Made by a program: the position numbers and the translations under genes | Part shown: positions 1-64,000 of the stretch, one piece after another | Position numbering within the stretch: position 1 is the stretch's first letter | Layout of the letters: every line of letters starts with the position of its first letter | DNA from: a virus | Direction: 5' to 3' (one strand) | Length of the DNA: 64,000 bases | IMG/VR virus record: IMGVR_UViG_3300037246_000990 | Span: 55,600-119,599 of that record | The notes under the pieces: model-generated | What the model was told of the DNA's origin: nothing | Seen by the model: only the letters and a program-made list of their open reading frames with translations | Databases searched by the model: none

Positions 1-2
1 GT

Positions 3-923
3 GCTCATTGTAAAGTACTGGTGCGAGCAACAACTTCTTATGGTAGGCCAAGTGGCAATGAAGTCATCGCCATCAATCTAGACTCTGAGACAGAGCGTGT
101 GGCTTTCTTGCATTCGTTTAACACAAGGTGCTTCACATACCATATGAACAACACCCTAGACACTTACCACGCACCCAAGCTGCCTTCTAGTATGCTAAAC
201 GATGGTCACTCTAACCTCCTAGCCTCAGGTATCATTGACACCAATGATAATGAGATACTCATTGAGATAGGAGACAAACCTTACCTCCTATACAAAAGGA
301 AAAAGGACGATGGCCCTGTAGTAACATGGTTCGATGGTGTCTGCACATTCAACAGCGCAGACCCAGTCTCAATAAGGGTAGCCACCATCAACGAAGCCAA
401 AGAACTGCTAGCCGATCCACCGGGAGCAGAACAACTATGTGGTCTTTGGTGGGCGCATAAGCAGCCAAGTGGGTTCCAACCACCTAAGTTGGATGATTCT
501 GTCCTCAAGATACTTAGTAATCCTGTTAATCCACTTAATCATGGGTACCTAATTAGTGATTGTTTTATTAAAAGCGAGGGCGTTTACTCAGATGCCACTC
601 AAACCTTGATTCCTGATACAGCACTGCTGCAAGAACCTCTCGATAGCCGATCCAGAAGTTACCTAACTGCTCGCTGCCTTTGGAATGATACATGTAAAGT
701 AGTCAAAAAGAGGCTACCTATGGAGTACGAAGGGTTGACGATCAAGAAAGACAAGTACGCAACCTCTTCTACCCCGGATGAAAAAACCGGCTGCATCATC
801 AGGACATCAAGCGGTGTGTTCATACAAGGCTTGATCAAAAACAACAAAGACTGGGGCCTACAGTCTAAGCTGGACCACTGGTACAAACTTGACTCCAAAA
901 TCAATAGGATTGATCTAACATGA
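3..923 (+). CDS. Hypothetical protein, possibly 5'-truncated by the window edge
   Basis: The frame of ORF 21..923 stays open back to base 3. ATGA overlap with the sigma gene. No motif recognised. Confidence 0.6.
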   Translation, partial: AHCKVLVRATTSYGRPSGNEVIAINLDSETERVAFLHSFNTRCFTYHMNNTLDTYHAPKLPSSMLNDGHSNLLASGIIDTNDNEILIEIGDKPYLLYKRKKDDGPVVTWFDGVCTFNSADPVSIRVATINEAKELLADPPGAEQLCGLWWAHKQPSGFQPPKLDDSVLKILSNPVNPLNHGYLISDCFIKSEGVYSDATQTLIPDTALLQEPLDSRSRSYLTARCLWNDTCKVVKKRLPMEYEGLTIKKDKYATSSTPDEKTGCIIRTSSGVFIQGLIKNNKDWGLQSKLDHWYKLDSKINRIDLT

Positions 924-2182
924 GCACGGACTCTTACACAAGACAGCACTATAACAATCACAAAAACCACAAGTCTCAACAGTATCAGGAGGTAGGCCGT
1001 AACCAAATATATCTCACTGAAGAAGAAGAAATTAAACTGGTCAATGAGTACACGGTAGCACGACAAACACTGCGTAGATACATTCTCTCCAAGAGAAAGT
1101 GCAGACAGTGGTACTTAAATCTATACCGACAGACAAAGGCAGAAGGCCGATCAGTAGCCAAGCTATGTGCTCGCTTCAATACCAGGGTGAAGGGGTTGAG
1201 TACCCAACTAGAAACAGAGATGGAACGTATCCTTCAGCGCTTAGGGACACACAACCCTGCGGGGCACGAGTGTGCGAACTGGGTCATCTTTGATATGCTA
1301 CCCTCCGAGTACTGCTACTCTGAGATGGTGAAGCTAGTGCCTCGCACCAAAATCCTAGCCCGTATGCAGGCTAAGGTAGCGAAGATAGAGGACACGCTGC
1401 TCCGCTCCATGCTCATGGCAGCACATGAGATAGCAAACAGCAGTTCATCTAACATCTTGAGTGTTGATGAGAATGATGCGGTGCAAGAAGTCCAGATGTA
1501 CTTCCTCGAATCCATACGCAAGTATGATCCTAACTTCCAGACACCTGAAGGGAACCGAGTGAAGCTGTGTACCTACGCCTACAGCAGAGGTGAACGACTG
1601 GTACAGGAATGGATACTGAACAACAGCAGGCTGGTGCGTGTACCTCGGAACAAAATGGGCAGAATACTCACCGTGATTAAAGCGTATGAGCTACTGGAAA
1701 ATGACAATCTCAACCTGTATGCATTGACCAACGAAACGAACAAGATTCAAAAAGAGAAAGGGGCCTTGACAAACAGCAATGTCTTCACAGTTAAAGAGGT
1801 AGACGAACTCATTAAGATACTCATGAGCAACTACATCCACTTGGATCAACCCTTTAACCGTAATAAAAACAACCCCACCACCATAGGTGAGATGCTTAGC
1901 AACGATGAACCTTGTGTCACAGAATTAATACAAGCACAAGATAAGAAGGAGCAACTGCTTGAGCTACTTCAAGACAATCTAAATAAGATAGAGTACCAGA
2001 TCATATCACTTCGATACTTCCATGACTCAGCGGACAAGGTACCTAAGGCACTGAAAGAGATAGGCCCGCTGCTTGTGTCAGTATACGGTGGTAAGAACTA
2101 CAGCAGAGAAAGCATACGAAAGATTGAGAAAACAGCCTTGGCTAAAATCAAGGCTCTATGGGAGGTCAAACGATTGTGGTAG
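920..2182 (+). CDS. Phage-encoded sigma70-family RNA polymerase sigma factor
   Basis: Region 2 (DAVQE..FLESIRKYDP..KLCTYAY), SRLVRVP linker, region 3 (IHLDQP..TIGEML) and region 4 HTH (LRYF..LKEIG..SRESIRKIEKTALAKIK). Confidence 0.85.
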   Translation: MSTDSYTRQHYNNHKNHKSQQYQEVGRNQIYLTEEEEIKLVNEYTVARQTLRRYILSKRKCRQWYLNLYRQTKAEGRSVAKLCARFNTRVKGLSTQLETEMERILQRLGTHNPAGHECANWVIFDMLPSEYCYSEMVKLVPRTKILARMQAKVAKIEDTLLRSMLMAAHEIANSSSSNILSVDENDAVQEVQMYFLESIRKYDPNFQTPEGNRVKLCTYAYSRGERLVQEWILNNSRLVRVPRNKMGRILTVIKAYELLENDNLNLYALTNETNKIQKEKGALTNSNVFTVKEVDELIKILMSNYIHLDQPFNRNKNNPTTIGEMLSNDEPCVTELIQAQDKKEQLLELLQDNLNKIEYQIISLRYFHDSADKVPKALKEIGPLLVSVYGGKNYSRESIRKIEKTALAKIKALWEVKRLW

Positions 2183-2487
2183 AACTAAACACTTGGATCA
2201 TGGCAGGCCTGCTGGGCTTCGGTGTTGGTGTGATTGTTACTGGTATCGTAGTGATGCTGGTGGTGATCTACAACAACATCAAGGTAGTGACAGAAAAAGT
2301 AAGTGAAGATGACAGCGAAGAAAATGTCTATGGAGGAATACCCTTGTCCGCTTTGCTGGGCGGTGGAGGAGGGAGACCAATCAGCATGGCAGACCTTCAG
2401 GCTATGGCATCGAGAGCAGCACCAGCACCAGCACCAGCACCAGCAACAGAAACCAAGCAAACAGATGGAGGAGGTAACTATCTCTAA
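2158..2487 (+). CDS. Small membrane protein
   Basis: Hydrophobic N-terminal helix (WIMAGLLGFGVGVIVTGIVVMLVVIY) and an APAPAPAPA linker. Confidence 0.6.
   Translation: MGGQTIVVELNTWIMAGLLGFGVGVIVTGIVVMLVVIYNNIKVVTEKVSEDDSEENVYGGIPLSALLGGGGGRPISMADLQAMASRAAPAPAPAPATETKQTDGGGNYL
2419..2445 (+). repeat. (GCACCA)4.5 tandem hexamer encoding Ala-Pro repeat
   Basis: Read directly from the sequence. Confidence 0.9.
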
Positions 2488-2816
2488 TGCCGTACATAAA
2501 ACAAGAAGATCGTGACACATACGAAGCGTGGCTCGCCGCACTGATAGAGGATCTGACAGAGGTTGACTTTCCCCCTGGGGATGTGACCTACCTGATGTAC
2601 AGGATCGTGGGCCACTGGTTCCTACACAAGCCCAGCTATCAGTCGATAGATGAGGTGCGTGGGGCGTTGGTGGGTGTGCTGTCTGAGTTCGACAGGAAGT
2701 TCGCCTTCCCTTATGAGGACAAGAAGATCAAGGAGAACGGTGACATCGCTTGGGAGTTGTCTCAACTAGAGGGAGAACCTGAAGTAGACGACATAGACAC
2801 AAGAGGAGGTGCATGA
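2487..2816 (+). CDS. Conserved-looking phage hypothetical (MPYIK...EDKKIKENGD type)
   Basis: TAATG coupling with the upstream ORF. N- and C-terminal motifs resemble a common phage family. Confidence 0.65.
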   Translation: MPYIKQEDRDTYEAWLAALIEDLTEVDFPPGDVTYLMYRIVGHWFLHKPSYQSIDEVRGALVGVLSEFDRKFAFPYEDKKIKENGDIAWELSQLEGEPEVDDIDTRGGA

Positions 2817-3055
2817 TGGGTGATACTAACGAGTACGAAGTACCCCCTGGGTACAACCACAAGGCCACGTCAGAGAACTTTGGCGGAGCAGAGAAGGCAG
2901 TGATTTATTATTCAAGCAAGGAGGATAACTACCTAGTAGTACTCCACTCCAAGTTGAACGAGGACATAGATGAGACTGGTGTGTTCCTCAATGCAACACA
3001 GCTTGAGCTGGTTATCCACGCTGGTACAGATGTGTTGCACGACGCAAAGATGTAG
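2813..3055 (+). CDS. Hypothetical protein
   Basis: GGAGG RBS and ATGA overlap. Confidence 0.55.
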   Translation: MMGDTNEYEVPPGYNHKATSENFGGAEKAVIYYSSKEDNYLVVLHSKLNEDIDETGVFLNATQLELVIHAGTDVLHDAKM

Positions 3056-3057
3056 AC

Positions 3058-3399
3058 ATGATTAAACCTTTTCAAAACTATATGGCAGCATACCAGGCTG
3101 ACAGCAAAGCACTCCTTCACGATGGTAACTGGACTATCGAGAAGCTAAGTGAACTAGAAGAAGCACAGGGCTTCAGGTCACATCGGAGTGATTACTTCTC
3201 ATTGCTCAAGCATGTGTGTTATCCCAAGGGGTACGACGGTAAGGTTCCTTACCCAGAAAACGGGAGCAACTGCGTGTATCAAGTGGTGGTGTACCCCGAC
3301 GTCAGATCAGATTGCTGGCGTTGCGCGGCAAAGATACCCGAAGGCATGGTAGCGGTGTGGAAGTTTCAGAATTGGGAGCAACTAAAGTATGGAGGCTAA
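3058..3399 (+). CDS. Small HxC/CxxC-P zinc-finger protein (paralogue family, copy 1)
   Basis: LLHDGNWTI..KHVC..CWRCAAKIPEGMVAVWKFQNW. Confidence 0.65.
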   Translation: MIKPFQNYMAAYQADSKALLHDGNWTIEKLSELEEAQGFRSHRSDYFSLLKHVCYPKGYDGKVPYPENGSNCVYQVVVYPDVRSDCWRCAAKIPEGMVAVWKFQNWEQLKYGG

Positions 3400-4081
3400 G
3401 AAACGAACAAGGCGGGTACCCAAGCGGTTGAACACACCCTTCCTGAAGCATGGCATAACGGAGATCAACAACGAGATCGAGAAGGCGTACTCCAAGGTGA
3501 CAGGAAAGGACAAGCTATGGCAGACGTATGACAAGATCCAGGTATCAGATGCAGAGGCGTGCTTCCGCCAGTACCGTGGCAAGTGTGTGTTCTGTGACAC
3601 ACGCCTCAGCTACCTAGGCAGGGTAACGATGCCCGCAGCACGGCTAATGTTCTACGTACCACTCAAGGTAGGTGGTGAAGCACGGCCCGACAACCTCATC
3701 GTAGTATGCGCTCACTGCAAGCATGAGTACCGAGACACACGCAAGCTGAGGCAGGACATAGTAGGGCTGGATAGCTTTGCTGACTGCTGCGAAGAGTTGT
3801 TCATAGCCATCAAGGAAGGGCACCCCCAAGCTAAGATCAACATGCTTAAGGCACGAATCAACACACGGCTGACCGATGTGGCTACGTGTATGAGGTACGT
3901 CACCACCCCCGACTGGAGGCCAGTCAAGATGGAGAAGCTGGTTGATGGGAAAAACACAATGGCTGAGGCACTGGAAAGTATGGGTAAGGGAGAGGATACG
4001 AAGGAGGCTATCACGAACAACGTGAAGCAGGCAGTGACAACTAAACAGTACAGGATCATGAGGGAGCCAACCGATGAGTAA
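3389..4081 (+). CDS. HNH-fold zinc-binding protein, catalytic residues apparently absent
   Basis: CVFC...FYVPLKVGG...NLIVVCAHCKH matches the HNH scaffold but lacks the DH pair and the terminal N. Confidence 0.6.
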   Translation: MEAKKRTRRVPKRLNTPFLKHGITEINNEIEKAYSKVTGKDKLWQTYDKIQVSDAEACFRQYRGKCVFCDTRLSYLGRVTMPAARLMFYVPLKVGGEARPDNLIVVCAHCKHEYRDTRKLRQDIVGLDSFADCCEELFIAIKEGHPQAKINMLKARINTRLTDVATCMRYVTTPDWRPVKMEKLVDGKNTMAEALESMGKGEDTKEAITNNVKQAVTTKQYRIMREPTDE

Positions 4082-4113
4082 GTTTGCCATCAACCTCGCA
4101 AGGTGGGCAACAG

Positions 4114-4395
4114 ATGCTGACGCTTGAAAAGATCTTTGAGAAACAGATCAGAACCAACATTATTAAAAGGGAAATCCTGTTTGAAGATGGGCTATGGTGT
4201 ATCTACAAAAGAACACCAGCCGACATTAACAGCACACACAGTCTCATCCATAGATGTAGTATATACGTATGGTCCGCAACCCTAAAAACACTTCCGGTCA
4301 GGTGCCCTGAATGTGAAGAGGCAGCACCTGAAGGGATACTGGGGTTGCTTGAGCTGCAACAGTGGGGAACAAAGGACGGTAAGTATGCTAATTGA
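4114..4395 (+). CDS. Small HxC/CxxC-P zinc-finger protein (copy 2)
   Basis: ILFEDGLWCI..IHRC..CPECEEAAPEGILGLLELQQW. Confidence 0.65.
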   Translation: MLTLEKIFEKQIRTNIIKREILFEDGLWCIYKRTPADINSTHSLIHRCSIYVWSATLKTLPVRCPECEEAAPEGILGLLELQQWGTKDGKYAN

Positions 4396-5854
4396 GTTCG
4401 ACAACACCGTAGCTCTAATCAAACCAGAGGATGATGATGAGCTAAAGATGTACGCTCAGGTACGAGATGGGGTCAAGACTATGGCCCCCGGTGCCCGGTA
4501 CATGAGGCAGCATAAGCTCTGGCTCCAAACGAAAGGGGCAAGAGGGTGGGATGGGCGCACCAGCATCCTCAGTAAGGCACACCCCAGCAACGGCAGTGCC
4601 TTCTTCCCTACGGGGCTGCTGCCCTACATCCACACAAAGCTAGCGGAGCTGGTTGTGTTGCCCTTCACCTTCAATGACCTGAGGCATACGCCACCAGTAC
4701 CCAGCTACAACTACACTGTACCACTATTTGACTTCCAAGCCATAGTCTTCCTTGATGCAGTAGACAACAGAGTATTCATGGGAACCACAGCAGGCTATCA
4801 CTGGCCTCAAGGTGTACTTCAGATAGCAACTGGAGGGGGCAAGACAGAGCTAGCTGTAGCTATGTGCCAAGCGATACCTGTACCCACCATGTTCATCGTC
4901 CATCGTAAGCACCTAGTTACCCAAGCTAAAGCTAGGTTCGCTAAGTATGGTATCACAGCGGGGCAGATAGGTGATGGGGTGTTTGACCCCAACACCTCCG
5001 GCGTGACTATAGCCACAACACAAACACTAGACCGGTTGTTCAAAGAGGGCGACAACGAGAAGATCAAGCAATTCTTAGGAGCAGAGCAGATCTTCTTCGA
5101 TGAGGCCCACCTTGCCGCCAGCAAGATAGCAGTGGGGAACCAACTTGTTTCGGTGTCTCGTCAGTTCCGCAGGGCGTACTACAGGTGGGGCCTAACCGGA
5201 ACCGCCTTTATGAAGGACAAATACAGTAACCAACTCCTTATGGGGTGTACTGGCGATAGGCTTGCTCATATCACCAGCGACCAGCTCATCAAAGCGGGCT
5301 ATCTCACGCCACCTCGGGTAGTGATGATAAATATGCCTGATATCGGCAGGCCAAAGAGTTGGCCTGAAGTATTTGATCACGCCATCGTTCTAAATCTGAA
5401 TCGGAACAAAAGAATCATAGAGGAGTTGGACAAATGCCCAAAGCCTGCGCTGGTGATGTCATCACGATTATCACATGCAAGTATCCTCCGAAGAATGGCG
5501 ATAAATAAAGGGATTTCGGTTCCGTCCGTTCATTGCGGGGCTACGAAAAACAAGGATAGAACCAAAGGGATAACTGACTTGCAATCTGGGAAAATAAATG
5601 CTATAATTGCTACAACAATCTATGACGAGGGTTTGGATATCCCCGAGCTACGTACCCTCATCTTGGCCGGAGGGGGTAAGAGTAAAGTGGCAGCACTTCA
5701 GAAGATTGGCCGAGGCTTGAGGAAAGCAGCAGGGAAACATGAGGTGCTGATCATTGATTTCTGTGATCAGACGGGAGCAATACTAAAACGACACTCGGCT
5801 GCGAGGAAAAAGATATGGGAGGAAGAAAACTTCAATGTTACAGAGGAAGACTAA
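4385..5854 (+). CDS. Superfamily 2 DExH helicase (UvsW/Rad25-like)
   Basis: ATGGGKT, DEAH, GLTGT, DEGLDIP and QKIGRGLR motifs. ATG start chosen at 4385. Confidence 0.9.
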   Translation: MLIEFDNTVALIKPEDDDELKMYAQVRDGVKTMAPGARYMRQHKLWLQTKGARGWDGRTSILSKAHPSNGSAFFPTGLLPYIHTKLAELVVLPFTFNDLRHTPPVPSYNYTVPLFDFQAIVFLDAVDNRVFMGTTAGYHWPQGVLQIATGGGKTELAVAMCQAIPVPTMFIVHRKHLVTQAKARFAKYGITAGQIGDGVFDPNTSGVTIATTQTLDRLFKEGDNEKIKQFLGAEQIFFDEAHLAASKIAVGNQLVSVSRQFRRAYYRWGLTGTAFMKDKYSNQLLMGCTGDRLAHITSDQLIKAGYLTPPRVVMINMPDIGRPKSWPEVFDHAIVLNLNRNKRIIEELDKCPKPALVMSSRLSHASILRRMAINKGISVPSVHCGATKNKDRTKGITDLQSGKINAIIATTIYDEGLDIPELRTLILAGGGKSKVAALQKIGRGLRKAAGKHEVLIIDFCDQTGAILKRHSAARKKIWEEENFNVTEED

Positions 5855-6299
5855 AGACTGGAAGAGATTCTGGAGCAAGGTAAAGAGAGGCCCGAACTGT
5901 TGGGAATGGCAAGCAGGTTGCTGCTCTGATGGTTACGGTAAGTTTTGGTTTGAAGGTCGAAATAGTCTGGCTCATCGTGTGTCGTATGCAACAAGCCAGG
6001 GTATACCAGAAAAGCTGTGTGTCTTACATACCTGCGATAACCCACCATGTGTCCGACCCTCTCACTTGTTCCTAGGGACACAGGCCGATAACGTAGCTGA
6101 CATGGTAATCAAAAGAAGGCAATCATATAATACCGGCGCTTGTGGTGTCCAACACGGGAACGCAAAGCTCACAGAAGCACAGGTGAAAGCTATCCGCTGC
6201 GACCCTAGGCTACAGTGTATAATAGCTAAAGATTACAAGGTGAGTCGTTCTACAATAACTTATATTAGGCAACGCAAAACCTGGAAGCACGTCGCATAG
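5835..6299 (+). CDS. Free-standing HNH homing endonuclease
   Basis: [37 protein letters not shown] plus a C-terminal HTH. Confidence 0.9.
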   Translation: MLQRKTKDWKRFWSKVKRGPNCWEWQAGCCSDGYGKFWFEGRNSLAHRVSYATSQGIPEKLCVLHTCDNPPCVRPSHLFLGTQADNVADMVIKRRQSYNTGACGVQHGNAKLTEAQVKAIRCDPRLQCIIAKDYKVSRSTITYIRQRKTWKHVA

Positions 6300-6309
6300 G
6301 AACCCACCA

Positions 6310-6579
6310 ATGGATGCTATAAAGTATGGCCAAGTCATGCTCACAGAAGGTGAGTTCTCCATCAAGGCAGGAATATTTAGTTATTTCATAGTACATGACG
6401 TTTGTGGTACTGGTGTTTATTCTGTAATGAGAGACAGGACCCCAGGGAAACATGATTGGTGCCGACGCTGCTACGACCTCTACGGTAAGAAGATACAATA
6501 CGATGAGAAAATGACAGGAATCGTAGCTCTACTAGATTGGAAAGATGAAGGAGACAGCCGTGACCAATTTGCTGAGTAA
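6310..6579 (+). CDS. Small HxxC/CxxC zinc-finger protein (copy 3)
   Basis: MLTEGEFSI..VHDVC..CRRC..DEKMTGIVALLDW. Confidence 0.6.
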   Translation: MDAIKYGQVMLTEGEFSIKAGIFSYFIVHDVCGTGVYSVMRDRTPGKHDWCRRCYDLYGKKIQYDEKMTGIVALLDWKDEGDSRDQFAE

Positions 6580-7258
6580 CGCAAAGACAAACGCTAAGAC
6601 AAAGAAGATGTTGGATGAGTTCGGATACGAAGGGGTCATTCACTACATGGCGCCTGACGTGGTGGCTGACGGAAAACACACAGTATGCCCTCATAGCACG
6701 ATAGGTTGCCGTGAGTCTTGTCTATATACTGCTGGTCGAGGAGCTATGAGAAATGTGCAAGATGCACGCATCCGTAAGACACTGGAGTTCCTCAAGGACA
6801 AGCAAGGGTACGCAGACAAGTTGGTCAAAGAACTGGCCAACCTTGAGACCCGTGCCTTGAAGAAGGGTTACACGCCAGTAGCTCGGCTGAATGGTACGTC
6901 AGACATCCCATGGGAGAACTACATCGACATGGAAGCCCTCCCCAACGTCCGATTCTATGACTACACCAAGGGTTATATGAGGATGCAGAGCTGGCTGCGT
7001 GGGGTGCTACCTTTCAACTATCATCTGACATTCAGCAATGATGAACACACGACGCTTGCAGAGCGGCACTTCATCCTGGCGAAGGGAGGCACCGTGGCCA
7101 TGGTATTCAGGGATAAGATCCCCGACTGCTGGCAGATGTACCCTGTAATTTCAGGTATGACACACGATTTTAGATTCCGTGACAAGACAGGCTGCATCAT
7201 AGGGCTACTCGCAAGGGGCCGTGCCAAGCAAGACAGCACAGGGTTTGTGGTGGATTGA
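6545..7258 (+). CDS. GP88-like Fe-S/radical-SAM-like phage protein
   Basis: CPHSTIGCRESC, RLNGTSDIPWE, FYDYTK and YHLTFS motifs. Confidence 0.7.
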   Translation: MKETAVTNLLSNAKTNAKTKKMLDEFGYEGVIHYMAPDVVADGKHTVCPHSTIGCRESCLYTAGRGAMRNVQDARIRKTLEFLKDKQGYADKLVKELANLETRALKKGYTPVARLNGTSDIPWENYIDMEALPNVRFYDYTKGYMRMQSWLRGVLPFNYHLTFSNDEHTTLAERHFILAKGGTVAMVFRDKIPDCWQMYPVISGMTHDFRFRDKTGCIIGLLARGRAKQDSTGFVVD

Positions 7259-7545
7259 TGAGTACGAGCAACGTAGGTACACTAAAGATCCTAGTACCTG
7301 ACATACAAGGGTGGGCAATAGTTAAACACCAGTTCAGCGTGACGGGTACTTCCATCCATGGTGAACATTTAATAGGATGCAAACATGCCTTCGATAGACT
7401 GATAGCTCGTTGGTGCTGGGAGTGGAGCGATGCTGGTGTAGAGAATACGGACCGCTGTTGGGTGTGTAAAGAACCTGTGCCAGAAGAGATCGTAGCGCTA
7501 GTAGCGATGATGAATTGGGAGAAGATACAACGTGGCAAACCTTAA
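7255..7545 (+). CDS. Small His/Cys CxxC-P zinc-finger protein (copy 4)
   Basis: ILVPDIQGWAI..EHLIGC..CWVCKEPVPEEIVALVAMMNW. Confidence 0.65.
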   Translation: MMSTSNVGTLKILVPDIQGWAIVKHQFSVTGTSIHGEHLIGCKHAFDRLIARWCWEWSDAGVENTDRCWVCKEPVPEEIVALVAMMNWEKIQRGKP

Positions 7546-8491
7546 AACATTCAAGAAGTACAAGCCCAAGTACAGGAAGCCGGTGCACAAGACAGACGAA
7601 GAACTGAGAGGCCCCTTCAAGCCTATGAAACCGTTTACTATTCACGACCCTAAGGTACACGTACAGTACCCATCTCTATGCACCCCCAAGATTGACGGGA
7701 TCCGGTGTGTCACGTATCCAAACGGGACACCTATGAGCTACCAACTCAAGCCCATCCCCAACCTCCACATCCGCAAGGTGTTGGAAGAGTACGGGGTAGA
7801 GGGTATGGACGGTGAGCTGTTCATCAGAGGTGCCAAGACATTCGGTGAGTCCTCCGGTCCCATCATGAAGGTAGATGGTGAACCTGACTTCATTTACTAC
7901 GTGTTCGATATCTATAACAGCCTTGACTTTTACAACCAGAGAGTGAAGCAGTTGGACAAGCTGCCTAAGCCGAGGCCAGCGTGCATCGAGTTGGTAAAAC
8001 CAACCCTTGTCTTTGATGCCGATGGGTTCATGAAGTATTGGAACAAGTGTGTAGACGAGGGGTACGAGGGAGTCATCGCAAGGCAAGGGCATGTGTACCT
8101 CCACGGTCGTAGCACCATGACACACGGTGGTATGGGTAAGTACAAGCATTTCCAAGATGATGAGGCAGAGATCATTGGGTTTGAAGAGATGTGTACTAAT
8201 ACGAATCCCAAGAAAACCAATGCTCATGGTAGGTCGGAGAGGTCGAGTGCTAAGGCAGGCAAGGTACCCAACGGCCACCTTGGTAAGTGGTTATGCCGAG
8301 ACCTCAAGACAGGCATCGAGTTCTCCTGCGGTACCATGAAGGGTGTGACGAAGAAGCAACGCAAGGAGTGGTGGAGTAACAGGCAAATCTACATTGGGTA
8401 CATCTGTAAGTACAAACATCAGCCAAGCGGAGAGACAGCGAAGCCTCGTTTCCCGGTTTGGTTGGGGTGGCGTTCAAAGGATGACATGTAA
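7532..8491 (+). CDS. ATP-dependent DNA ligase
   Basis: KIDG (motif I), DGELF, VFDI, EGVIAR, KYK and RFP motifs. Confidence 0.93.
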   Translation: MANLKTFKKYKPKYRKPVHKTDEELRGPFKPMKPFTIHDPKVHVQYPSLCTPKIDGIRCVTYPNGTPMSYQLKPIPNLHIRKVLEEYGVEGMDGELFIRGAKTFGESSGPIMKVDGEPDFIYYVFDIYNSLDFYNQRVKQLDKLPKPRPACIELVKPTLVFDADGFMKYWNKCVDEGYEGVIARQGHVYLHGRSTMTHGGMGKYKHFQDDEAEIIGFEEMCTNTNPKKTNAHGRSERSSAKAGKVPNGHLGKWLCRDLKTGIEFSCGTMKGVTKKQRKEWWSNRQIYIGYICKYKHQPSGETAKPRFPVWLGWRSKDDM

Positions 8492-8754
8492 TGGCTTATA
8501 AGTTTGAAGTACTGGTTGAGGAAGGTGACTTTCGGATAGCCCGTGTTAAAGGGGATGCCCAACATCAGAGATGGATCGTTGTTCAACATCGTTGCGACCC
8601 AGATGTATACGTCGATAGGCTATTTAGTGATAACGGGTGGTCACTTTGTTATCATAGTGATAGGCGATGCTACTGCTGTAAAACGCCTGAACCTGACAAG
8701 ATGATAGGCTTCCACGACTTAATAATGTGGAACAATACTGAGTATAGAGTATGA
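8491..8754 (+). CDS. Small HxC/CxxC-P zinc-finger protein (copy 5)
   Basis: VLVEEGDFRI..QHRC..CYCCKTPEPDKMIGFHDLIMW. Confidence 0.65.
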   Translation: MAYKFEVLVEEGDFRIARVKGDAQHQRWIVVQHRCDPDVYVDRLFSDNGWSLCYHSDRRCYCCKTPEPDKMIGFHDLIMWNNTEYRV

Positions 8755-8925
8755 GGAGATGCAATGTGTTTCTTTAAGCACAAATGGGGGAAGTGGGAAG
8801 CCCCCGTCACAACTAACCCAGACGACGAAGGCAACATAAACAAAATGCAAGTAAGAACTTGTGATCGTTGTGGTCTATGGCAGCGACGGATGTGCTACCC
8901 GTATGGAATATGAGGAGATGCAATG
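8750..8925 (+). repeat. 17-bp direct repeat TATGAGGAGATGCAATG at 8750-8766 and 8909-8925
   Basis: Two identical stop+RBS+start junctions flank the 49-aa gene. Confidence 0.9.
8764..8913 (+). CDS. 49-aa Cys/His microprotein (DUF1660-like), below the ORF-track cutoff
   Basis: Manual translation MCFFKHKWGKW...RTCDRCGLWQRR, with GAGGAG RBS. Confidence 0.6.
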   Translation: MCFFKHKWGKWEAPVTTNPDDEGNINKMQVRTCDRCGLWQRRMCYPYGI

Positions 8926-10149
8926 CGTGTACTAACAGGTAACAAGCAGAAGGTTCCGGTGAAGGCATGGGTGGATGGCGTGGAGCTAGATATCAAGGCC
9001 GAGATACAGCTACGCCAGACAGCGCAGCTCCCCTTCATTCACAAGCATCTAGCTGTCATGCCAGATGCACACTGGGGCATGGGCTCCACTGTAGGGAGTG
9101 TCATAGCTACGAAGAAGGCAATCATACCTGCTGCGGTGGGTGTGGACATTGGGTGTGGTATGATTGCTGCACGCCTGCCTGGTGCGGGAATATCTTGTGG
9201 TGTGGTCGAGTTCTGTAAGGAGATCCGCGCAGCCATCGAAGCAGCGGTACCTCACGGGCGCACCGACAACGGTGGGCCGAAAGACGAGGGGCGGTGGCAA
9301 GACAGTATCCCTCGTAGCACAGGTGTCGAGTGGAGTAATATGCAGCAGGCTTTCTGGGACATAGGTGACAAGCACCCGGAGATCTATAAGTGGGGCTCTC
9401 CTATGTACCAGCTCGGTACGCTGGGTGGAGGCAACCACTTCATTGAGGTGTGCAAGGACGAAGAGAATGAGGTGTGGGTCATGCTGCACTCAGGGTCACG
9501 GGGTATCGGCAACAAGATCGGTAGGTACTTCATCAAGCTTGCTCAAAGGGAGTGTGAGAAGTGGAACATTGATCTACCCAACTCGGACCTGGCGTACTTG
9601 CCTGAAGGTACAGAATACCATGACGATTACGTTGAGGCGGTACACTGGGCACAGAGTTACGCCAAGATTAACAGAGATATCATGCTGGAGCTAACGCTGG
9701 AAGCGATGGGTGGTGTGCTTGGGTATGATATCCGGCCCGACGATCTTGTGGTGAATTGTCATCACAACTACGTGCAGAAGGAGAACCACTATGGGAAGAA
9801 CGTATTTGTTACGCGCAAAGGCGCTGTACGGGCTAGGGTTGGTGATCTTGGTATTATCCCTGGGTCTATGGGAGCCCGGTCTTACATTGTGGAAGGTCTT
9901 GGCAATCCTATGTCTTTCAATTCCTGTTCTCATGGAGCTGGTCGGGTTATGTCGAGGGCGGAAGCCAAGCGAACCTTCACGGTGAAGGATCACATCGCAG
10001 CCACCAAGGGTGTCGAGTGCCGGAAGGACAAGGGTGTGATAGATGAGACACCCGGCTGTTACAAGGACATCGATGCTGTCATGGCAGCGCAGAAGGATCT
10101 AGTGAAGATCAAGCACATACTGAAAGCTTTGGTGTGTGTCAAGGGGTAG
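8923..10149 (+). CDS. rtcB: RNA-splicing/repair ligase RtcB
   Basis: MPDAH, VGVDIGCGM, GTLGGGNHFIE, HSGSRG, HHNY, RKGA, PGSMG, SHGAGR and YKDI motifs. Confidence 0.95.
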   Translation: MRVLTGNKQKVPVKAWVDGVELDIKAEIQLRQTAQLPFIHKHLAVMPDAHWGMGSTVGSVIATKKAIIPAAVGVDIGCGMIAARLPGAGISCGVVEFCKEIRAAIEAAVPHGRTDNGGPKDEGRWQDSIPRSTGVEWSNMQQAFWDIGDKHPEIYKWGSPMYQLGTLGGGNHFIEVCKDEENEVWVMLHSGSRGIGNKIGRYFIKLAQRECEKWNIDLPNSDLAYLPEGTEYHDDYVEAVHWAQSYAKINRDIMLELTLEAMGGVLGYDIRPDDLVVNCHHNYVQKENHYGKNVFVTRKGAVRARVGDLGIIPGSMGARSYIVEGLGNPMSFNSCSHGAGRVMSRAEAKRTFTVKDHIAATKGVECRKDKGVIDETPGCYKDIDAVMAAQKDLVKIKHILKALVCVKG

Positions 10150-10240
10150 CCTACACCTAAATATAGTATTCGCTCGAATTGACGAGCATGAAAACCGTGC
10201 CAAAATGAGGAAATATTATACCTCGGCACAAGGAGGAAGC

Positions 10241-10546
10241 ATGCAAGCTAATGGTAAAGATATAATAGAAGTGATACGTATGGGGGAGTGGAGCATCCTC
10301 AATATGTTGGAGGCTAGTTCACGGGGTGTAGAGGGGCCAGGGGTCGTACATAGACCCTGCGACGGTTGGATAAGGTTTGGGATGCGGGAAAACGCTTTGT
10401 ACTGCCGCTCATGCCATGAAGCTATGCCTAAGGATATAGTAACACTTTGGTTACTCCTCGCAGCGGACTTAGCTTGTAGTAATGGCTTCTACAAGGGAGT
10501 TACCATCGCCGATGTCACCCAGGATGATCAAGGAGGTTACTCATGA
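10241..10546 (+). CDS. Small HxxC/CxxC-P zinc-finger protein (copy 6)
   Basis: AGGAGG RBS before ATG 10241; VIRMGEWSI..VHRPC..CRSCHEAMPKDIVTLWLL. Confidence 0.65.
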   Translation: MQANGKDIIEVIRMGEWSILNMLEASSRGVEGPGVVHRPCDGWIRFGMRENALYCRSCHEAMPKDIVTLWLLLAADLACSNGFYKGVTIADVTQDDQGGYS

Positions 10547-11955
10547 ACTTCGATGAAAGCGCCTTCATATACGCTCTGAGTTCACGTCCAGAGGATGCAA
10601 GAAAGTTTGCGACGACATTCAAACCAACGTGGCTCAACACCGCAGAGTATGTACCTATCCTGGCTGAGCTGTTCGCTTTCACCCGAGAACATGGAGAGCA
10701 GCCGTCTATCGACACGCTGCACAAGGTGTTCAAGGACAAGGACGAAGAAGCGTACGACCTAAGATACAAAGCCGCGCTCGATAGCATCACGGATGTCATA
10801 CCCGACCGATCCACCCAGCTCTACACGCTGGGTAAGGCGAGGGATACGGGTGTGGTGCGTGACTTCCAAGAACTGAGTGCCGACCAGAACTTCTTGAAGA
10901 AGCAGGCTGAGCTTGAAGGCGGTGATATGCTTAAAGCTTTACACCAATTCTTCATGAAGCATGGCGACTTGAGTGAGGACAGGACGATGGACGTACGTGA
11001 GGCCATTGATCACCTCATCGACAGTCATGGGTTCACACCAGATCTGGTACGTATCCCTTGTGGGATCCACACCATTGACAAGTGGACAGGAGGAGGGCTG
11101 CGAACGAAACAGCTCGGTATCATAATGGCCCCCACGGGGGATGGTAAGTCCAGCATGCTGGTGAACATGGCGCACAAGATGTCTGCGGTAGAGGAACGCA
11201 GGGTGTGGCTGGTAACCAATGAGCTGTCTCTTGAAGAGCAGACAGAACGTGTGCTGTCTAAGATCACAGGTGTCAAAGTGCAGGACATCATTGACGACCC
11301 GGGCGTGGCGTACACCTCGGAGCTAGCCCGGAAGTGGCGAGAAGGTCTAGCTGAGAAGCTCCGGATTACTGAGGTGAACCGAGAGGTTAGCGTGGATGAT
11401 CTCGAATCCGAGATGATGAAGTGGGTCAACCTGCTTGGGTGGAAGCCTGACGTGCTGGTGCTGGACTTCATCGAGAGGATGCGGCCCTGCGATACCGGGT
11501 ACAGTAGGGATAGAGTATGGGATTGGCTGGGTGCGATCAGCCGTGATCTCTCCCGCTATGCGAAGCGCCACAACATACTGGTATGGACAGCAGCGCAGAC
11601 TAACCGCTCAGGGTTCGGGAGGGACCCGAAGAAGAGGGATCCTCTCAGCCTGGAGATGGCGCAAGGCTCGGTCAAACATCTGCAAGAGGCAGCCTGCATC
11701 ATTGGGATGCGGCAACAAGAACTATCCGATGAACAGATCGTGATGGAGCTGGTTGACCTCAAGCAAAGGTTCGCCAAGCGGTCCAAGCGGAGCGTGTTCC
11801 TTGAGGTGGACCTCAGCAGGATGAGTATCACGAATAACGAAGTAGAAGCAGACACTTGCGAGGTTGATGAAGGTCCTCGTAAGCGGGCTTACACCCCTGC
11901 TGAGCAGCAGGCGCAGAAGAAAGAAAAGGCAGCGAGGCGGGCTGCCAAGGAGTAG
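10543..11955 (+). CDS. DnaB-like (SF4) replicative helicase
   Basis: APTGDGKS Walker A, NELS, VLVLDFIE and WTAAQTNRSG motifs. Confidence 0.9.
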   Translation: MNFDESAFIYALSSRPEDARKFATTFKPTWLNTAEYVPILAELFAFTREHGEQPSIDTLHKVFKDKDEEAYDLRYKAALDSITDVIPDRSTQLYTLGKARDTGVVRDFQELSADQNFLKKQAELEGGDMLKALHQFFMKHGDLSEDRTMDVREAIDHLIDSHGFTPDLVRIPCGIHTIDKWTGGGLRTKQLGIIMAPTGDGKSSMLVNMAHKMSAVEERRVWLVTNELSLEEQTERVLSKITGVKVQDIIDDPGVAYTSELARKWREGLAEKLRITEVNREVSVDDLESEMMKWVNLLGWKPDVLVLDFIERMRPCDTGYSRDRVWDWLGAISRDLSRYAKRHNILVWTAAQTNRSGFGRDPKKRDPLSLEMAQGSVKHLQEAACIIGMRQQELSDEQIVMELVDLKQRFAKRSKRSVFLEVDLSRMSITNNEVEADTCEVDEGPRKRAYTPAEQQAQKKEKAARRAAKE

Positions 11956-11985
11956 GTTGCAAAAGTTTGAAAGAAAAGCTATAAT
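11956..11985 (+). promoter_or_regulatory. Sigma70-type promoter, 30-bp conserved element copy A
   Basis: GTTGCAAAAGTTTGAAAGAAAAGCTATAAT: TTGCAA-N17-TATAAT, intergenic. Confidence 0.85.
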
Positions 11986-12047
11986 GTAGTAGAGAGATAA
12001 GGGAGCGTCTCGATGAAGGGAGGCACCCAGACAAAGGGAGGTACTAT

Positions 12048-12383
12048 ATGAGCGGACTTAGGTTCTCGCCCCGGTGGGCACTCTCGCCTAGAGATTGGGA
12101 TATTCATCTATCCTGCTCGAAAAGAGTAATACCCGACCAACACGCCCAGAGTGGCACCATAAAAGGTAAACAACAAAGACAAGAAGAAGATAAACGTAAA
12201 GGACTACAACAAGAACAGTGGTTCTATATTGAGAGAGATGGGAATAGTAATAATTGTACTGTGGTACATGACTCCAGCTTTCTCCCCTCTGAGGGGTTGA
12301 TGTATTTTGGGCAACGAAACCAGCCATTCAACTTCAGGGGACAACAGCACACCCCCTCATGTCTTGGTGTGATGCCAGCATGA
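12048..12383 (+). CDS. Hypothetical protein
   Basis: GGAGG RBS, downstream of the promoter. Confidence 0.5.
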   Translation: MSGLRFSPRWALSPRDWDIHLSCSKRVIPDQHAQSGTIKGKQQRQEEDKRKGLQQEQWFYIERDGNSNNCTVVHDSSFLPSEGLMYFGQRNQPFNFRGQQHTPSCLGVMPA

Positions 12384-12802
12384 GGGGGCCTTCTAAGTCT
12401 CACACCTATAATCCAGGCGAAGGAGCCAAAACCAGAATGGTAGAATGGGACGGCACTCAGTACATAGACATAGAGACTTACTACAAGCGCGTGGTTTTGA
12501 GCATGCCTCAGGACGGTGACGCCCTCCTAGGAGCCATGACACACCTCAATGCACTGACGTACCTCGGTTGTAGTAAGCTGTTCGTAGCTGAGACCGATGA
12601 GATGGATATCTACGTAGATGCTTGGCTGGTCAACGGTGCCTTCATCACCCACAAGCACCCTGAGTTCGGGGTGGTGAAGCAAGACAGCTGGGTGACCGGG
12701 ATGGTAGAATGTGGGCTACGTCACAGGGCGTGTGAACTATGTGGGAAAGTGATACCGGGTGAGATTGAAATGATGCATCACTTTTACAGGCTAGACAACT
12801 AA
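12359..12802 (+). CDS. CxxC-P protein, divergent member of the zinc-finger family (copy 7)
   Basis: ITHKH..CELCGKVIPGEIEMMHHFY. Start codon uncertain. Confidence 0.55.
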   Translation: MSWCDASMRGPSKSHTYNPGEGAKTRMVEWDGTQYIDIETYYKRVVLSMPQDGDALLGAMTHLNALTYLGCSKLFVAETDEMDIYVDAWLVNGAFITHKHPEFGVVKQDSWVTGMVECGLRHRACELCGKVIPGEIEMMHHFYRLDN

Positions 12803-12822
12803 GGAGAAAGAAGAATGGGAGG

Positions 12823-13005
12823 ATGTCGATGCCGCACTACGAGATGATATGCAATAGCGGGCATGAGACAGAGGTGGAGCAACGGATCACCGAAGATCCT
12901 CTGACTGTGTGCCCCAAGCTGGGCACTGATCAAGATGGCAATGAGGTGCAGTGTTGCTCCCCTTGTCGTAGGCTGACGAAGGAGGCTGATGATGCCTCAC
13001 TATGA
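12823..13005 (+). CDS. FmdB-like zinc-ribbon protein, C-terminally truncated copy
   Basis: MPHYEMICNSGHETEVEQRITEDPLTVC...CRRL. Confidence 0.65.
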   Translation: MSMPHYEMICNSGHETEVEQRITEDPLTVCPKLGTDQDGNEVQCCSPCRRLTKEADDASL

Positions 13006-13237
13006 TTACAAATGCGACGCGGGTCATGAGTTTGAGATTGAGCAGCGTATCACTGCGGATGCTTTGAAGGTGTGCTACTTCAGAGAAACCATAAATAGTA
13101 ATGAGCTTGAAGGGCTTGAAGGATACGGCACACCTATCAAGCAACGTGTGTGCGGTGCTCCTTGTCGTAGGCTGATCTCTAAGACCAGCTTCACGTTCAA
13201 AGGTGGAGCCCCAACCCCTAAGGGAGGTATGATATGA
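12989..13237 (+). CDS. FmdB-like zinc-ribbon protein
   Basis: MPHYDYKCDAGHEFE...CGAPCRRLISKTSFTFKGG. Confidence 0.8.
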   Translation: MMPHYDYKCDAGHEFEIEQRITADALKVCYFRETINSNELEGLEGYGTPIKQRVCGAPCRRLISKTSFTFKGGAPTPKGGMI

Positions 13238-13437
13238 AGGGTGAATTTGAAGAGAAAGAGTACTGGGTACACCAGCAGCAGCGCTTCGAGGCGGCGCTGA
13301 AGTTCGCTACCAGTAAAACATGGTGTAAAAGTGAGTTTACCACCTTGTCTATCTTTGAAGCAGTCGAGCGAGCTGATGAACTGCTCGCCAGGCTAGAAGA
13401 GACACGGACCAAGACGAACGAGGATACCCCGTTTTGA
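13234..13437 (+). CDS. Hypothetical protein
   Basis: GGAGG RBS and ATGA overlaps on both sides. Confidence 0.6.
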   Translation: MKGEFEEKEYWVHQQQRFEAALKFATSKTWCKSEFTTLSIFEAVERADELLARLEETRTKTNEDTPF

Positions 13438-14285
13438 TGAGCGAATACACCACAGCAGATATAACAGCTTGGATGTTGACCGCTTTCGCCGTCAATAAGA
13501 AGAACGGGGCCGAGCTACAGTTCGACTGCCCTGAGTGCGGGCACCCCTCATGCTACTTCAACGTGAAGAAGCAGGTTGGGTACTGCCACAGGGCTACGTG
13601 CCGGGAGGCATGGCCTCTCGATAAGCTGATCGACAAAGTAGGCCACACCCCTAAACAGGCAGGGTACCTGCCTGCTCTTGACACCATTGATGCCGTGCTC
13701 TCCAAGCCGGTAGCTCTGCCCAAAGCAGCAAAGCCCATTGAGTACCTCGACATGGCGGTTGACGCACTTAGCTATCGAGGTGTGACATGGGATCATATCC
13801 AAAAGTTCCGGATCCATCAGGATGAGAAACGATTGTACGTGCCAGTATACGAAGCTGGAGAGCTGGTGCAGTACAACTCACGTAGGGTGCGTAAGGAGAA
13901 CCCACCTGAGGATTGGTTCAAGGCGGGTGAGACGCCGTACCGTTACGCTAGCGGGCACCCCATCACCCACTACTTCTTAGGCTGGGAGGAGTGCAGACTT
14001 TGGAATGATATCGTGCTGGTGGAAAACTCATTTGTATCCATGTGGTTGCGTGATATCCATGCCACTGCGACGTTTGGGTCACACCTGAGCAACACACACA
14101 TCGACAAGATACTACACAGCCGCATCAACCATGTCACCTTCTTGTGGGACGAAGGGACTGAGTACGCCTCGCAGAAAGCGCAGCGCAAACTGAAGGAGCT
14201 AGGTGTACCAAGTAGGGCCGTCCACATCAAGGGACAACCGGATGACTACACGAAGGATGAACTGAAGGAGATGATCGATGGCTAA
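13434..14285 (+). CDS. DNA primase (Zn finger plus Toprim-like domain)
   Basis: N-terminal CPECG..CYFN..GYCHRATC, YNSR, LVENS and FLWDEG. Lies between the helicase and the polymerase. Confidence 0.8.
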   Translation: MMSEYTTADITAWMLTAFAVNKKNGAELQFDCPECGHPSCYFNVKKQVGYCHRATCREAWPLDKLIDKVGHTPKQAGYLPALDTIDAVLSKPVALPKAAKPIEYLDMAVDALSYRGVTWDHIQKFRIHQDEKRLYVPVYEAGELVQYNSRRVRKENPPEDWFKAGETPYRYASGHPITHYFLGWEECRLWNDIVLVENSFVSMWLRDIHATATFGSHLSNTHIDKILHSRINHVTFLWDEGTEYASQKAQRKLKELGVPSRAVHIKGQPDDYTKDELKEMIDG

Positions 14286-14526
14286 AGCACTAGACATGAC
14301 AGACGAACAACTGGACAGGTTCATTGTAGATATGCAGCATCGTATTGATGACGGCGACGCCGACTACTATGGAATCAATGACACCTTTGAGGAAGCAAAG
14401 GTAATCGCTGAAGAACTGGTGAAATTGAAACAGAGAGATCTGATGCTTTCAGCATTGGAAGGAGCCGGAGTCGACAACTGGGAGGGGTACGACTACGCCA
14501 TGGAAGAACTGGAGAAAGAATCATGA
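14278..14526 (+). CDS. Phage hypothetical (LEGAGVDNWEGY motif)
   Basis: Motif resembles a widespread small phage protein family; GGAG RBS. Confidence 0.65.
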   Translation: MAKALDMTDEQLDRFIVDMQHRIDDGDADYYGINDTFEEAKVIAEELVKLKQRDLMLSALEGAGVDNWEGYDYAMEELEKES

Positions 14527-14708
14527 AGATGCTATTCTGTGACGTCTGTAATAGGAAGATAACAATCGGCGAAGCTGAGTCGTTCAACTACAATCGCGAG
14601 GGCGAAGGCCCCTTCTGTGACGTTTGCTTCTTCTTCGTTGAGAAGATCCAGATGCTAGAGATTAGGATCGATGATCTAGAGTATGCTAATAGGATACCTT
14701 TGATGTGA
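14523..14708 (+). CDS. Small CxxC..CxxC protein
   Basis: CDVC..CDVC and ATGA overlap. Confidence 0.55.
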   Translation: MKMLFCDVCNRKITIGEAESFNYNREGEGPFCDVCFFFVEKIQMLEIRIDDLEYANRIPLM

Positions 14709-14899
14709 CAACTTGCTGTCAGTGCCACAGAAGCTACTGGCCTGGGAAAGGGAAGTGCCCAGGTCGACCCCAGCGCTGGGACGCCTTTGAGTACGAGGAA
14801 GCCAAATCATGTGGTCACGACCCGTGCGAAAAGTGTACACATTACGTAGATGAAAAGGAGAAAGACTATGGACCCCAAAAGACATCAAGAAATAGATAG
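14705..14899 (+). CDS. Small Cys-rich protein
   Basis: CCQC..CGHDPCEKC. Confidence 0.45.
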   Translation: MTTCCQCHRSYWPGKGKCPGRPQRWDAFEYEEAKSCGHDPCEKCTHYVDEKEKDYGPQKTSRNR

Positions 14900-15017
14900 C
14901 TTTGTTGATGCTACTAGCGGGGATCTATGGCGTTGTTTGAAGTGCAACCTTGTACATCAGTACTTCCGAAGTCAGCCAGGGTGCCCGAGGTGTAAAAGGA
15001 GAGAAGCGGATGAGTAG
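14868..15017 (+). CDS. 49-aa zinc-ribbon microprotein
   Basis: Manual translation MDPKRH..WRCLKC..GCPRCK, with AGGAG RBS. Confidence 0.55.
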   Translation: MDPKRHQEIDSFVDATSGDLWRCLKCNLVHQYFRSQPGCPRCKRREADE

Positions 15018-15028
15018 GTGGAGAACTA

Positions 15029-15490
15029 ATGCCGTATAAAAGTATACCGTTAACTGACAGGCTACAGAGGGGGCTTAAGCTACAACCTAGTGGATGCTGG
15101 GAATGGCAGGGTTACTGTACCCGGGGAGGGTATGGACAGACCGGTAGTGGCGGAAAATATGGTAAAAAGCTTTATGTACATAGAGCAATATGGGAAATTG
15201 TCTTTGGTTTTATTCCAGAAAGGCTGTGCGTCTTGCATAAGTGTGATAACCCTCCTTGTGCTAACCCGGCTCATCTATTTTTAGGTACGAAGGCTGACAA
15301 TATAGCTGATATGGTAAGCAAAGGGCGTCAACGAGGCCCACGGGGAACCCAACACGGAAACGCAAAACTAACTTGGGATCAAGTTCACGCTATTCGTGTT
15401 GATGGTAGAACTCAACTTAAAATTGGCAAAGCGTATGGAATTAACCAGACAGCAGTGAGTGCTATTAAAAGAGGCACGCGATGGAAGTAA
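15029..15490 (+). CDS. Free-standing HNH homing endonuclease
   Basis: CWEWQ..VHRA..VLHKCDNPPCANPAHLFLGTKADN; paralogue of 5835..6299. Confidence 0.9.
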   Translation: MPYKSIPLTDRLQRGLKLQPSGCWEWQGYCTRGGYGQTGSGGKYGKKLYVHRAIWEIVFGFIPERLCVLHKCDNPPCANPAHLFLGTKADNIADMVSKGRQRGPRGTQHGNAKLTWDQVHAIRVDGRTQLKIGKAYGINQTAVSAIKRGTRWK

Positions 15491-15626
15491 AAGATTATAA
15501 ACAGGTAAATATGAAAATAAATGAGATAAGATTAGCTTTCATTATAACTAAATTGAAGTTGGTTCGAGCTTTATTGACACCTATTTTGAGGCTTCACATT
15601 CGTATTCGACTGAGAAGGAGAGGGCA

Positions 15627-15872
15627 ATGACAGAGCAGCCGTACCTAGAGAGGCTTGAACAGATAATCGAGCGGCAGTACAAAGACCACCCGACTGGCTG
15701 CGGTGGGAGCTTCGGAGAGCTGCTGTGTTGGGAGATCCATGAGAACGGGAAGACCTTCATCTGGCTGGCTGAGAAATGGGGGATCAGTGTGACCACGCTT
15801 GGGGATCTAATCGCGGACCATTGCCGCAAGCTAGAGGAAGACCCGTGTGTATCGCATGAGGAGAGCAGATGA
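15627..15872 (+). CDS. Small HTH-like protein
   Basis: LAEKWGISVTTLGDLI. Confidence 0.55.
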   Translation: MTEQPYLERLEQIIERQYKDHPTGCGGSFGELLCWEIHENGKTFIWLAEKWGISVTTLGDLIADHCRKLEEDPCVSHEESR

Positions 15873-18442
15873 CAGAAAGTTGTAAATTGAGCTGTGACGG
15901 CCAACCGGCCTGTAAGCTAGGGTCGCTGACCAAGCAGGTCCAGGTCGCGGGCCATAACCTGCTCTACACCCCTAGGACGTCGAATCTAGAGGCCCCAGTA
16001 CCCCACAAAGTCATGATTGTGGTGAAATCTCCTGATAACAAGGACATTGGGACCCTGGGCAAGGGCCGAAACATTGAGAAGTTGAAGGAGCTACTGGCCC
16101 TCGCAACCCTAGATGAGAGCGATGTCTACGTCACGGGGCTGGTCAAGTGCTCGCCGCCAAAGCGACCGCCCTCGGTACAGGAGATCCTAGCTTGCATGGG
16201 GCATCTGGGCGATGAGCTGAAGGCCGTGGACCCTGACGTGGTGGTACTTATGGGGGCAGCTACCCTCCGTGCCTTCAACCTGATGGGGGAGGGCGGCGTT
16301 AATAAGCTGCACGGAAAGATCATTGAGAAAGCTTTTCCTCATGACGACACCAATGACAAGGTGTACAAACTCATGGTTACAACCGATCCCAACGCCCTGT
16401 ACATGAACCCTGACCCGCGCCTCCAGGGCACAATGGTCAAGGACCTGATCCTCGCCAAGGCTGTGGTTGAGGGCGACCTCGTCAACCCACACCAGCAGGA
16501 CGTGGACTACAAGCTGATCGACAACCTCGCTGACCTAGACTGGATGGTGAAGCAGATCCGGAGGAAGGGAATGTTCGCCTTTGACTCTGAGTCACGGGGC
16601 CTACCCTGGAGCGAGCAACCCCTAATCTGCTTGCAGTTCTGCTGGGGTTACAATGAGGATACTCAGACAGTGGCAGTGCTGCCCTTCTACAACCACGATC
16701 CGGATGGCACGGATTGGAAGTTGAAGGCCCGGTGGTCTGCTTTTGGGTACCGGGGTCGGATCATAGAAAAGCTGAAGGAGATCTTTGAAGACCCCAACAT
16801 CCCGAAGGTCGCCCACAACATCAAGTACGACATGTGCGTGATGCGGAAGCACCTCGGCATAGAGACTAAGGGCTTCCTGTTCGACACCCTGCTTCTCCAT
16901 CACGTCCTGTGGGAGCACCCGCCGCATGACCTTGAGTACCTCGCTGACCTAGAGCTGAACACAGGCAACTACAGTAAAGCAGTCCACGACATCACAGGTC
17001 ATGGTAGGGTGCTACGGAACACCTATGATCACGTACCTGATGAGATCCTCCATCCCTACGGGGCCAAGGATGCTGAGAGTACGTATCGTTTGTTCTGCCG
17101 GTACTACTCCAGGCTGCAGAACCTACCGGACCAGTGGCAGCTATACACGGATGAGGTGCATCCCTTCATCCGCACCATGATGAAGGCTGAGTGGAAGGGC
17201 ACTCGTTTGTCTACAGACGTGATCGACACACTGACCGAGGAGTTCGTGAAGGAGCAGGCTGAGCTGTCTATCAGCCTCAAGAAACGGACGTGGCCTGAGT
17301 TCAACGGCGACAAGTCAGATGATGTGGCTAAGGCCATCATCCAGGCTGGGTACGGGAGGGATATAGAGACCCCCAAGACCACCCAAGGCTACAGCACTGA
17401 CAAATCTAAGCTGCTGCCCCTCATCAAGAAGCTCCCCATCGTGGAGGAGTTCATGAGGTACCGCTCGCTCACCAAGCTGATCAGTACCTACATGAACAAC
17501 GCCAAGGATATGAGTGGGTCTGCTGATGGTAGGGCTAGGATCAGTGTGCTGCTGCATGGTACTGTTAATGGTCGGCCTTCCTGCGCTTTCCTTCACCAGA
17601 TTCCTCGCCTTGATTGGGAGCGTATCAAGAAAGGCCTGGGCAACCTGAGGGACATGTTCATAGCTCAAGAGGGCTACAGCATGGTCTATGGGGACTTTTC
17701 TCAAATTGAATTGGTTGTCCTCGCCATCAAGTCAGGCGATGAGAACATGATGGAGATCTTCCGATCAGGCCAGGACATCCACAAGGCCACGGCTGCTCAG
17801 TTCGTAGGGCTTGAGGACGATCAGGTCTGTGCCCACAACCGTGACCTCGCCAAGCCCGTCAACTTCAGTAGGGTGTACGGTGCGGTGGAAGGGCGCTCGC
17901 TGATGAAGCTGACGTGGATGGACCTGGAAGGAAACGAGTGGCCTGTGACGAAGGAGATGATACAGGACGGGTACGCTGCGCTGGACGAACGGTTTCCTGC
18001 TGCGGGTGAGTACTTCATCAACACGGTGGCTGAGATCTCAGCTAACGCTGGCATCCACGTCACTCCGTTTGGTAGGGTCAAGCACATGGGCAGCACCCTC
18101 AACTCAGGCAACAAGTGGGCGAGGGAGAACGCTGAGCGACAGGCAGTGAACGGCACCATCCAGTCACCGGCTGCATCGGTGACTATCCGTACCCTTAACG
18201 CCATGAACGCGTACCTTGAGGAGCAGATCAAGGTAGGTCTCATGACGGAAGAGGAAGCGGCCCTCATCATCACGGTGCATGACTCCGGGTTGTTTGAGGT
18301 GAAGAACGAACACCTGGGTTGGTTCGAAGATAAGCTACGTGAGATCTCGAATCGTCCCGTACCCCAGCTCGACAACTGGCGCTTCACCATGAAGGTGGGC
18401 ATCGGGCAGAGCTGGTCGGAGGCAGAACTCAATGCAAAATAA
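15869..18442 (+). CDS. Family A DNA polymerase with N-terminal UDG-like domain and 3'-5' exonuclease
   Basis: UDG4-like LVKCSPP..EILAC..VVVLMG; exonuclease FDSE, AHNIKYD and YGAKDA; polymerase DFSQIE, AKPVNF..YG, NGTIQS and VHDS. Confidence 0.95.
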   Translation: MTESCKLSCDGQPACKLGSLTKQVQVAGHNLLYTPRTSNLEAPVPHKVMIVVKSPDNKDIGTLGKGRNIEKLKELLALATLDESDVYVTGLVKCSPPKRPPSVQEILACMGHLGDELKAVDPDVVVLMGAATLRAFNLMGEGGVNKLHGKIIEKAFPHDDTNDKVYKLMVTTDPNALYMNPDPRLQGTMVKDLILAKAVVEGDLVNPHQQDVDYKLIDNLADLDWMVKQIRRKGMFAFDSESRGLPWSEQPLICLQFCWGYNEDTQTVAVLPFYNHDPDGTDWKLKARWSAFGYRGRIIEKLKEIFEDPNIPKVAHNIKYDMCVMRKHLGIETKGFLFDTLLLHHVLWEHPPHDLEYLADLELNTGNYSKAVHDITGHGRVLRNTYDHVPDEILHPYGAKDAESTYRLFCRYYSRLQNLPDQWQLYTDEVHPFIRTMMKAEWKGTRLSTDVIDTLTEEFVKEQAELSISLKKRTWPEFNGDKSDDVAKAIIQAGYGRDIETPKTTQGYSTDKSKLLPLIKKLPIVEEFMRYRSLTKLISTYMNNAKDMSGSADGRARISVLLHGTVNGRPSCAFLHQIPRLDWERIKKGLGNLRDMFIAQEGYSMVYGDFSQIELVVLAIKSGDENMMEIFRSGQDIHKATAAQFVGLEDDQVCAHNRDLAKPVNFSRVYGAVEGRSLMKLTWMDLEGNEWPVTKEMIQDGYAALDERFPAAGEYFINTVAEISANAGIHVTPFGRVKHMGSTLNSGNKWARENAERQAVNGTIQSPAASVTIRTLNAMNAYLEEQIKVGLMTEEEAALIITVHDSGLFEVKNEHLGWFEDKLREISNRPVPQLDNWRFTMKVGIGQSWSEAELNAK

Positions 18443-18602
18443 ACCGAAGGCATCGCTAATCACAACAGGTATGGTTGCAGGTGTAGCAGGGCTCGTCACT
18501 TTGGGGATAAACGCACCTTTGTTAATGGGCGGACTTGTGATCGCAGCGCTTGTAGTGGGTGTGTATCTTTTGATACTAGAAGGTTTAGAGTCAAAGAGCT
18601 AG
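18432..18602 (+). CDS. 56-aa two-TM membrane microprotein
   Basis: Manual translation MQNKPKASLITTGMVAGVAGLVTLGINAPLLMGGLVIAALVVGVYLLILEGLESKS. Confidence 0.5.
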   Translation: MQNKPKASLITTGMVAGVAGLVTLGINAPLLMGGLVIAALVVGVYLLILEGLESKS

Positions 18603-18612
18603 GAGAAGTATA

Positions 18613-18912
18613 ATGGATAACGAAACAGACAGCAAAGCAACACACTACATGGCAACAGTATCAATCAACATGGGGTGGCAATGCCCTGTGTGCGACAAGT
18701 GCTACGCTCCCTGGGTTCCTAAGTGTGAGGATTGTGGCTCAGGTTCAGACTTCACCGTCAAATACAACGATAACATGGCAGGGTGCGAGCACATCTGGAG
18801 CCCTAACTCGCAGACCATAATGGGTGTCTTCTGTATCTACTGTGGCCACCCGCAGACACCCCCAGCAGCTTCGGGGAACGTATGCTCAAACGAAGGAGAA
18901 GTAAATGGTTGA
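18613..18912 (+). CDS. Cys-rich hypothetical (GWQCPVC..YAPWV..C)
   Basis: AGGAG RBS and zinc-ribbon motifs. Confidence 0.65.
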   Translation: MDNETDSKATHYMATVSINMGWQCPVCDKCYAPWVPKCEDCGSGSDFTVKYNDNMAGCEHIWSPNSQTIMGVFCIYCGHPQTPPAASGNVCSNEGEVNG

Positions 18913-19366
18913 AGTAACAGTGGAATACTTGGAAGAAGGCCAGTGGGTCGCCAACTCAGTGGAGCTAGACACCGATAGTGACCTAGCTCTCAGTGATGAA
19001 ACCCTTAACAAGGACATGTGCGCGCTCCCTAAGCGTATTGCACACTACGCTGAGGTGGCGGCTGAGTGTCATGCCTATGCCTCTCGTAAGAAGAACGAGG
19101 TGGAGGTGGTAGAAGCTGAGGTGGCACAGGCACTTAGGATCGAAGCTGCTCAAAACAAGCTGAAGATCACGGAGGCTGGTATCCGAGAGCATGTCGTCCA
19201 GCAGGTTGAGGTGACTGAGGCACGCCATGCCTCATACAAGGCACAGGCTCAATACACCATGGTTGATGGCTTCTACAGGGCCCTGCGAGAGATGGCATCC
19301 CTGGCTATCGCCCTGTGCTACAAGCAGAAGGAGGAGATTCGGGTCCTAAATAGCCCATTGGAATAG
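18905..19366 (+). CDS. Helical protein, possibly a UvsY-like recombination mediator
   Basis: Coiled-coil character, KITEAGI motif, located near SSB and RecA. Confidence 0.5.
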   Translation: MVEVTVEYLEEGQWVANSVELDTDSDLALSDETLNKDMCALPKRIAHYAEVAAECHAYASRKKNEVEVVEAEVAQALRIEAAQNKLKITEAGIREHVVQQVEVTEARHASYKAQAQYTMVDGFYRALREMASLAIALCYKQKEEIRVLNSPLE

Positions 19367-19396
19367 GTTGCAATCTTTGGAAAGAAAAGCTATAAT
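19367..19396 (+). promoter_or_regulatory. Conserved promoter element copy B (near-identical)
   Basis: GTTGCAATCTTTGGAAAGAAAAGCTATAAT. Confidence 0.85.
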
Positions 19397-19433
19397 TGAA
19401 TCATAACCAATTCGTCAACGACGACGATACTGA

Positions 19434-19631
19434 ATGAGGAGAAACATGGGCATTGCATTATCGATAGAGATATACGAAGACAGAGTACAACCAGGGCTAT
19501 TCCGTTGGGTTTTTCTTGACTCCTCCGGAGACAAACACGGTCCTTCTGTGGGGTTCACATCCCGTTGGGAGGCGAAGGCTGATGTTGAAAGGATTCTTGC
19601 TACACATATGGATAAGAAGGGAGGCAAATAA
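19434..19631 (+). CDS. Small hypothetical protein
   Basis: First ORF after promoter copy B; TAATG coupling to the next ORF. Confidence 0.5.
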   Translation: MRRNMGIALSIEIYEDRVQPGLFRWVFLDSSGDKHGPSVGFTSRWEAKADVERILATHMDKKGGK

Positions 19632-19843
19632 TGTCTGAAGAACTAAGGAAGATAGCAGAAGATCTGCAAAAGCATTACGCTCGCCTAAGCGTCTTGGCGG
19701 CGGAAAGCCTAGAGCAGACTAGAAAGAATTCCGGAGCAGGCTACTGCTGGTCTATCAAAGATGCAGCAAATGATTGCTTTAATAGTGCCGTGTGCCTACA
19801 AAGCCATGCAGACAACCTGGACCTGGATAAGGGAGACAACTAA
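19631..19843 (+). CDS. Small hypothetical protein
   Basis: GGAG RBS and TAATG overlaps on both sides. Confidence 0.55.
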   Translation: MSEELRKIAEDLQKHYARLSVLAAESLEQTRKNSGAGYCWSIKDAANDCFNSAVCLQSHADNLDLDKGDN

Positions 19844-20031
19844 TGGAAGGGAAACGAAAGTTCAATCGTATGGTCTGGTGGAAGCAGTTGTTCCCTCGAA
19901 CCCTATACACTATTTATCGAGACGAGCAAGAAGGCGGCAGGCGCTACTTTTCCATCTGGCGACAGTGGATGAACCGGGCTTACGACTTCCGTCGTATACC
20001 TGTAGCTGAACAGGACGAGGGAGACAAATAA
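19843..20031 (+). CDS. Small hypothetical protein
   Basis: GGAG RBS and TAATG overlaps on both sides. Confidence 0.55.
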   Translation: MEGKRKFNRMVWWKQLFPRTLYTIYRDEQEGGRRYFSIWRQWMNRAYDFRRIPVAEQDEGDK

Positions 20032-20765
20032 TGGAAGATGAAAACGGCCTGCCCGCAGGCTTTGGTGAGGTGGACAAGGACTTTCAGCGCGAGGCATACG
20101 AAGAGTCCAAGAAGATCAGAGATAGTGGTGATGGGAAGACCCTCTTCCTGAAGTCGGGGATGACCCACCTACGTATCCTCCCTCCGGTCAAGGGTGCCAA
20201 GTCATGGTTCCGTGCGTACAAAGAGCATGGGCTCAGGACCGATGGGAAGTACGGGACGTTCACTTGCCCTACGTCGATTGACGACAGCGAGTGCCCCATC
20301 TGTGAGGTAGGTAAGGAACTGTACGAGGCGAAGGGAGACACGAACATCAAGAAGGCTAAGAAACTGTACGCGAAGCAAGCCTACTTGTACAACGCCTACG
20401 TGTACAGCTCTCCGGACGGCAAGACTCTAGCTGATGGTATCTTCACTGTTAAGTCCGGGTCAATGGTGTTCAAGCAGTTCATGGAGTACGACAACGATCC
20501 GGCAGGCGATTGGGGTGATATCTCCAACATCGCCAGCGGTGTTGAGCTGAAGGTTACACGCACCGGCAAGGGTCGGTTCGATACTGAGTACGGGGTTATG
20601 GGCGTGCCTGCACGGTCTAACATCGTGGACCAGGTGACCGCGAAAGGCGTGGACTTTGGTGAGCCCACTGATCTGACTGAGGTATACCCTCCGCTTTCTT
20701 ATGATGAGTTGGCGGATGTGTACGCGAAGTCGGACAACGCTACTCAGGAAGCTGTAGTAGAATAA
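20031..20765 (+). CDS. gp32-like single-stranded DNA-binding protein
   Basis: LRILPP, H..C..CPIC zinc site, YLYNAYV and acidic tail; upstream of RecA. Confidence 0.8.
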   Translation: MEDENGLPAGFGEVDKDFQREAYEESKKIRDSGDGKTLFLKSGMTHLRILPPVKGAKSWFRAYKEHGLRTDGKYGTFTCPTSIDDSECPICEVGKELYEAKGDTNIKKAKKLYAKQAYLYNAYVYSSPDGKTLADGIFTVKSGSMVFKQFMEYDNDPAGDWGDISNIASGVELKVTRTGKGRFDTEYGVMGVPARSNIVDQVTAKGVDFGEPTDLTEVYPPLSYDELADVYAKSDNATQEAVVE

Positions 20766-20770
20766 GGTCT

Positions 20771-20822
20771 GGTGGGGTGGTGCCTTTGAGTCGAGACCAT
20801 TGGTCAGGGCCACCCCGCCTTT
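20771..20822 (+). terminator. GC-rich stem-loop followed by TTT (terminator/attenuator candidate)
   Basis: GGTGGGGTGG (20771-80) pairs with CCACCCCGCC (20810-19); short U tract. Confidence 0.5.
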
Positions 20823-20837
20823 CCGCCGGGAGATTAA

Positions 20838-21896
20838 ATGAATAGCTTCGACAACATGTTCAAAGCGGTAGTCAAGAAGACAAAGAAAGATCCCAACACA
20901 GCCGTGTTCAAACCAGGCGACATCAACATCAAGAGCAACATCCCCTGGAGTATTCGCACTGGAATACCTGAGCTAGACTTCAACATGGGGAAACCAGGCT
21001 GGCCTGCAGGCCGGTGTGTTGAGCTGTACGGATTTGAACACAGTGGTAAAACAACATTAGGGTATCATGCCATTGCCGAAGCGCAGCGCATGAGAGGTAG
21101 CGCGTGGTTCCTTGACACAGAGAAGTCGTGGGATGAGCTACGAGCGATGGACTGTGGTGTAGACCCTGATTATCATCTAGGTATCGGCGACCCCGACTCA
21201 GTGGACGCTATGTTCCGACAGATCCAGTACATCATTGAGGCAAGAGAAGAAGACAACGACGGCAAACCGCTGGTCATCGTAGTTGACTCCGTCACTGGCG
21301 CTGCTACTGAAGGTATGAAGGCTAAGACCATCGGCGAGATTGAGAAGATTGCACAGGATGCCAAGGCTATCCGTGGGGGTATCCGTCGTATTCAGCCTGA
21401 TATCGCAGGGCTCAACATCAACCTGTTCATGATCAATCATGCGACAGCCAACATCACAGCCAACAAGTACGCCAAGCAGAGTGACTCGTCTGGGGGGCAC
21501 TCTATCAAGCTGGCTGCTACTGTACGTTGTTCGATGAAGCATGCAGGGTGGATTACAGACACGGACAAGATCAAGCGGCTCGGCCAGAAGATCAGCCTTA
21601 AAATAGAAAAGCTGAAGGGGTCTCAATTAGATTACCCTGAAGTGCAGGACACCCCGCTGCTCAACACAGTGGGCTTTGACACGACTGAGAGCCTACTACG
21701 TGCTGGTATAAAGGCGGGTTGGGTGGAACATAAGAAGGGCTCCCAGGCTTACAAGCTATACGATGAGGAGTTCGACCGGAAGTCGTGGCCCGCACTTGTG
21801 TTTGGCCGTGGTGGGATTGATGCAGCATACACAGAGTGGATCGATTGGTGCATCGAGGATGGGTGCATGACTAGGTGGGGAAGGGGTCTCGAATGA
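20838..21896 (+). CDS. recA: RecA/UvsX-like recombinase
   Basis: GWPAGRCVELYGFEHSGKTT, DTEKS, VVDSV, INH and SSGGH motifs. Confidence 0.9.
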   Translation: MNSFDNMFKAVVKKTKKDPNTAVFKPGDINIKSNIPWSIRTGIPELDFNMGKPGWPAGRCVELYGFEHSGKTTLGYHAIAEAQRMRGSAWFLDTEKSWDELRAMDCGVDPDYHLGIGDPDSVDAMFRQIQYIIEAREEDNDGKPLVIVVDSVTGAATEGMKAKTIGEIEKIAQDAKAIRGGIRRIQPDIAGLNINLFMINHATANITANKYAKQSDSSGGHSIKLAATVRCSMKHAGWITDTDKIKRLGQKISLKIEKLKGSQLDYPEVQDTPLLNTVGFDTTESLLRAGIKAGWVEHKKGSQAYKLYDEEFDRKSWPALVFGRGGIDAAYTEWIDWCIEDGCMTRWGRGLE

Positions 21897-22240
21897 GTAG
21901 GCGTACTAGCTATGAGATTTTCCAAACGATGTCACTAACAGGCAACATAAAAGAAATAAAGCTTTATGTTGACGGGGCTTGGAGTCTCTATGGCAGACCA
22001 TCTACTTGGGGGTTGGATAATCTTATGAAGTCTTATTTTATCCATGATTGCCCTAACTATAAGAAGAGCATATGGTATCATTATTGGATTAACTATCTGG
22101 GCGAGGAAAAGCAGAGTACTCTCTTCGATATTGATTGCCAGGAGTGCAACACATCAGCACCCCAAGGACTTCAAGCACTCTGGCGTTTTCATAGCTTTGG
22201 GTGTGAAACAGCTCTTATCTTTATGGAGAAGACTACATGA
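21893..22240 (+). CDS. Small HxC/CxxC-P zinc-finger protein (copy 8)
   Basis: KLYVDGAWSL..IHDC..CQECNTSAPQGLQALWRF; ATGA overlaps on both sides. Confidence 0.65.
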   Translation: MSRRTSYEIFQTMSLTGNIKEIKLYVDGAWSLYGRPSTWGLDNLMKSYFIHDCPNYKKSIWYHYWINYLGEEKQSTLFDIDCQECNTSAPQGLQALWRFHSFGCETALIFMEKTT

Positions 22241-23295
22241 AGATCCTGATCTTTGCAGACCTACACCTCCACAATCATGTCTACGGGGCTACCATTGTAG
22301 ATTATCCTTCATGGAATTTCATGGGTATAAATTCTAGACTGCTTGATGGGTTCAAGGTATTTGAGCAAATCTGTGCCTACCTCAAAGACAACCCAGTAGA
22401 TGAGATTGTGTTCTGCGGAGATACATTTCATACACACGGGAAGATAGACGCTGGTGTGTTAAGGGTGGCGTACGAGGGGTGGGAGACAATCATGCAGTAC
22501 CACAATAAGAAGTACCATGCATACGCCATTGTGGGCAACCACGATACAGCGGACAAGTCCATGAACACTCACGCTTTGCACTGGCTGGATGCGCTAGGTA
22601 TCAACGTCATCAACACGGCTTGTCATAATGAGTTCAACGGTCTACCTAGGAAGCTCAGCTTCTTGTCATACACTGAGAATGTGGAGGTGATCGAGCAGTT
22701 CTTCAAGGACGCAGTGAAAAAGGGCGGCAACCCTGTCTGCTTCATGCATGCTGGGATCGATGGCGTGCCTATGAAGTCGGGGTTCGTACCCGGCTCAGCG
22801 TTCAACACGGATATGATACCTGATGGCGTGCAGCATGTGTTCGCAGGGCACTATCATCCTTACAGGATGGTGACGGACAAGGCCACAGTCCCAGGCTCAC
22901 CGCTCCAGTTGAACTGGGCTGATGAGGAGGATACCCGAGGCTTCATCGTTTACGACACAGATACAGGCGAGCAGGATTTTCATCCCATCAAAGCACCGAA
23001 GTTCGTGACAGTAGACATGGATGATCCAGGGTGTGGGTTCTCTCTTGGTTATAGACTACAAGGCAACTTTATTCGTGTGGTCAACCATGACCACTTCAAG
23101 CAGGAAGAACTACGAGAAGAGTTTACGGGGGCAGGTGCAAGATCCGTGGAGTTCGTCGTGAAGATAAAGGAGGTTGACCGGCTGCAGCCCCTTAGTAGCG
23201 ACGGGCTCCACATCCCCGAGGCAATCAGAGAGTACGAAGAGCAGAAGGAAGTAACGTTGGAACGTCGCAAGGTAGGGGAGGAGTTAAGGAAATGA
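22237..23295 (+). CDS. SbcD/Mre11/gp47-like metallophosphoesterase nuclease
   Basis: ADLH, GDTFH, GNHD and GHYH motifs. Confidence 0.9.
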   Translation: MKILIFADLHLHNHVYGATIVDYPSWNFMGINSRLLDGFKVFEQICAYLKDNPVDEIVFCGDTFHTHGKIDAGVLRVAYEGWETIMQYHNKKYHAYAIVGNHDTADKSMNTHALHWLDALGINVINTACHNEFNGLPRKLSFLSYTENVEVIEQFFKDAVKKGGNPVCFMHAGIDGVPMKSGFVPGSAFNTDMIPDGVQHVFAGHYHPYRMVTDKATVPGSPLQLNWADEEDTRGFIVYDTDTGEQDFHPIKAPKFVTVDMDDPGCGFSLGYRLQGNFIRVVNHDHFKQEELREEFTGAGARSVEFVVKIKEVDRLQPLSSDGLHIPEAIREYEEQKEVTLERRKVGEELRK

Positions 23296-25082
23296 AACTG
23301 CTGAACTTGCACGCCCACAACGTCTTCAGCATCGGGACCATCGATCTCGACCTCACGGGCAAAGGGTTGGTGTTGGTCACAGGGTGGAGCAACGATGAGA
23401 ACACCGGGAACATGGCGGGTAAATCCTGCGTGGCTAACCGGACCATTGTGTGGGGGTTGTATGGTCGGACGGTGGACGGTATCAAGGCCGACGATGTCAT
23501 CAACACCAGCATCAAGAACGCCAAGCACTGCGGCGTGCGGATCCATTTTGAAGGGATTGATGGTAAGGAGTACCGGATCTATCGGGCACGCAAGCCGAAC
23601 TGTCTGGTGCTCAGTATCAAGAACGCCTTCGAAGAGGTGTGGACAGATTTGTCGAAGAGGAACGAGAAGGATACCCAAGAGCTTATCAATGCACTGTTGG
23701 GGCGAGACCACAAAACATTCATCCAATCGGACTTCTTTGGGCAAGGGAGGGAGCGGTCTTTTCTGGCACTGCCGGGTAGCGAGCAGAAGGCGGTGGTAGA
23801 AGAGATCCTCCCCCTCAACTCTCTTGAGAAGTGGAAAGACAAGGCGAAGGAAGAGTTGAAGCTAGTGGAGGAGCGTGTCGAAGCAGCAGAGATCGAGCAG
23901 TGCATGTCTCATGAGCGAAAGAGAACCGCTCTCTCCCACTACCACACTCTCCAGTCGCAGGAAGCAGGGTGGAATACCAACAACGCAATCGAACTCAATC
24001 AAGCGCAGAAGGAGCTGAATAAGATCCTCTGCATTACCGAAAACATCGAGGATGAGATTGAGGTACTGAAGGAGTCAATCCCTGGAACGCCAGCGAGAAC
24101 GCTAGAAGAGCAGATTGTTATTGAAAGAGTGTTGAGTCAGTCGATCAATTCCCTTGGGTATAGGATTGATACCCTCACAGGGGATATCGACCGTCGTGCC
24201 TCTCGCCCTGAGATATGCGTGAGTTGTGAGCAGACACTACCGAAGGAGCGGGTCGAGCTGAACGCCGAGGCTTTGAAGAATGACAGGGCTAAGCGAGAGG
24301 AACTGATCGCAGAGCGGGGTGAGAAGGAAGCCAAGCAGTACCTCGCTGCCTCCTATATAGCGATCTGCCATGAGATTCAAGGGCTAGAGGTGAGCGTCAA
24401 GGTTAAAAGCCAGCGGGCAGCACTGGAAGAGAAAGTTAGAATACTCGTCAATGCCACTAACCCGTTTGCTCATCTCGTCTACGTCGCCGACAAACAGGTG
24501 AAAGCAGAACAGATCATAAATGAGGAGACGGAGCTTCAGGTTCTTGAGATGGCAGAGGAGAGAGAACACTACCGATTCTGGGCCAACGCTTTCGGTCATG
24601 ACTTGAAGACGATGATCTTCAATCAGGTGTGTCCCTACCTTGAGCGACAGACGAACCAGTACCTTCGTGACTTGGACAACGCTCAAATCAAGGTCAAGTT
24701 TCGCACAGTCAAGCTGCTGAAGTCAGGCGATGCCCGTGACCAGTTCTGTGTGACCGCAGCGTCGGACACAGGCAGCAAGGTATTCGAGCTGTTCAGTGGA
24801 GCAGAGAAACAGCTCACCAGTTTCGCAGTAGGCATGGCTCTCTCAGATCTAGCGGGGATGCAAGTGGAGGGGGCATCCTCGTTTATGATCCTCGATGAGC
24901 CCTTCTTGTATCAGAGCCCTGAGAACTGTGAGCGTATCATCAACTTCATTACCACCCATTTAGTGTCCGGTGGTGAGGGTGGTAAAACGGTACTACTTAT
25001 ATCCAATGAGGATAACTTAGTGAACCTAGTGCATGATCGAGTACATGTCGTGAAAGAGAAGGGGGTAACTTACATTGCCTAA
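23292..25082 (+). CDS. SbcC/Rad50/gp46-like ABC ATPase
   Basis: NMAGKS, coiled coil with CVSC hook, FSGAE and ILDE motifs. Confidence 0.9.
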   Translation: MKLLNLHAHNVFSIGTIDLDLTGKGLVLVTGWSNDENTGNMAGKSCVANRTIVWGLYGRTVDGIKADDVINTSIKNAKHCGVRIHFEGIDGKEYRIYRARKPNCLVLSIKNAFEEVWTDLSKRNEKDTQELINALLGRDHKTFIQSDFFGQGRERSFLALPGSEQKAVVEEILPLNSLEKWKDKAKEELKLVEERVEAAEIEQCMSHERKRTALSHYHTLQSQEAGWNTNNAIELNQAQKELNKILCITENIEDEIEVLKESIPGTPARTLEEQIVIERVLSQSINSLGYRIDTLTGDIDRRASRPEICVSCEQTLPKERVELNAEALKNDRAKREELIAERGEKEAKQYLAASYIAICHEIQGLEVSVKVKSQRAALEEKVRILVNATNPFAHLVYVADKQVKAEQIINEETELQVLEMAEEREHYRFWANAFGHDLKTMIFNQVCPYLERQTNQYLRDLDNAQIKVKFRTVKLLKSGDARDQFCVTAASDTGSKVFELFSGAEKQLTSFAVGMALSDLAGMQVEGASSFMILDEPFLYQSPENCERIINFITTHLVSGGEGGKTVLLISNEDNLVNLVHDRVHVVKEKGVTYIA

Positions 25083-25665
25083 AGGTATCCCTAAGATTGA
25101 TACCGAACTCGCCAAGTTGAACATGACGTTCGACAGGGGAGTAGATCTTGACAAGCGCATCATCTACATCTTTAATATAATTGATGAGTCGATGGCCGAG
25201 AATGTAATTGTGAGTTTGCAGCATCTATCCGTTACCGATCCTGAAGCCGGTATCACCATTATGATTAATAGCGAAGGCGGTACCGTGTCTGCTATGTTTG
25301 CTATTTACGATGCGATGCGTGCTTGTACTAACGAGATCACTACTATTGGCATCGGTGAGGTGTGTTCCGCTGCTGGTCTACTGCTAGTAGCTGGAGATAA
25401 GCGCCTCGCTTCTAGAAACTGTCTGTTCATGGCGCATCAGATGATTGGCGGGTACAGCCCAGATGAGAACATTGACACAATCGAAGCACAGGTAGCTGCC
25501 AACAAGATGTGTTGGGATCGCTGGGCCGCAGCAATGGCTGAACACACGAATCAGAAAGTGAACTACTGGAAGCGAGAGCTACCTTCTAAGTTGAATGAGC
25601 TGTGGTTGCCGGTGGAGAAAATGAAGATGCCGAAATACGGAATCGTTGACGGAGTATGGGAGTAA
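25075..25665 (+). CDS. clpP: ClpP-like serine protease
   Basis: INSEGG, IYDAM, CSAAGLLL and FMAHQ motifs. Confidence 0.85.
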   Translation: MPKGIPKIDTELAKLNMTFDRGVDLDKRIIYIFNIIDESMAENVIVSLQHLSVTDPEAGITIMINSEGGTVSAMFAIYDAMRACTNEITTIGIGEVCSAAGLLLVAGDKRLASRNCLFMAHQMIGGYSPDENIDTIEAQVAANKMCWDRWAAAMAEHTNQKVNYWKRELPSKLNELWLPVEKMKMPKYGIVDGVWE

Positions 25666-25922
25666 TCATGAAAACAGTAAAAGAGATAAAAGAACTGCTA
25701 ACCTATCCAGCGTTTATTTGGCTTGTGACAATTGGTGTTTTATTGGCGGTAAATGCATGGACAAAGGAAACTACCACTTTAGACGAAGCGCTTGAGCACC
25801 CGGTTAAGGTGGAGAAGTTTGTAGACAAGGTAAACGGAGTGGTGTGTTACTGGAGTACTCGTCACCCTCAGTACCTTGATTGTGTGAAGGTCACCAATAC
25901 GAGCAAGAGGCACGCACAATGA
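25656..25922 (+). CDS. Membrane-anchored small protein
   Basis: TM helix plus a DKVNGVVCY..LDCV motif. Confidence 0.6.
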   Translation: MGVIMKTVKEIKELLTYPAFIWLVTIGVLLAVNAWTKETTTLDEALEHPVKVEKFVDKVNGVVCYWSTRHPQYLDCVKVTNTSKRHAQ

Positions 25923-26185
25923 CTAAAGAGAAGATGGCACTAATTGAGACGGCTCTTGCTGAGGTGCGAGGTGAGTTGCTTGCCGCTTATGAGAACTACC
26001 CCGACTTTCGTTCCGCTCATGAAGGAGTGGCGATAATAGAGGAGGAGTTCATTGAGTTTAGGGACGCAGCGTACTGGTCACACAAACACCCATTAGATGC
26101 TGAAGTGACTGAGGCACGACAGCTTGCTGCAATGAGTGTTCGCTACTTAGTGGATATATGTTTCAATAAGGAGGCACCAAGATGA
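25919..26185 (+). CDS. MazG-like all-alpha NTP pyrophosphohydrolase-fold protein
   Basis: FRSAHEGVAIIEEEFIE..EARQLAAMSVR. Confidence 0.6.
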   Translation: MTKEKMALIETALAEVRGELLAAYENYPDFRSAHEGVAIIEEEFIEFRDAAYWSHKHPLDAEVTEARQLAAMSVRYLVDICFNKEAPR

Positions 26186-26448
26186 GTTTGAAAGTTACAT
26201 TGGAAGAAGAACCTAGAATATTTCTAGTCAAAGTTGGAGAGAATAGTATCGGCAAAGTCACGTCACACTGGGAGAAGGGTGACGCAGATGATGATGAAAA
26301 CTATCATGCCGCACTCTTCACAAACGATGAAGATAAGAGGGATAAGGGGTTGGGTTGGTTCGACACACTTGAAAAAGCAGGGATAGCTGTAGTGGAGTAC
26401 GCACACGGCCCCACGAAGATCAACAAGGTGACAGAAAGGATCGTATGA
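26182..26448 (+). CDS. Hypothetical protein
   Basis: AGGAGG RBS and ATGA overlaps. Confidence 0.55.
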   Translation: MSLKVTLEEEPRIFLVKVGENSIGKVTSHWEKGDADDDENYHAALFTNDEDKRDKGLGWFDTLEKAGIAVVEYAHGPTKINKVTERIV

Positions 26449-26912
26449 TTACTGAGCTTGCCTACGCCCTGTGTGGGCTCATCATGCTACCGCTAGTGGA
26501 TAACGCTACGGAGTACGACTTGTACACCAACGATGCGTACGATATTACACTGACGCACCCAGACAACATCATAGAGGTGTGCAGAGATGACTACCCCCAG
26601 GTCTATATTTGTGAACCGAGGTACGGGTGCTTCATTAGATCAGACTATTATTACATCGCTCGAAACGAGGACGAAGAGTCTGATCCAGGGGAGAAGCTGG
26701 AGATACGGTGGGTGTGGGATCCAGACTTTGATGATGATGGTATCGTAGGTTTCTTAGACTTTGGTTTGTGGGTCGGTGCGTTCGGAGGTACTGATCCTAG
26801 GGCCGACGCAGACGGGAATGGCATAGTAGGTTTCTCAGACTTTGGTTGGTTTGTGCAGCGGTTTGGTGAGTGTCTTAGTGAGAACCTTGTGAAGGTGGTG
26901 CCTTGTGGCTAG
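26445..26912 (+). CDS. Protein with C-terminal dockerin-like double Ca-binding repeat
   Basis: DFDDDGIVGFLDF / DADGNGIVGFSDF repeat; hydrophobic N-terminus. Confidence 0.7.
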   Translation: MITELAYALCGLIMLPLVDNATEYDLYTNDAYDITLTHPDNIIEVCRDDYPQVYICEPRYGCFIRSDYYYIARNEDEESDPGEKLEIRWVWDPDFDDDGIVGFLDFGLWVGAFGGTDPRADADGNGIVGFSDFGWFVQRFGECLSENLVKVVPCG

Positions 26913-27555
26913 GAAGAAGAAGAAGAAACGATGTGGCAGGTGCCACGTTCTAAAGCCAATTACGAAGTTTCCTCCTTGTAAGATGGGTAAGGACGGGGTT
27001 TACAGTTATTGTAAGCCGTGCCATTGTGCATATCAAAAAGAGAGGCATCCTAACCGAAAAGAGATTGATGAAAAAGCAGCTCGCAGAATAGGATTAAAGA
27101 AACAAGAGCTAAAGACTTGTACATCGTGTAAAACTGTGCATCCTTATAGTAATTTCTATAGTGATTCTAGACATATCGACGGTAAACAAAGTATTTGTAA
27201 AGATTGCTGGTATGTCAAGGGTAACACATCCTATCTAAAGAAGGAATATGGTCTAACAGTGGATGAATTTCATCTATTATTAGACGCTCAGGGTGGTTGT
27301 TGTGTAATCTGCCGTCGACCTCCGAAGAAGAACCGATTCAATATAGATCATTGTCATAAGACGCATCGGATCAGAGCGTTACTCTGTGTCAACTGTAACA
27401 CTAATCTTTTGCCTCTTATTGAAGCCCACCCTGATTGGGTGAAAAGAGCTTTTGATTATCTAGAAAACCCACCGGCTTTTGAAGTTATAGGTAAAAGACA
27501 AGTACCAAAAACAAATCAAGCACGTAGGAAGCAGAAGGAGAAAACAAATGGGTAA
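26905..27555 (+). CDS. Endonuclease VII-family nuclease with tandem N-terminal Zn fingers
   Basis: YGLT..QGGCCVIC..IDHCH..RALLCVNCN. Confidence 0.85.
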   Translation: MARKKKKKRCGRCHVLKPITKFPPCKMGKDGVYSYCKPCHCAYQKERHPNRKEIDEKAARRIGLKKQELKTCTSCKTVHPYSNFYSDSRHIDGKQSICKDCWYVKGNTSYLKKEYGLTVDEFHLLLDAQGGCCVICRRPPKKNRFNIDHCHKTHRIRALLCVNCNTNLLPLIEAHPDWVKRAFDYLENPPAFEVIGKRQVPKTNQARRKQKEKTNG

Positions 27556-28321
27556 ACGTGTAGACCATACGGGACACAGACTTGTGTTTGATATCGAAGT
27601 CTCTCCGGCGATCTACTGGATTTGGAAGGGTGGGTACGGTATCAATGTACCGACCAGTAACTTGCTTGAAGAGCCTAAAGTGATCTGCATCAGTTACAAA
27701 TGGGAAGGTGAGCAGCAGACACACCACCTACAATGGGACAAAAAGCAGTGTGATAAGAAGATGCTGAAGAAATTCATTCCGATCATGCAAGAAGCAGGGG
27801 TACTGATTGGTCATAACTCAGACAACTTCGATATTCGTTGGCTGCGTACGAGATGCCTATATCATAGACTACCTTGCCCGCCTGACTTCATCACCATCGA
27901 TACGTGGAAGCAGGCGAAGAAGTTTCTGAGACTCCAGGGGAATGGCCTAAAGTACGTCGCCCAATTTCTCCGACTTAAGAAAGGCAAGCTTGTGACCGCT
28001 GAAAACGCGGGGCTGTGGAAGGAAGTGGTATTCAAGAAGAGTGCTAAAGCAATGAAAGAGATGCTAGCCTATTGCGACCGCGACGTAGATGTTACTATGG
28101 AAGTTTATGAAGCGTTCGTCCCTTACACCGGCACCATCGGCCACCGTGGCAAGAGCATGCAGGACTGCGCTCACTGCGGTAGCAGTAACACCAAGTGGGA
28201 GAAGAATCGGGTCTCTACTGCTGGTATGAAGAGGACACAGTTCAGGTGTCAGGAACCAGGCTGTATGAAGTATGGTACTTGTGCAGCTAGTAAATGGTAC
28301 AAAAACACCAAGATAAAGTAG
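27548..28321 (+). CDS. DEDD/RNase H-like 3'-5' exonuclease with C-terminal Zn ribbon
   Basis: FDIE, GHNSDNFD, IDT and YCDRDV motifs. Confidence 0.85.
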   Translation: MGKRVDHTGHRLVFDIEVSPAIYWIWKGGYGINVPTSNLLEEPKVICISYKWEGEQQTHHLQWDKKQCDKKMLKKFIPIMQEAGVLIGHNSDNFDIRWLRTRCLYHRLPCPPDFITIDTWKQAKKFLRLQGNGLKYVAQFLRLKKGKLVTAENAGLWKEVVFKKSAKAMKEMLAYCDRDVDVTMEVYEAFVPYTGTIGHRGKSMQDCAHCGSSNTKWEKNRVSTAGMKRTQFRCQEPGCMKYGTCAASKWYKNTKIK

Positions 28322-28337
28322 ACAGGAGGACTGTAAA

Positions 28338-28757
28338 TTGCGTGTTTACCTCTGTGGACCGATGGATAACTACACCGAAGAAGAGTTGAGTACTTGGAGG
28401 AAGGATGCTAAGAACTATCTAGGTCTCCAAGGGATCACATGCCTCGACCCAACGGATCGCATCTACAGGAATGAGGATTACGGAAGCGATCCAGAGAGTG
28501 TGCTGCCTGATCTTGTTGAAGCAGACAAGATCGACATTGAGGCATCAGATGTGCTCCTCGTTAACTACACGAAGGTAAGCGTAGGGACCAGCATGGAGAT
28601 TTTATTGGCTTGGATGAAGGACAAGCACGTAATTGTAGTGGCTCCCGAAGGCATGCACCTGAGTGCGTGGGTTCATTACCATTCTCACAGAGTATTCCGA
28701 AGTATGCAGGAAGCATACGACCATATCATTCAGTTCAACCTTCGTATCGGGCCATGA
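28338..28757 (+). CDS. Nucleoside 2-deoxyribosyltransferase-like / nucleotide N-glycosidase
   Basis: VYLCGPM, DKIDIEASDVLLV and SVGTSMEI motifs. Confidence 0.85.
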   Translation: MRVYLCGPMDNYTEEELSTWRKDAKNYLGLQGITCLDPTDRIYRNEDYGSDPESVLPDLVEADKIDIEASDVLLVNYTKVSVGTSMEILLAWMKDKHVIVVAPEGMHLSAWVHYHSHRVFRSMQEAYDHIIQFNLRIGP

Positions 28758-29074
28758 GGAACTGGAGGGAGTGGTTCATAACACCTGAGGATGAGGCCCC
28801 AGTCTATGAGACTGAGGATGACATTCGAGTACTATCAGGGTCCGGACATATAAAAGAGGGTAAGATCCTCCCTATCCGGAAGAAGCTGCCTCCTCGCTGC
28901 GCCACCTGTAAGAAGTTCGTAGGCTCCGATACAGGCATGCATCTCCTGCTAACAGGGCAGTGGAGGGTTCATATCTCCTGCTTCGCTGAGGTGCTGGAAC
29001 GCCACTACAAGGACGGAGAGCTGATTGACTTCACCAATGGATCCATCAGAAAGATTGATTACGACGATTCTTGA
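28754..29074 (+). CDS. CxxC..HxxC zinc-finger protein
   Basis: CATC..HISC; start taken at the ATGA overlap at 28754. Confidence 0.55.
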   Translation: MRNWREWFITPEDEAPVYETEDDIRVLSGSGHIKEGKILPIRKKLPPRCATCKKFVGSDTGMHLLLTGQWRVHISCFAEVLERHYKDGELIDFTNGSIRKIDYDDS

Positions 29075-29086
29075 CCGGCAGACAGG

Positions 29087-29116
29087 GTTGCAAAAGTTTG
29101 AAAGAAAAGCTATAAT
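29087..29116 (+). promoter_or_regulatory. Conserved promoter element copy C (identical to A)
   Basis: GTTGCAAAAGTTTGAAAGAAAAGCTATAAT. Confidence 0.88.
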
Positions 29117-29134
29117 TGAGGTTAAGGAGAGCAA

Positions 29135-30253
29135 ATGAATAAAAGCGAGAAGGGTAGGACCCTCTTGATGACGATTGATAAAAGGATGAAGGTCGCCCGG
29201 GAGATGTACGGGATGGAACCTCTGCTTCAGTATCAGGCTATGATGAATGCAGCGCTTGAGGGGGATACCTCGGTACTTAGGTATATGCATGAAGGTCGGG
29301 GGGATAAAGAAAGTGCACTCAAGCAACTAACTATATGGTTCGGAGCGTATATTTCATTTCAAGAAAGTGACGATGAATTTCAATACGTGTTTGTTGACGA
29401 CGCTTCTTACCTGTCTGTGCATATCAATAAGTATGATAAAGATGGTAAGAACCATATCGAGGTTGACTTGGTGACAACCCAACAGGAAACATTCGATAAG
29501 ATTAAGGACAAGTTTAAGAGCCTAGTTCAGACCTCACCACCTTCGAACGCTGTGCTTGCTCTGGTTAGCACCCCAAACGGCTTGGGGCTTTCAGCTCTTG
29601 GACAGTTCAAGCAAGAGCTACTTACTTGTAACTACTCGGCTAATGTCATTAAAGGGTTTGAGCATGTGAAGGCTTGTCTCGCTACTAAGTCACCTTGTGG
29701 TCGGCTTGTGCTGTTTCAAGGGGCACCGGGTACGGGTAAGAGCTATATGATTAGATCTTTGGTGTCTACTGTTGAGTCTACTTTCATTATCGTTGGCTCC
29801 AATATGATTGCCGATCTATCTGGGCCTGCCATACTGCCGGTTCTGATGAGCACTGGGCGTGACCAGGATAAGCCGATTACGTTTATTCTTGAAGACGCAG
29901 ACGTGGCGCTCTCTGACAGGAAGTCATCAGGGATGAATCATCTTAGTGGTTTACTGAACCTCGGAGATGGCCTCCTTGGTGAGATGATGGACATCAGAAT
30001 CGTAGCCACGACCAACGCAGGTACGATGGAACTTGATGATGCGATTGTCCGACCCGGAAGGATGTGTCAGCACATCATGTTCGATTCGCTCAGTGCCACC
30101 GAAGCAAATGTGCTGTACTCTAAGCTGGTCGAGGGTAAGGATAAGGACACTCATATTACTAAAGCACTAACCTTGGCTGAGGTCTACAGGATGGCCCGTC
30201 AGGATGGGTGGGTACCACCTAAGCCCACCGTGACACACGGCGCATACGTTTAA
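29135..30253 (+). CDS. AAA+ ATPase
   Basis: GAPGTGKS, ILEDAD, LLNLGDG, TTN and RPGR motifs. Confidence 0.9.
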   Translation: MNKSEKGRTLLMTIDKRMKVAREMYGMEPLLQYQAMMNAALEGDTSVLRYMHEGRGDKESALKQLTIWFGAYISFQESDDEFQYVFVDDASYLSVHINKYDKDGKNHIEVDLVTTQQETFDKIKDKFKSLVQTSPPSNAVLALVSTPNGLGLSALGQFKQELLTCNYSANVIKGFEHVKACLATKSPCGRLVLFQGAPGTGKSYMIRSLVSTVESTFIIVGSNMIADLSGPAILPVLMSTGRDQDKPITFILEDADVALSDRKSSGMNHLSGLLNLGDGLLGEMMDIRIVATTNAGTMELDDAIVRPGRMCQHIMFDSLSATEANVLYSKLVEGKDKDTHITKALTLAEVYRMARQDGWVPPKPTVTHGAYV

Positions 30254-30262
30254 GGAGGGAAC

Positions 30263-30664
30263 ATGGGACAAGAGCATATCGAGTTTGTGTTTAACGATGC
30301 AAAGGCTACTATTATCGAGCGCGGTAATGAGCGGGATCAGCCTGATGGGGAGCGTACCATCCCCCGCTGTGTGACGGCGTTCAACGCCATCACAGGGCAT
30401 AAGCTATCGAACTGTGACGGGTGGTTGTTCATGGAGATCTTGAAGAAATGCCGCTCCGTCCAGGGTACATACAAGTACGACGATTACCGAGACGGTGTAG
30501 GCTACGCTGCCCTTAGGGCAGAGGAAGCTAGGATGGAACACGAAAAGGCGACGCCTGACGTTACCTCTGAGTTGGTGTTCAAACCTTGTGCTCATGGCTA
30601 TACGAACTGTAGTACGTGCGGTCTCTCGATGGTACCTGTGGAGTGTGATACCCGTGCCGTTTGA
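30263..30664 (+). CDS. DUF6378-like phage protein
   Basis: [30 protein letters not shown]. Confidence 0.7.
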
Positions 30665-33600
30665 CAAGAAGGGTAACTGGATAGGTAAGACTAAGGATGA
30701 AGTAGATGCCTTCGTGTCCTCCCTCGATGAGGAGATGCAGACAGTACCTAAGGAACTCCAATTACAAATCCAGGCCCTAGGTGATCAGGTGCTGGGTGCT
30801 AACAGCGCTCTGGTAAAGTCAAACAAGAACAGGGGGAAGGCATTTTCCAACATTCTGTACAAGGGAGTCAAGCCGGTAGATATTGTGATCCCGGTGTATG
30901 GTGGGCTCCACGTCTTAGCTCCATGTCTCGCTTCCATCATCCAGCGTACAGGTTGGCCGTACAGACTCATCCTCGTTGACGACGCCTCGCCTGACAAGGG
31001 CACCACTGCGTGGCTTAAGACGTGGGCTACGGAGCACCCCAACCACACCGTCCTCTACAACAAGAAGAATCGAGGCTTCGCTGCCACAGTCAACCGAGGC
31101 ATCGAGGCAGGGGATAACGACTACATCTGCGTCCTCAATTCAGACGTGCTGGTCACGAAAGGCTGGCTCTTCAAGCTGGTGGTGGCGATGGAGACGGATC
31201 CGAAGCACAACAAAATCATCAACCCCTGCACCAACAACACCGCCCTTATCAACATCCCTCTCCAAGAGGGCTACGACTACAACGATATGAACCGGGCCTT
31301 TGAGAAGCTGTCTTCTCATTCCTACCCGGAGATCATGCCTACAGGCTTCTGCTTCTTCATGCCCCGCTCTTTAGTGAATGACATAGGTACCTTCGATGAG
31401 GGGTACGTGTCCTACGGTGAGGAGTCAGACTTCTGGATGCGGACAATTACTCGGATCCATAATGGTGGAGTGGTGAACTGGAGATCAATACTCGCAGACG
31501 ACACTTACATCTTCCACGAGAGAGGCACCTCGTTCGGTGTGATGGGCGCGGAAGAGCACATGGGGTTCCGGAAAGCAGGGTCAGCCCGGTTTCATGGTAT
31601 CTGGCCTGGGTTCAAGGCATGGGAACAGTCCTTTGACATCCGTAAGTCCTTAGCAACCTTAAGGACACCTGTCGCTGAAGACCTCATCAAGAAAGAGAAC
31701 CCGCCGTACCACATCTGCTTCGTGGTGTACAGCACGGAGAATTGCGGTGGCATGAAGGTGATTGCAGACATCGTTAACCACCTCAATGAGACAGGAGTAG
31801 ACGCTAAGATCGCTCACGTCAAGAGAGACCCTAAAATGAAGAAGAACGTGTTGCCTTCACTGCGGACAGAACCCATCGTATTTGAAGGCACGCCTGACTT
31901 CATCAACAACTTCCACGACCGAGTGTTCAAAGAAGGTATCGTGGTAGCTGGTACTGGAGAGCTGATGCCTCTGGTGGCTGCGGTTACTCACGGGAACTCC
32001 AAACTGACCTCGATCCATTTCTCACAGAGTGATGACCTCTGTATCGCCCCCTCCAAGCAGTTGAAGGATTCTATCAGGAACGCTAACAAGCTGGCTGACT
32101 TCACCTTCACCAATAGCAAGTGGACAGCGAAGAAGATGGCTAAATCTCACAAGGTACACGGCACCATCAACCCTGGGTACGACGAACTGATGTTCTCCCC
32201 TAAAGGTAGAGAAGAAGGTGACGAGCGTCCTACTATGTTGGTGTCTCTCGGCAATCAGGTGTACCCCTTCAAGGGGCATGACCGTGGTGTCGAGCTGTGT
32301 CACCACGTACATAGGCTTTGCAAAGAGAATAAGAAGGAGGTTCGGATCCTGGCTAACGGAGTTGATTCGGTGCAAGGCTCTCCCTACATTATAGGGCTAG
32401 GTATCCTACCTCAGACGAGGTTCGCCAAGGTTTTAGGGACAGAGGTAGACGTCTACGTTGATCCTGCAAGGAACCACAGCTACGGGCTACCCTCCTTAGA
32501 GGCGATGGCTTCTGGTGCAGTGCCGGTGTGTTGGGACAACAAGGGCATCAGGGAGTATGCGACGCACGATCTTGACGCTATCGTCCTCAACAACAAGACA
32601 GTACCCGAGGTCCTGGCAGAGAGGATCTACAACCTCCTATTCAATGAGCCGAAGCGATTAGCTCAGCTCAGGGAAGCGGGGCAGAAGACAGTTCGGAAGC
32701 TGACCCGGCAACAAGGAGTCTTCGACTTCATCAAGCTGCTAGAGAAGAAGCTCGACCTCAGAGTGCAATCTAAGAAGATTGCAATTATCACCCCGCACCT
32801 AAGGAAGCACGGCGGACCCACCACTATCCTGAACACGGCCAACATGCTCCAAAAAGCAGGGCACAATGTGTGTCTCTACTCCATTTACACCGATATCGCC
32901 CCAAGCATTCAGAAGAGCTGTGAGGTACCGCTGCGGGTGGACTGGCAGAACATTCCGCCTTGTGACTTGTTGATCTCGAACTCAGACAACGAACACAACA
33001 AGGAATTCCTTGAGATGTCACACATTAATAAGAAGGTCATGCTCAAGCTGTCACACAACCCCAGGTTCCAGTCACTAGAGGCTGACTCGTTGAACCTTAA
33101 GTGGGACGCCATAGCCACCAGCACGCAGTGGCTAAAGGATGCGTGTGAGACGGTGACTGAGGGGTGGAAATACAAGACACATAAGAACGCTAAGCGGGTG
33201 GGGTGGTACCACTACGGACATGAGCTGTTCAGTGCAGCAGCAAACCGCCGAAGGTTCGGCGATAAGGACGTCGGCCTCACCGTAGGAACATTGATCCATC
33301 AACATCCTCTTAAGGGAACCACTGAGGCACTTCAAGTTATGGAAGCTATGGCTCGTAGGTACCCCAGTAAGCTCCAGTTGGTGGGTGTAGGTGAAGCACC
33401 TGAGTTTGCTAAGACGAAACCTGACTGGTTGAACTACGTACTCAGCCCGAGCAGAGAAGAGATGTCTAAAGTCATGGCGCAGGTAGACATTTGGATCGTC
33501 GCATCCCATACCGAGGGGCTAGGGCGCATGACGTTGGAGGCCATGTCCAGCGCTTGCGCCATTGTGTCCACTGACACCGGGGCTGAGTTCCTTGAAGACG

Positions 33601-33785
33601 GGAAGAACTGCCTGCTTGCTAAGGTAGGCGACGTCGAAGGTCTTACGAAGTGCGTTGATATCCTCTACCAAGAGACAGAGTACAAACAAACTCTAGTGAG
33701 TGCTGGCTTCGACACAGCAACAAAAGCGGCCGACTCGACGGAGTATAAGAAGAACTGGAACAGGATCATAGGAGACTTGTTTTGA
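30654..33785 (+). CDS. Three-domain glycosyltransferase (GT2 plus two GT4/GT-B)
   Basis: IVIPVY/VDDAS/LNSD (GT2); [20 protein letters not shown] and [19 protein letters not shown] (GT4). GTG start at 30654 follows a GGAG. Confidence 0.9.
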
Positions 33786-33952
33786 ACCAAGAAGAACTGA
33801 CCAAACAGATTGAGCATGCTTTCCAGTACGCAGCACCCGGGAAGTTCAAGAACACCAAAGAGGCGCTACAGGTAGTAGCTTCAGCTCTCCGATTCTTGAC
33901 GAATCAGTGTGAAAACATGGACACAATAGAGGCTCCGAATGACGACGACTAG
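33782..33952 (+). CDS. 56-aa hypothetical protein
   Basis: Manual translation from TTG ([14 protein letters not shown]...). Fills the gap; GGAG RBS. Confidence 0.45.
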
Positions 33953-34688
33953 AGCTGTAGCTATTAGCACATACAACAGAAGTACCCGTTTAGGTGAAGT
34001 AATAGAAGGAGTGCTGAGCACTGTACCTAAAAACACAGACGTGTTCGTAGTAGATGATGGTAGTACAGATTCCACTGCTAGTTTGATGGGTAGCTTCCGG
34101 GGCGCACACTACTACCGGGGCCCGAACATGGGGGTTGGTACGAACAAAACCCGCTGCTTGTATCTCATGAAGAACCACCACTTCAGTTGCATTCTCGAAG
34201 ACGATCTTGTACCCACAGAGAAGAACTGGTTTGAATGCTATGAGGCCGCAGCCACCTTGATGGATGTCCATCACTGGTGTCGGGTCCAAGACAAAGAGAT
34301 ATCGGAGACAATGCCGTCCTTTACTGAATACATGAAGAAGACTATGAACGCCACCCCAATCTACGCATCGTCGCCGAGGGGGGACATGACCTTCATCACT
34401 CGTAAGGTCATCAGCACGGTCGGTGGTATGGACCCCGCGTTCCAGGGCGTTGGATATGCTCACGGTAGCTGGAGTAACAGAGTAGTGCGGGCAGGGCTTA
34501 TCTCTCATCCTCTTAAGTGGATCGACATCGCTGAATGCCGGGATAAGTTTAAGCAGGTGGGCGACACAGAAGGGGGCCGCTGGGATGAAGATCCGGAGAA
34601 GATTAAGAAGCAGCTCGCGTATAATAAGAAGGTATCGAAGAAGCTGGGCGACCTTGAGCAAATCTACTGTCCGCTGAGGCTACGCTAA
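33939..34688 (+). CDS. GT2 glycosyltransferase
   Basis: ISTYNR, VVDDGSTD, ILEDD and VGGMD motifs. Confidence 0.88.
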   Translation: MTTTRAVAISTYNRSTRLGEVIEGVLSTVPKNTDVFVVDDGSTDSTASLMGSFRGAHYYRGPNMGVGTNKTRCLYLMKNHHFSCILEDDLVPTEKNWFECYEAAATLMDVHHWCRVQDKEISETMPSFTEYMKKTMNATPIYASSPRGDMTFITRKVISTVGGMDPAFQGVGYAHGSWSNRVVRAGLISHPLKWIDIAECRDKFKQVGDTEGGRWDEDPEKIKKQLAYNKKVSKKLGDLEQIYCPLRLR

Positions 34689-35617
34689 TGGCTAATATTC
34701 TTCTAGGCTATCGGCAGGACTACGATAAGCGCGGCGATCTTGTGAAGTCGTACTCTCATAGCACACATCAAGCTTTAATAAATCTGAACCATTCTGTTAC
34801 CCCTGTAGGTGAGGGTCACGATCTTGTTTCTCTGTCCGATCCACGGTGGTCGAAGACACCTAAAGATGTAATGGATTACGATTTGTTCCTTGACATCGAT
34901 AGCGGGCGCAACAAGGACGGAGAGTTGGCCTTTCAGACTGAGAAGCCTCCTATCCTCTCGGCTGTACGATTTATAGATTCGCACGGCCACGCTACCCTGC
35001 ATAAGCGGCTAGCTAAGAACTATGACCATGTGTTCTTTGCAGTGTGGGATAAACGGGATCTGTTCACCAAACATCCGTCATCCCACTGGTGCCCAAATGC
35101 TTCAGATGCGAAATACTTTTACAAGGATATCCTCCCTGACGCACATGAATCTCGGCCCTTCGACGTGGGGTTCTTCGGGAGTAAGCACGGGCTTGATCGG
35201 GCCGACATACTCAAGACTGTAGGGGACCGCAACAAGTGGAAGCTCGACATCCGACAGCTTGGGAAGACCACGAATCGATGGCCGCACACAGCCGAGGCCA
35301 TGGCGCAGTGCAGAGTGTTGTTCAACAAGGGCCAGAAGCACGACGGTCCTAATCAACGGGTGCTTGAGAGCATGCTGATGGAGCGTCCGCTGGTTAATGA
35401 TCGCGATCCTAGGGATGGTATGTCACAGCTCTTTGAGGAGGGGGAGCACTACCTCGGTTACGATAGTGATTCGGAACTCGCTAACAACATCCAGTGGTGC
35501 CTCCGAGAACCATCCTTGGCTAGCGCTATGGCTAAGCGAGCTTATCGGGTGGCGTACGAGAAACACCAAGTCAAGCACAGGGTGGAACAGATACTGGAGG
35601 TGACAGGTGTCGGATAA
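34688..35617 (+). CDS. CgeB-like GT-B glycosyltransferase
   Basis: DVGFFGS, NQRVLES and FEEGEH motifs. Confidence 0.8.
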   Translation: MANILLGYRQDYDKRGDLVKSYSHSTHQALINLNHSVTPVGEGHDLVSLSDPRWSKTPKDVMDYDLFLDIDSGRNKDGELAFQTEKPPILSAVRFIDSHGHATLHKRLAKNYDHVFFAVWDKRDLFTKHPSSHWCPNASDAKYFYKDILPDAHESRPFDVGFFGSKHGLDRADILKTVGDRNKWKLDIRQLGKTTNRWPHTAEAMAQCRVLFNKGQKHDGPNQRVLESMLMERPLVNDRDPRDGMSQLFEEGEHYLGYDSDSELANNIQWCLREPSLASAMAKRAYRVAYEKHQVKHRVEQILEVTGVG

Positions 35618-35789
35618 AGAAAAGCGGGAGCAACGATGGCGAGCTAGCGCTCATATTCAATTCTTGATTAAACAGTTGAGAAAGCAGAGAGAGCAGAAAA
35701 GAATGTCAGTTGAAACTGTACAGAAATGTAAGGAGACTATAAAGAGGCTTAAGCGTCTTAAAGATGAGGAGATGACAGGGATTGGGTAA
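35607..35789 (+). CDS. Small basic hypothetical protein
   Basis: GGAGG RBS; fills the gap between neighbours. Confidence 0.45.
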
Positions 35790-36219
35790 GAAAGGCTGTA
35801 AAGAAGGTTTGAGTATAGCAGAACGTATTGACGAAAACGTTGATAAGAGTTCTGGTTGCTGGGCTTGGCTTTTATATACTAAACCTTATGGGTACGGTCA
35901 TTTCAAGGTAAATGGGAGAACAAGGCGAGCACACAGGGTATCCTGGGAAGAGTTTAATGGACCAATACCAGAAGGAATGTTTGTTTGTCATGATTGTGAT
36001 AACCCGTCGTGTGTTAATCCTGAACACTTATTCTTAGGGACGCAGGCCGATAACTTACAAGACATGAAACAAAAAGGTAGAGGAAGAGGTAGGTTCTCTG
36101 GGGTTACTCATTGTAGATTAGGGCATCCTTTCTCTTTAGCTACAAGTGGAAAGCGTATCTGTAGAACCTGTCATCGTCAAAGAGATAAAGCTAGGTATCA
36201 TAGGAGAAAACATGGATAA
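35782..36219 (+). CDS. Free-standing HNH homing endonuclease
   Basis: [35 protein letters not shown] plus a C-terminal THC..GH..CRTC finger. Confidence 0.9.
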
Positions 36220-36967
36220 GATAAGAGGTCTTACGCCAACAATTCTAGCCATGAATGACCAGTTCTGGCTCCCCTACGCTCTAGAATCCCTTCGCGGTCG
36301 ATTCGAGCGTTATGTAATATATGATGCGGGAAGTGAGGATGAGACCGGGAATATTATTGATTGGTTTTGTGAAACAGAAGAGGCTGAGTTCTTCGTTCGC
36401 AAGCTGCCGTTCGCCGTGCCCTCTATCCAGGGATGCTACCGCAACTCTATGCTGGTGGAGGCTGAAACAGAGTGGACGTACATGGTAGACTGCGATGAGG
36501 TGTACCACCCAACCAGTCTTGATAACTTACGTAAAATATGTTTGAGAAACGGTGACACGGCTACTGCTTTCCAAGAAAGCATCAAGTACGGGGTAGTGCA
36601 ACGCATAGAAATGGCTGGGAATCTGCTTCAGAAGTACTCAGACGAGCGCACACACCACCGCCTATACCGCCGGAACGCTTACTTCACCGGTAACCACCCA
36701 GGAGAAGCACCTAAGTTTAAGCAACGACAGAACAACGAGATTATTATTGAAGACGTCACATGCTGGCACTTCCACAATGCTCTTCGCTCCCCCTTGGAGG
36801 GGTCGGTGCCGAAGAGACTGGATCGAAAGTCCCAAGGTACGTACCACCCAGGAGAGTTGGTACCCTTCGATCTGTTGAAAGAACTGCCTATCCTACGGGA
36901 ACCGATCAATGACTTCCCAGTCAGTCCCGATTTGGAAAGGCTACAGCATGGCGCTCGTAAGATGTAA
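36212..36967 (+). CDS. GT2-like glycosyltransferase
   Basis: [14 protein letters not shown] and WHFH motifs; AGGAG RBS before ATG 36212. Confidence 0.8.
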
Positions 36968-37136
36968 GTGCGGCAGGTATACTCAGAATGGATTTCTCTG
37001 CACTAACTGTCAGAAGGATTCTTCTATCGATTTAATGTACTACACCCCAGAGGATGTCGAGGATGAGGATGAGTTCGATGAGTACGGATTCCTCATCATT
37101 GATACTCTAGAAGAGTGCAATGCAGAGGATGATTAG
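36948..37136 (+). CDS. Zn-finger microprotein with acidic tail
   Basis: CKC..CTNC followed by EDVEDEDEFDE. Confidence 0.55.
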   Translation: MALVRCKCGRYTQNGFLCTNCQKDSSIDLMYYTPEDVEDEDEFDEYGFLIIDTLEECNAEDD

Positions 37137-37522
37137 AAGTCTATTTCGTACTGCGGGTTCTTAAGCTCCCCGGCCTCGCACATCAATTCCCGTGCTCTAT
37201 CCACCGCCATTGAATGTCTGTTCATCAAATCCCACTGCATCTGCACATAAAAACACATGAGCTTACCGTACTTATAGTCAGGGCTGTTCTCTTTTGCTTC
37301 TTCGCAGTACTGGATGCGCTCTGTCAGGTGTATCATCTCTTTATATTGGAAGCTGTAACTATCGGCCAGCGCCTCACAAGGGAAGCCGAGGTACAATGTT
37401 ACCAGATTAGGGTCTACCTCATCAACAGGTGTGTCTGTTCTAGCTCGGAACGCCACAAGAAACAGTATCGCTAACACACACGCCAAACCCAAGGCATACG
37501 CTGCTACTCTACTAATCATCAA
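37133..37522 (-). CDS. Membrane-anchored hypothetical protein
   Basis: N-terminal TM helix; last gene of the - arm. Confidence 0.6.
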   Translation of the reverse strand: MMISRVAAYALGLACVLAILFLVAFRARTDTPVDEVDPNLVTLYLGFPCEALADSYSFQYKEMIHLTERIQYCEEAKENSPDYKYGKLMCFYVQMQWDLMNRHSMAVDRARELMCEAGELKNPQYEIDF

Positions 37523-40500
37523 CTTCTCCCTTTCAACATGTATTCTTTGCGGAGAGCTTCAAGCAACTCCTCCCTCGCTCGGTTTCTTTCTTGCCCAGCC
37601 CATTGCCCTGCTTGTTCTAGTCTGTCTTCAATGTCTGACTGGGACCACTGCCGCAGCTTCGGGTGCTGCCCTAGTCTATCCGAGATCCCCTTCAGGTAGC
37701 GGGTGTACTTCTCCTGAGCTATTAGCGGGCTGTGCTGGAACTGCTCAGCGAACGAACCTTGGATCTCTGTCAGGATCTGCACGATCTCCCTCTCGTTGCC
37801 CTTGTTGAGGTGGTAGTCGAGGTTCTTAGCGAGGTGCTTCCGGATCTTGTACATGTGCTGCTCTGTCTTGCTCTCGTTGGCGAGCTGCTGCTCACCGGTG
37901 GCAGCGTACGACTTGAAGACACCGAAGTTGTTGATCCAGAAGTCGTTGGTCATGCTGCCGGGTCGCCCTGTCATCGGGTCGATAGCGTTACCTGTGTCGA
38001 TCAGGAACCGGGATATGTTGGTAATGCCTGTAGGTTCGCCCCACAGCGGCACATCGGGTGTTGACATCTTCAGACCGTACTTCTGAAGGATAGGAGGTGC
38101 CAAGAAACCCAGCATACCAGCGATAGTCTTGGAGAGACCCCCCAAAACAGTACCGTCACCAGCAGGCTCGCCATAAGGAGTCTCGCCTGTGAAGGCAGAG
38201 ATCATCGGCTTTAGGATGGCGAGGGGCTCGGCTGGCATCTGCTCCAACAGCCCAGGCAAGTCCTGCCACGGAGCGTAGTTGCCGCCGAAGTCCGGGGCGT
38301 TCGTGGTCATCATGAACGTGGAGTGAGGTAGGAAGTCCAGCATCGCACCCCGCATCTGCTTGGCATGCGCTTCATCTGTGCTCATGGCGGCTAGGAACCC
38401 ACCGAAGGCGCCGCCGGTCAGTCCACCAGCGTACGCTGCTTTGGCACTCTTCCCCATTATGGCTCCTGCTGCCGCACCGAACAAGGCACCGGTGCCACCA
38501 CCACCCACAGCAGCGATAGCACGCCCCTCTCCAAGCAGGGTGGTGTGAGCCTGCGCCCAGAAGGGGAGCTGGCGCTTGGACTCTCGCACTTCTGTCGGAT
38601 CCCCTGCAAATCCCATGCCACTCATCATCGATTGAATGACTTGAGGCGCACGCAGCCAGGGGATCATCCGGAGGGGGTGATCTTGGAGGTTGTTCTTCGT
38701 GATACGTAGGGCTTCAGCAGGGAACGTAGCCCACGGGAAGGCGAACTTACGGCCACGCTTAATAGCGGACCCCACGGTTCCGTACATAGGGAGCCGTCTA
38801 GCCACCTCTGTCACGGCTGATTGTCTTGACAGGCCCCTGCCCCTGAGGTGGATGAAATACGCCATCTTGGGGACCATATCCTCAGCGAGGTACGCCTTGG
38901 TCAGTTGGTCGAACCACTTCACTCTGTTGCCCACCTGGGCGATGTCTTTTGTCTTCGTGTAAGCCCTGATCACACCCTTAGTGAAGATCTGCGTGTCAGA
39001 CAGGGCCTTTCCCATCCGTTCCAATGCTCTCGAACCCTCGATTTGTTCAAACGCTGACGCCTCAAGCAGCTCCTGCACTGTGGGGTCGAAGAACTCATCG
39101 GCTAGGTTCAACCGCTGACCCTTGAAGCCCGCCTCTGACCCCAGGTCTATGCCTTTGAGGAGGCCCTCTGAGTCGAATAGCTTGCCTCTTGTCGTCATAC
39201 CCGCCTCGGTGGCCACCTTGTTGATCTCAGCGATCTTGTTGAAGGTTGTAGTCATCCGGCCCATGAGAGCGATGTTTTCAGGTGAGGCTACGTTGAAGCC
39301 AGCCTGAGCCAAGAAGGACATGTTACCCGTGAGGTTCTGGATGTGGGTCGGGACGGATCCTGCTGTCTTCATCGTCTTATAGATCGTGGTCATGATATCC
39401 ATGAGGGAGTGGGAGATCTGCTGGGTCTGGGCCATCATACCTCGCTCACCCCAGATCTCATTGAAGACATCAGTCTTGATCCACGGAAGCGCCTCTTCTG
39501 CCTTCCCTGTCTTCTTCGCAATCATGCGCCTGAGGATGGCAGATGCACCGTCAGGAGCGTTCTCCAGCGACACATAGCCAAGTTGTTTCATCTTTCTAGC
39601 ACCAAACCCAGATGCTTTCGCGAGGTCAGAAGGCTGGAAGAGGGTGCTGTTCGGTTTGGTAATCATGTCTGTGATGAATTGGAAGTTGGAATGCAGGATC
39701 CCATCAGTCATGTACCCGTTGATAGTAACGTCGGCCATGTCGGTGACCATATCACCAGACTGGAGGCGTTCAAAGATGTCTTCAGGCGTACCTGTCCGGT
39801 GCTTCAGGGTGGGGCTGCTCAGTTTAGGTTCGTGGCGTGTTGTAATTGCTACGTGCTGGTACTCGCCGACGGCTTTGATCTTGCCCTCTTCCTCGATGAT
39901 ACCTGTCGCCCGTTTCTTTCCAGGCTTGGGCTTGATAGGCACCATGTGTGTGGTGGTGGGGCTGATATCACCAAGTCCTGGCGTATCTTTGTATGTAGCA
40001 GGAAGGTGAGCAGGGCCGATGCTTTTGAACGTTTCTTCGGTGATGAACCCGCTCTTTACCATCTCGGATTGCCGTCGCTTCGCTGCTTCATAGTAGAAGT
40101 CAGCCCACTTCTGGTTTTTGACGGACAGTTTACCGTACTGCTTTGTCGCTGCTGTTGTTAGCCCTCTACCGGGTGCGATTCTACCGAGGAGATATGCGTA
40201 GATAGCGGGGCTATCCACCTCGGTGGGCATTTCTCGGAGGATGGTACCGATAGTGTCATTCTGCCACAGCTTGTCGTGCATTTCATGGAACGCACTCTTG
40301 ACACCACCGTTGGCGGCATCGTCGATCAGGGCGTTGTAGGTCTGCGCGAACCTTCTATCGAACTCATGCTGTATTCTCTCCCAAGCGTTGAGGGGCTCAT
40401 CGCTAGCTGCCCGCTCTGCTCTGGCTTTCATCTTCGTGTAGCGGTTGACGGCGACTTCTTGCTTCCGCAGCATGATCACGGTGTCTTTGTCAAGGTCAGC

Positions 40501-41112
40501 GTAATTGTTGATCCTTTGATCTTTTATTATGCCCATCTCTTTCCATGTACCGATCTCCGCTTTCTCCAAGGCGGTACCAACCTTCAGTTTAGTAGCCATT
40601 CTACCTACCTTGAAGGTGCTCTTCACGGCTAGGGCCGCGGGCAACATGATGGTACCCACCAGTGAGGTGGTGGCGAGGGCGTTTACCCACACCGGCTGTT
40701 CAGACCACTGCTGTTTTGCGTTGTCCACGCTCCAGGACCAACCCTTGCTGTCGTGTGCGATGCCGATGACTGCTGCTTCGGGGCCGAACAGGAAGTCCAG
40801 CGTTTTAACCCCGATGCTGTCCTCCTCTGGCTTGCTGAGGTGTGACACTACTTTGTACATGTCAACGGTCTTTCTGACAGGAGGCGCACCAATGCCAGAA
40901 CTCCCCGACGGGCCTAGGATGCCAGATTTACCTGACGGACCTAGGATACCAGAGGATCCGATGCCGCTGTCGCTTGGAGTCTTAGGAGACCCCCCTCGGA
41001 TGGCTGTGTTTTTAGACAGTAGAGCACTGCCTTCTGCCTCTCTCTGAGACAGGGCTCTTTCCTCTTCTTCCTTTTTAGCGGAGAGGATCCCTGAGTTGGG
41101 TTCATAAGCCAC
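37519..41112 (-). CDS. Large internal virion / DNA-ejection protein (putative)
   Basis: 1197 aa, helical, with a Gly/Ala hydrophobic segment; sits after the tail genes as in podoviruses. Confidence 0.6.
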   Translation of the reverse strand: MAYEPNSGILSAKKEEEERALSQREAEGSALLSKNTAIRGGSPKTPSDSGIGSSGILGPSGKSGILGPSGSSGIGAPPVRKTVDMYKVVSHLSKPEEDSIGVKTLDFLFGPEAAVIGIAHDSKGWSWSVDNAKQQWSEQPVWVNALATTSLVGTIMLPAALAVKSTFKVGRMATKLKVGTALEKAEIGTWKEMGIIKDQRINNYADLDKDTVIMLRKQEVAVNRYTKMKARAERAASDEPLNAWERIQHEFDRRFAQTYNALIDDAANGGVKSAFHEMHDKLWQNDTIGTILREMPTEVDSPAIYAYLLGRIAPGRGLTTAATKQYGKLSVKNQKWADFYYEAAKRRQSEMVKSGFITEETFKSIGPAHLPATYKDTPGLGDISPTTTHMVPIKPKPGKKRATGIIEEEGKIKAVGEYQHVAITTRHEPKLSSPTLKHRTGTPEDIFERLQSGDMVTDMADVTINGYMTDGILHSNFQFITDMITKPNSTLFQPSDLAKASGFGARKMKQLGYVSLENAPDGASAILRRMIAKKTGKAEEALPWIKTDVFNEIWGERGMMAQTQQISHSLMDIMTTIYKTMKTAGSVPTHIQNLTGNMSFLAQAGFNVASPENIALMGRMTTTFNKIAEINKVATEAGMTTRGKLFDSEGLLKGIDLGSEAGFKGQRLNLADEFFDPTVQELLEASAFEQIEGSRALERMGKALSDTQIFTKGVIRAYTKTKDIAQVGNRVKWFDQLTKAYLAEDMVPKMAYFIHLRGRGLSRQSAVTEVARRLPMYGTVGSAIKRGRKFAFPWATFPAEALRITKNNLQDHPLRMIPWLRAPQVIQSMMSGMGFAGDPTEVRESKRQLPFWAQAHTTLLGEGRAIAAVGGGGTGALFGAAAGAIMGKSAKAAYAGGLTGGAFGGFLAAMSTDEAHAKQMRGAMLDFLPHSTFMMTTNAPDFGGNYAPWQDLPGLLEQMPAEPLAILKPMISAFTGETPYGEPAGDGTVLGGLSKTIAGMLGFLAPPILQKYGLKMSTPDVPLWGEPTGITNISRFLIDTGNAIDPMTGRPGSMTNDFWINNFGVFKSYAATGEQQLANESKTEQHMYKIRKHLAKNLDYHLNKGNEREIVQILTEIQGSFAEQFQHSPLIAQEKYTRYLKGISDRLGQHPKLRQWSQSDIEDRLEQAGQWAGQERNRAREELLEALRKEYMLKGRS

Positions 41113-41115
41113 AGG

Positions 41116-42645
41116 CTAATCCTTTGTGTCTTCATCGCCCTGCGGGAATTGTTTCCTGAAGTCTGGCGGGTACAGGCCCTTAACTAGGCGACCGAGGCCA
41201 CCACGCCCACGGCGAGGCGTGCCTGCAGGTTGAGACTTCTGCTCAGGCAAGAGCCCTTCGGTTCCTGCACCAGAACCGAGCCACTTGGAGGCTTTCTCTA
41301 GAGCCTTACGCACGGCTGCGATGTAAGGCGCTGCTGCTTTGTTCGCTTCTTCGGCTGTCAGACCATCAAACTGTTTAAGGTAAGCACCACCTTCTGCGAT
41401 GTCGGTTCCGTCCAAAGCTTTAGGGAGCCATTCATCCATCAACCAATCCTTCGCTTCTTTCTTCGACATACCAGGGTCTCTCGCCATCTGTTCATTAGCT
41501 TTTGCCACACCGAGAGCGTCCCACCTGTCTGTCTTCTCTTTTGTTTCCTTCTTAGTAGGATTGGTTGTGACGTCGTACTTAAACGGAGCTGCGGTACCCT
41601 CAAGCATACCGGGGCGGTCCGCAGCCGCCGCCTCCGCAGCGTCTTGACCATATTCTTGCTTCATCCATTCGTACGTTGCTCGTTGACGGATTCTAGGCAG
41701 CTCTGACTGTACGAAGTTTTGGGTCGCTTCTTGGTTAGGTCCGTGCATTGCTTCTGCTTGGTCCCATTTCTGTCTCTTGATGTACTCGTCAGCGGTCTGC
41801 TGCGTCAACTTCTCCATGAAGCCGGGGAACTCTGTCTGCTCCAGTAGCGCCTTGCCTTCTACGTTATTAGCAAAGTATCTCGCAGCCTGTGCTGGACCCA
41901 TATCACGCATGACGGAGTCAGTAGACTTGTATTTACCCTCCGTTCTACTCGTCTGTGCGTCGGCTTGACGGGTGAGTGCTTGCTTGTACTTAATGTCGGC
42001 ACGTCCGGTGTCGAGTCCCATTTGATCCTTCGCCTGCTGCATAGGCCTAGGTGTTTGGAACTGTGCTGCCATGGCTTGTGTTTGATGTTCCATCATTTGC
42101 TGGATCATGAGGTCGATGATAGGATTCTTCGAGTACTTCTCTGCTGCTACGTTATTCAAGTTGACCTGTAGGTCTGTAATCCTGCGAATTGCTTCTGACT
42201 GAACATGATTCCTCAAGCGGGCTGCCTTCGTCCTCTGCTCTGGGATGTTGTAATCCAATAGTTCCACCTGACCGTCGGATGTCGGCCAACGTCCTTCTTG
42301 AAGTTCTTGAGTGAGAAAACTCGACGTCTTCTCTATCTCTTGCATTTCGGCTTGGAACTTGTCAAGGTGATTCTTCCGGAAGTTGCTGAACTCGCTTTTA
42401 TGCCACCGGTCTTCAAGAGCCTTTTGTGCCTTGCTCCCTGCTTCCGTCCAGTTGTCCAAGTAGGAGGTATCAGGGCGCATCCCTCGGGGAGTATAACCGC
42501 CGCCGTCAAAAGCTTTGCCAAAGGATCGATAAGCACTTCCTAACATCGCGCCACTAAGCCCTCGATAGGCATCACTGTTGATTGCCTTACGAACAGCTAC
42601 GCCAGTCTTACCACCTCTAGTATTTTCTTCGTTATATTCAGCCAC
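41116..42645 (-). CDS. Putative internal virion/ejection protein
   Basis: Helical Q/A/E/K-rich 509 aa; synteny. Confidence 0.55.
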   Translation of the reverse strand: MAEYNEENTRGGKTGVAVRKAINSDAYRGLSGAMLGSAYRSFGKAFDGGGYTPRGMRPDTSYLDNWTEAGSKAQKALEDRWHKSEFSNFRKNHLDKFQAEMQEIEKTSSFLTQELQEGRWPTSDGQVELLDYNIPEQRTKAARLRNHVQSEAIRRITDLQVNLNNVAAEKYSKNPIIDLMIQQMMEHQTQAMAAQFQTPRPMQQAKDQMGLDTGRADIKYKQALTRQADAQTSRTEGKYKSTDSVMRDMGPAQAARYFANNVEGKALLEQTEFPGFMEKLTQQTADEYIKRQKWDQAEAMHGPNQEATQNFVQSELPRIRQRATYEWMKQEYGQDAAEAAAADRPGMLEGTAAPFKYDVTTNPTKKETKEKTDRWDALGVAKANEQMARDPGMSKKEAKDWLMDEWLPKALDGTDIAEGGAYLKQFDGLTAEEANKAAAPYIAAVRKALEKASKWLGSGAGTEGLLPEQKSQPAGTPRRGRGGLGRLVKGLYPPDFRKQFPQGDEDTKD

Positions 42646-42654
42646 TATAGCTCC

Positions 42655-43875
42655 TTATCGGCCTGTCTCAATGCCCCAACCTGAATCCAACTGGGTGCCT
42701 CTATCGATACTCCAGCCATCTTCGTTTTCGGAGTCACCTCGACTATTCATGTACTCAAGACCAGCCGTTAAGGAAGTCCCTGCGAGGTTCATAAGCGAAC
42801 CTGCGAAGTCAGCTCCTGGATTATAACCACCACCACCACTGCTACTACCATAGGTCCTCGGAGTATAGCCTCTATCCGGAGCGCCCTCCCACATAGCAGT
42901 CATCCCACTCTGCACGCCGCCACTACCACCGCCCCTACCGCCCTTGGCACCTAGGTAGGAATCGATAGCACCGCCAATGATGGCGGGGCCCGATTTGATT
43001 GTACCCTCAATGAAATTGCCAAGGAAGTTAACAGCTTGCTGCGACTCCCTAATATCATACGCCTCTGAAATAGCTTTTTGGGCCTGCTCACCAGCCATGA
43101 TCTGCAGCTGCGCCGTGCGCTGCATAGCGTCACGGTACGAGTCATTCACTAGAGGCAGCCCGGCCATGAAGGACGCAGTCCCTGCTGCTACACGGTCAGC
43201 GTTCTGCCTAACCGAATCATAAAGTGCGAGGTTGGCTTGCCAGGTCTCCTGTACACGGGTACGCATGGCTCGTTCGCCTGCTATTAGTTCGTTAGCTTCG
43301 AACATGGCAGTCCGTCGCGCCGTCCCTCCCTTGGCGTATTGGTTCTTCAGCTTTCGCATAGCGTCCCTGAGCTGAAGGGCTGACCCCTCGTTGATGACAC
43401 CGAGGACGGAGTTCGACAGCATATCCCACGCAGGGCCCTCTTGGTTGAGGAGTTCTTCAGACTCGCGGACGCGCTGACTTTGGATCCGGAAGGAGGCTGT
43501 CTTGGAGATGGCTGAGGCATACGCTTCGGGGTCAAGGATACCCTCTCTGGCTGTGCCTAGGAGCTGCTGTCTACCTTTTTTGTCGTACCGACCAGACTCC
43601 CAAAGGGCTTGGTCTGGTTGTGAGAGCCCCACACCACTGGTGTCGAACAGACTGGTGGGGTCATCAACGTTTTTGACATTTGTGAACTCGGTGAAGGAGT
43701 TAGGGTCAGATCCTAAAAGCCCGAACACAGTAGCTTTAGCCTGCTCACCTGCGATACCTCGGGCACGTTCTCTAGCAACAGCTTCCATGGAGGCTATGCC
43801 GGTGTGTTGTATAGCTCCAGCTGCCTTCTTGGCTCTTTTGATGCCTTTCTTGTTGGAAAAGATCTCAATTCCCAT
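42655..43875 (-). CDS. Putative internal virion/ejection protein
   Basis: Ala/Gly/Gln-rich with a Gly-rich C-terminus; synteny. Confidence 0.55.
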   Translation of the reverse strand: MGIEIFSNKKGIKRAKKAAGAIQHTGIASMEAVARERARGIAGEQAKATVFGLLGSDPNSFTEFTNVKNVDDPTSLFDTSGVGLSQPDQALWESGRYDKKGRQQLLGTAREGILDPEAYASAISKTASFRIQSQRVRESEELLNQEGPAWDMLSNSVLGVINEGSALQLRDAMRKLKNQYAKGGTARRTAMFEANELIAGERAMRTRVQETWQANLALYDSVRQNADRVAAGTASFMAGLPLVNDSYRDAMQRTAQLQIMAGEQAQKAISEAYDIRESQQAVNFLGNFIEGTIKSGPAIIGGAIDSYLGAKGGRGGGSGGVQSGMTAMWEGAPDRGYTPRTYGSSSGGGGYNPGADFAGSLMNLAGTSLTAGLEYMNSRGDSENEDGWSIDRGTQLDSGWGIETGR

Positions 43876-43910
43876 ACTACCTCTCTAAGTAAAGCGCATA
43901 CTCCTACATA

Positions 43911-43939
43911 ATTATAGGAAATTCCTCACTATTTTGCAA
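43911..43939 (-). promoter_or_regulatory. TTGCAA-N17-TATAAT promoter driving the ejection-protein operon
   Basis: Reverse complement TTGCAAAATAGTGAGGAATTTCCTATAAT. Confidence 0.8.
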
Positions 43940-43940
43940 A

Positions 43941-46604
43941 TCACGGCCAAGGAGGCTGTCCTGTCAGAGTCTCAGAGCTGAACGGTCCATCCGGGAATAC
44001 ATCTTCACCTAGACTCCATGCTGCGTGGATAGGTCCAAACGTTTTGGGTTCGTCGAGCACCCCATTGGTGGTGTTTGGTCGTCTCCACCCTATATCCACC
44101 CCGACGTTAGCTTCATTGTGCATCATCAAGAGGCCAGGGTAGGCGGTGTAGTGAGCTGTGGTACCGGCGTCGGGGTACCCTGCTCCATTGATGTGCCCTG
44201 CTGGCTGGATGACTCCGTTTTGGTCAGCCCAGTTCGGCCTTCCATCAGTAGCTGCGAATTCCACCGGAGGTAGCCTTCCTCTGACAGTATCGTTCTGGCC
44301 TAGGTTTTGATCAGTCCAAAGGCTTCGCGTGGGAGAGAAGATGTCAGACAATTTGCAGTCTTCAGACCATGCGTTTGAACTCTTACCAGCCAGAGTCCCA
44401 GATGTGATAGTTCTAAGAAAGTTCACGCCTCCACCGAGGAGGTGGTTTCCAGTATCTCTGAGTGTTCTTGCTGTAGTGCTGTATTCGTCGGCAATTGCTC
44501 CAAATTGCCAAAGGTGTATCAAGTTCTCAGCGAAGATATATTCCTTAGCTCCATCAATTCTGGTATTTGAATTCTTCTTCCAATCGATGTCCGTTCCATA
44601 CCCTTGGTTATACAAGTAATGGATAGCAGTTAGAGAGGAACCTTTGAATGGGTTGTGTCTCCCGTCTGCCCCGGATTCTCCAGAATTAAAAGGTAAAAGA
44701 TATGACGGACTGCTATCCCTCTGCTCAGCGACGCCTGGGTTGAACCCCATACCGTCCCAGTTGTCGAGGGCTACATTCCACATCCCCATCTGATGGATTG
44801 TAAATGACCCGTTCTGGACCTTTGTTTCGTCGCCTTTATAAACACCGTTTGTATAGAACGGAATCGGCGTCGCATTCTGGCCGATACCATAAATGTAGTC
44901 GCTTGTCAAGTCTTGGTTCATTGGTTCAAGTAGCTGGGAAGGTGTATTTTGCTTGATGATGTAGGCCCCGTCAGCTACCATTTGGTTTAGCAAAGTCATC
45001 CCATTTGCTGGAAAACTCCACCTGTCGTCAGGGTTTGTTAGATTATAATGTCTATTTTGAGAGTAAACCCTGATCTTTGGTGTATCAGCAGCCCCTCCTT
45101 GCGCCCCCCCCTCAAAACAGATAACATAGAACATCCATCCGTAGTTTGTAAGCCATGCGTCCGGGAACGTACCCCATAAGTAAGACCTATCATCGGCGTC
45201 GGGAGGGTTGTGATCGCCAAACGTCCATGTCCAGAAATCTGCTGAAATAGCGTTATTGTTGATTCCATCGGTATCCCATACGGTAACGGTGACAGTGGGT
45301 TGCAGTTCCCTGCCCGGAGGCTGCCCGCCGGGTCTTGTAGCGTCTAGCTGTATACGTATTGCATTGTGGTTCCAGTTGTAAGGGGCGCTAGCGTTGTAAG
45401 AGTTCCTGGTGAATATGGTATTAAGAGCCGATAGCTTGCCGTTTTCTTCGGTTGTGGCGTCTACCATCGGTGTAATGTGCTGACTTTCTAGTCGCACCCA
45501 GAACGCTATAGTCCATGCGTTGTCTATGATGTTAAATTCCTTTGGCTGTTGAGCTAAGTACCAACTACCCCTGGTAACTGTATCGAAATTCGGATCAGGC
45601 GCCACCTCTCTTCGCCAGATCCTAAGAGAGTTGAGGTGCGGGAATACATATTCGCTAGGTGCCCAAGGGTCTTGGGGTATGTTGTCTCCAAGACCATCGA
45701 ACCCACCCCATAGGACGAGTGAGAGGTTTACCTCATCTTGTTCTACTGTCCGACCTAGTGCTTGTAGGAAGAATGTGAACGTCACATTCTCTTCAGTAGT
45801 GCTGATCGAGATAGGGGAGAACATGACTGATTGGCTGGTCTCGAAACTACCGGGTCGACTGGTCCCTACAGGTACAGGGCGTTCAATCTCTGCGCCATGT
45901 GCTTGATCGTCGAGGTTAGCGAAAGATTCTGTTGCAGGGTACAACGTGATTGTTTGTTGCAGCTCAGCTATGTTGGCGTCGAATGTTTGGTTTGCTCCTT
46001 CCATACTCCAGAGACGAAACACTGCTGGTTCGTTGCTAGACCCTGCTATATACTTGTCCAGAACCACAGAACCCCACGCGTAAACACTGTATCCGTTATA
46101 CATGGTGATTTGGTCTTGCACCATAGTACCCAACGATGTCGGACCGTTCTTGTTGCCTTCGATCTGCATGAGACTTCCACCCATGTGGAAAGTAATCGTT
46201 TGGATAGCAGAAGAAGACCCATCCCGCCCTACGGATTTGACAGTTGCTGTGTAGGATCCGTTTACGTTCTTGTATCTCAGTTCGTTGGTGTAGGCTGACT
46301 TGGTTTCAGATACACCGGTCTCGGTGTTCGTGATCTTTATCTCATAGCGTAGGTGTTGGTCTGAGTCAGGAGCAGTCCATGTCAGCTTCAGCGTTTGGTA
46401 CCCTGTGTAAGCTACTAGACCTGTCGGAGGATACAACAATCGATGAGGGTTGTTCTTAGAGGGTTCGTATGGGTTGGAGGCTTGTCTATTATTAAGAGCA
46501 GCGTCCATTAGGTTTCCGATTCTTTGCAGCAACATCTTCTCGTCGGGCGGAAGCCCTCGCATTCTGCTGAACCTATGAAAGATTGCATTTCTTCGTCTAG
46601 CCAT
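43941..46604 (-). CDS. Tail fibre/receptor-binding candidate: FN3 plus LamG/ConA-like domain
   Basis: PPTGL..LTWTAP..YEI..YTATVKSV (FN3); WTIAFWVR..MWNVAL (LamG-like). Confidence 0.65.
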   Translation of the reverse strand: MARRRNAIFHRFSRMRGLPPDEKMLLQRIGNLMDAALNNRQASNPYEPSKNNPHRLLYPPTGLVAYTGYQTLKLTWTAPDSDQHLRYEIKITNTETGVSETKSAYTNELRYKNVNGSYTATVKSVGRDGSSSAIQTITFHMGGSLMQIEGNKNGPTSLGTMVQDQITMYNGYSVYAWGSVVLDKYIAGSSNEPAVFRLWSMEGANQTFDANIAELQQTITLYPATESFANLDDQAHGAEIERPVPVGTSRPGSFETSQSVMFSPISISTTEENVTFTFFLQALGRTVEQDEVNLSLVLWGGFDGLGDNIPQDPWAPSEYVFPHLNSLRIWRREVAPDPNFDTVTRGSWYLAQQPKEFNIIDNAWTIAFWVRLESQHITPMVDATTEENGKLSALNTIFTRNSYNASAPYNWNHNAIRIQLDATRPGGQPPGRELQPTVTVTVWDTDGINNNAISADFWTWTFGDHNPPDADDRSYLWGTFPDAWLTNYGWMFYVICFEGGAQGGAADTPKIRVYSQNRHYNLTNPDDRWSFPANGMTLLNQMVADGAYIIKQNTPSQLLEPMNQDLTSDYIYGIGQNATPIPFYTNGVYKGDETKVQNGSFTIHQMGMWNVALDNWDGMGFNPGVAEQRDSSPSYLLPFNSGESGADGRHNPFKGSSLTAIHYLYNQGYGTDIDWKKNSNTRIDGAKEYIFAENLIHLWQFGAIADEYSTTARTLRDTGNHLLGGGVNFLRTITSGTLAGKSSNAWSEDCKLSDIFSPTRSLWTDQNLGQNDTVRGRLPPVEFAATDGRPNWADQNGVIQPAGHINGAGYPDAGTTAHYTAYPGLLMMHNEANVGVDIGWRRPNTTNGVLDEPKTFGPIHAAWSLGEDVFPDGPFSSETLTGQPPWP

Positions 46605-47485
46605 TATCCTGCTCCCGCTTCAAGTGCATTAAGGTGACACCATTCAATCAATGTAGAGTTAGCTTTTCTCACCCCACCAGTTTCAGTTGTTGTCAGATCC
46701 CACGCAACTACCCTTACCACTACGGATGAACCAGAGTCTGGGTGCTCCACAGGGAACGGTCCTATGTTTAAGGAGTTGTAGTTTTCTCCGAACGTGAGGC
46801 GCTCATACTCAGTATCGCTTATCAAGCTACCTTGACTATCATAGACAGCCACCCATACCGAGGCTTGTATCTTTCCATCACCAATGAAAGCACATGCAGG
46901 GTCTGCGTACCCTGTTAGAAAGCCCCATACCATGCTAGTACCACCGGGATTAAGCGGTGTGTATTGCAAGTCCGTTCCCAATCCACCCAGGATTGTGTGC
47001 GCTGTGTTTACTTCTAACGTAGTGTAGAAGCTCTCAGCACTATGCGCCCTTATCTCAAATAGTTGAGGGTCGACAGTTAGTACTTCTGAAAACGGGGTAG
47101 TTGTACCGTCTCGTCTAACTCCGCGCACTCTAATATATCTTGCTGACTGTAATCCTTCAAGCACAATGTCTTGTCCAAACGTAGTAACTGTAGTGAATGT
47201 TGAGAAATTACTGAACGTCGATACGTGCGCCTCGTAGAAATTAATCCTTTGATCGGGCAGCGCAGGCCAAGTAATAATTGCACCTTGTATCGATTCACTA
47301 GAGGTTAGCTGGGGAATCGGTAGGCTCTGATCCGGTTTGCGTTTCAGCAGCCTAAGCGACTCGTCTAAGCTAGTCATCTCTTTCATATTCTGTAAGTCCG
47401 CAAACGCTCGATCCAGCTCCTGGCGTTGGGATTTGGTCAGGTTCGTGAAGAACTTTGAGAAGCTACCTAAGAACTCTCCAGCCAT
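46604..47485 (-). CDS. FN3-containing tail protein
   Basis: ITWPAL..FYE..YIRVRGV..PFS. Confidence 0.65.
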   Translation of the reverse strand: MAGEFLGSFSKFFTNLTKSQRQELDRAFADLQNMKEMTSLDESLRLLKRKPDQSLPIPQLTSSESIQGAIITWPALPDQRINFYEAHVSTFSNFSTFTTVTTFGQDIVLEGLQSARYIRVRGVRRDGTTTPFSEVLTVDPQLFEIRAHSAESFYTTLEVNTAHTILGGLGTDLQYTPLNPGGTSMVWGFLTGYADPACAFIGDGKIQASVWVAVYDSQGSLISDTEYERLTFGENYNSLNIGPFPVEHPDSGSSVVVRVVAWDLTTTETGGVRKANSTLIEWCHLNALEAGAG

Positions 47486-48531
47486 TACGTCACCAATGAT
47501 TCAAAGATATTAAAGTTCTTGACTTTCACGATGGCATCGCTTTCGTATTGGAACTTAGTTCGGAAGTCAATTGGATAGAATGCATTGGCTCTGTTAGGAG
47601 CAGACATGACCCTTCCTTCAAGTCGTAACCCGTAGTCACCCCCCTGCATTGTTGAGAACTTCTGTACGAAGGTTCCTCTCCTCGGGCACTCCCACGCTCC
47701 CGGTGAGATTAGAGGCGAATAGAACTCTTCAACACCAACACTAAAGGCATAGAAGCCAGATACTCCGAAGTTGCTGTTAGTAGCATACGCGGTAGCAAAG
47801 AACTGTCGACCCTTTTGTACGTAGTCGGAGTCTTCCCCTGTCGCTCCTACGTTCTCCATCCATCTGAACTCGCAATCTGTCCACTCTACATTTCCCTGAT
47901 TCTCTTTCGCAGTAGAGAAAGACCAATCTCTCGCTACCTTCACTTCAAAGTCAATAGCGTAGTATGCCTTCCCTCCAATCGCTGTGTAGTCTCTATCAAA
48001 GATAGGGGTCCACGGATTGTTGTTCTTGGCCGATACCCTAGTGGCTGACTCACTGCCGTCATAGAGTCCATACGATTGAGAGTACGGAGTAGATACATCG
48101 AGCGCATCAGACCAAGGCCCTACCTCTCCGTTCTTAGTGACTATCCTGATCCTTAGGAAGTACTGTACCCCTTCATCTAAACCCGGCCAGATGTACGTAG
48201 TCTCGGGTGACTGGAACTGGTCGAAGTTGTAGAACCCTTCTGTCGCACTGAGCTGATACTCATAGAACAAGAGGTTCTTGATCCCTCTAGGAGTCTCAAA
48301 ACTCACCCTGATTTCTTTGAACGATACCGCAGTCGTGATATCCTGCGGTACGATCTTAGGCACGAACTCAGAAAACGTACGTTGAGGCGACTGCTGCACC
48401 TGAGCGGCTAAGGATATACCCACGGCCTGCTCAAGATGACCAAGGAACAACTTGAGTTGAGACACCCTGCCAGCAGGCCATTTCCGAAGCCGTACTTCGG
48501 TCTGAGTAACGAGGGACTGTACGCGACCCAT
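47485..48531 (-). CDS. FN3-containing tail protein
   Basis: VSFETP..FYEYQ..GLDEGVQYFLRIRIV..GPWS. Confidence 0.65.
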   Translation of the reverse strand: MGRVQSLVTQTEVRLRKWPAGRVSQLKLFLGHLEQAVGISLAAQVQQSPQRTFSEFVPKIVPQDITTAVSFKEIRVSFETPRGIKNLLFYEYQLSATEGFYNFDQFQSPETTYIWPGLDEGVQYFLRIRIVTKNGEVGPWSDALDVSTPYSQSYGLYDGSESATRVSAKNNNPWTPIFDRDYTAIGGKAYYAIDFEVKVARDWSFSTAKENQGNVEWTDCEFRWMENVGATGEDSDYVQKGRQFFATAYATNSNFGVSGFYAFSVGVEEFYSPLISPGAWECPRRGTFVQKFSTMQGGDYGLRLEGRVMSAPNRANAFYPIDFRTKFQYESDAIVKVKNFNIFESLVT

Positions 48532-51107
48532 TATGCTATCGTATTGTCGATGCCGGTGTCTATGAAGTTTGCTGGCTGTGTCTTGTAGTAGAACCTGGCG
48601 CCCAAGATCTTCGTATAGACATCTGCTTGAGCGTTTCGGAACGTAAGCCTGACGTACTCCTCAGGCGTAGACCCGGCCGAAGGCACCCTCATTCTACGTA
48701 TCCCGTCGTTGAGCCCAAACTGCAACGACACCGCAGAGCTGGAAGTAGCTAGGGTCTGTGTGATACCCTTAGCCATCTCCACTGTAGCTGTCCATGTACA
48801 AGCGTCGTCGCTCCCAATCCTCATCTCTATTGTGTGCGGGTGCATCCGGCCTGTAGCCTGGAATACATCAGCACCCAACCCACCAGCCCTTAGGTAGTGG
48901 GTCCGGATCATGGTATCGATGGGGTACTCAACTCCAGTCGCGTCCACCCAGTTCTTGGAGGAGTCGTTGAACAGCCTGTAAATCATCCCGTCTGCCCCGC
49001 CTGCCAGGATTTGGAACTGTCCATTAGCGTCTTCGATCTCACACGCATCCTGGAAGTTCAAGTTAGCAGCAGGAGGAGTGACGATCTCCGACCAATACCC
49101 CACCTCAACAGAGTCAATCGGGTACTGGTAGCAGAAGATTGAGGAGTAACCCCCTGAAGCATCCGGGTTGAACTGAAGGATCATGTTCTTAGCTCTACTG
49201 TGGACCGTGTGTATCAGCTCGATGTTGGCCTTGTTCACGTCGCTGGAATCGTACTTGTCCCGGATAGGCTCACTGATCTTCTGGGTCTCACTGAGGTCGA
49301 AGAGCCTCAGCCCGTCACGGTCAACTGAGTAACCGATCAGGCGAGCATTCCCAGCAGCCCTCCGACCCACACAGCCCATGCCGTGTACGATCTTGTCGAA
49401 GGAGAAGTCAGGGTTGTCGCCGATGAGCTGCCACTTACCAGTCTCAGTCTCAATCACCGCCCCTGCGTAGGTCTCATAGATGGCCGTGATCTTGGCGTCC
49501 ATGTCCAGGGCGTTGATGAGCGGGAAGCTTTCAGGCTCGGCGTCCTCAGAGTAGTACAGGGTGTATGGGTTCTGGGGGTCACCGGCCATCAGGATTGTTT
49601 TCTTCCACGCGTACACGATGGAGCATCGCGGGGGTACGGAGTTATCGTCTGCGTAGTCCCCTGCCTGCGGCGCGGTCTCATTGCCGAGGCTACCGTCCGC
49701 AACGATGTCCTTGTAGGTGGTGGTGGTGTTGTCGAGGATCTCGTCAAGGTACAGCCAGACCGATCCATTGCCTACTGTTCGGTAGATCCGTCGCGTTGTG
49801 ACTTGCGTATCCAGCGAAACCGGGACCCGAGTGAGGTCAATTTGGAGGTGATGATCGGCGGCCACAGATACAGAAGCAGGACCAGCATTACTAAGATGAC
49901 CATACTTAGAAACGTAAACAATCTTATAGCTGTAGACGCCAGTGAGTTCACCCTCGCCCTCCCCTGAGGGCGTCGCAACGGGCGCACCCTCGTCGGCCTT
50001 CTGGTATTTGTCAATCCGAAGCCCGCTGGTGACCGTCTGGGCTGTTGAGAGATAGAACTCAAAACGCGTTCTTCGTATCGTCTGGTCCTCTGGGTAGAAG
50101 TATCCTGTTTGTTGTCCGACCGGGGAGTTGAATTGACCACTACCCGGTGCCCCTGATGCAAAGTCGAGCCTTATTTTGTTCCATCCTTCTCTAATCACTC
50201 CGTTTGTGAAGTCGAATTGCCAGTTGTTGTTGGCCGTGGTATCACTGTCCGGACTGACGTACACAGACAACACAGGGCCTGCTGTCTTGAAGCCCTGGTT
50301 GGTCGGAAAGGTCAGTGACTTGGTCAGTGAGCCACGGGGGAAGTATGTGAAGAACGATACTCGGTTCCGGATCGCTTCTGGATTCTCTCGGGCGTCTCCT
50401 TGGGCATAGAACCCAGAGTCAGCGTGTGCTTTCTCAAAGGAGAACACGTCTGATGCGTAGAAGGCGGAAGAACCGATGGGGGGCCCGCTCTGTCCTGCGG
50501 CGTCAATCCGCACAGCCGATCCGTCCCAGGTAACATGCCCTGTGGTGCCGCTGGCTTGATCGGATAGCTCACAGAGGTGGGGTGCCCAAGCGGAAGCGTC
50601 ATCGAACTCCTCGACGACCGTAATCTCAGCACCCGGGGGGGCTACACCCCATTTGGTGAACACAGCGCCGTCGTACTTGACGAGGTCATCGCCTACACCC
50701 ACCTTATCGGGGTCGTAGTTAGTGACGAACATGAATCTGTCGAGGAAGGTTGAGTGGTGGTATAGGTCAGCTGTCCTACCTGTGAGGAGCGGGGTTATCG
50801 CACCGTTCTCGACTCGGCCAAGTATGGTACCTGCTGCCGTCATTGTCTGGCGTAGGATGGTACCGTCAAGGTCAGCCGACTTGAAGAACTCAACCCATGT
50901 AACCTTCTTGGTCGAGCCCCTTTCAGTGTAGGGGGTGTTTAAGACTCTAGAGCTACCACGTATCTTAGAAATAGCACCGTACTCTTCGAAGAAGTCACAG
51001 TTCTGAGCAATCGAAAGCTGCTCAGCCTGCAAGACTTCGGGGGTGCTCTTCGTGTAGAGCCCTTGAAATCCTTTGATGTCAAGGTACGGGATATGCTCTC
51101 TACCCAT
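48531..51107 (-). CDS. Tail nozzle / head-stabilisation protein (P22 gp10-like, putative)
   Basis: N-terminal GFQGL..AQNCDF, beta-rich, YYSE..PESF and KISEPI; follows the adaptor gene. Confidence 0.65.
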   Translation of the reverse strand: MGREHIPYLDIKGFQGLYTKSTPEVLQAEQLSIAQNCDFFEEYGAISKIRGSSRVLNTPYTERGSTKKVTWVEFFKSADLDGTILRQTMTAAGTILGRVENGAITPLLTGRTADLYHHSTFLDRFMFVTNYDPDKVGVGDDLVKYDGAVFTKWGVAPPGAEITVVEEFDDASAWAPHLCELSDQASGTTGHVTWDGSAVRIDAAGQSGPPIGSSAFYASDVFSFEKAHADSGFYAQGDARENPEAIRNRVSFFTYFPRGSLTKSLTFPTNQGFKTAGPVLSVYVSPDSDTTANNNWQFDFTNGVIREGWNKIRLDFASGAPGSGQFNSPVGQQTGYFYPEDQTIRRTRFEFYLSTAQTVTSGLRIDKYQKADEGAPVATPSGEGEGELTGVYSYKIVYVSKYGHLSNAGPASVSVAADHHLQIDLTRVPVSLDTQVTTRRIYRTVGNGSVWLYLDEILDNTTTTYKDIVADGSLGNETAPQAGDYADDNSVPPRCSIVYAWKKTILMAGDPQNPYTLYYSEDAEPESFPLINALDMDAKITAIYETYAGAVIETETGKWQLIGDNPDFSFDKIVHGMGCVGRRAAGNARLIGYSVDRDGLRLFDLSETQKISEPIRDKYDSSDVNKANIELIHTVHSRAKNMILQFNPDASGGYSSIFCYQYPIDSVEVGYWSEIVTPPAANLNFQDACEIEDANGQFQILAGGADGMIYRLFNDSSKNWVDATGVEYPIDTMIRTHYLRAGGLGADVFQATGRMHPHTIEMRIGSDDACTWTATVEMAKGITQTLATSSSAVSLQFGLNDGIRRMRVPSAGSTPEEYVRLTFRNAQADVYTKILGARFYYKTQPANFIDTGIDNTIA

Positions 51108-51796
51108 TATGCGTCTCGATATGGACCGCGGAAGGGGGTGACGCTGTTAGAGGAAATCATTCGGTTGTCGATAAACCGCTCCCAGTCCAGTTCCCATTCA
51201 GCACGCAGTCTAAGTAAACTCCTGACCCTGCCCTCTTCCTGCGTCTGCTCTTGGTCGAACAGAGCTACCGCAGCGTCCAGCACTAGGATCTCATCCATCA
51301 TAGTGGGGAAGTCAGAGTGGAGTTGATCGTCGCTTTCTGTCAATTCGGTAGGTGTGACGCAGTACTCCATCCGGATCTGTCCCTTCACCCCTGTTACGGG
51401 GGCGGGCTCAAGGACAAAGCCACTGCCGATTGATCTGTATGCGGGGAGGTAGGAGTCTCCGCTACCCGCGGGTGCGGGTTTCGAACCGTAGTGTCTTTCT
51501 TGTCGCTGAACAGGCACGGTCGTGCCGTTTGAACGGACTAGCTCCAGCTTGAAGAGGCGTTCAAAGTTCGTGGGCCACGCGTACCGTTCTTGTAGAGAGA
51601 CTGTGTCTCGGGTAGCCACTACTGTAAAGTAGCCTTCGTACGCCATGATCAGTTGCGCGCACCGCCTTCGGTAGCATGAGTTGAATATTTGCTTGACTAG
51701 GTCTTCGCTCCAATAGCTAGTGGATGCTTGCTCCTCGCCGACGTATCTACGAACCCTGATAATAAAGTTCCCCAGGGTTCCGGTAAGCTGTGCCAT
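51107..51796 (-). CDS. Head-tail adaptor (putative)
   Basis: TLGNFIIRVRRY..WSEDLV..FN, ERYAWP and LEPAP motifs, typical of podovirus adaptors. Confidence 0.65.
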   Translation of the reverse strand: MAQLTGTLGNFIIRVRRYVGEEQASTSYWSEDLVKQIFNSCYRRRCAQLIMAYEGYFTVVATRDTVSLQERYAWPTNFERLFKLELVRSNGTTVPVQRQERHYGSKPAPAGSGDSYLPAYRSIGSGFVLEPAPVTGVKGQIRMEYCVTPTELTESDDQLHSDFPTMMDEILVLDAAVALFDQEQTQEEGRVRSLLRLRAEWELDWERFIDNRMISSNSVTPFRGPYRDA

Positions 51797-51818
51797 ACTT
51801 GGTCTCCTTATTTAGGAG

Positions 51819-52499
51819 TCAGAGATCTTCGATTCCTTTCAGCCCAACGTCCGCGTCTTCAAGAGGACGGCTCAACCTTGACCTGTTTTTCTGACCCGAA
51901 TAGCTAATAATGGTCTCTTTTTGGGGGTTAGTAGGTGCTGTGACTCCCCTTGCCATATTATCCCTAGCGTTTCGAGTCAACCATGAGTTTTCTTCTTGCA
52001 CAGCTTCGAACATCTCTTGATGTGCGTCCTGTGCTTTGACCTGTGCTTCTTCACTTTCGAAGCTTGTGTTCCGATTCCAGGCGATGTCTCCGTAACGGTC
52101 ACGGAACCGGGCTTGGATACTTAGTCTGTCAACTATCAGCTTGAGGTACTCTCCTTCCTTGGATTCTACTCTTACCACATGTGCCCATCCGTGGGGCTCA
52201 CAGAGCCTCCACACATGCCACGCACACTCGGGGAGTGGGGCTCCGACACCATCTGTGGTGACAAAGCCCCATACCTCTTGGCCGTGCTCCCGGTGGATGG
52301 TAAAACGTGGATCTTCTAGTTCGCCCTCGTACTGGTTCATCATGTCATCCCAGATTGTAGCAAAGGGGTGGTACACGATGTACAGTCTCTCATCGATTGA
52401 TTTCAAATCATTCATGAACCAAGAAGGTAAGTCCTTCCCAGGCATGCATTCTTTGTATTCCGAGTTACTGGGTCGTAGCGTACTAGGTAGTTTCATCAT
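51819..52499 (-). CDS. Hypothetical protein in the virion module
   Basis: 226-aa ORF with RBS. Confidence 0.6.
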   Translation of the reverse strand: MMKLPSTLRPSNSEYKECMPGKDLPSWFMNDLKSIDERLYIVYHPFATIWDDMMNQYEGELEDPRFTIHREHGQEVWGFVTTDGVGAPLPECAWHVWRLCEPHGWAHVVRVESKEGEYLKLIVDRLSIQARFRDRYGDIAWNRNTSFESEEAQVKAQDAHQEMFEAVQEENSWLTRNARDNMARGVTAPTNPQKETIISYSGQKNRSRLSRPLEDADVGLKGIEDL

Positions 52500-52526
52500 C
52501 CTCTCCCCGGGATTATGTTGCGTTTC

Positions 52527-52805
52527 TTAGAATCCGATTACAATCAGAGTCTGGGTTGTCACCGCCGGATCATAGAGCGTAATGGTTTTCTGAGTGGCAG
52601 ATGTAGCTGCCGCATTAACCACGGCCGATTGATTCTGAGTTGTGCTACCAGCATCAGTGCCAGGAAACATGAACGCAGCGATAGGCTGAGCCAGTCTGCT
52701 CACGTACGTTTCTCCGTCACTAACTGAGGTCAAACGCACAACTTCGATCTTGAAAGGACCGAGAGCGGCGATAATCGCCTTGTCAGGGTATGCTACTGTA
52801 GTCAT
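52527..52805 (-). CDS. Small beta-rich virion/decoration-like protein
   Basis: T/A-rich; AAGGAG RBS. Confidence 0.6.
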   Translation of the reverse strand: MTTVAYPDKAIIAALGPFKIEVVRLTSVSDGETYVSRLAQPIAAFMFPGTDAGSTTQNQSAVVNAAATSATQKTITLYDPAVTTQTLIVIGF

Positions 52806-52930
52806 TATTTACTCCTTTTCTTAAACTCATCCTGCCTCTTTTTGCGGCACACTTCACAGTACTTCGGAGCACGACCCGCGAGTCGCTTCCTTTTGATCGG
52901 CATGCCACAATCAGCGCAGCGTAGAGTCAC
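52805..52930 (-). CDS. 41-aa CxxC..CxxC microprotein
   Basis: Manual translation MTLRCADCGMPIKRKRLAGRAPKYCEVCRKK..; TAATG coupling; weak RBS. Confidence 0.45.
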   Translation of the reverse strand: MTLRCADCGMPIKRKRLAGRAPKYCEVCRKKRQDEFKKRSK

Positions 52931-52935
52931 TTAGT

Positions 52936-53370
52936 TTATGTCAGGTCCGCGTTGTGCGCGTCACCAACTGCCAGCCACCTGAGATCCAACGTGTCGCCGT
53001 CTGTAGGCGCAGCCGATCCGCCGCCAGCGTCGACACCGATGGTTTCCAATCCAAAGATTAGATCACTACCAGTGTCAAGCTGAAAGGTTCTAACGATATC
53101 TTTAGTCGCAACAGCGCCGCTGGTTTTATAAAGCGTCAGTTCAACAAAGTCGAGGGTTTCGAGACCAAACACTGTCTTAGTGAATGTCGCGCCTTGCCCT
53201 AGTGAACCTGTTGCGCTATCCGGGTTAATACCTGTACTCACGTAAGTACAAGTGATCTTTCCCCAAGTTACAATCTTGTTCTGGACTTGCTTACCAGTAC
53301 GGGTGTTACCTCCACCAGGCAGCAAGAAGCGGCCCAAACACTGGACGTTTGTAATATCTCCACTAGCCAT
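52936..53370 (-). CDS. Decoration-like virion protein, MAxGDIT triplet member
   Basis: MASGDIT..GKITCTY..FGLETLDFV..LAVGDAHNADLT. Confidence 0.65.
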   Translation of the reverse strand: MASGDITNVQCLGRFLLPGGGNTRTGKQVQNKIVTWGKITCTYVSTGINPDSATGSLGQGATFTKTVFGLETLDFVELTLYKTSGAVATKDIVRTFQLDTGSDLIFGLETIGVDAGGGSAAPTDGDTLDLRWLAVGDAHNADLT

Positions 53371-53381
53371 CTTTTATCTCC

Positions 53382-53780
53382 TTATGTGAGTTCCGGTGCG
53401 TCAGCATCATCGCCACACGCTAGAAAACTAATAACAATTGTTGCACCTACGTCCGGGTTTGCTGGTGTCCCTGCACCTTCGTCTGCTACAATGAAGATCT
53501 TCTGATTGGTCACGTCGTAGTTCGCAATCTGAAGCGCTTCAGCATCAGGGTACGTGGTATTTATTCGGATCATTTGCAGCTTCACAAAGTCAAGTTTGTC
53601 AACCCCAAAAGCATTAGGACCACCAAGCTTGTTCACTGCGATGCCTGCATCAAGGTAGGTCGCTGTAATCTCACCAACAACGAATCTCTTGGTGTTCTTC
53701 TTAGTACCGTTTTCATCTTGCCCACCGCCGAGCGATTGGCTGTACAGTACCTTTACTGCTGTAATGTCACCATTAGCCAT
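53382..53780 (-). CDS. Decoration-like virion protein, MAxGDIT triplet member
   Basis: MANGDIT..GEITATY..FGVDKLDFV..LACGDDADAPELT. Confidence 0.65.
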   Translation of the reverse strand: MANGDITAVKVLYSQSLGGGQDENGTKKNTKRFVVGEITATYLDAGIAVNKLGGPNAFGVDKLDFVKLQMIRINTTYPDAEALQIANYDVTNQKIFIVADEGAGTPANPDVGATIVISFLACGDDADAPELT

Positions 53781-53791
53781 TGTTTACTCCT

Positions 53792-54208
53792 TTACACCAG
53801 TTCCGGTGCGGTTGCGTCTTCACCAATTACGAGGAAGTCGATAGTAACAGACTCAGCATCCGACGGTTCTGCCGGAGGATCTTGGCCAACCTCATCAGCA
53901 ACAAAGATTCTGCCGGGAGTAGTAAGTAGTTCCAAGTCTGCCAAGAACAACTTGAGGTCAGTAGGAACTGTCGTTGCCGTACTGCCGCAGTACCGAACCG
54001 TGAAAGACCAGAAGTCCGCAACTGAAACACCTAGTGCTCTAAGACCACCACGATCTATAAGAGCCAGCCCTAGTGTGTCATATGTCCCAACGAGGCGACC
54101 CCAAACAAGAACCTTGTTGTTCTTTGCCATACCTTGCAAGTTGTGGCCTGCTCCGGGAATCGCAAAGCGCCCATATTCTGTGATAGTCGTAATATCACCA
54201 TCAGCCAT
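53792..54208 (-). CDS. Decoration-like virion protein, MAxGDIT triplet member
   Basis: MADGDIT..GRLVGTY..LGVSVADFW..LVIGEDATAPELV. Confidence 0.65.
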   Translation of the reverse strand: MADGDITTITEYGRFAIPGAGHNLQGMAKNNKVLVWGRLVGTYDTLGLALIDRGGLRALGVSVADFWSFTVRYCGSTATTVPTDLKLFLADLELLTTPGRIFVADEVGQDPPAEPSDAESVTIDFLVIGEDATAPELV

Positions 54209-54219
54209 TGTATTTCTCC

Positions 54220-54612
54220 TTATTCATCAGCCATCCAATCAGGCTGTTTGATGTTGTGACGACACCGGTCACCGACCGAAGTGTCGCAGCTATCCCAAGA
54301 ACCAAACCCACCTCCGATATACACTCCAATGTAGAGTATGATCGGTGCTAGATTTAGATACGCAGGGAGTAGTTCTCTTGCGTGCTTTCGCAGAGCCTTG
54401 TCAGCCCATCTCTTTTGTGGGTCTGTCATAGAACCTGCTTTATGACATCGTGTGCAGTAGTGCCAGTCATGGACACGTCCTGCTATGCTTAGGTTCCAAC
54501 GCTTGTACATCCAGTCAGGGAAGCCACCAGAAAGGCCGTCATCCCTAAAGTCAGGAGTTTTCTGATCTATTAGCGTAAGGTACCAATCTGTATTCTCGAT
54601 TACTGTACTCAT
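54220..54612 (-). CDS. DUF1353/phospholipase-A2-like HD..Y protein
   Basis: DG.S..HDWHY..WADKAL..YIGV.IGG. Confidence 0.55.
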   Translation of the reverse strand: MSTVIENTDWYLTLIDQKTPDFRDDGLSGGFPDWMYKRWNLSIAGRVHDWHYCTRCHKAGSMTDPQKRWADKALRKHARELLPAYLNLAPIILYIGVYIGGGFGSWDSCDTSVGDRCRHNIKQPDWMADE

Positions 54613-54899
54613 GGTAGGGGTATTACTCCTTTAACAGCGCCTTTCACAAGGCCTTCAGCGATCTCGCCACCTAGGTCTTTAGCGTTATCACTGATTCCTG
54701 TATCTTTTGTGTCGTATATAAGGGTGATTGCACAATCCTTGTCAACGATATAGAGTTCAGTTTCACCAGTACCGAGAACAGTAGATCTAGTCTCAGCACA
54801 TATAGTCCCATCAGAGCGATAGAACCAGTTGTGTGTGGTGGCGCACCCCCCTACCACGAGGGTGAGCCCGATCACACATGTTACAAATATCTTTTCCAT
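54609..54899 (-). CDS. Lipoprotein
   Basis: Signal peptide with lipobox-like LVVGG-C. Confidence 0.6.
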   Translation of the reverse strand: MEKIFVTCVIGLTLVVGGCATTHNWFYRSDGTICAETRSTVLGTGETELYIVDKDCAITLIYDTKDTGISDNAKDLGGEIAEGLVKGAVKGVIPLP

Positions 54900-55202
54900 C
54901 TACTTCGGAGTGTCCAAGGTAGATCTACCTGGGAAGAAGTTGACGCCACCAACGTGGTTGGAGACAACAATGTATTCTGTCCCTACCGTAGCACCGTCGA
55001 TAGCCAGTGTGGCACCATCAGGGTGAACGATGTAGAACTCAGGATCCGTCGCGCCTGAGGCTGTAAGTACAGCCGCATCAACCGCGTTCGGAAGCTCCAA
55101 GTGATCCGAAGTAGAACTCGTAATTTTGACGGTAGACACCAGCACCTGCGTGTCATCCTTCAGATCCACGAATGCTTGTTTGGAGGGAAATAATTGAGCC
55201 AT
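54900..55202 (-). CDS. Decoration-like virion protein (LFPSKQ family)
   Basis: Clearly paralogous to 55214..55516. Confidence 0.65.
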   Translation of the reverse strand: MAQLFPSKQAFVDLKDDTQVLVSTVKITSSTSDHLELPNAVDAAVLTASGATDPEFYIVHPDGATLAIDGATVGTEYIVVSNHVGGVNFFPGRSTLDTPK

Positions 55203-55213
55203 ATTCTTCTCCT

Positions 55214-55516
55214 TTACTTGGGATCGTCAGCGGTTGCACCGCCTGGAGCGAAGTTTACAATACCACTATGCTGGGAGACAACTGTGTACTCCGTGCCAAC
55301 CGAAGCTGCGAGCCACCCAACACATCTATCTCCACCAGCAAGATAGAATGTAGGGTCGCTTGTATCCTTCGCAGGATTCAAATTCACAGCATCAAGGTAT
55401 GTCGGAAGCTCAATGAAGTCATTGGCAACCGTAATAGCAGTAACTTTTGTAACTACCAAGGTCGTTCCGTTTTGAAGATCGATTGCGACTTGTTTAGAGG
55501 GAAATAGCAATGCCAT
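55214..55516 (-). CDS. Decoration-like virion protein (LFPSKQ family)
   Basis: LFPSKQ..ELP..DP.FY..VGTEY.VVS.H.G.VNF.PG shared with 54900..55202. Confidence 0.65.
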   Translation of the reverse strand: MALLFPSKQVAIDLQNGTTLVVTKVTAITVANDFIELPTYLDAVNLNPAKDTSDPTFYLAGGDRCVGWLAASVGTEYTVVSQHSGIVNFAPGGATADDPK

Positions 55517-55529
55517 CGTTTAGCCCTCC

Positions 55530-55856
55530 TTAAAGTACGCCAGTTCCCGAACCCATGCCAGCAGCCGAACCGCTGAAGCGGATGATCAGTTTAACGAGAC
55601 CCGTTGCTATTGCGGACGCGACTACGACTTCTTTAATGACAGCCTCGGCTTCGGTACTGTCAGTATCGTTGGTAATCGTCACTGAGCCGCCGTTGGAAGC
55701 GTCATCAGGGATCTGAGCTGCTGATAGCACGCTATTAGGTACGAAGATATCAGTATCCGTACCAGTAGTGTGCCATACATCACAGATCCAGTAGTGGTTG
55801 CCGTTCCTGTCGTCGACATGTACGACGTTGAGTAGAGCGGTTGTGTCATTAGCCAT
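55530..55856 (-). CDS. Small virion protein, possible distant member of the LFPSKQ family
   Basis: VHVDDRNG ~ VAIDLQNG; DIFVPNSV ~ DHLELPNAV. Confidence 0.55.
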   Translation of the reverse strand: MANDTTALLNVVHVDDRNGNHYWICDVWHTTGTDTDIFVPNSVLSAAQIPDDASNGGSVTITNDTDSTEAEAVIKEVVVASAIATGLVKLIIRFSGSAAGMGSGTGVL

Positions 55857-55888
55857 TTGTAAATCTCCTTACATTTGTTTCATTATTA

Positions 55889-56440
55889 CTAGACTAGCTT
55901 TCCATGTGTTACCAACATACCTCCTCCGGGTAGGAAGAAGTTGTTACTTTTGAAGCCGTTACATTCACGGCATAAAATCTGTAGGTTCTCAAGAGTGCCA
56001 ACCCCACCATAAGAAACAGGGCGGATGTGATCAAACTGAAGTTCTTTGTCTGAGCCACAGAGTTGACAGATCTTGTCTCGTTCTTGGATTTGCTTGAGTA
56101 CTGCGATAGATGCTCCCTTTGACTTTCTTGCTCTGTTCTTTAGTCTGTAGTACTCGATGTTTTCGTGATACCGCTTTCTTTCGTAGGCTTGTTTCTTTTC
56201 TTTTCCGCGGGCTGTCTGTTTGTACTTCTTTGATGCAGCGTTTACGGATGCTTTTCCTTTAGCACTGCTACGGTACTTTCTAAGTGCTTTGTGTCCTTCT
56301 TTCGTTTTGCGACGCTTTGTAACCATCTCAACACGACACGGTTTACAGTACCCTTGAAGGCCGTCGTACCGTGATTTGTCTTTGGCGAATCCTTCTTCGT
56401 TTTTACTTGTATCACACTTCGGACAGTACTTCATTTGCAT
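55889..56440 (-). CDS. HNH endonuclease with N-terminal Zn finger
   Basis: CPKC..YCKPC; RDKICQLC..DHIRP..GG..NLQILCRECN. Confidence 0.88.
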   Translation of the reverse strand: MQMKYCPKCDTSKNEEGFAKDKSRYDGLQGYCKPCRVEMVTKRRKTKEGHKALRKYRSSAKGKASVNAASKKYKQTARGKEKKQAYERKRYHENIEYYRLKNRARKSKGASIAVLKQIQERDKICQLCGSDKELQFDHIRPVSYGGVGTLENLQILCRECNGFKSNNFFLPGGGMLVTHGKLV

Positions 56441-56482
56441 CTCCCTTGCATATGAATTGCGTATCACTAGCTATATAGTTTA

Positions 56483-56512
56483 ATTATAGCTTTTCTTTCA
56501 AACTTTTGCAAC
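56483..56512 (-). promoter_or_regulatory. Conserved promoter element copy D (identical to A and C, opposite strand)
   Basis: Reverse complement equals GTTGCAAAAGTTTGAAAGAAAAGCTATAAT. Confidence 0.88.
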
Positions 56513-56544
56513 ATAGGGCGAGAGGCGTAAGCCCCCCGCCCTAT
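56513..56544 (-). terminator. Strong hairpin downstream of the major capsid gene
   Basis: ATAGGGCGGGGGGC-TTAC-GCCTCTCGCCCTAT; poor U tract. Confidence 0.55.
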
Positions 56545-56580
56545 ATTATCACTATGTTACAGTACTTACTTGCTTACGGC

Positions 56581-57798
56581 TTAGTACGTCGGAGTTGTCA
56601 GACCAGTCAGCTTGGCTGTCTGGTTAGGCATTCTCGCAACATTTTCTCCGTAATATTTCATTAGCACTGTAAAGGCGTCCTGTCCGGGTACCCACGCCAT
56701 ATTCACGCGTTCGTCAATAGACAGTGGCCTAACAACGCCACGCACAATCGCACCAAGGTTCAACTGGAACACCTGATCCGGAAGAGCCTGATGCGAGATC
56801 AGCCAGGGACGGCCTTCAAACGTAGTCAGCTCTTGCTGTGCGCCCAACTCCAACCGCATGTCATTGAACCGACGGAAGGGCAAGGCGATTTCGGTGTAAC
56901 GATCATACTGTTCCCAGTTACTGATCATTGCGAAACCTTCAAGACTTCCAACATCGGTCTCAACCAAGAGCTGGCGACGCAGTCGGCGAAGCAGAGCTTC
57001 GTCAAGAGCCACCGAGCCCGCAGCGATTACCTTCGACTGAAGGATCGGATACGTGGTTCGAGAAAGGTTGTAGATGGTTCCGGTGGCCGACACGATTGCC
57101 GGGAGACCAAGAGCGGTCACTTCAGCCGGGGCCGAGGCCTCGGACTGCTCACCAGAGATGTAAATACCATCGTTAGCACTACCGGAACCAGTCACTGCAC
57201 TGGAAACCGTAATTGTCTTGCCGCTGATGGATCTAGAAACGACTGTTACCGGACCGAAGATCCGGAGGCCAGTCGAGTTACTCAGGCCAACAATGACTTG
57301 ACCAGAACGGAACGGTCGAGCGTCGTCCACTGCGATAGCGGTTACAGCACTCGGACTCGCCGACGTGTTGGTCAAACGTCCCGTACCGTCTCCCCGAAGG
57401 AAGTCAGTCTCGAAACGTGCGCCTGCGCGCTTGACAGCCTGACTAATTGCATCAGTAATGCCAGACGCGAAAGCATCTTCCCCGCCTCTAGCTGAAACTG
57501 CTTCAGCCAGACCAGAGAAGGTCACTGTGTGGTAATACTTCTTGGGTCGAACGCGTGCCTTCTTTACGTTCTCATTGCTTGCTGTCGGGAGGACATTGTC
57601 GTCCGTCGCACGCCAGCCACCACCCGCTTCGTTGCCCGCAATACGAATCGCGAAGTAAGCACCATCGCCCGAAGGCTGAAAATTGGTGTCTTCTTGGAGT
57701 TGCGTATAGATGGGCGCGGACAGATTCTGCATCTGAGCAATAAAGTCCACGATGTATCGACGCAGAAGCATATCACCAAGGGTGTTAAATGTAATCAT
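56581..57798 (-). CDS. Major capsid protein (HK97 fold, putative)
   Basis: 405 aa after the scaffold gene; LRGDGTG, IYNLSRTTYP and C-terminal PNQTAKLTGL; followed by a hairpin. Confidence 0.8.
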   Translation of the reverse strand: MITFNTLGDMLLRRYIVDFIAQMQNLSAPIYTQLQEDTNFQPSGDGAYFAIRIAGNEAGGGWRATDDNVLPTASNENVKKARVRPKKYYHTVTFSGLAEAVSARGGEDAFASGITDAISQAVKRAGARFETDFLRGDGTGRLTNTSASPSAVTAIAVDDARPFRSGQVIVGLSNSTGLRIFGPVTVVSRSISGKTITVSSAVTGSGSANDGIYISGEQSEASAPAEVTALGLPAIVSATGTIYNLSRTTYPILQSKVIAAGSVALDEALLRRLRRQLLVETDVGSLEGFAMISNWEQYDRYTEIALPFRRFNDMRLELGAQQELTTFEGRPWLISHQALPDQVFQLNLGAIVRGVVRPLSIDERVNMAWVPGQDAFTVLMKYYGENVARMPNQTAKLTGLTTPTY

Positions 57799-57820
57799 GG
57801 TTCAAAGCTCCTAAGTTGAG

Positions 57821-58759
57821 CTACTCTGCCTTCTCATGGGCCAACTTGAGAGTCTGTGATAGAACGGCATTGAATTCATCGTCACTCAGTTCAGGCTCGA
57901 CCACGGTCTTGCCTCCGACTTCCGTTTTCTTCAATCCGCCCCAAGGCAGCTTCATCAAGTCAGTCAACTCCTCAACGGGAGTTTGGGTAGACTCAGCAGC
58001 TTCAGGTGTCAACACTTCAACTTCTTCAGCATTGAACAACGCTCCACGGGGCATGCCATACTTGTCAATGGTCGCTTGAAAACCCTCAGTAAGGATTTCC
58101 GAGAGGCTCTCCGGTTCCGCGATTAAGGCGTCCCAGTTAACCTTCTCATGAAAGAGATCATTGATAACACCGAGGTCATCAGCGTTATACTCATCAGGTA
58201 GTGCATTCAGCAGCTTGTCAACAGTGGCATCAACTTTAGCTATCAGTTGATCGGCCTTAACATCGTCCTGAGAGTCTCGCAGCTCTGTCCGGGCCTCTTC
58301 AAGAAGGTCTCGGGTTTGTCGGACTGCGTCCTCCGGGGTTGTCTCGCCAGCGTTTACTTCCTCTTTGATAGCCTCAATCCCCTTGAGTTTTTGATCAATC
58401 GCGATAACGTGATCCTTCATCTCTGGGTCATTTATGAAACTTTTGATTTCATTGAGGGTAGCAACGTCTGTATCTTTAGCTTCCAGAATCTGTGTCAGTT
58501 CAACTAGCCTATCTTGCGACTTCGCAAGCTGATCGCGGGTCTCTGATGCTTCCAGTTTGGAGGCTTTCAGGGAGTCGTTGATCTCGTTGAAACGACTCTG
58601 AGGGACGCGGTTCTCTTCTTTGTCGTCTGTCTCAGTTGCAGCTTCTTCGGTGGGGGTTTCCAATTCTGTTTCTGGGGTCGATGATCCCTCCAGGGCACGC
58701 TGTAGCTTTGCTTCTACCTCGTCCTTGTTTACATCGGTTGTCTCGTCTTTGTCCTTCAT
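57821..58759 (-). CDS. Capsid scaffolding protein (putative)
   Basis: Very acidic coiled coil with RVPQSRFNEIN, directly upstream of the major capsid gene. Confidence 0.7.
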   Translation of the reverse strand: MKDKDETTDVNKDEVEAKLQRALEGSSTPETELETPTEEAATETDDKEENRVPQSRFNEINDSLKASKLEASETRDQLAKSQDRLVELTQILEAKDTDVATLNEIKSFINDPEMKDHVIAIDQKLKGIEAIKEEVNAGETTPEDAVRQTRDLLEEARTELRDSQDDVKADQLIAKVDATVDKLLNALPDEYNADDLGVINDLFHEKVNWDALIAEPESLSEILTEGFQATIDKYGMPRGALFNAEEVEVLTPEAAESTQTPVEELTDLMKLPWGGLKKTEVGGKTVVEPELSDDEFNAVLSQTLKLAHEKAE

Positions 58760-58867
58760 TACGCATCTCCTTTAACGCCTGGGAATGGCGGAAATGAAGC
58801 ATCTTTACGTGGGAGAGCGGGCCACAACGCAGCTAACTACGGTAGATACTTCGCACTCTCTCTCTTA

Positions 58868-58896
58868 ATTATAGGAAATCTGCAACAAAAGTGCAA
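58868..58896 (-). promoter_or_regulatory. TTGCAC-N17-TATAAT promoter for the scaffold/capsid operon
   Basis: Reverse complement TTGCACTTTTGTTGCAGATTTCCTATAAT; shares ATTTCCTATAATTA with the 43911 promoter. Confidence 0.8.
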
Positions 58897-58913
58897 CTCT
58901 TCCCATAAGATGA

Positions 58914-58979
58914 GGCCGCAGCAGGGATAGGAGGGAGAGCCGGTCCCTGCTGGGCCAGCCTGTGACCGTAATCACAGGC
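58914..58979. other. Pair of intergenic hairpins
   Basis: CAGCAGGGA/TCCCTGCTG (58919-58952) and GCCTGTGA/TCACAGGC (58958-58979). Confidence 0.65.
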
Positions 58980-58993
58980 GAAAATCAGTCTTT

Positions 58994-59200
58994 CTAGTCT
59001 CCCCTTGTAGTACCACCGCCTTGTCTAGTAACGCCACCTGCCTTTCCAGGGATGAAGGCTTTGTCGATGGTCTTGAACAAGGAACCTTCCTTCTCTCCCT
59101 TCTTGCGAGCCTTCTGTCGAAGCTTCAAGAGGGCCTTCTTGACGGCTTTCTTGTCGTCTGGGTTCAGCCACTTCAGAGCTTTAGAACTGGGGGTCAACAT
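58994..59200 (-). CDS. Small Lys-rich protein
   Basis: ORF tightly packed in the operon. Confidence 0.55.
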   Translation of the reverse strand: MLTPSSKALKWLNPDDKKAVKKALLKLRQKARKKGEKEGSLFKTIDKAFIPGKAGGVTRQGGGTTRGD

Positions 59201-59401
59201 TTAATCTACCTGATCCAGCAAGCGGCGCTGGTTTATGTTGAGACCGCCGCGTCCTTGCTTGGCGCCTTCTTTGAGGAGGTCTTTGACTTTTTCCTTCTTC
59301 TTAAGCTTGGCCTTCTCGGCATCAGTAGCTGCTGTGGCGTCTGCTTTATGCTTATCCAATAAAGCCAGAGCTTCGTCTAGCGTCAGTTTCTTATCGGGCA
59401 C
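59201..59401 (-). CDS. Small Lys-rich protein
   Basis: AAGGAG RBS and GTG start. Confidence 0.55.
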   Translation of the reverse strand: MPDKKLTLDEALALLDKHKADATAATDAEKAKLKKKEKVKDLLKEGAKQGRGGLNINQRRLLDQVD

Positions 59402-59617
59402 GGGGGGCTCCTTTTCTATTGTTGAGTTTGTTGTGAATCTTGTCGCTCACAACTCCATCTCTACTGCGCTTGTTCAGCTCCTCTTCAGCCGAGCCGGGGA
59501 ATACCTCCGGCGGGGGCTTAGGAGGTGCAAACGTTTCAGAGCCCTGGTCTAGGCCCATCTTCTCAGACAGGAGACCCTTCTTCTTTTTCTTCTTGGGCTC
59601 TTGTTCGTTGTTCAGCA
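59391..59617 (-). CDS. Small Lys-rich protein (MLNNEQEPKKKKKK..)
   Basis: ATG immediately after the stop of the upstream gene. Confidence 0.5.
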
Positions 59618-59803
59618 TTACTTCTTGCCTTTCTTCTTGGCCTTCCATTTCTCAAGCATGGCCTTGAACTTCTCTTTCCGGCTAACGGGCTTGTTTTCGT
59701 CCTTCTTAGCCATGCCCTTTTCGTAGCCTTTATTGGAATCCTTCTTATCTGCACCCTTCGGGTACTTGCCTTGAGACTTCAGAGTTCTAACTTTTGCTTT
59801 CAT
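59618..59803 (-). CDS. Small Lys-rich protein
   Basis: AGGAGAAGGA RBS. Confidence 0.6.
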   Translation of the reverse strand: MKAKVRTLKSQGKYPKGADKKDSNKGYEKGMAKKDENKPVSRKEKFKAMLEKWKAKKKGKK

Positions 59804-59812
59804 TTCCTTCTC

Positions 59813-60292
59813 CTATTTGACGTACTTGGCGTAGTAAGCAGAGAGCTTCATGCCACGTTGTTTAGCATTGCGCTTGAAGAAAGCTGTATCCTGCTTTAGG
59901 GATGTACCGCTTTTCATCTTCTTTTTCATCGAAGCTTTGTTCTCTTTCCTAGTAGTGCGGGCCGCTCGTTTAGCAGTTCTACGGTCAGTCTTGCGTTGTT
60001 TCTTGGCAGTCCGGGCCTTAATCTTGGCTGCTACTTTAGCATGATACTTGCCGACCGCGGCGAAGCCGCCTACTTCACCCTTGTCGCTTACCCTGTGGAA
60101 CTTTCTAACACTCTTGATAGCTCTACGGCGGTCTTTCTTAGACATTTCCTTGTCTTTCCTGTAACCCTTGACAGCAGCACGCCTCTCAGAGCGATGCTTT
60201 TTCCTTAGACTTTTAACTTCCTTTTGTTTGGCGCGCTTTTCAGCGATCTTTTTAGCCAAACTTTCTTTGCTCATATTGTTAAATGCTGACAT
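59813..60292 (-). CDS. Highly basic (K/R over one third) histone/protamine-like protein
   Basis: Amino-acid composition; GGAG RBS. Confidence 0.65.
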   Translation of the reverse strand: MSAFNNMSKESLAKKIAEKRAKQKEVKSLRKKHRSERRAAVKGYRKDKEMSKKDRRRAIKSVRKFHRVSDKGEVGGFAAVGKYHAKVAAKIKARTAKKQRKTDRRTAKRAARTTRKENKASMKKKMKSGTSLKQDTAFFKRNAKQRGMKLSAYYAKYVK

Positions 60293-60301
60293 TTCTGCTC
60301 C

Positions 60302-63300
60302 TTAGCGCCTCGACGCTTTTAGTTTTGCTTGTTCTCGTTCCCACCGTCGAGCTATTTCTTCGGTATCGTCGAGCGTCATTCGGGTTCCATCTGCCTTCAA
60401 GCCCTTCCTTGTACGGGTGGCTGCTTCTATGGTGCCGTATTTTGCCTTGTTGTATGCTGCTTCTCTCTTGGTCTTTTCAGACACGCTCTTGACTCTACTG
60501 TAGATGTCGCCTGCGAAAGCCCCTGCGGTCCAGCCCACTGCCAAAGAACCGCCTATCCGCGCGAGGCCACCAACTGCAGGCTTAAGGACTTTAGGTGCAG
60601 CCTTCCTCAACCCAGCGACGCCTGCTGTAAATAGCCCGAGGCTAGCCCCCACCTCGATACCAGATTCAAGCGCCTGTCCGCCTGCGGCTTTGATTCTTTC
60701 TCGCTGAGCACCTGAAGCATCCATGTAGGCGCTAGCAATTTCTGGTGCTGCGAACAAAGCAGTACCAGCACCTAGACCGGCTACGAGTCCACCGACAACC
60801 TTAGGCTTCTTGGCGCCTCGCATAACTGCACCGCTTAGTTTCTTGAAGGCTTCTGAGATGTTTGCTCCAACGTTAGACCCGATAGAAGGACTGGTCAAAG
60901 GTCTCGGTCTACCTGCTCGCTCTAGCGATCTTTTCCATATGTTAGGATCTTCAGCAATCCAGCCAACAGGCCGATCACGCGCGATCTTTTCACCAATCTT
61001 GAGATCCGGAGCGGGGCGCACTGTTCTGCCGCGTTCCGGTCCAATGTGCGGGCGTGTTCTACGCGGTGTGGGGCGCCTCTCCTGCTTGCCTTCCGCAGCA
61101 TCGGGCGTCCCTGTCGGGGAAGCTCTACGCTCAGGCGCCTTCTGTACGTCGCGTCTACTTGTCTCACCTCTGACGTGCCCACGGGCTTCTGTTCGGGGGA
61201 TAACCTTTTCGCCCGGGACCCTGGCACCTTCAGCCCGCTCGGACGCAGCTTTCGGGAACTGTCGGGTCTGCGCTTCTCTCGCCACTTCCTGGGTGAGTCC
61301 GTCACGCTGTCGCTTCAGTTTCTCAAGCGTTTCCTCAGCTTGGTACACCACGTTCGGATCGTTCTTCAGTCTCTTCTCAAAGTCAGAGATCCGCTTGTTC
61401 ATGCGCTCAAGGGTGTTCGCCTTGATCGGGTCTCCGCTGTATACCCTGACGTCGGGCATGAGATCGGCTTCCACATTCATCTGCGGTGTAAGCACGCGGC
61501 GCTGTGCCTTCGGGTCCCACGTTGACGTGGATTCCGTTATGCCGATACCTTGCTCAGCTCGTTCAATATCGAGTTGGAGCCGGGCAGACTCACGCGGAGC
61601 GGTATCTGTCGCACGTCGCTCTTTCTGTATACCCTTTAGCTCAAGCCTGTACTGCCTCAAGGTCTCCTTAGCGTTGGCGTCACCGCGAGCGGCACCGTCT
61701 TTCAGCTCACCAAGGTCGAGGTCTAGTAAGGTACGACCGCGTCTATCCGGGAGGCCACCAGGTCTCAGATTCTCAGGCTTCGCTAGCTCCTCACCGATGT
61801 CCACCGGCTTCCAAGTTGAACCCTTCTGGCGTCGGTCTCCACCAGTCTGCTTCTCACGGCGCGTGCCCTTCTTGGCACCAACCTGCTTGCCACCAACTCT
61901 CTCCTTGACGTCTGCTTCGGTGAGCAAGTCGCTCGCTTCAGCAGCGGTAGAGCGGGTTGCGAATCTCCGGCGTGTAGCTTCTCCAGATCTGCGCTCTCCA
62001 CCCTTACGTAGGTCTTCTTGGGCCTCCACAACGGTCTTCTCCAGAGCACCCCCTTCAAGGATACGGGTCTCGAACTCGCCTTCGGAACTGAGAAGAGATC
62101 GAACGATGCGCTGGCCTTTGAACTTAGCCACGTCGGCAGTGAGGGTATCTATAGGAGCACCGGCCGCTTCCTTCAGCTTCGCACCGAGTGTACTCTTTCG
62201 AGCCTCGGTCTCAGCAATTTGGACGCCCAGCGCCTTAGCGTCTAGCTTGGCTTGCTCAACCGGGGTGCGAGCAGCTTCAGCGTTCTTAGCCTTCTTATTC
62301 CACTCTTCAGTAGTCGCGTCGGCTTCAGGCGCTGTCCGTGCCGGGACCTTCCGGACGTCGATACCTTGCTCTCTGATAAGATCCTTAGTGGGGCGGCGCT
62401 GGATCGAGGGCGGCGTCACAGCCACAGCCTTCGGCTGCGCTCCTATAACAGCAGGATCGATTGCTGTGGAGGTCCCCTTCTTGAAGGAGCCTTGCTGCTC
62501 AATACGCTTTTGCTTCTCGTTATAGAACTTTTGCGCTGCCTTCTTCTGTTTAGCTGTCTCAGCCGTGGTCGGACCACCGGCCTCTGTCTGACCAAGGCTA
62601 GCTTCAAGTCGCCGCTGATACGCCGTACGCTCTTCCACGGTGGCGTTCTTCATCTTATCATCACTCCACGGAGTGAACTCTGCCTCTGTCTTAGCTGCAA
62701 CCTTGGTCGCCTCGGGACTGGTGTCATAGGGCCGACCAGCAGCAATACCCAGCGCATCTAGCGGCCTCTCAGGGAGCCGCTTGGGGGCTTCTTTGGCTAT
62801 ACGGCGTGCTGCGTCTGCGGTCGTGTACTGCTTAGCGTTTTCGATGGCGGCGAGGTCCGCGCCTAGGGGGTGCTCGACAGGCTTAGCCGGGGGCTTCGGT
62901 GCGGCCTTTTGGGGAACCGGGGGCTTGGGTGTAATCACCTTGGCCGGGTCGTACCTTGAAGGCCGTCCGCTGTATGTAGTTCCTTCCTTCTTAGCCTTGA
63001 GCTTAGCGTTCAACTCCCTCGCAGTCTCCAGCTTCTTTGCGAGCTTTGTATCTACGGCCGGGGCCTTGGCTGCTTTCTCTCTTGCTACTGTTGCCGGGAG
63101 GGCGCGTCCTCGCCTGTCAGAACCACGGGCACGTCGAGTACCCTGCTTAGGTGCCTTGCCAACTTCACCAGCTTTAGCCCTGCTTGGCTGGTCTCGGCGA
63201 CCTGTTACCCTTTGCTCACCTTGGCGGCGTTCATCAGGTGTGGTCTCCAGCTTCTGCTCGGACTGTATGTTCGGGGAAGCTTCGGCTCTATGGATGGCTG

Positions 63301-64000
63301 TCTGTAGTCGCGCAGCCTCCTGTCTGGTGCGGGCGATGTCGCGTTGCTTAACTGCATCCGCGTCTACTGGGGTAGTGATAGTAGGCTTCTTGGCTTCACT
63401 ACCGCCAAGCTTGACGTTCTTCTTCCGCTCGGCTGCGAGATCCTTCTTGAGCTTCGAACCAGCCGCCTTGGCCTCCGTCCGAGCGCGACCAGTCTCGATT
63501 CGCGCTTCAAGCTCCTTCTGCCTGGCTTGGAGCTGATCGGGAGCTAGGTCTTCAAACTCACCAACCGCTACTGCGGGCTTATCTACGGGGGTTACGATAG
63601 CACTCTTCGCGGCCTTCTTTTCAGCGGCAGCGACAGGGCTAGCTGCGTCAGCAATCTGACGGGTGAGGGATGCTGCCTGCTTCTTAGCTGCGCTGACAGT
63701 AGCAGTAACCGCACGGCCCGGGGCTTTCACGGTACGCGTTATGCGACCTTCGGGCTTGGCCTCAGCCTTGGGCTTATCGACAGGGGTAACGATAGCCTTG
63801 GGTGTAGCTTGGCGCGTGGCTTTCCTAGACGCCTGGATTTCAGCGAGTTCGGCATCAGGCTTAAACGCTTCACGGACACGCTGGAACTTGCTTTGCTTAG
63901 CAGGTGCGTTAGGAGGTGTACCTTCCGGTACGGGTATTGGCCTATCAGTAGAACGCCGCCCGGTCGGATCGGGGATATTGGTATCTAGCTTCCGCCGTTC
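60302..64000 (-). CDS. Giant low-complexity basic protein (>1230 aa, 5'-truncated by the window)
   Basis: The frame is open from 64000 (ERRKLDTNIPDPTGRRSTDR..). A/K/R/P/E-rich with hydrophobic Gly/Ala segments near the C-terminus. Confidence 0.75.
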   Translation of the reverse strand, partial: ERRKLDTNIPDPTGRRSTDRPIPVPEGTPPNAPAKQSKFQRVREAFKPDAELAEIQASRKATRQATPKAIVTPVDKPKAEAKPEGRITRTVKAPGRAVTATVSAAKKQAASLTRQIADAASPVAAAEKKAAKSAIVTPVDKPAVAVGEFEDLAPDQLQARQKELEARIETGRARTEAKAAGSKLKKDLAAERKKNVKLGGSEAKKPTITTPVDADAVKQRDIARTRQEAARLQTAIHRAEASPNIQSEQKLETTPDERRQGEQRVTGRRDQPSRAKAGEVGKAPKQGTRRARGSDRRGRALPATVAREKAAKAPAVDTKLAKKLETARELNAKLKAKKEGTTYSGRPSRYDPAKVITPKPPVPQKAAPKPPAKPVEHPLGADLAAIENAKQYTTADAARRIAKEAPKRLPERPLDALGIAAGRPYDTSPEATKVAAKTEAEFTPWSDDKMKNATVEERTAYQRRLEASLGQTEAGGPTTAETAKQKKAAQKFYNEKQKRIEQQGSFKKGTSTAIDPAVIGAQPKAVAVTPPSIQRRPTKDLIREQGIDVRKVPARTAPEADATTEEWNKKAKNAEAARTPVEQAKLDAKALGVQIAETEARKSTLGAKLKEAAGAPIDTLTADVAKFKGQRIVRSLLSSEGEFETRILEGGALEKTVVEAQEDLRKGGERRSGEATRRRFATRSTAAEASDLLTEADVKERVGGKQVGAKKGTRREKQTGGDRRQKGSTWKPVDIGEELAKPENLRPGGLPDRRGRTLLDLDLGELKDGAARGDANAKETLRQYRLELKGIQKERRATDTAPRESARLQLDIERAEQGIGITESTSTWDPKAQRRVLTPQMNVEADLMPDVRVYSGDPIKANTLERMNKRISDFEKRLKNDPNVVYQAEETLEKLKRQRDGLTQEVAREAQTRQFPKAASERAEGARVPGEKVIPRTEARGHVRGETSRRDVQKAPERRASPTGTPDAAEGKQERRPTPRRTRPHIGPERGRTVRPAPDLKIGEKIARDRPVGWIAEDPNIWKRSLERAGRPRPLTSPSIGSNVGANISEAFKKLSGAVMRGAKKPKVVGGLVAGLGAGTALFAAPEIASAYMDASGAQRERIKAAGGQALESGIEVGASLGLFTAGVAGLRKAAPKVLKPAVGGLARIGGSLAVGWTAGAFAGDIYSRVKSVSEKTKREAAYNKAKYGTIEAATRTRKGLKADGTRMTLDDTEEIARRWEREQAKLKASRR

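Follow-up and report, generated by a model that had tools for sequence, protein, structure and literature searches.

In T4-like phages, the freestanding homing-endonuclease genes (seg and mob) are small paralogues located between replication genes and distributed patchily among phages. In large eukaryotic DNA viruses, the multigene families (MGFs) of ASFV and the ankyrin and Bcl-2-like families of poxviruses comprise tens of divergent paralogues, arranged in tandem arrays and subject to birth-and-death turnover. At the level of the protein domain, a zinc ribbon is defined by two C-x2-C knuckles, each in a beta-hairpin; an HNH (His-Me finger) domain combines a catalytic His with an Asn, His or Asp metal ligand in a beta-beta-alpha motif; and zinc-binding anti-sigma (ZAS) factors carry an H-x3-C-x2-C motif.

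We analysed a 64-kb stretch of DNA (hereafter, the window) that forms the right half of a 119.6-kb marine-sediment phage genome with terminal repeats (G000). The phage encodes a sigma-70-type factor, and its host is therefore presumably bacterial. Like the seg and mob genes, the family described here consists of many small paralogues between conserved replication genes, with presence differing between relatives, but it has no nuclease motif, its positions are stable over deep divergence, and most of its members lie in an array. It resembles the ASFV and poxvirus families in having arrays at the edge of a transcription arm and members that evolve faster than core genes, whereas it differs from them in its bacterial host, in its ~75-aa putative zinc module, and in having no detectable relative there. 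Paralogue expansions this large seem to be unusual in tailed phages.

The comparison with zinc ribbons and zinc knuckles (Zn_Ribbon_1, PF13240; DUF2614, PF11023) rests on a C-x2-C and a second ligand pair that would together hold one zinc, and the stray sub-threshold Pfam matches of the family do go to zinc-ribbon and zinc-knuckle families. However, the family has a single C-x2-C in place of two knuckles, its first pair is an H-x-C located where a strand ends, 19-35 residues N-terminal to the C-x2-C, and its domain adds an N-terminal hairpin and a C-terminal helix; assignment to the zinc ribbons was therefore rejected. An HNH or His-Me finger was likewise rejected, because invariance across the 28 paralogues is limited to one H and three C, the four presumed zinc ligands, leaving no conserved catalytic Asn, Asp or second His. 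The ZAS factors were set aside because the His and the C-x2-C of the family are 20-40 residues apart, the local motif is H-x-C, and no anti-sigma Pfam family matched.

Membership, census and layout

The original prediction had grouped eight ORFs of the window, all of which are present on the plus strand at the coordinates given below (c1 to c8). Membership was evaluated by leave-one-out searches, in which a profile built from seven of the ORFs was run against the 471 window ORFs of at least 40 aa. The left-out copy was the best non-training match in six of the eight runs, the failures being c3 (E 0.39) and c7 (E 0.49). In control searches, neither reversed nor shuffled ORFs matched at E<1e-3 (0 of 922 each). 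A profile of the six window copies alone recovered 19 further ORFs of the phage genome at E<1e-3, and 272 database representatives among 1.84 billion proteins matched at E 1e-3 or better. Thus, six of the eight ORFs stand as one family by leave-one-out, with c3 a divergent member and c7 unproven.

The first copy, c1 (3058-3399; 113 aa; leave-one-out E 1.1e-9), shares 11 nt at its 3' end with the start of the next gene (3389). Its orthologue group of 19 sequences is well kept (34-71% identity to c1), and a c1-like copy lies upstream of a gene for a 230-aa protein in five of five genomes or contigs. For c2 (4114-4395; 93 aa; E 3.5e-8), the ATG at 4114 is backed by the alignment, and orthologues in four other contigs begin at the same Met. 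The 3' end of c2 shares 11 nt with the likely ATG (4385) of an SF2 helicase gene, upstream of which a c2-like copy is found in five of five genomes or contigs; in one of these contigs (L017), two more family copies lie between the c2-like copy and the helicase. A complex prediction for c2 with the downstream helicase, run without controls, gave an ipSAE of 0.01, which is evidence neither way.

The likely start of c4 (7255-7545; 96 aa; E 4e-8) is the ATG at 7258, which overlaps the stop of a GP88-like gene, and its end overlaps the ligase start (7532). The ligase stop is in turn overlapped, by 1 nt, by the start of c5 (8491-8754; 87 aa; E 1e-6), which is the best match to a 28-member profile of the whole family (E 2e-20). 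An unrelated mini-ORF of 49 aa adjoins c5 and is flanked by a duplicated 28-nt stop-RBS-start junction; insertions at junctions therefore do occur in this genome. The maximal ORF of c6 (10136-10546; E 3.8e-4) runs from a GTG at 10136, with the start previously placed at the ATG at 10241 and the domain itself beginning at about 10270; it matches the 28-member profile at E 5.7e-12, being itself among the training members. At 10543, its stop and the DnaB start overlap in an ATGA. Finally, c8 (21893-22240; 115 aa; E 9.5e-4) overlaps a UvsX-like stop with its start and the SbcD start with its stop (ATGA at 22237), and it matches c2 by BLASTP over 101 residues (E 1e-5).

The two remaining ORFs are more distant. 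In c3 (6310-6579; 89 aa), H-x2-C replaces the H-x-C of other members and, as predicted, the Pro is lacking, an insertion after the CxxC standing in its place. Profile-profile comparison (hhalign against the 28-member alignment) nevertheless retrieved c3 (probability 82.5%, E 1e-5, 66 columns), and the family profile matches its orthologues L015_13587 (52% identity to c3) at E 7e-7 and L017_13700 at E 2e-8, both significant members in themselves. The weakest copy, already singled out as such, is c7 (12359-12802; 147 aa), a doubtful remote relative with H-x-H in place of H-x-C that has in common with the family only the strand-His, the C-x2-C-x4-P and the helix. Its matches are confined to the C-terminal half, both with the 28-member profile (E 0.0035) and with hhalign, alone or together with two orthologues (probability 34%, E 4e-4). 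It is kept in the sister phage G001 and in contig L015 at 64-67% identity.

Genome-wide, an iterated profile search converged on 28 members (28 of 922 genome ORFs), all on the plus strand at genome positions 33505-77836, in the early/replication arm. The family is thus an uncharacterised small protein, putatively zinc-binding, in about 28 divergent copies in this genome; each member is one domain of about 75-115 aa. The domains account for 5.1% of the genome (10.4% of the arm), and the whole expansion for some 5-7% of the genome. An array of fifteen copies occupies genome 33505-38829, right where the rightward (early plus replication) transcription arm begins, 14 of the 15 being back to back. 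Divergent sigma-70-like promoter matches precede the array at genome 33234-33337, although such matches are no commoner than in shuffled sequence (13 versus 11.4).

The remaining copies, alone or a few together, are found at gene junctions of the same arm, and those of the window are an outlying part of the family, between replication genes. The proposed scope of about eight dispersed copies was therefore too small, more than half of the family lying in one array outside the window; with that array just upstream, the statement that copies are never in tandem is true inside the window only. The enzyme genes adjoining junction copies encode the helicase, ligase, RtcB, DnaB and SbcD. Overlap with the next gene, proposed as the usual arrangement, is seen for c1, c2, c4, c6 and c8, and for c3 under an earliest-ATG model, but not for c5 or c7. 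The junction copies are packed so tightly against their neighbours that they are probably co-translated with them.

Predicted fold and searches for relatives

The three-part motif described for the window copies extends to the whole family, with the His and the three Cys invariant in 28 of 28 paralogues; among aligned members from the phage and its sister, the Gly is present in 36 of 55, the Trp in 45 of 57 and the Pro in 50 of 59. AlphaFold models were obtained for c1 (pLDDT 78, pTM 0.70) and c5 (pLDDT 88.8, pTM 0.80), and the two share one predicted fold with the same order of elements, namely four beta-strands, then a CxxC knuckle, then a C-terminal helix (in c5: strands 4-11, 14-20, 29-34 and 50-54, and helix 69-78). 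The scaffold would accordingly be described as an antiparallel sheet of four strands with a CxxC knuckle and an amphipathic C-terminal helix around a single zinc. Judging from the motif, one zinc ion most likely pins this scaffold, bound by the His-x-Cys that closes strand 3 and by the Cys-x2-Cys preceding the helix, the putative ligands being H52, C54, C86 and C89 in c1 and H33, C35, C60 and C63 in c5.

The alignments also support the proposed combination of a conserved His-Cys3 scaffold with loops that differ in length and sequence. In the c1 orthologue group, the sheet, helix and tail are well conserved and the long loop varies freely, which suggests that the loops may be unconstrained rather than a binding surface. 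The domains contain 1-6 Trp each and are mostly acidic or neutral, with a pI <6.5 in 39 of 59, a pI >8 in 7 of 59, and a mean net charge of -2.

The earlier failure to recognise a named family was borne out: this small domain has no significant match in Pfam, PHROGs, NCBIfam, PADLOC, PDB or the predicted viral structures of BFVD. In Pfam, none of the eight ORFs reached the cut-off (best DUF2614, 15 bits against a cut-off of 21), and no zinc family did so in the eight ORFs or in 149 relatives, among which single members match Zn_Ribbon_1 or Zn_ribbon_10 at E 0.002-0.008. The same Pfam search recovers a true HNH_3 gene at 5835-6299, and three HNH_3 endonuclease paralogues are also sited between core replication genes; HNH-type profiles matched none of the eight ORFs, 28 paralogues or 149 relatives. 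None of the 28 members matched PADLOC (anti-phage defence) at E 0.01 or better, or PHROGs, which includes some anti-defence families. Against PDB sequences, a profile search found no match better than E 0.098, a tblastn search of c1 and c5 against 50,697 GenBank phage records gave nothing at E 0.1 or better, and the c1-group alignment, used as one pattern only, found nothing in 185,579 prokaryotic species genomes. No fused form was found among proteins of 369-2000 aa; one 363-aa relative ends in an uninformative DUF2695. A distant relative led to a 139.9-kb viral contig, which does not carry the family. Among the listed matches of full-text literature searches and the openings of their abstracts, no description of such a family was found.

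Structure searches gave a similar picture. Foldseek returned nothing at E 0.001 or better against PDB (c1 and c5 models) or BFVD (c1 model), and the ESM Atlas had no usable match for c1 or c5. With VIA-align, on whose scale models lacking any true match typically reach a best Z of 7-8, a wide search and a second look gave a best Z of 4.3 for c5 and 3.8 for c1, all matches thus lying below Z 5, in the noise range. The weak likeness is to PH-like/EVH1/Ran-binding folds (RanBP3, Z 4.3, rmsd 4.0 over 70 residues; Dcp1 EVH1, Z 4.2; Homer EVH1, Z 3.8), and, equally within noise, to a PUR repeat (PURA; Z 4.1, rmsd 3.0 over 61 residues) and a PC4-like protein of phage T5 (Z 3.2). However, neither the PH-like nor the PUR/PC4 folds have a zinc site at that place, and neither shows sequence similarity to the family.

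Copy turnover and evolutionary rates

The sister phage G001 is collinear with G000 and carries 31 members. All six window copies (c1, c2, c4, c5, c6 and c8) have a counterpart at the same junction there, at 41-70% identity as against 71-95% for the flanking genes (c1, 70%; c4, 53%; c6, 41%; c8, 57%). The paralogues are only 9-47% identical (median pairwise, 21%), so that there has been no recent spread. In a tree, most G000 members (all six window copies among them) form long-stemmed pairs with a G001 member, and a few duplicates are lineage-specific. Furthermore, L017, with core proteins that are only 50-72% identical, retains c1-, c2- and c3-type copies at their places.

Comparison of related genomes at the junctions had been suggested as a check, and presence and copy number do differ there, with gain and loss being local. 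Copy number at a given junction varies among G000, G001, G002, L015 and L017: three copies precede the helicase in G001 and in L017, c3 is absent from G001 although both of its neighbours are present, and G002 retains the GP88-like and ligase genes with no member between them and none between ligase and DnaB. The changes mostly adjoin existing copies, and neither flanking or terminal repeats nor a repeated operator-like DNA motif was found alongside the copies. With 28 and 31 copies, an array of 15, orthologue pairs and lineage-specific duplicates, this is best read as an old family evolving by birth and death, its copies being retained as positional orthologues.

Compared with the neighbouring enzymes, the paralogues diverge at about three times the rate, under purifying selection. 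For 20 family orthologue pairs, the median identity is 63% and dN 0.28, versus 86% and 0.093 for 29 other gene pairs (Mann-Whitney p = 1e-4), and omega is below 1 in all 20 family pairs (0.21-0.58). Equally fast rates are seen in the arm for other small genes without an assigned function (omega 0.28-1.0), so that the rate of the family is no specific sign of an arms race.

Possible functions

Our preferred reading, which we hold tentatively and at slightly less than an even chance, is that of a birth-and-death family of zinc-stabilised protein-binding modules, made early and aimed at different targets. A clade-specific, single-domain family whose 15-copy array opens the rightward early plus replication arm would be produced early in infection, alongside the early and replication genes, and each module might engage a different host or phage target, in host takeover or counter-defence. 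We consider unlikely the more specific proposal that the ~30 zinc-stabilised mini-binders, all built on a single scaffold not described before, are divided in their tasks, with array copies countering the host and junction copies partnering the replication and repair enzymes of the phage. If true, one fold would provide both counter-defence weaponry and replisome glue, and the family would be to a bacterial virus what the multigene families are to large eukaryotic DNA viruses.

The packing of copies against enzyme genes, whose starts or stops they overlap, could also mean that junction copies are accessory subunits or adaptors of the enzyme encoded next door, for example as a tether to a replisome hub. 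The constant placement of c1-like and c2-like copies before the 230-aa protein and the helicase would fit such a role, as would the conserved signature that each orthologue group keeps for itself. Yet 15 of the 28 copies lie in an array without intervening enzyme genes, G002 has neighbouring enzymes without members and G001 has both c3 neighbours without c3, and the pile-up of three copies before the helicase is unexpected for one-to-one subunits; we judge this role rather improbable. Nucleic-acid-binding zinc fingers, acting on ssDNA or RNA or as transcription or translation regulators of the downstream gene, have about the same low probability. Small, putatively zinc-binding, Trp-rich proteins encoded in many cases immediately upstream of genes would suit this function, and the weak PUR/PC4-type resemblance would favour it over protein binding, but, like every fold match, that resemblance lies below Z 5. 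Moreover, most of the domains are not basic, no DNA- or RNA-binding Pfam family matched 149 relatives at E 0.01 or better, and the copies come with no repeated operator-like motif.

The data do not support the suggestion, made in the original prediction, of a minimal element spreading into operon junctions. The copies would then be selfish mini-genes resembling the T4-like homing-endonuclease genes, or would hitchhike with such genes. The copies are interleaved with core replication genes, as are the three HNH_3 paralogues, their presence and number at junctions differ between related genomes, and the mini-ORF beside c5 has a duplicated junction. Nevertheless, we regard such spread as highly improbable: the copies are old, six of them share their junctions with G001 and the c1-c3 types persist in L017, no flanking repeats surround them, and not one of the 8 ORFs, the 28 paralogues and the 149 relatives matches a nuclease family. 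A similarity due to chance, with Cys/His motifs recurring in ORFs that are unrelated or non-coding, would be favoured by the leave-one-out failures of c3 and c7 but has a negligible probability overall, given six passes in eight, the silent reversed and shuffled controls, the 272 database representatives, omega below 1 in 20 of 20 pairs and confident models; for the six copies, chance similarity is refuted by leave-one-out, controls, database matches and omega.

If the members are target-specific binders, as in the protein-binding reading that we prefer, they would constitute (i) a natural library of compact zinc-held scaffolds, (ii) a new source of host-takeover or counter-defence proteins, and (iii) a clean case of phage gene duplication, movement to operon junctions and divergence. 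A 64-kb window can conceal most of a family, here a tandem array of which the dispersed copies were the tail. Two short metagenome contigs are arrays of the family almost from end to end, one carrying 13 members in 5.2 kb, the other 7 in 4.6 kb.

Membership and Layout of the Family

All eight ORFs that the original prediction grouped by a His-Cys signature are present in the window, starting at 3058, 4114, 6310, 7255, 8491, 10241, 12359, and 21893 (c1 to c8, respectively). In BLASTP comparisons of each with the 471 ORFs of the window, six of the eight had other candidates as their best non-self matches (e.g., c1 with c4 at 6e-5, and c2 with c8 at 1e-5 across 101 residues). When the proposed profile was built and tested, leave-one-out versions recovered c1, c2, c4, c5, c6, and c8 (hereafter, the window copies; E from 1e-9 to 1e-3) and missed c3 (E 0.39) and c7 (E 0.49); none of 922 reversed and none of 922 shuffled ORFs matched at E<1e-3. 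The c3 ORF was rescued by hhalign (probability 82.5%, E 1e-5, whole domain covered), and in two metagenome contigs the c3 orthologues score 7e-7 and 2e-8 against the family profile; judged by these alignments, c3 belongs to the family, as a degenerate copy in which H-x2-C replaces H-x-C and the Pro is absent. Membership of c7 is doubtful: it contains H-x-H and resembles the family over its C-terminal half only, with an hhalign probability of 34% (E 4e-4) that was unchanged after adding two orthologues.

While the shared family is real, its predicted size of about eight copies was too small, as the phage genome (G000) holds 28 members. Built from the six window copies, a profile matched 21 places in this genome and 25 ORFs at E<1e-3, and its iteration settled at 28 of the 922 ORFs, every one on the plus strand. 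Fifteen members lie at genome 33505-38829, 14 of which follow one another directly from 34564 onward; seven are dispersed across genome 42679-55277, and the remaining six are the window copies. ORFs were listed from the earliest ATG, GTG, or TTG, and starts are uncertain for c4, c6, and some array members. The array of 15 stands first in the rightward arm (33.5-92.6 kb), directly following a divergent intergenic region with sigma-70-like promoter matches both ways, which are consensus matches only and no more frequent than in shuffles. A tRNA Thr-TGT gene (genome 33139-33212; 139-212, minus strand, in L001, a stretch of the same genome) adjoins this promoter region, directly upstream of the array, and a tRNA His-GTG gene lies at genome 43486-43561 (L001 10486-10561, plus strand). 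Measured against the whole genome, the family domains account for 5.1%; within the arm, their share is 10.4%. Paralogue identity is 9-47% (median 21%, 74 aligned columns), and when the 28 were aligned with MAFFT, no residues were invariant other than His, Cys, Cys, and Cys.

Predicted Fold and Distribution

AlphaFold2 models of c1 (pLDDT 78, pTM 0.70; alignment of 149 relatives) and c5 (pLDDT 88.8, pTM 0.80; 140 sequences) have an identical order of elements: (i) a two-strand hairpin, which is the originally noted N-terminal motif; (ii) a third strand with H-x-C at its end, then a variable stretch and a fourth strand; and (iii) a C-x2-C knuckle, a Pro, and a helix of ~10 residues. The c1 model alone has two extra short helices within a loop. 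Because the four residues are invariant and suitably placed in the models, we infer that they bind one zinc.

The predicted absence of a named family stands. None of the eight ORFs passed the Pfam cut-off and the 149 relatives gave no consistent Pfam family; none of the 28 members matched PHROGs, NCBIfam, or PADLOC; PDB sequences gave no significant match (best E 0.098), and Foldseek found none at E 0.001 or better in PDB or BFVD. Our literature searches brought up no description of such a family. With an exhaustive structural aligner, the top matches of both models were PH-like, EVH1, and Ran-binding domains (best Z 4.3), and a PUR repeat matched at Z 4.1; since Z 7-8 is the typical best for unrelated models, these matches show only that four strands with a capping helix is a common arrangement.

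The six-copy profile matched 272 of 1.84 billion cluster representatives at E 1e-3 or better, with six of these reaching E 1e-10 or better. The best 150 of the 272 all have a BLASTP match to a member from G000 or its collinear sister phage, G001 (mostly 30-50% identity), and the source annotation is "hypothetical protein" throughout among the matches listed. Because the family was found neither in GenBank phages (tblastn, c1 and c5 queries) nor in 185,579 prokaryote species genomes (c1 group, single pattern), and no fused forms turned up among proteins of 369-2000 aa, it seems restricted to a single clade of ~120-kb uncultured phages, carried by G000, G001, a related genome fragment (G002), and several metagenome contigs. 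Some metagenome pieces consist almost wholly of arrayed members (13 in 5.2 kb; seven in 4.6 kb). Five metagenome relatives (P0030, P0038, P0068, P0071, and P0139) carry an added N-terminal Cys/His-rich stretch before the family domain (C-x-C...H...P-x-C, no Pfam match), possibly a second metal site.

Evolution and Possible Roles

G001 (119,470 bp, terminal repeats) contains 32 family matches, or 31 as ORFs, leading array included. Each window copy has a reciprocal-best positional orthologue there, with identities of 70% (c1), 42% (c2), 53% (c4), 62% (c5), 41% (c6), and 57% (c8), and the genes beside them are 71-95% identical. Across 20 family orthologue pairs, median dN was 0.28 and omega 0.21-0.58, as compared with a median dN of 0.093 in 29 other gene pairs (p = 1e-4); by these rates, the family genes are translated and constrained, yet evolving fast, at a pace matched by other small unknown genes of the arm. 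Orthologue groups conserve their sheet, helix, and tail, and the c1 group retains 12 invariant columns across 19 sequences while its loop past H-x-C varies freely in length. The proposed conserved scaffold with variable loops stands.

Compared across related genomes, as originally suggested, junctions vary in presence and copy number; all six window copies hold stable positions in G001. Three copies precede the helicase gene in G001 and in the contig L017, versus one in G000; two and three follow the ATPase and DUF2201 genes in G002, versus one each in G000. G001 lacks c3, and in G002 none of the c4, c5, and c6 junctions carries a member. The RtcB gene, present in G000, G001, and probably the contig L015, is missing from G002, whose ligase-DnaB interval has an unrelated 201-aa ORF where G000 has RtcB flanked by c5 and c6. 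In the tree, most G000 members share a long stem with a G001 partner, and lineage-specific duplicates are few.

We tentatively favor a repertoire of zinc-held modules, which would be produced alongside the early and replication genes and would act by binding proteins, because the array comes first on the arm, the Trp-rich domains are for the most part acidic or neutral, and birth-and-death turnover proceeds with each old paralogue retaining a signature of its own. The same charge weakens the case for nucleic-acid binders or regulators, which we consider unlikely. It is similarly improbable that the members are partners of neighboring phage enzymes, given the array and the junctions that lose their copy yet keep both enzymes. 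Selfish genes are a still less probable reading, and the "spreading minimal element" of the original prediction fits poorly: the copies are placed like freestanding homing-endonuclease genes and genuine junction insertions occur in G000, but the paralogues are old and keep to stable junctions, a search for repeats flanking the copies found none, and a catalytic signature is lacking.

Genome Context and Other Junction Genes

The G000 record spans 119,599 bp with direct terminal repeats, the window being bases 55600-119599. A related 119-kb genome and the one sequencing run containing the window's stretch are both labeled "marine sediment metagenome." PHROGs and Pfam bore out the names originally given to neighboring genes: a sigma factor (920-2182), an HNH_3 endonuclease (5835-6299), a GP88-like protein (6545-7258), RtcB RNA ligase (8923-10149), SF2 helicase, ATP-dependent ligase, DnaB, gp32-like SSB, UvsX-like recombinase, and SbcD. 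Major head protein and internal virion protein genes, further right on the minus strand, identify G000 as a tailed phage. Its 857-aa family A DNA polymerase (15869-18442) has <30% identity (at most 28%) to any of 50,697 GenBank phage records, a divergence that marks G000, by sequence, as a little-known lineage; alignment to many of these records begins only past the first 40-80 residues.

Between c5 and RtcB lies a 49-aa mini-ORF (8764-8913) that contains Cys/His motifs and matches no Pfam family. A direct repeat of 28 nt (89% identical; region 8742-8928) borders it on both sides and is itself the stop, GAGGAG, and ATG junction. In G001, RtcB directly follows c5, and the mini-ORF seems to have arisen as a junction insertion in which the ribosome-binding site and start were duplicated. 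Another two small genes (12823-13005 and 12989-13237) lie next to each other, each starting MPHY, with matches to Zn_ribbon_8 (FmdB-like) that fall under the gathering score (E 3e-6 and 6e-7); on these matches, they are a second mini zinc-protein pair, unrelated to the family. Three paralogous HNH_3-type homing-endonuclease genes (5835-6299, 15029-15490, and, outside the window, genome 53185-53655) sit between core genes at junctions that partly differ in related genomes, with L015 having one after its ATPase gene and one after its helicase gene.
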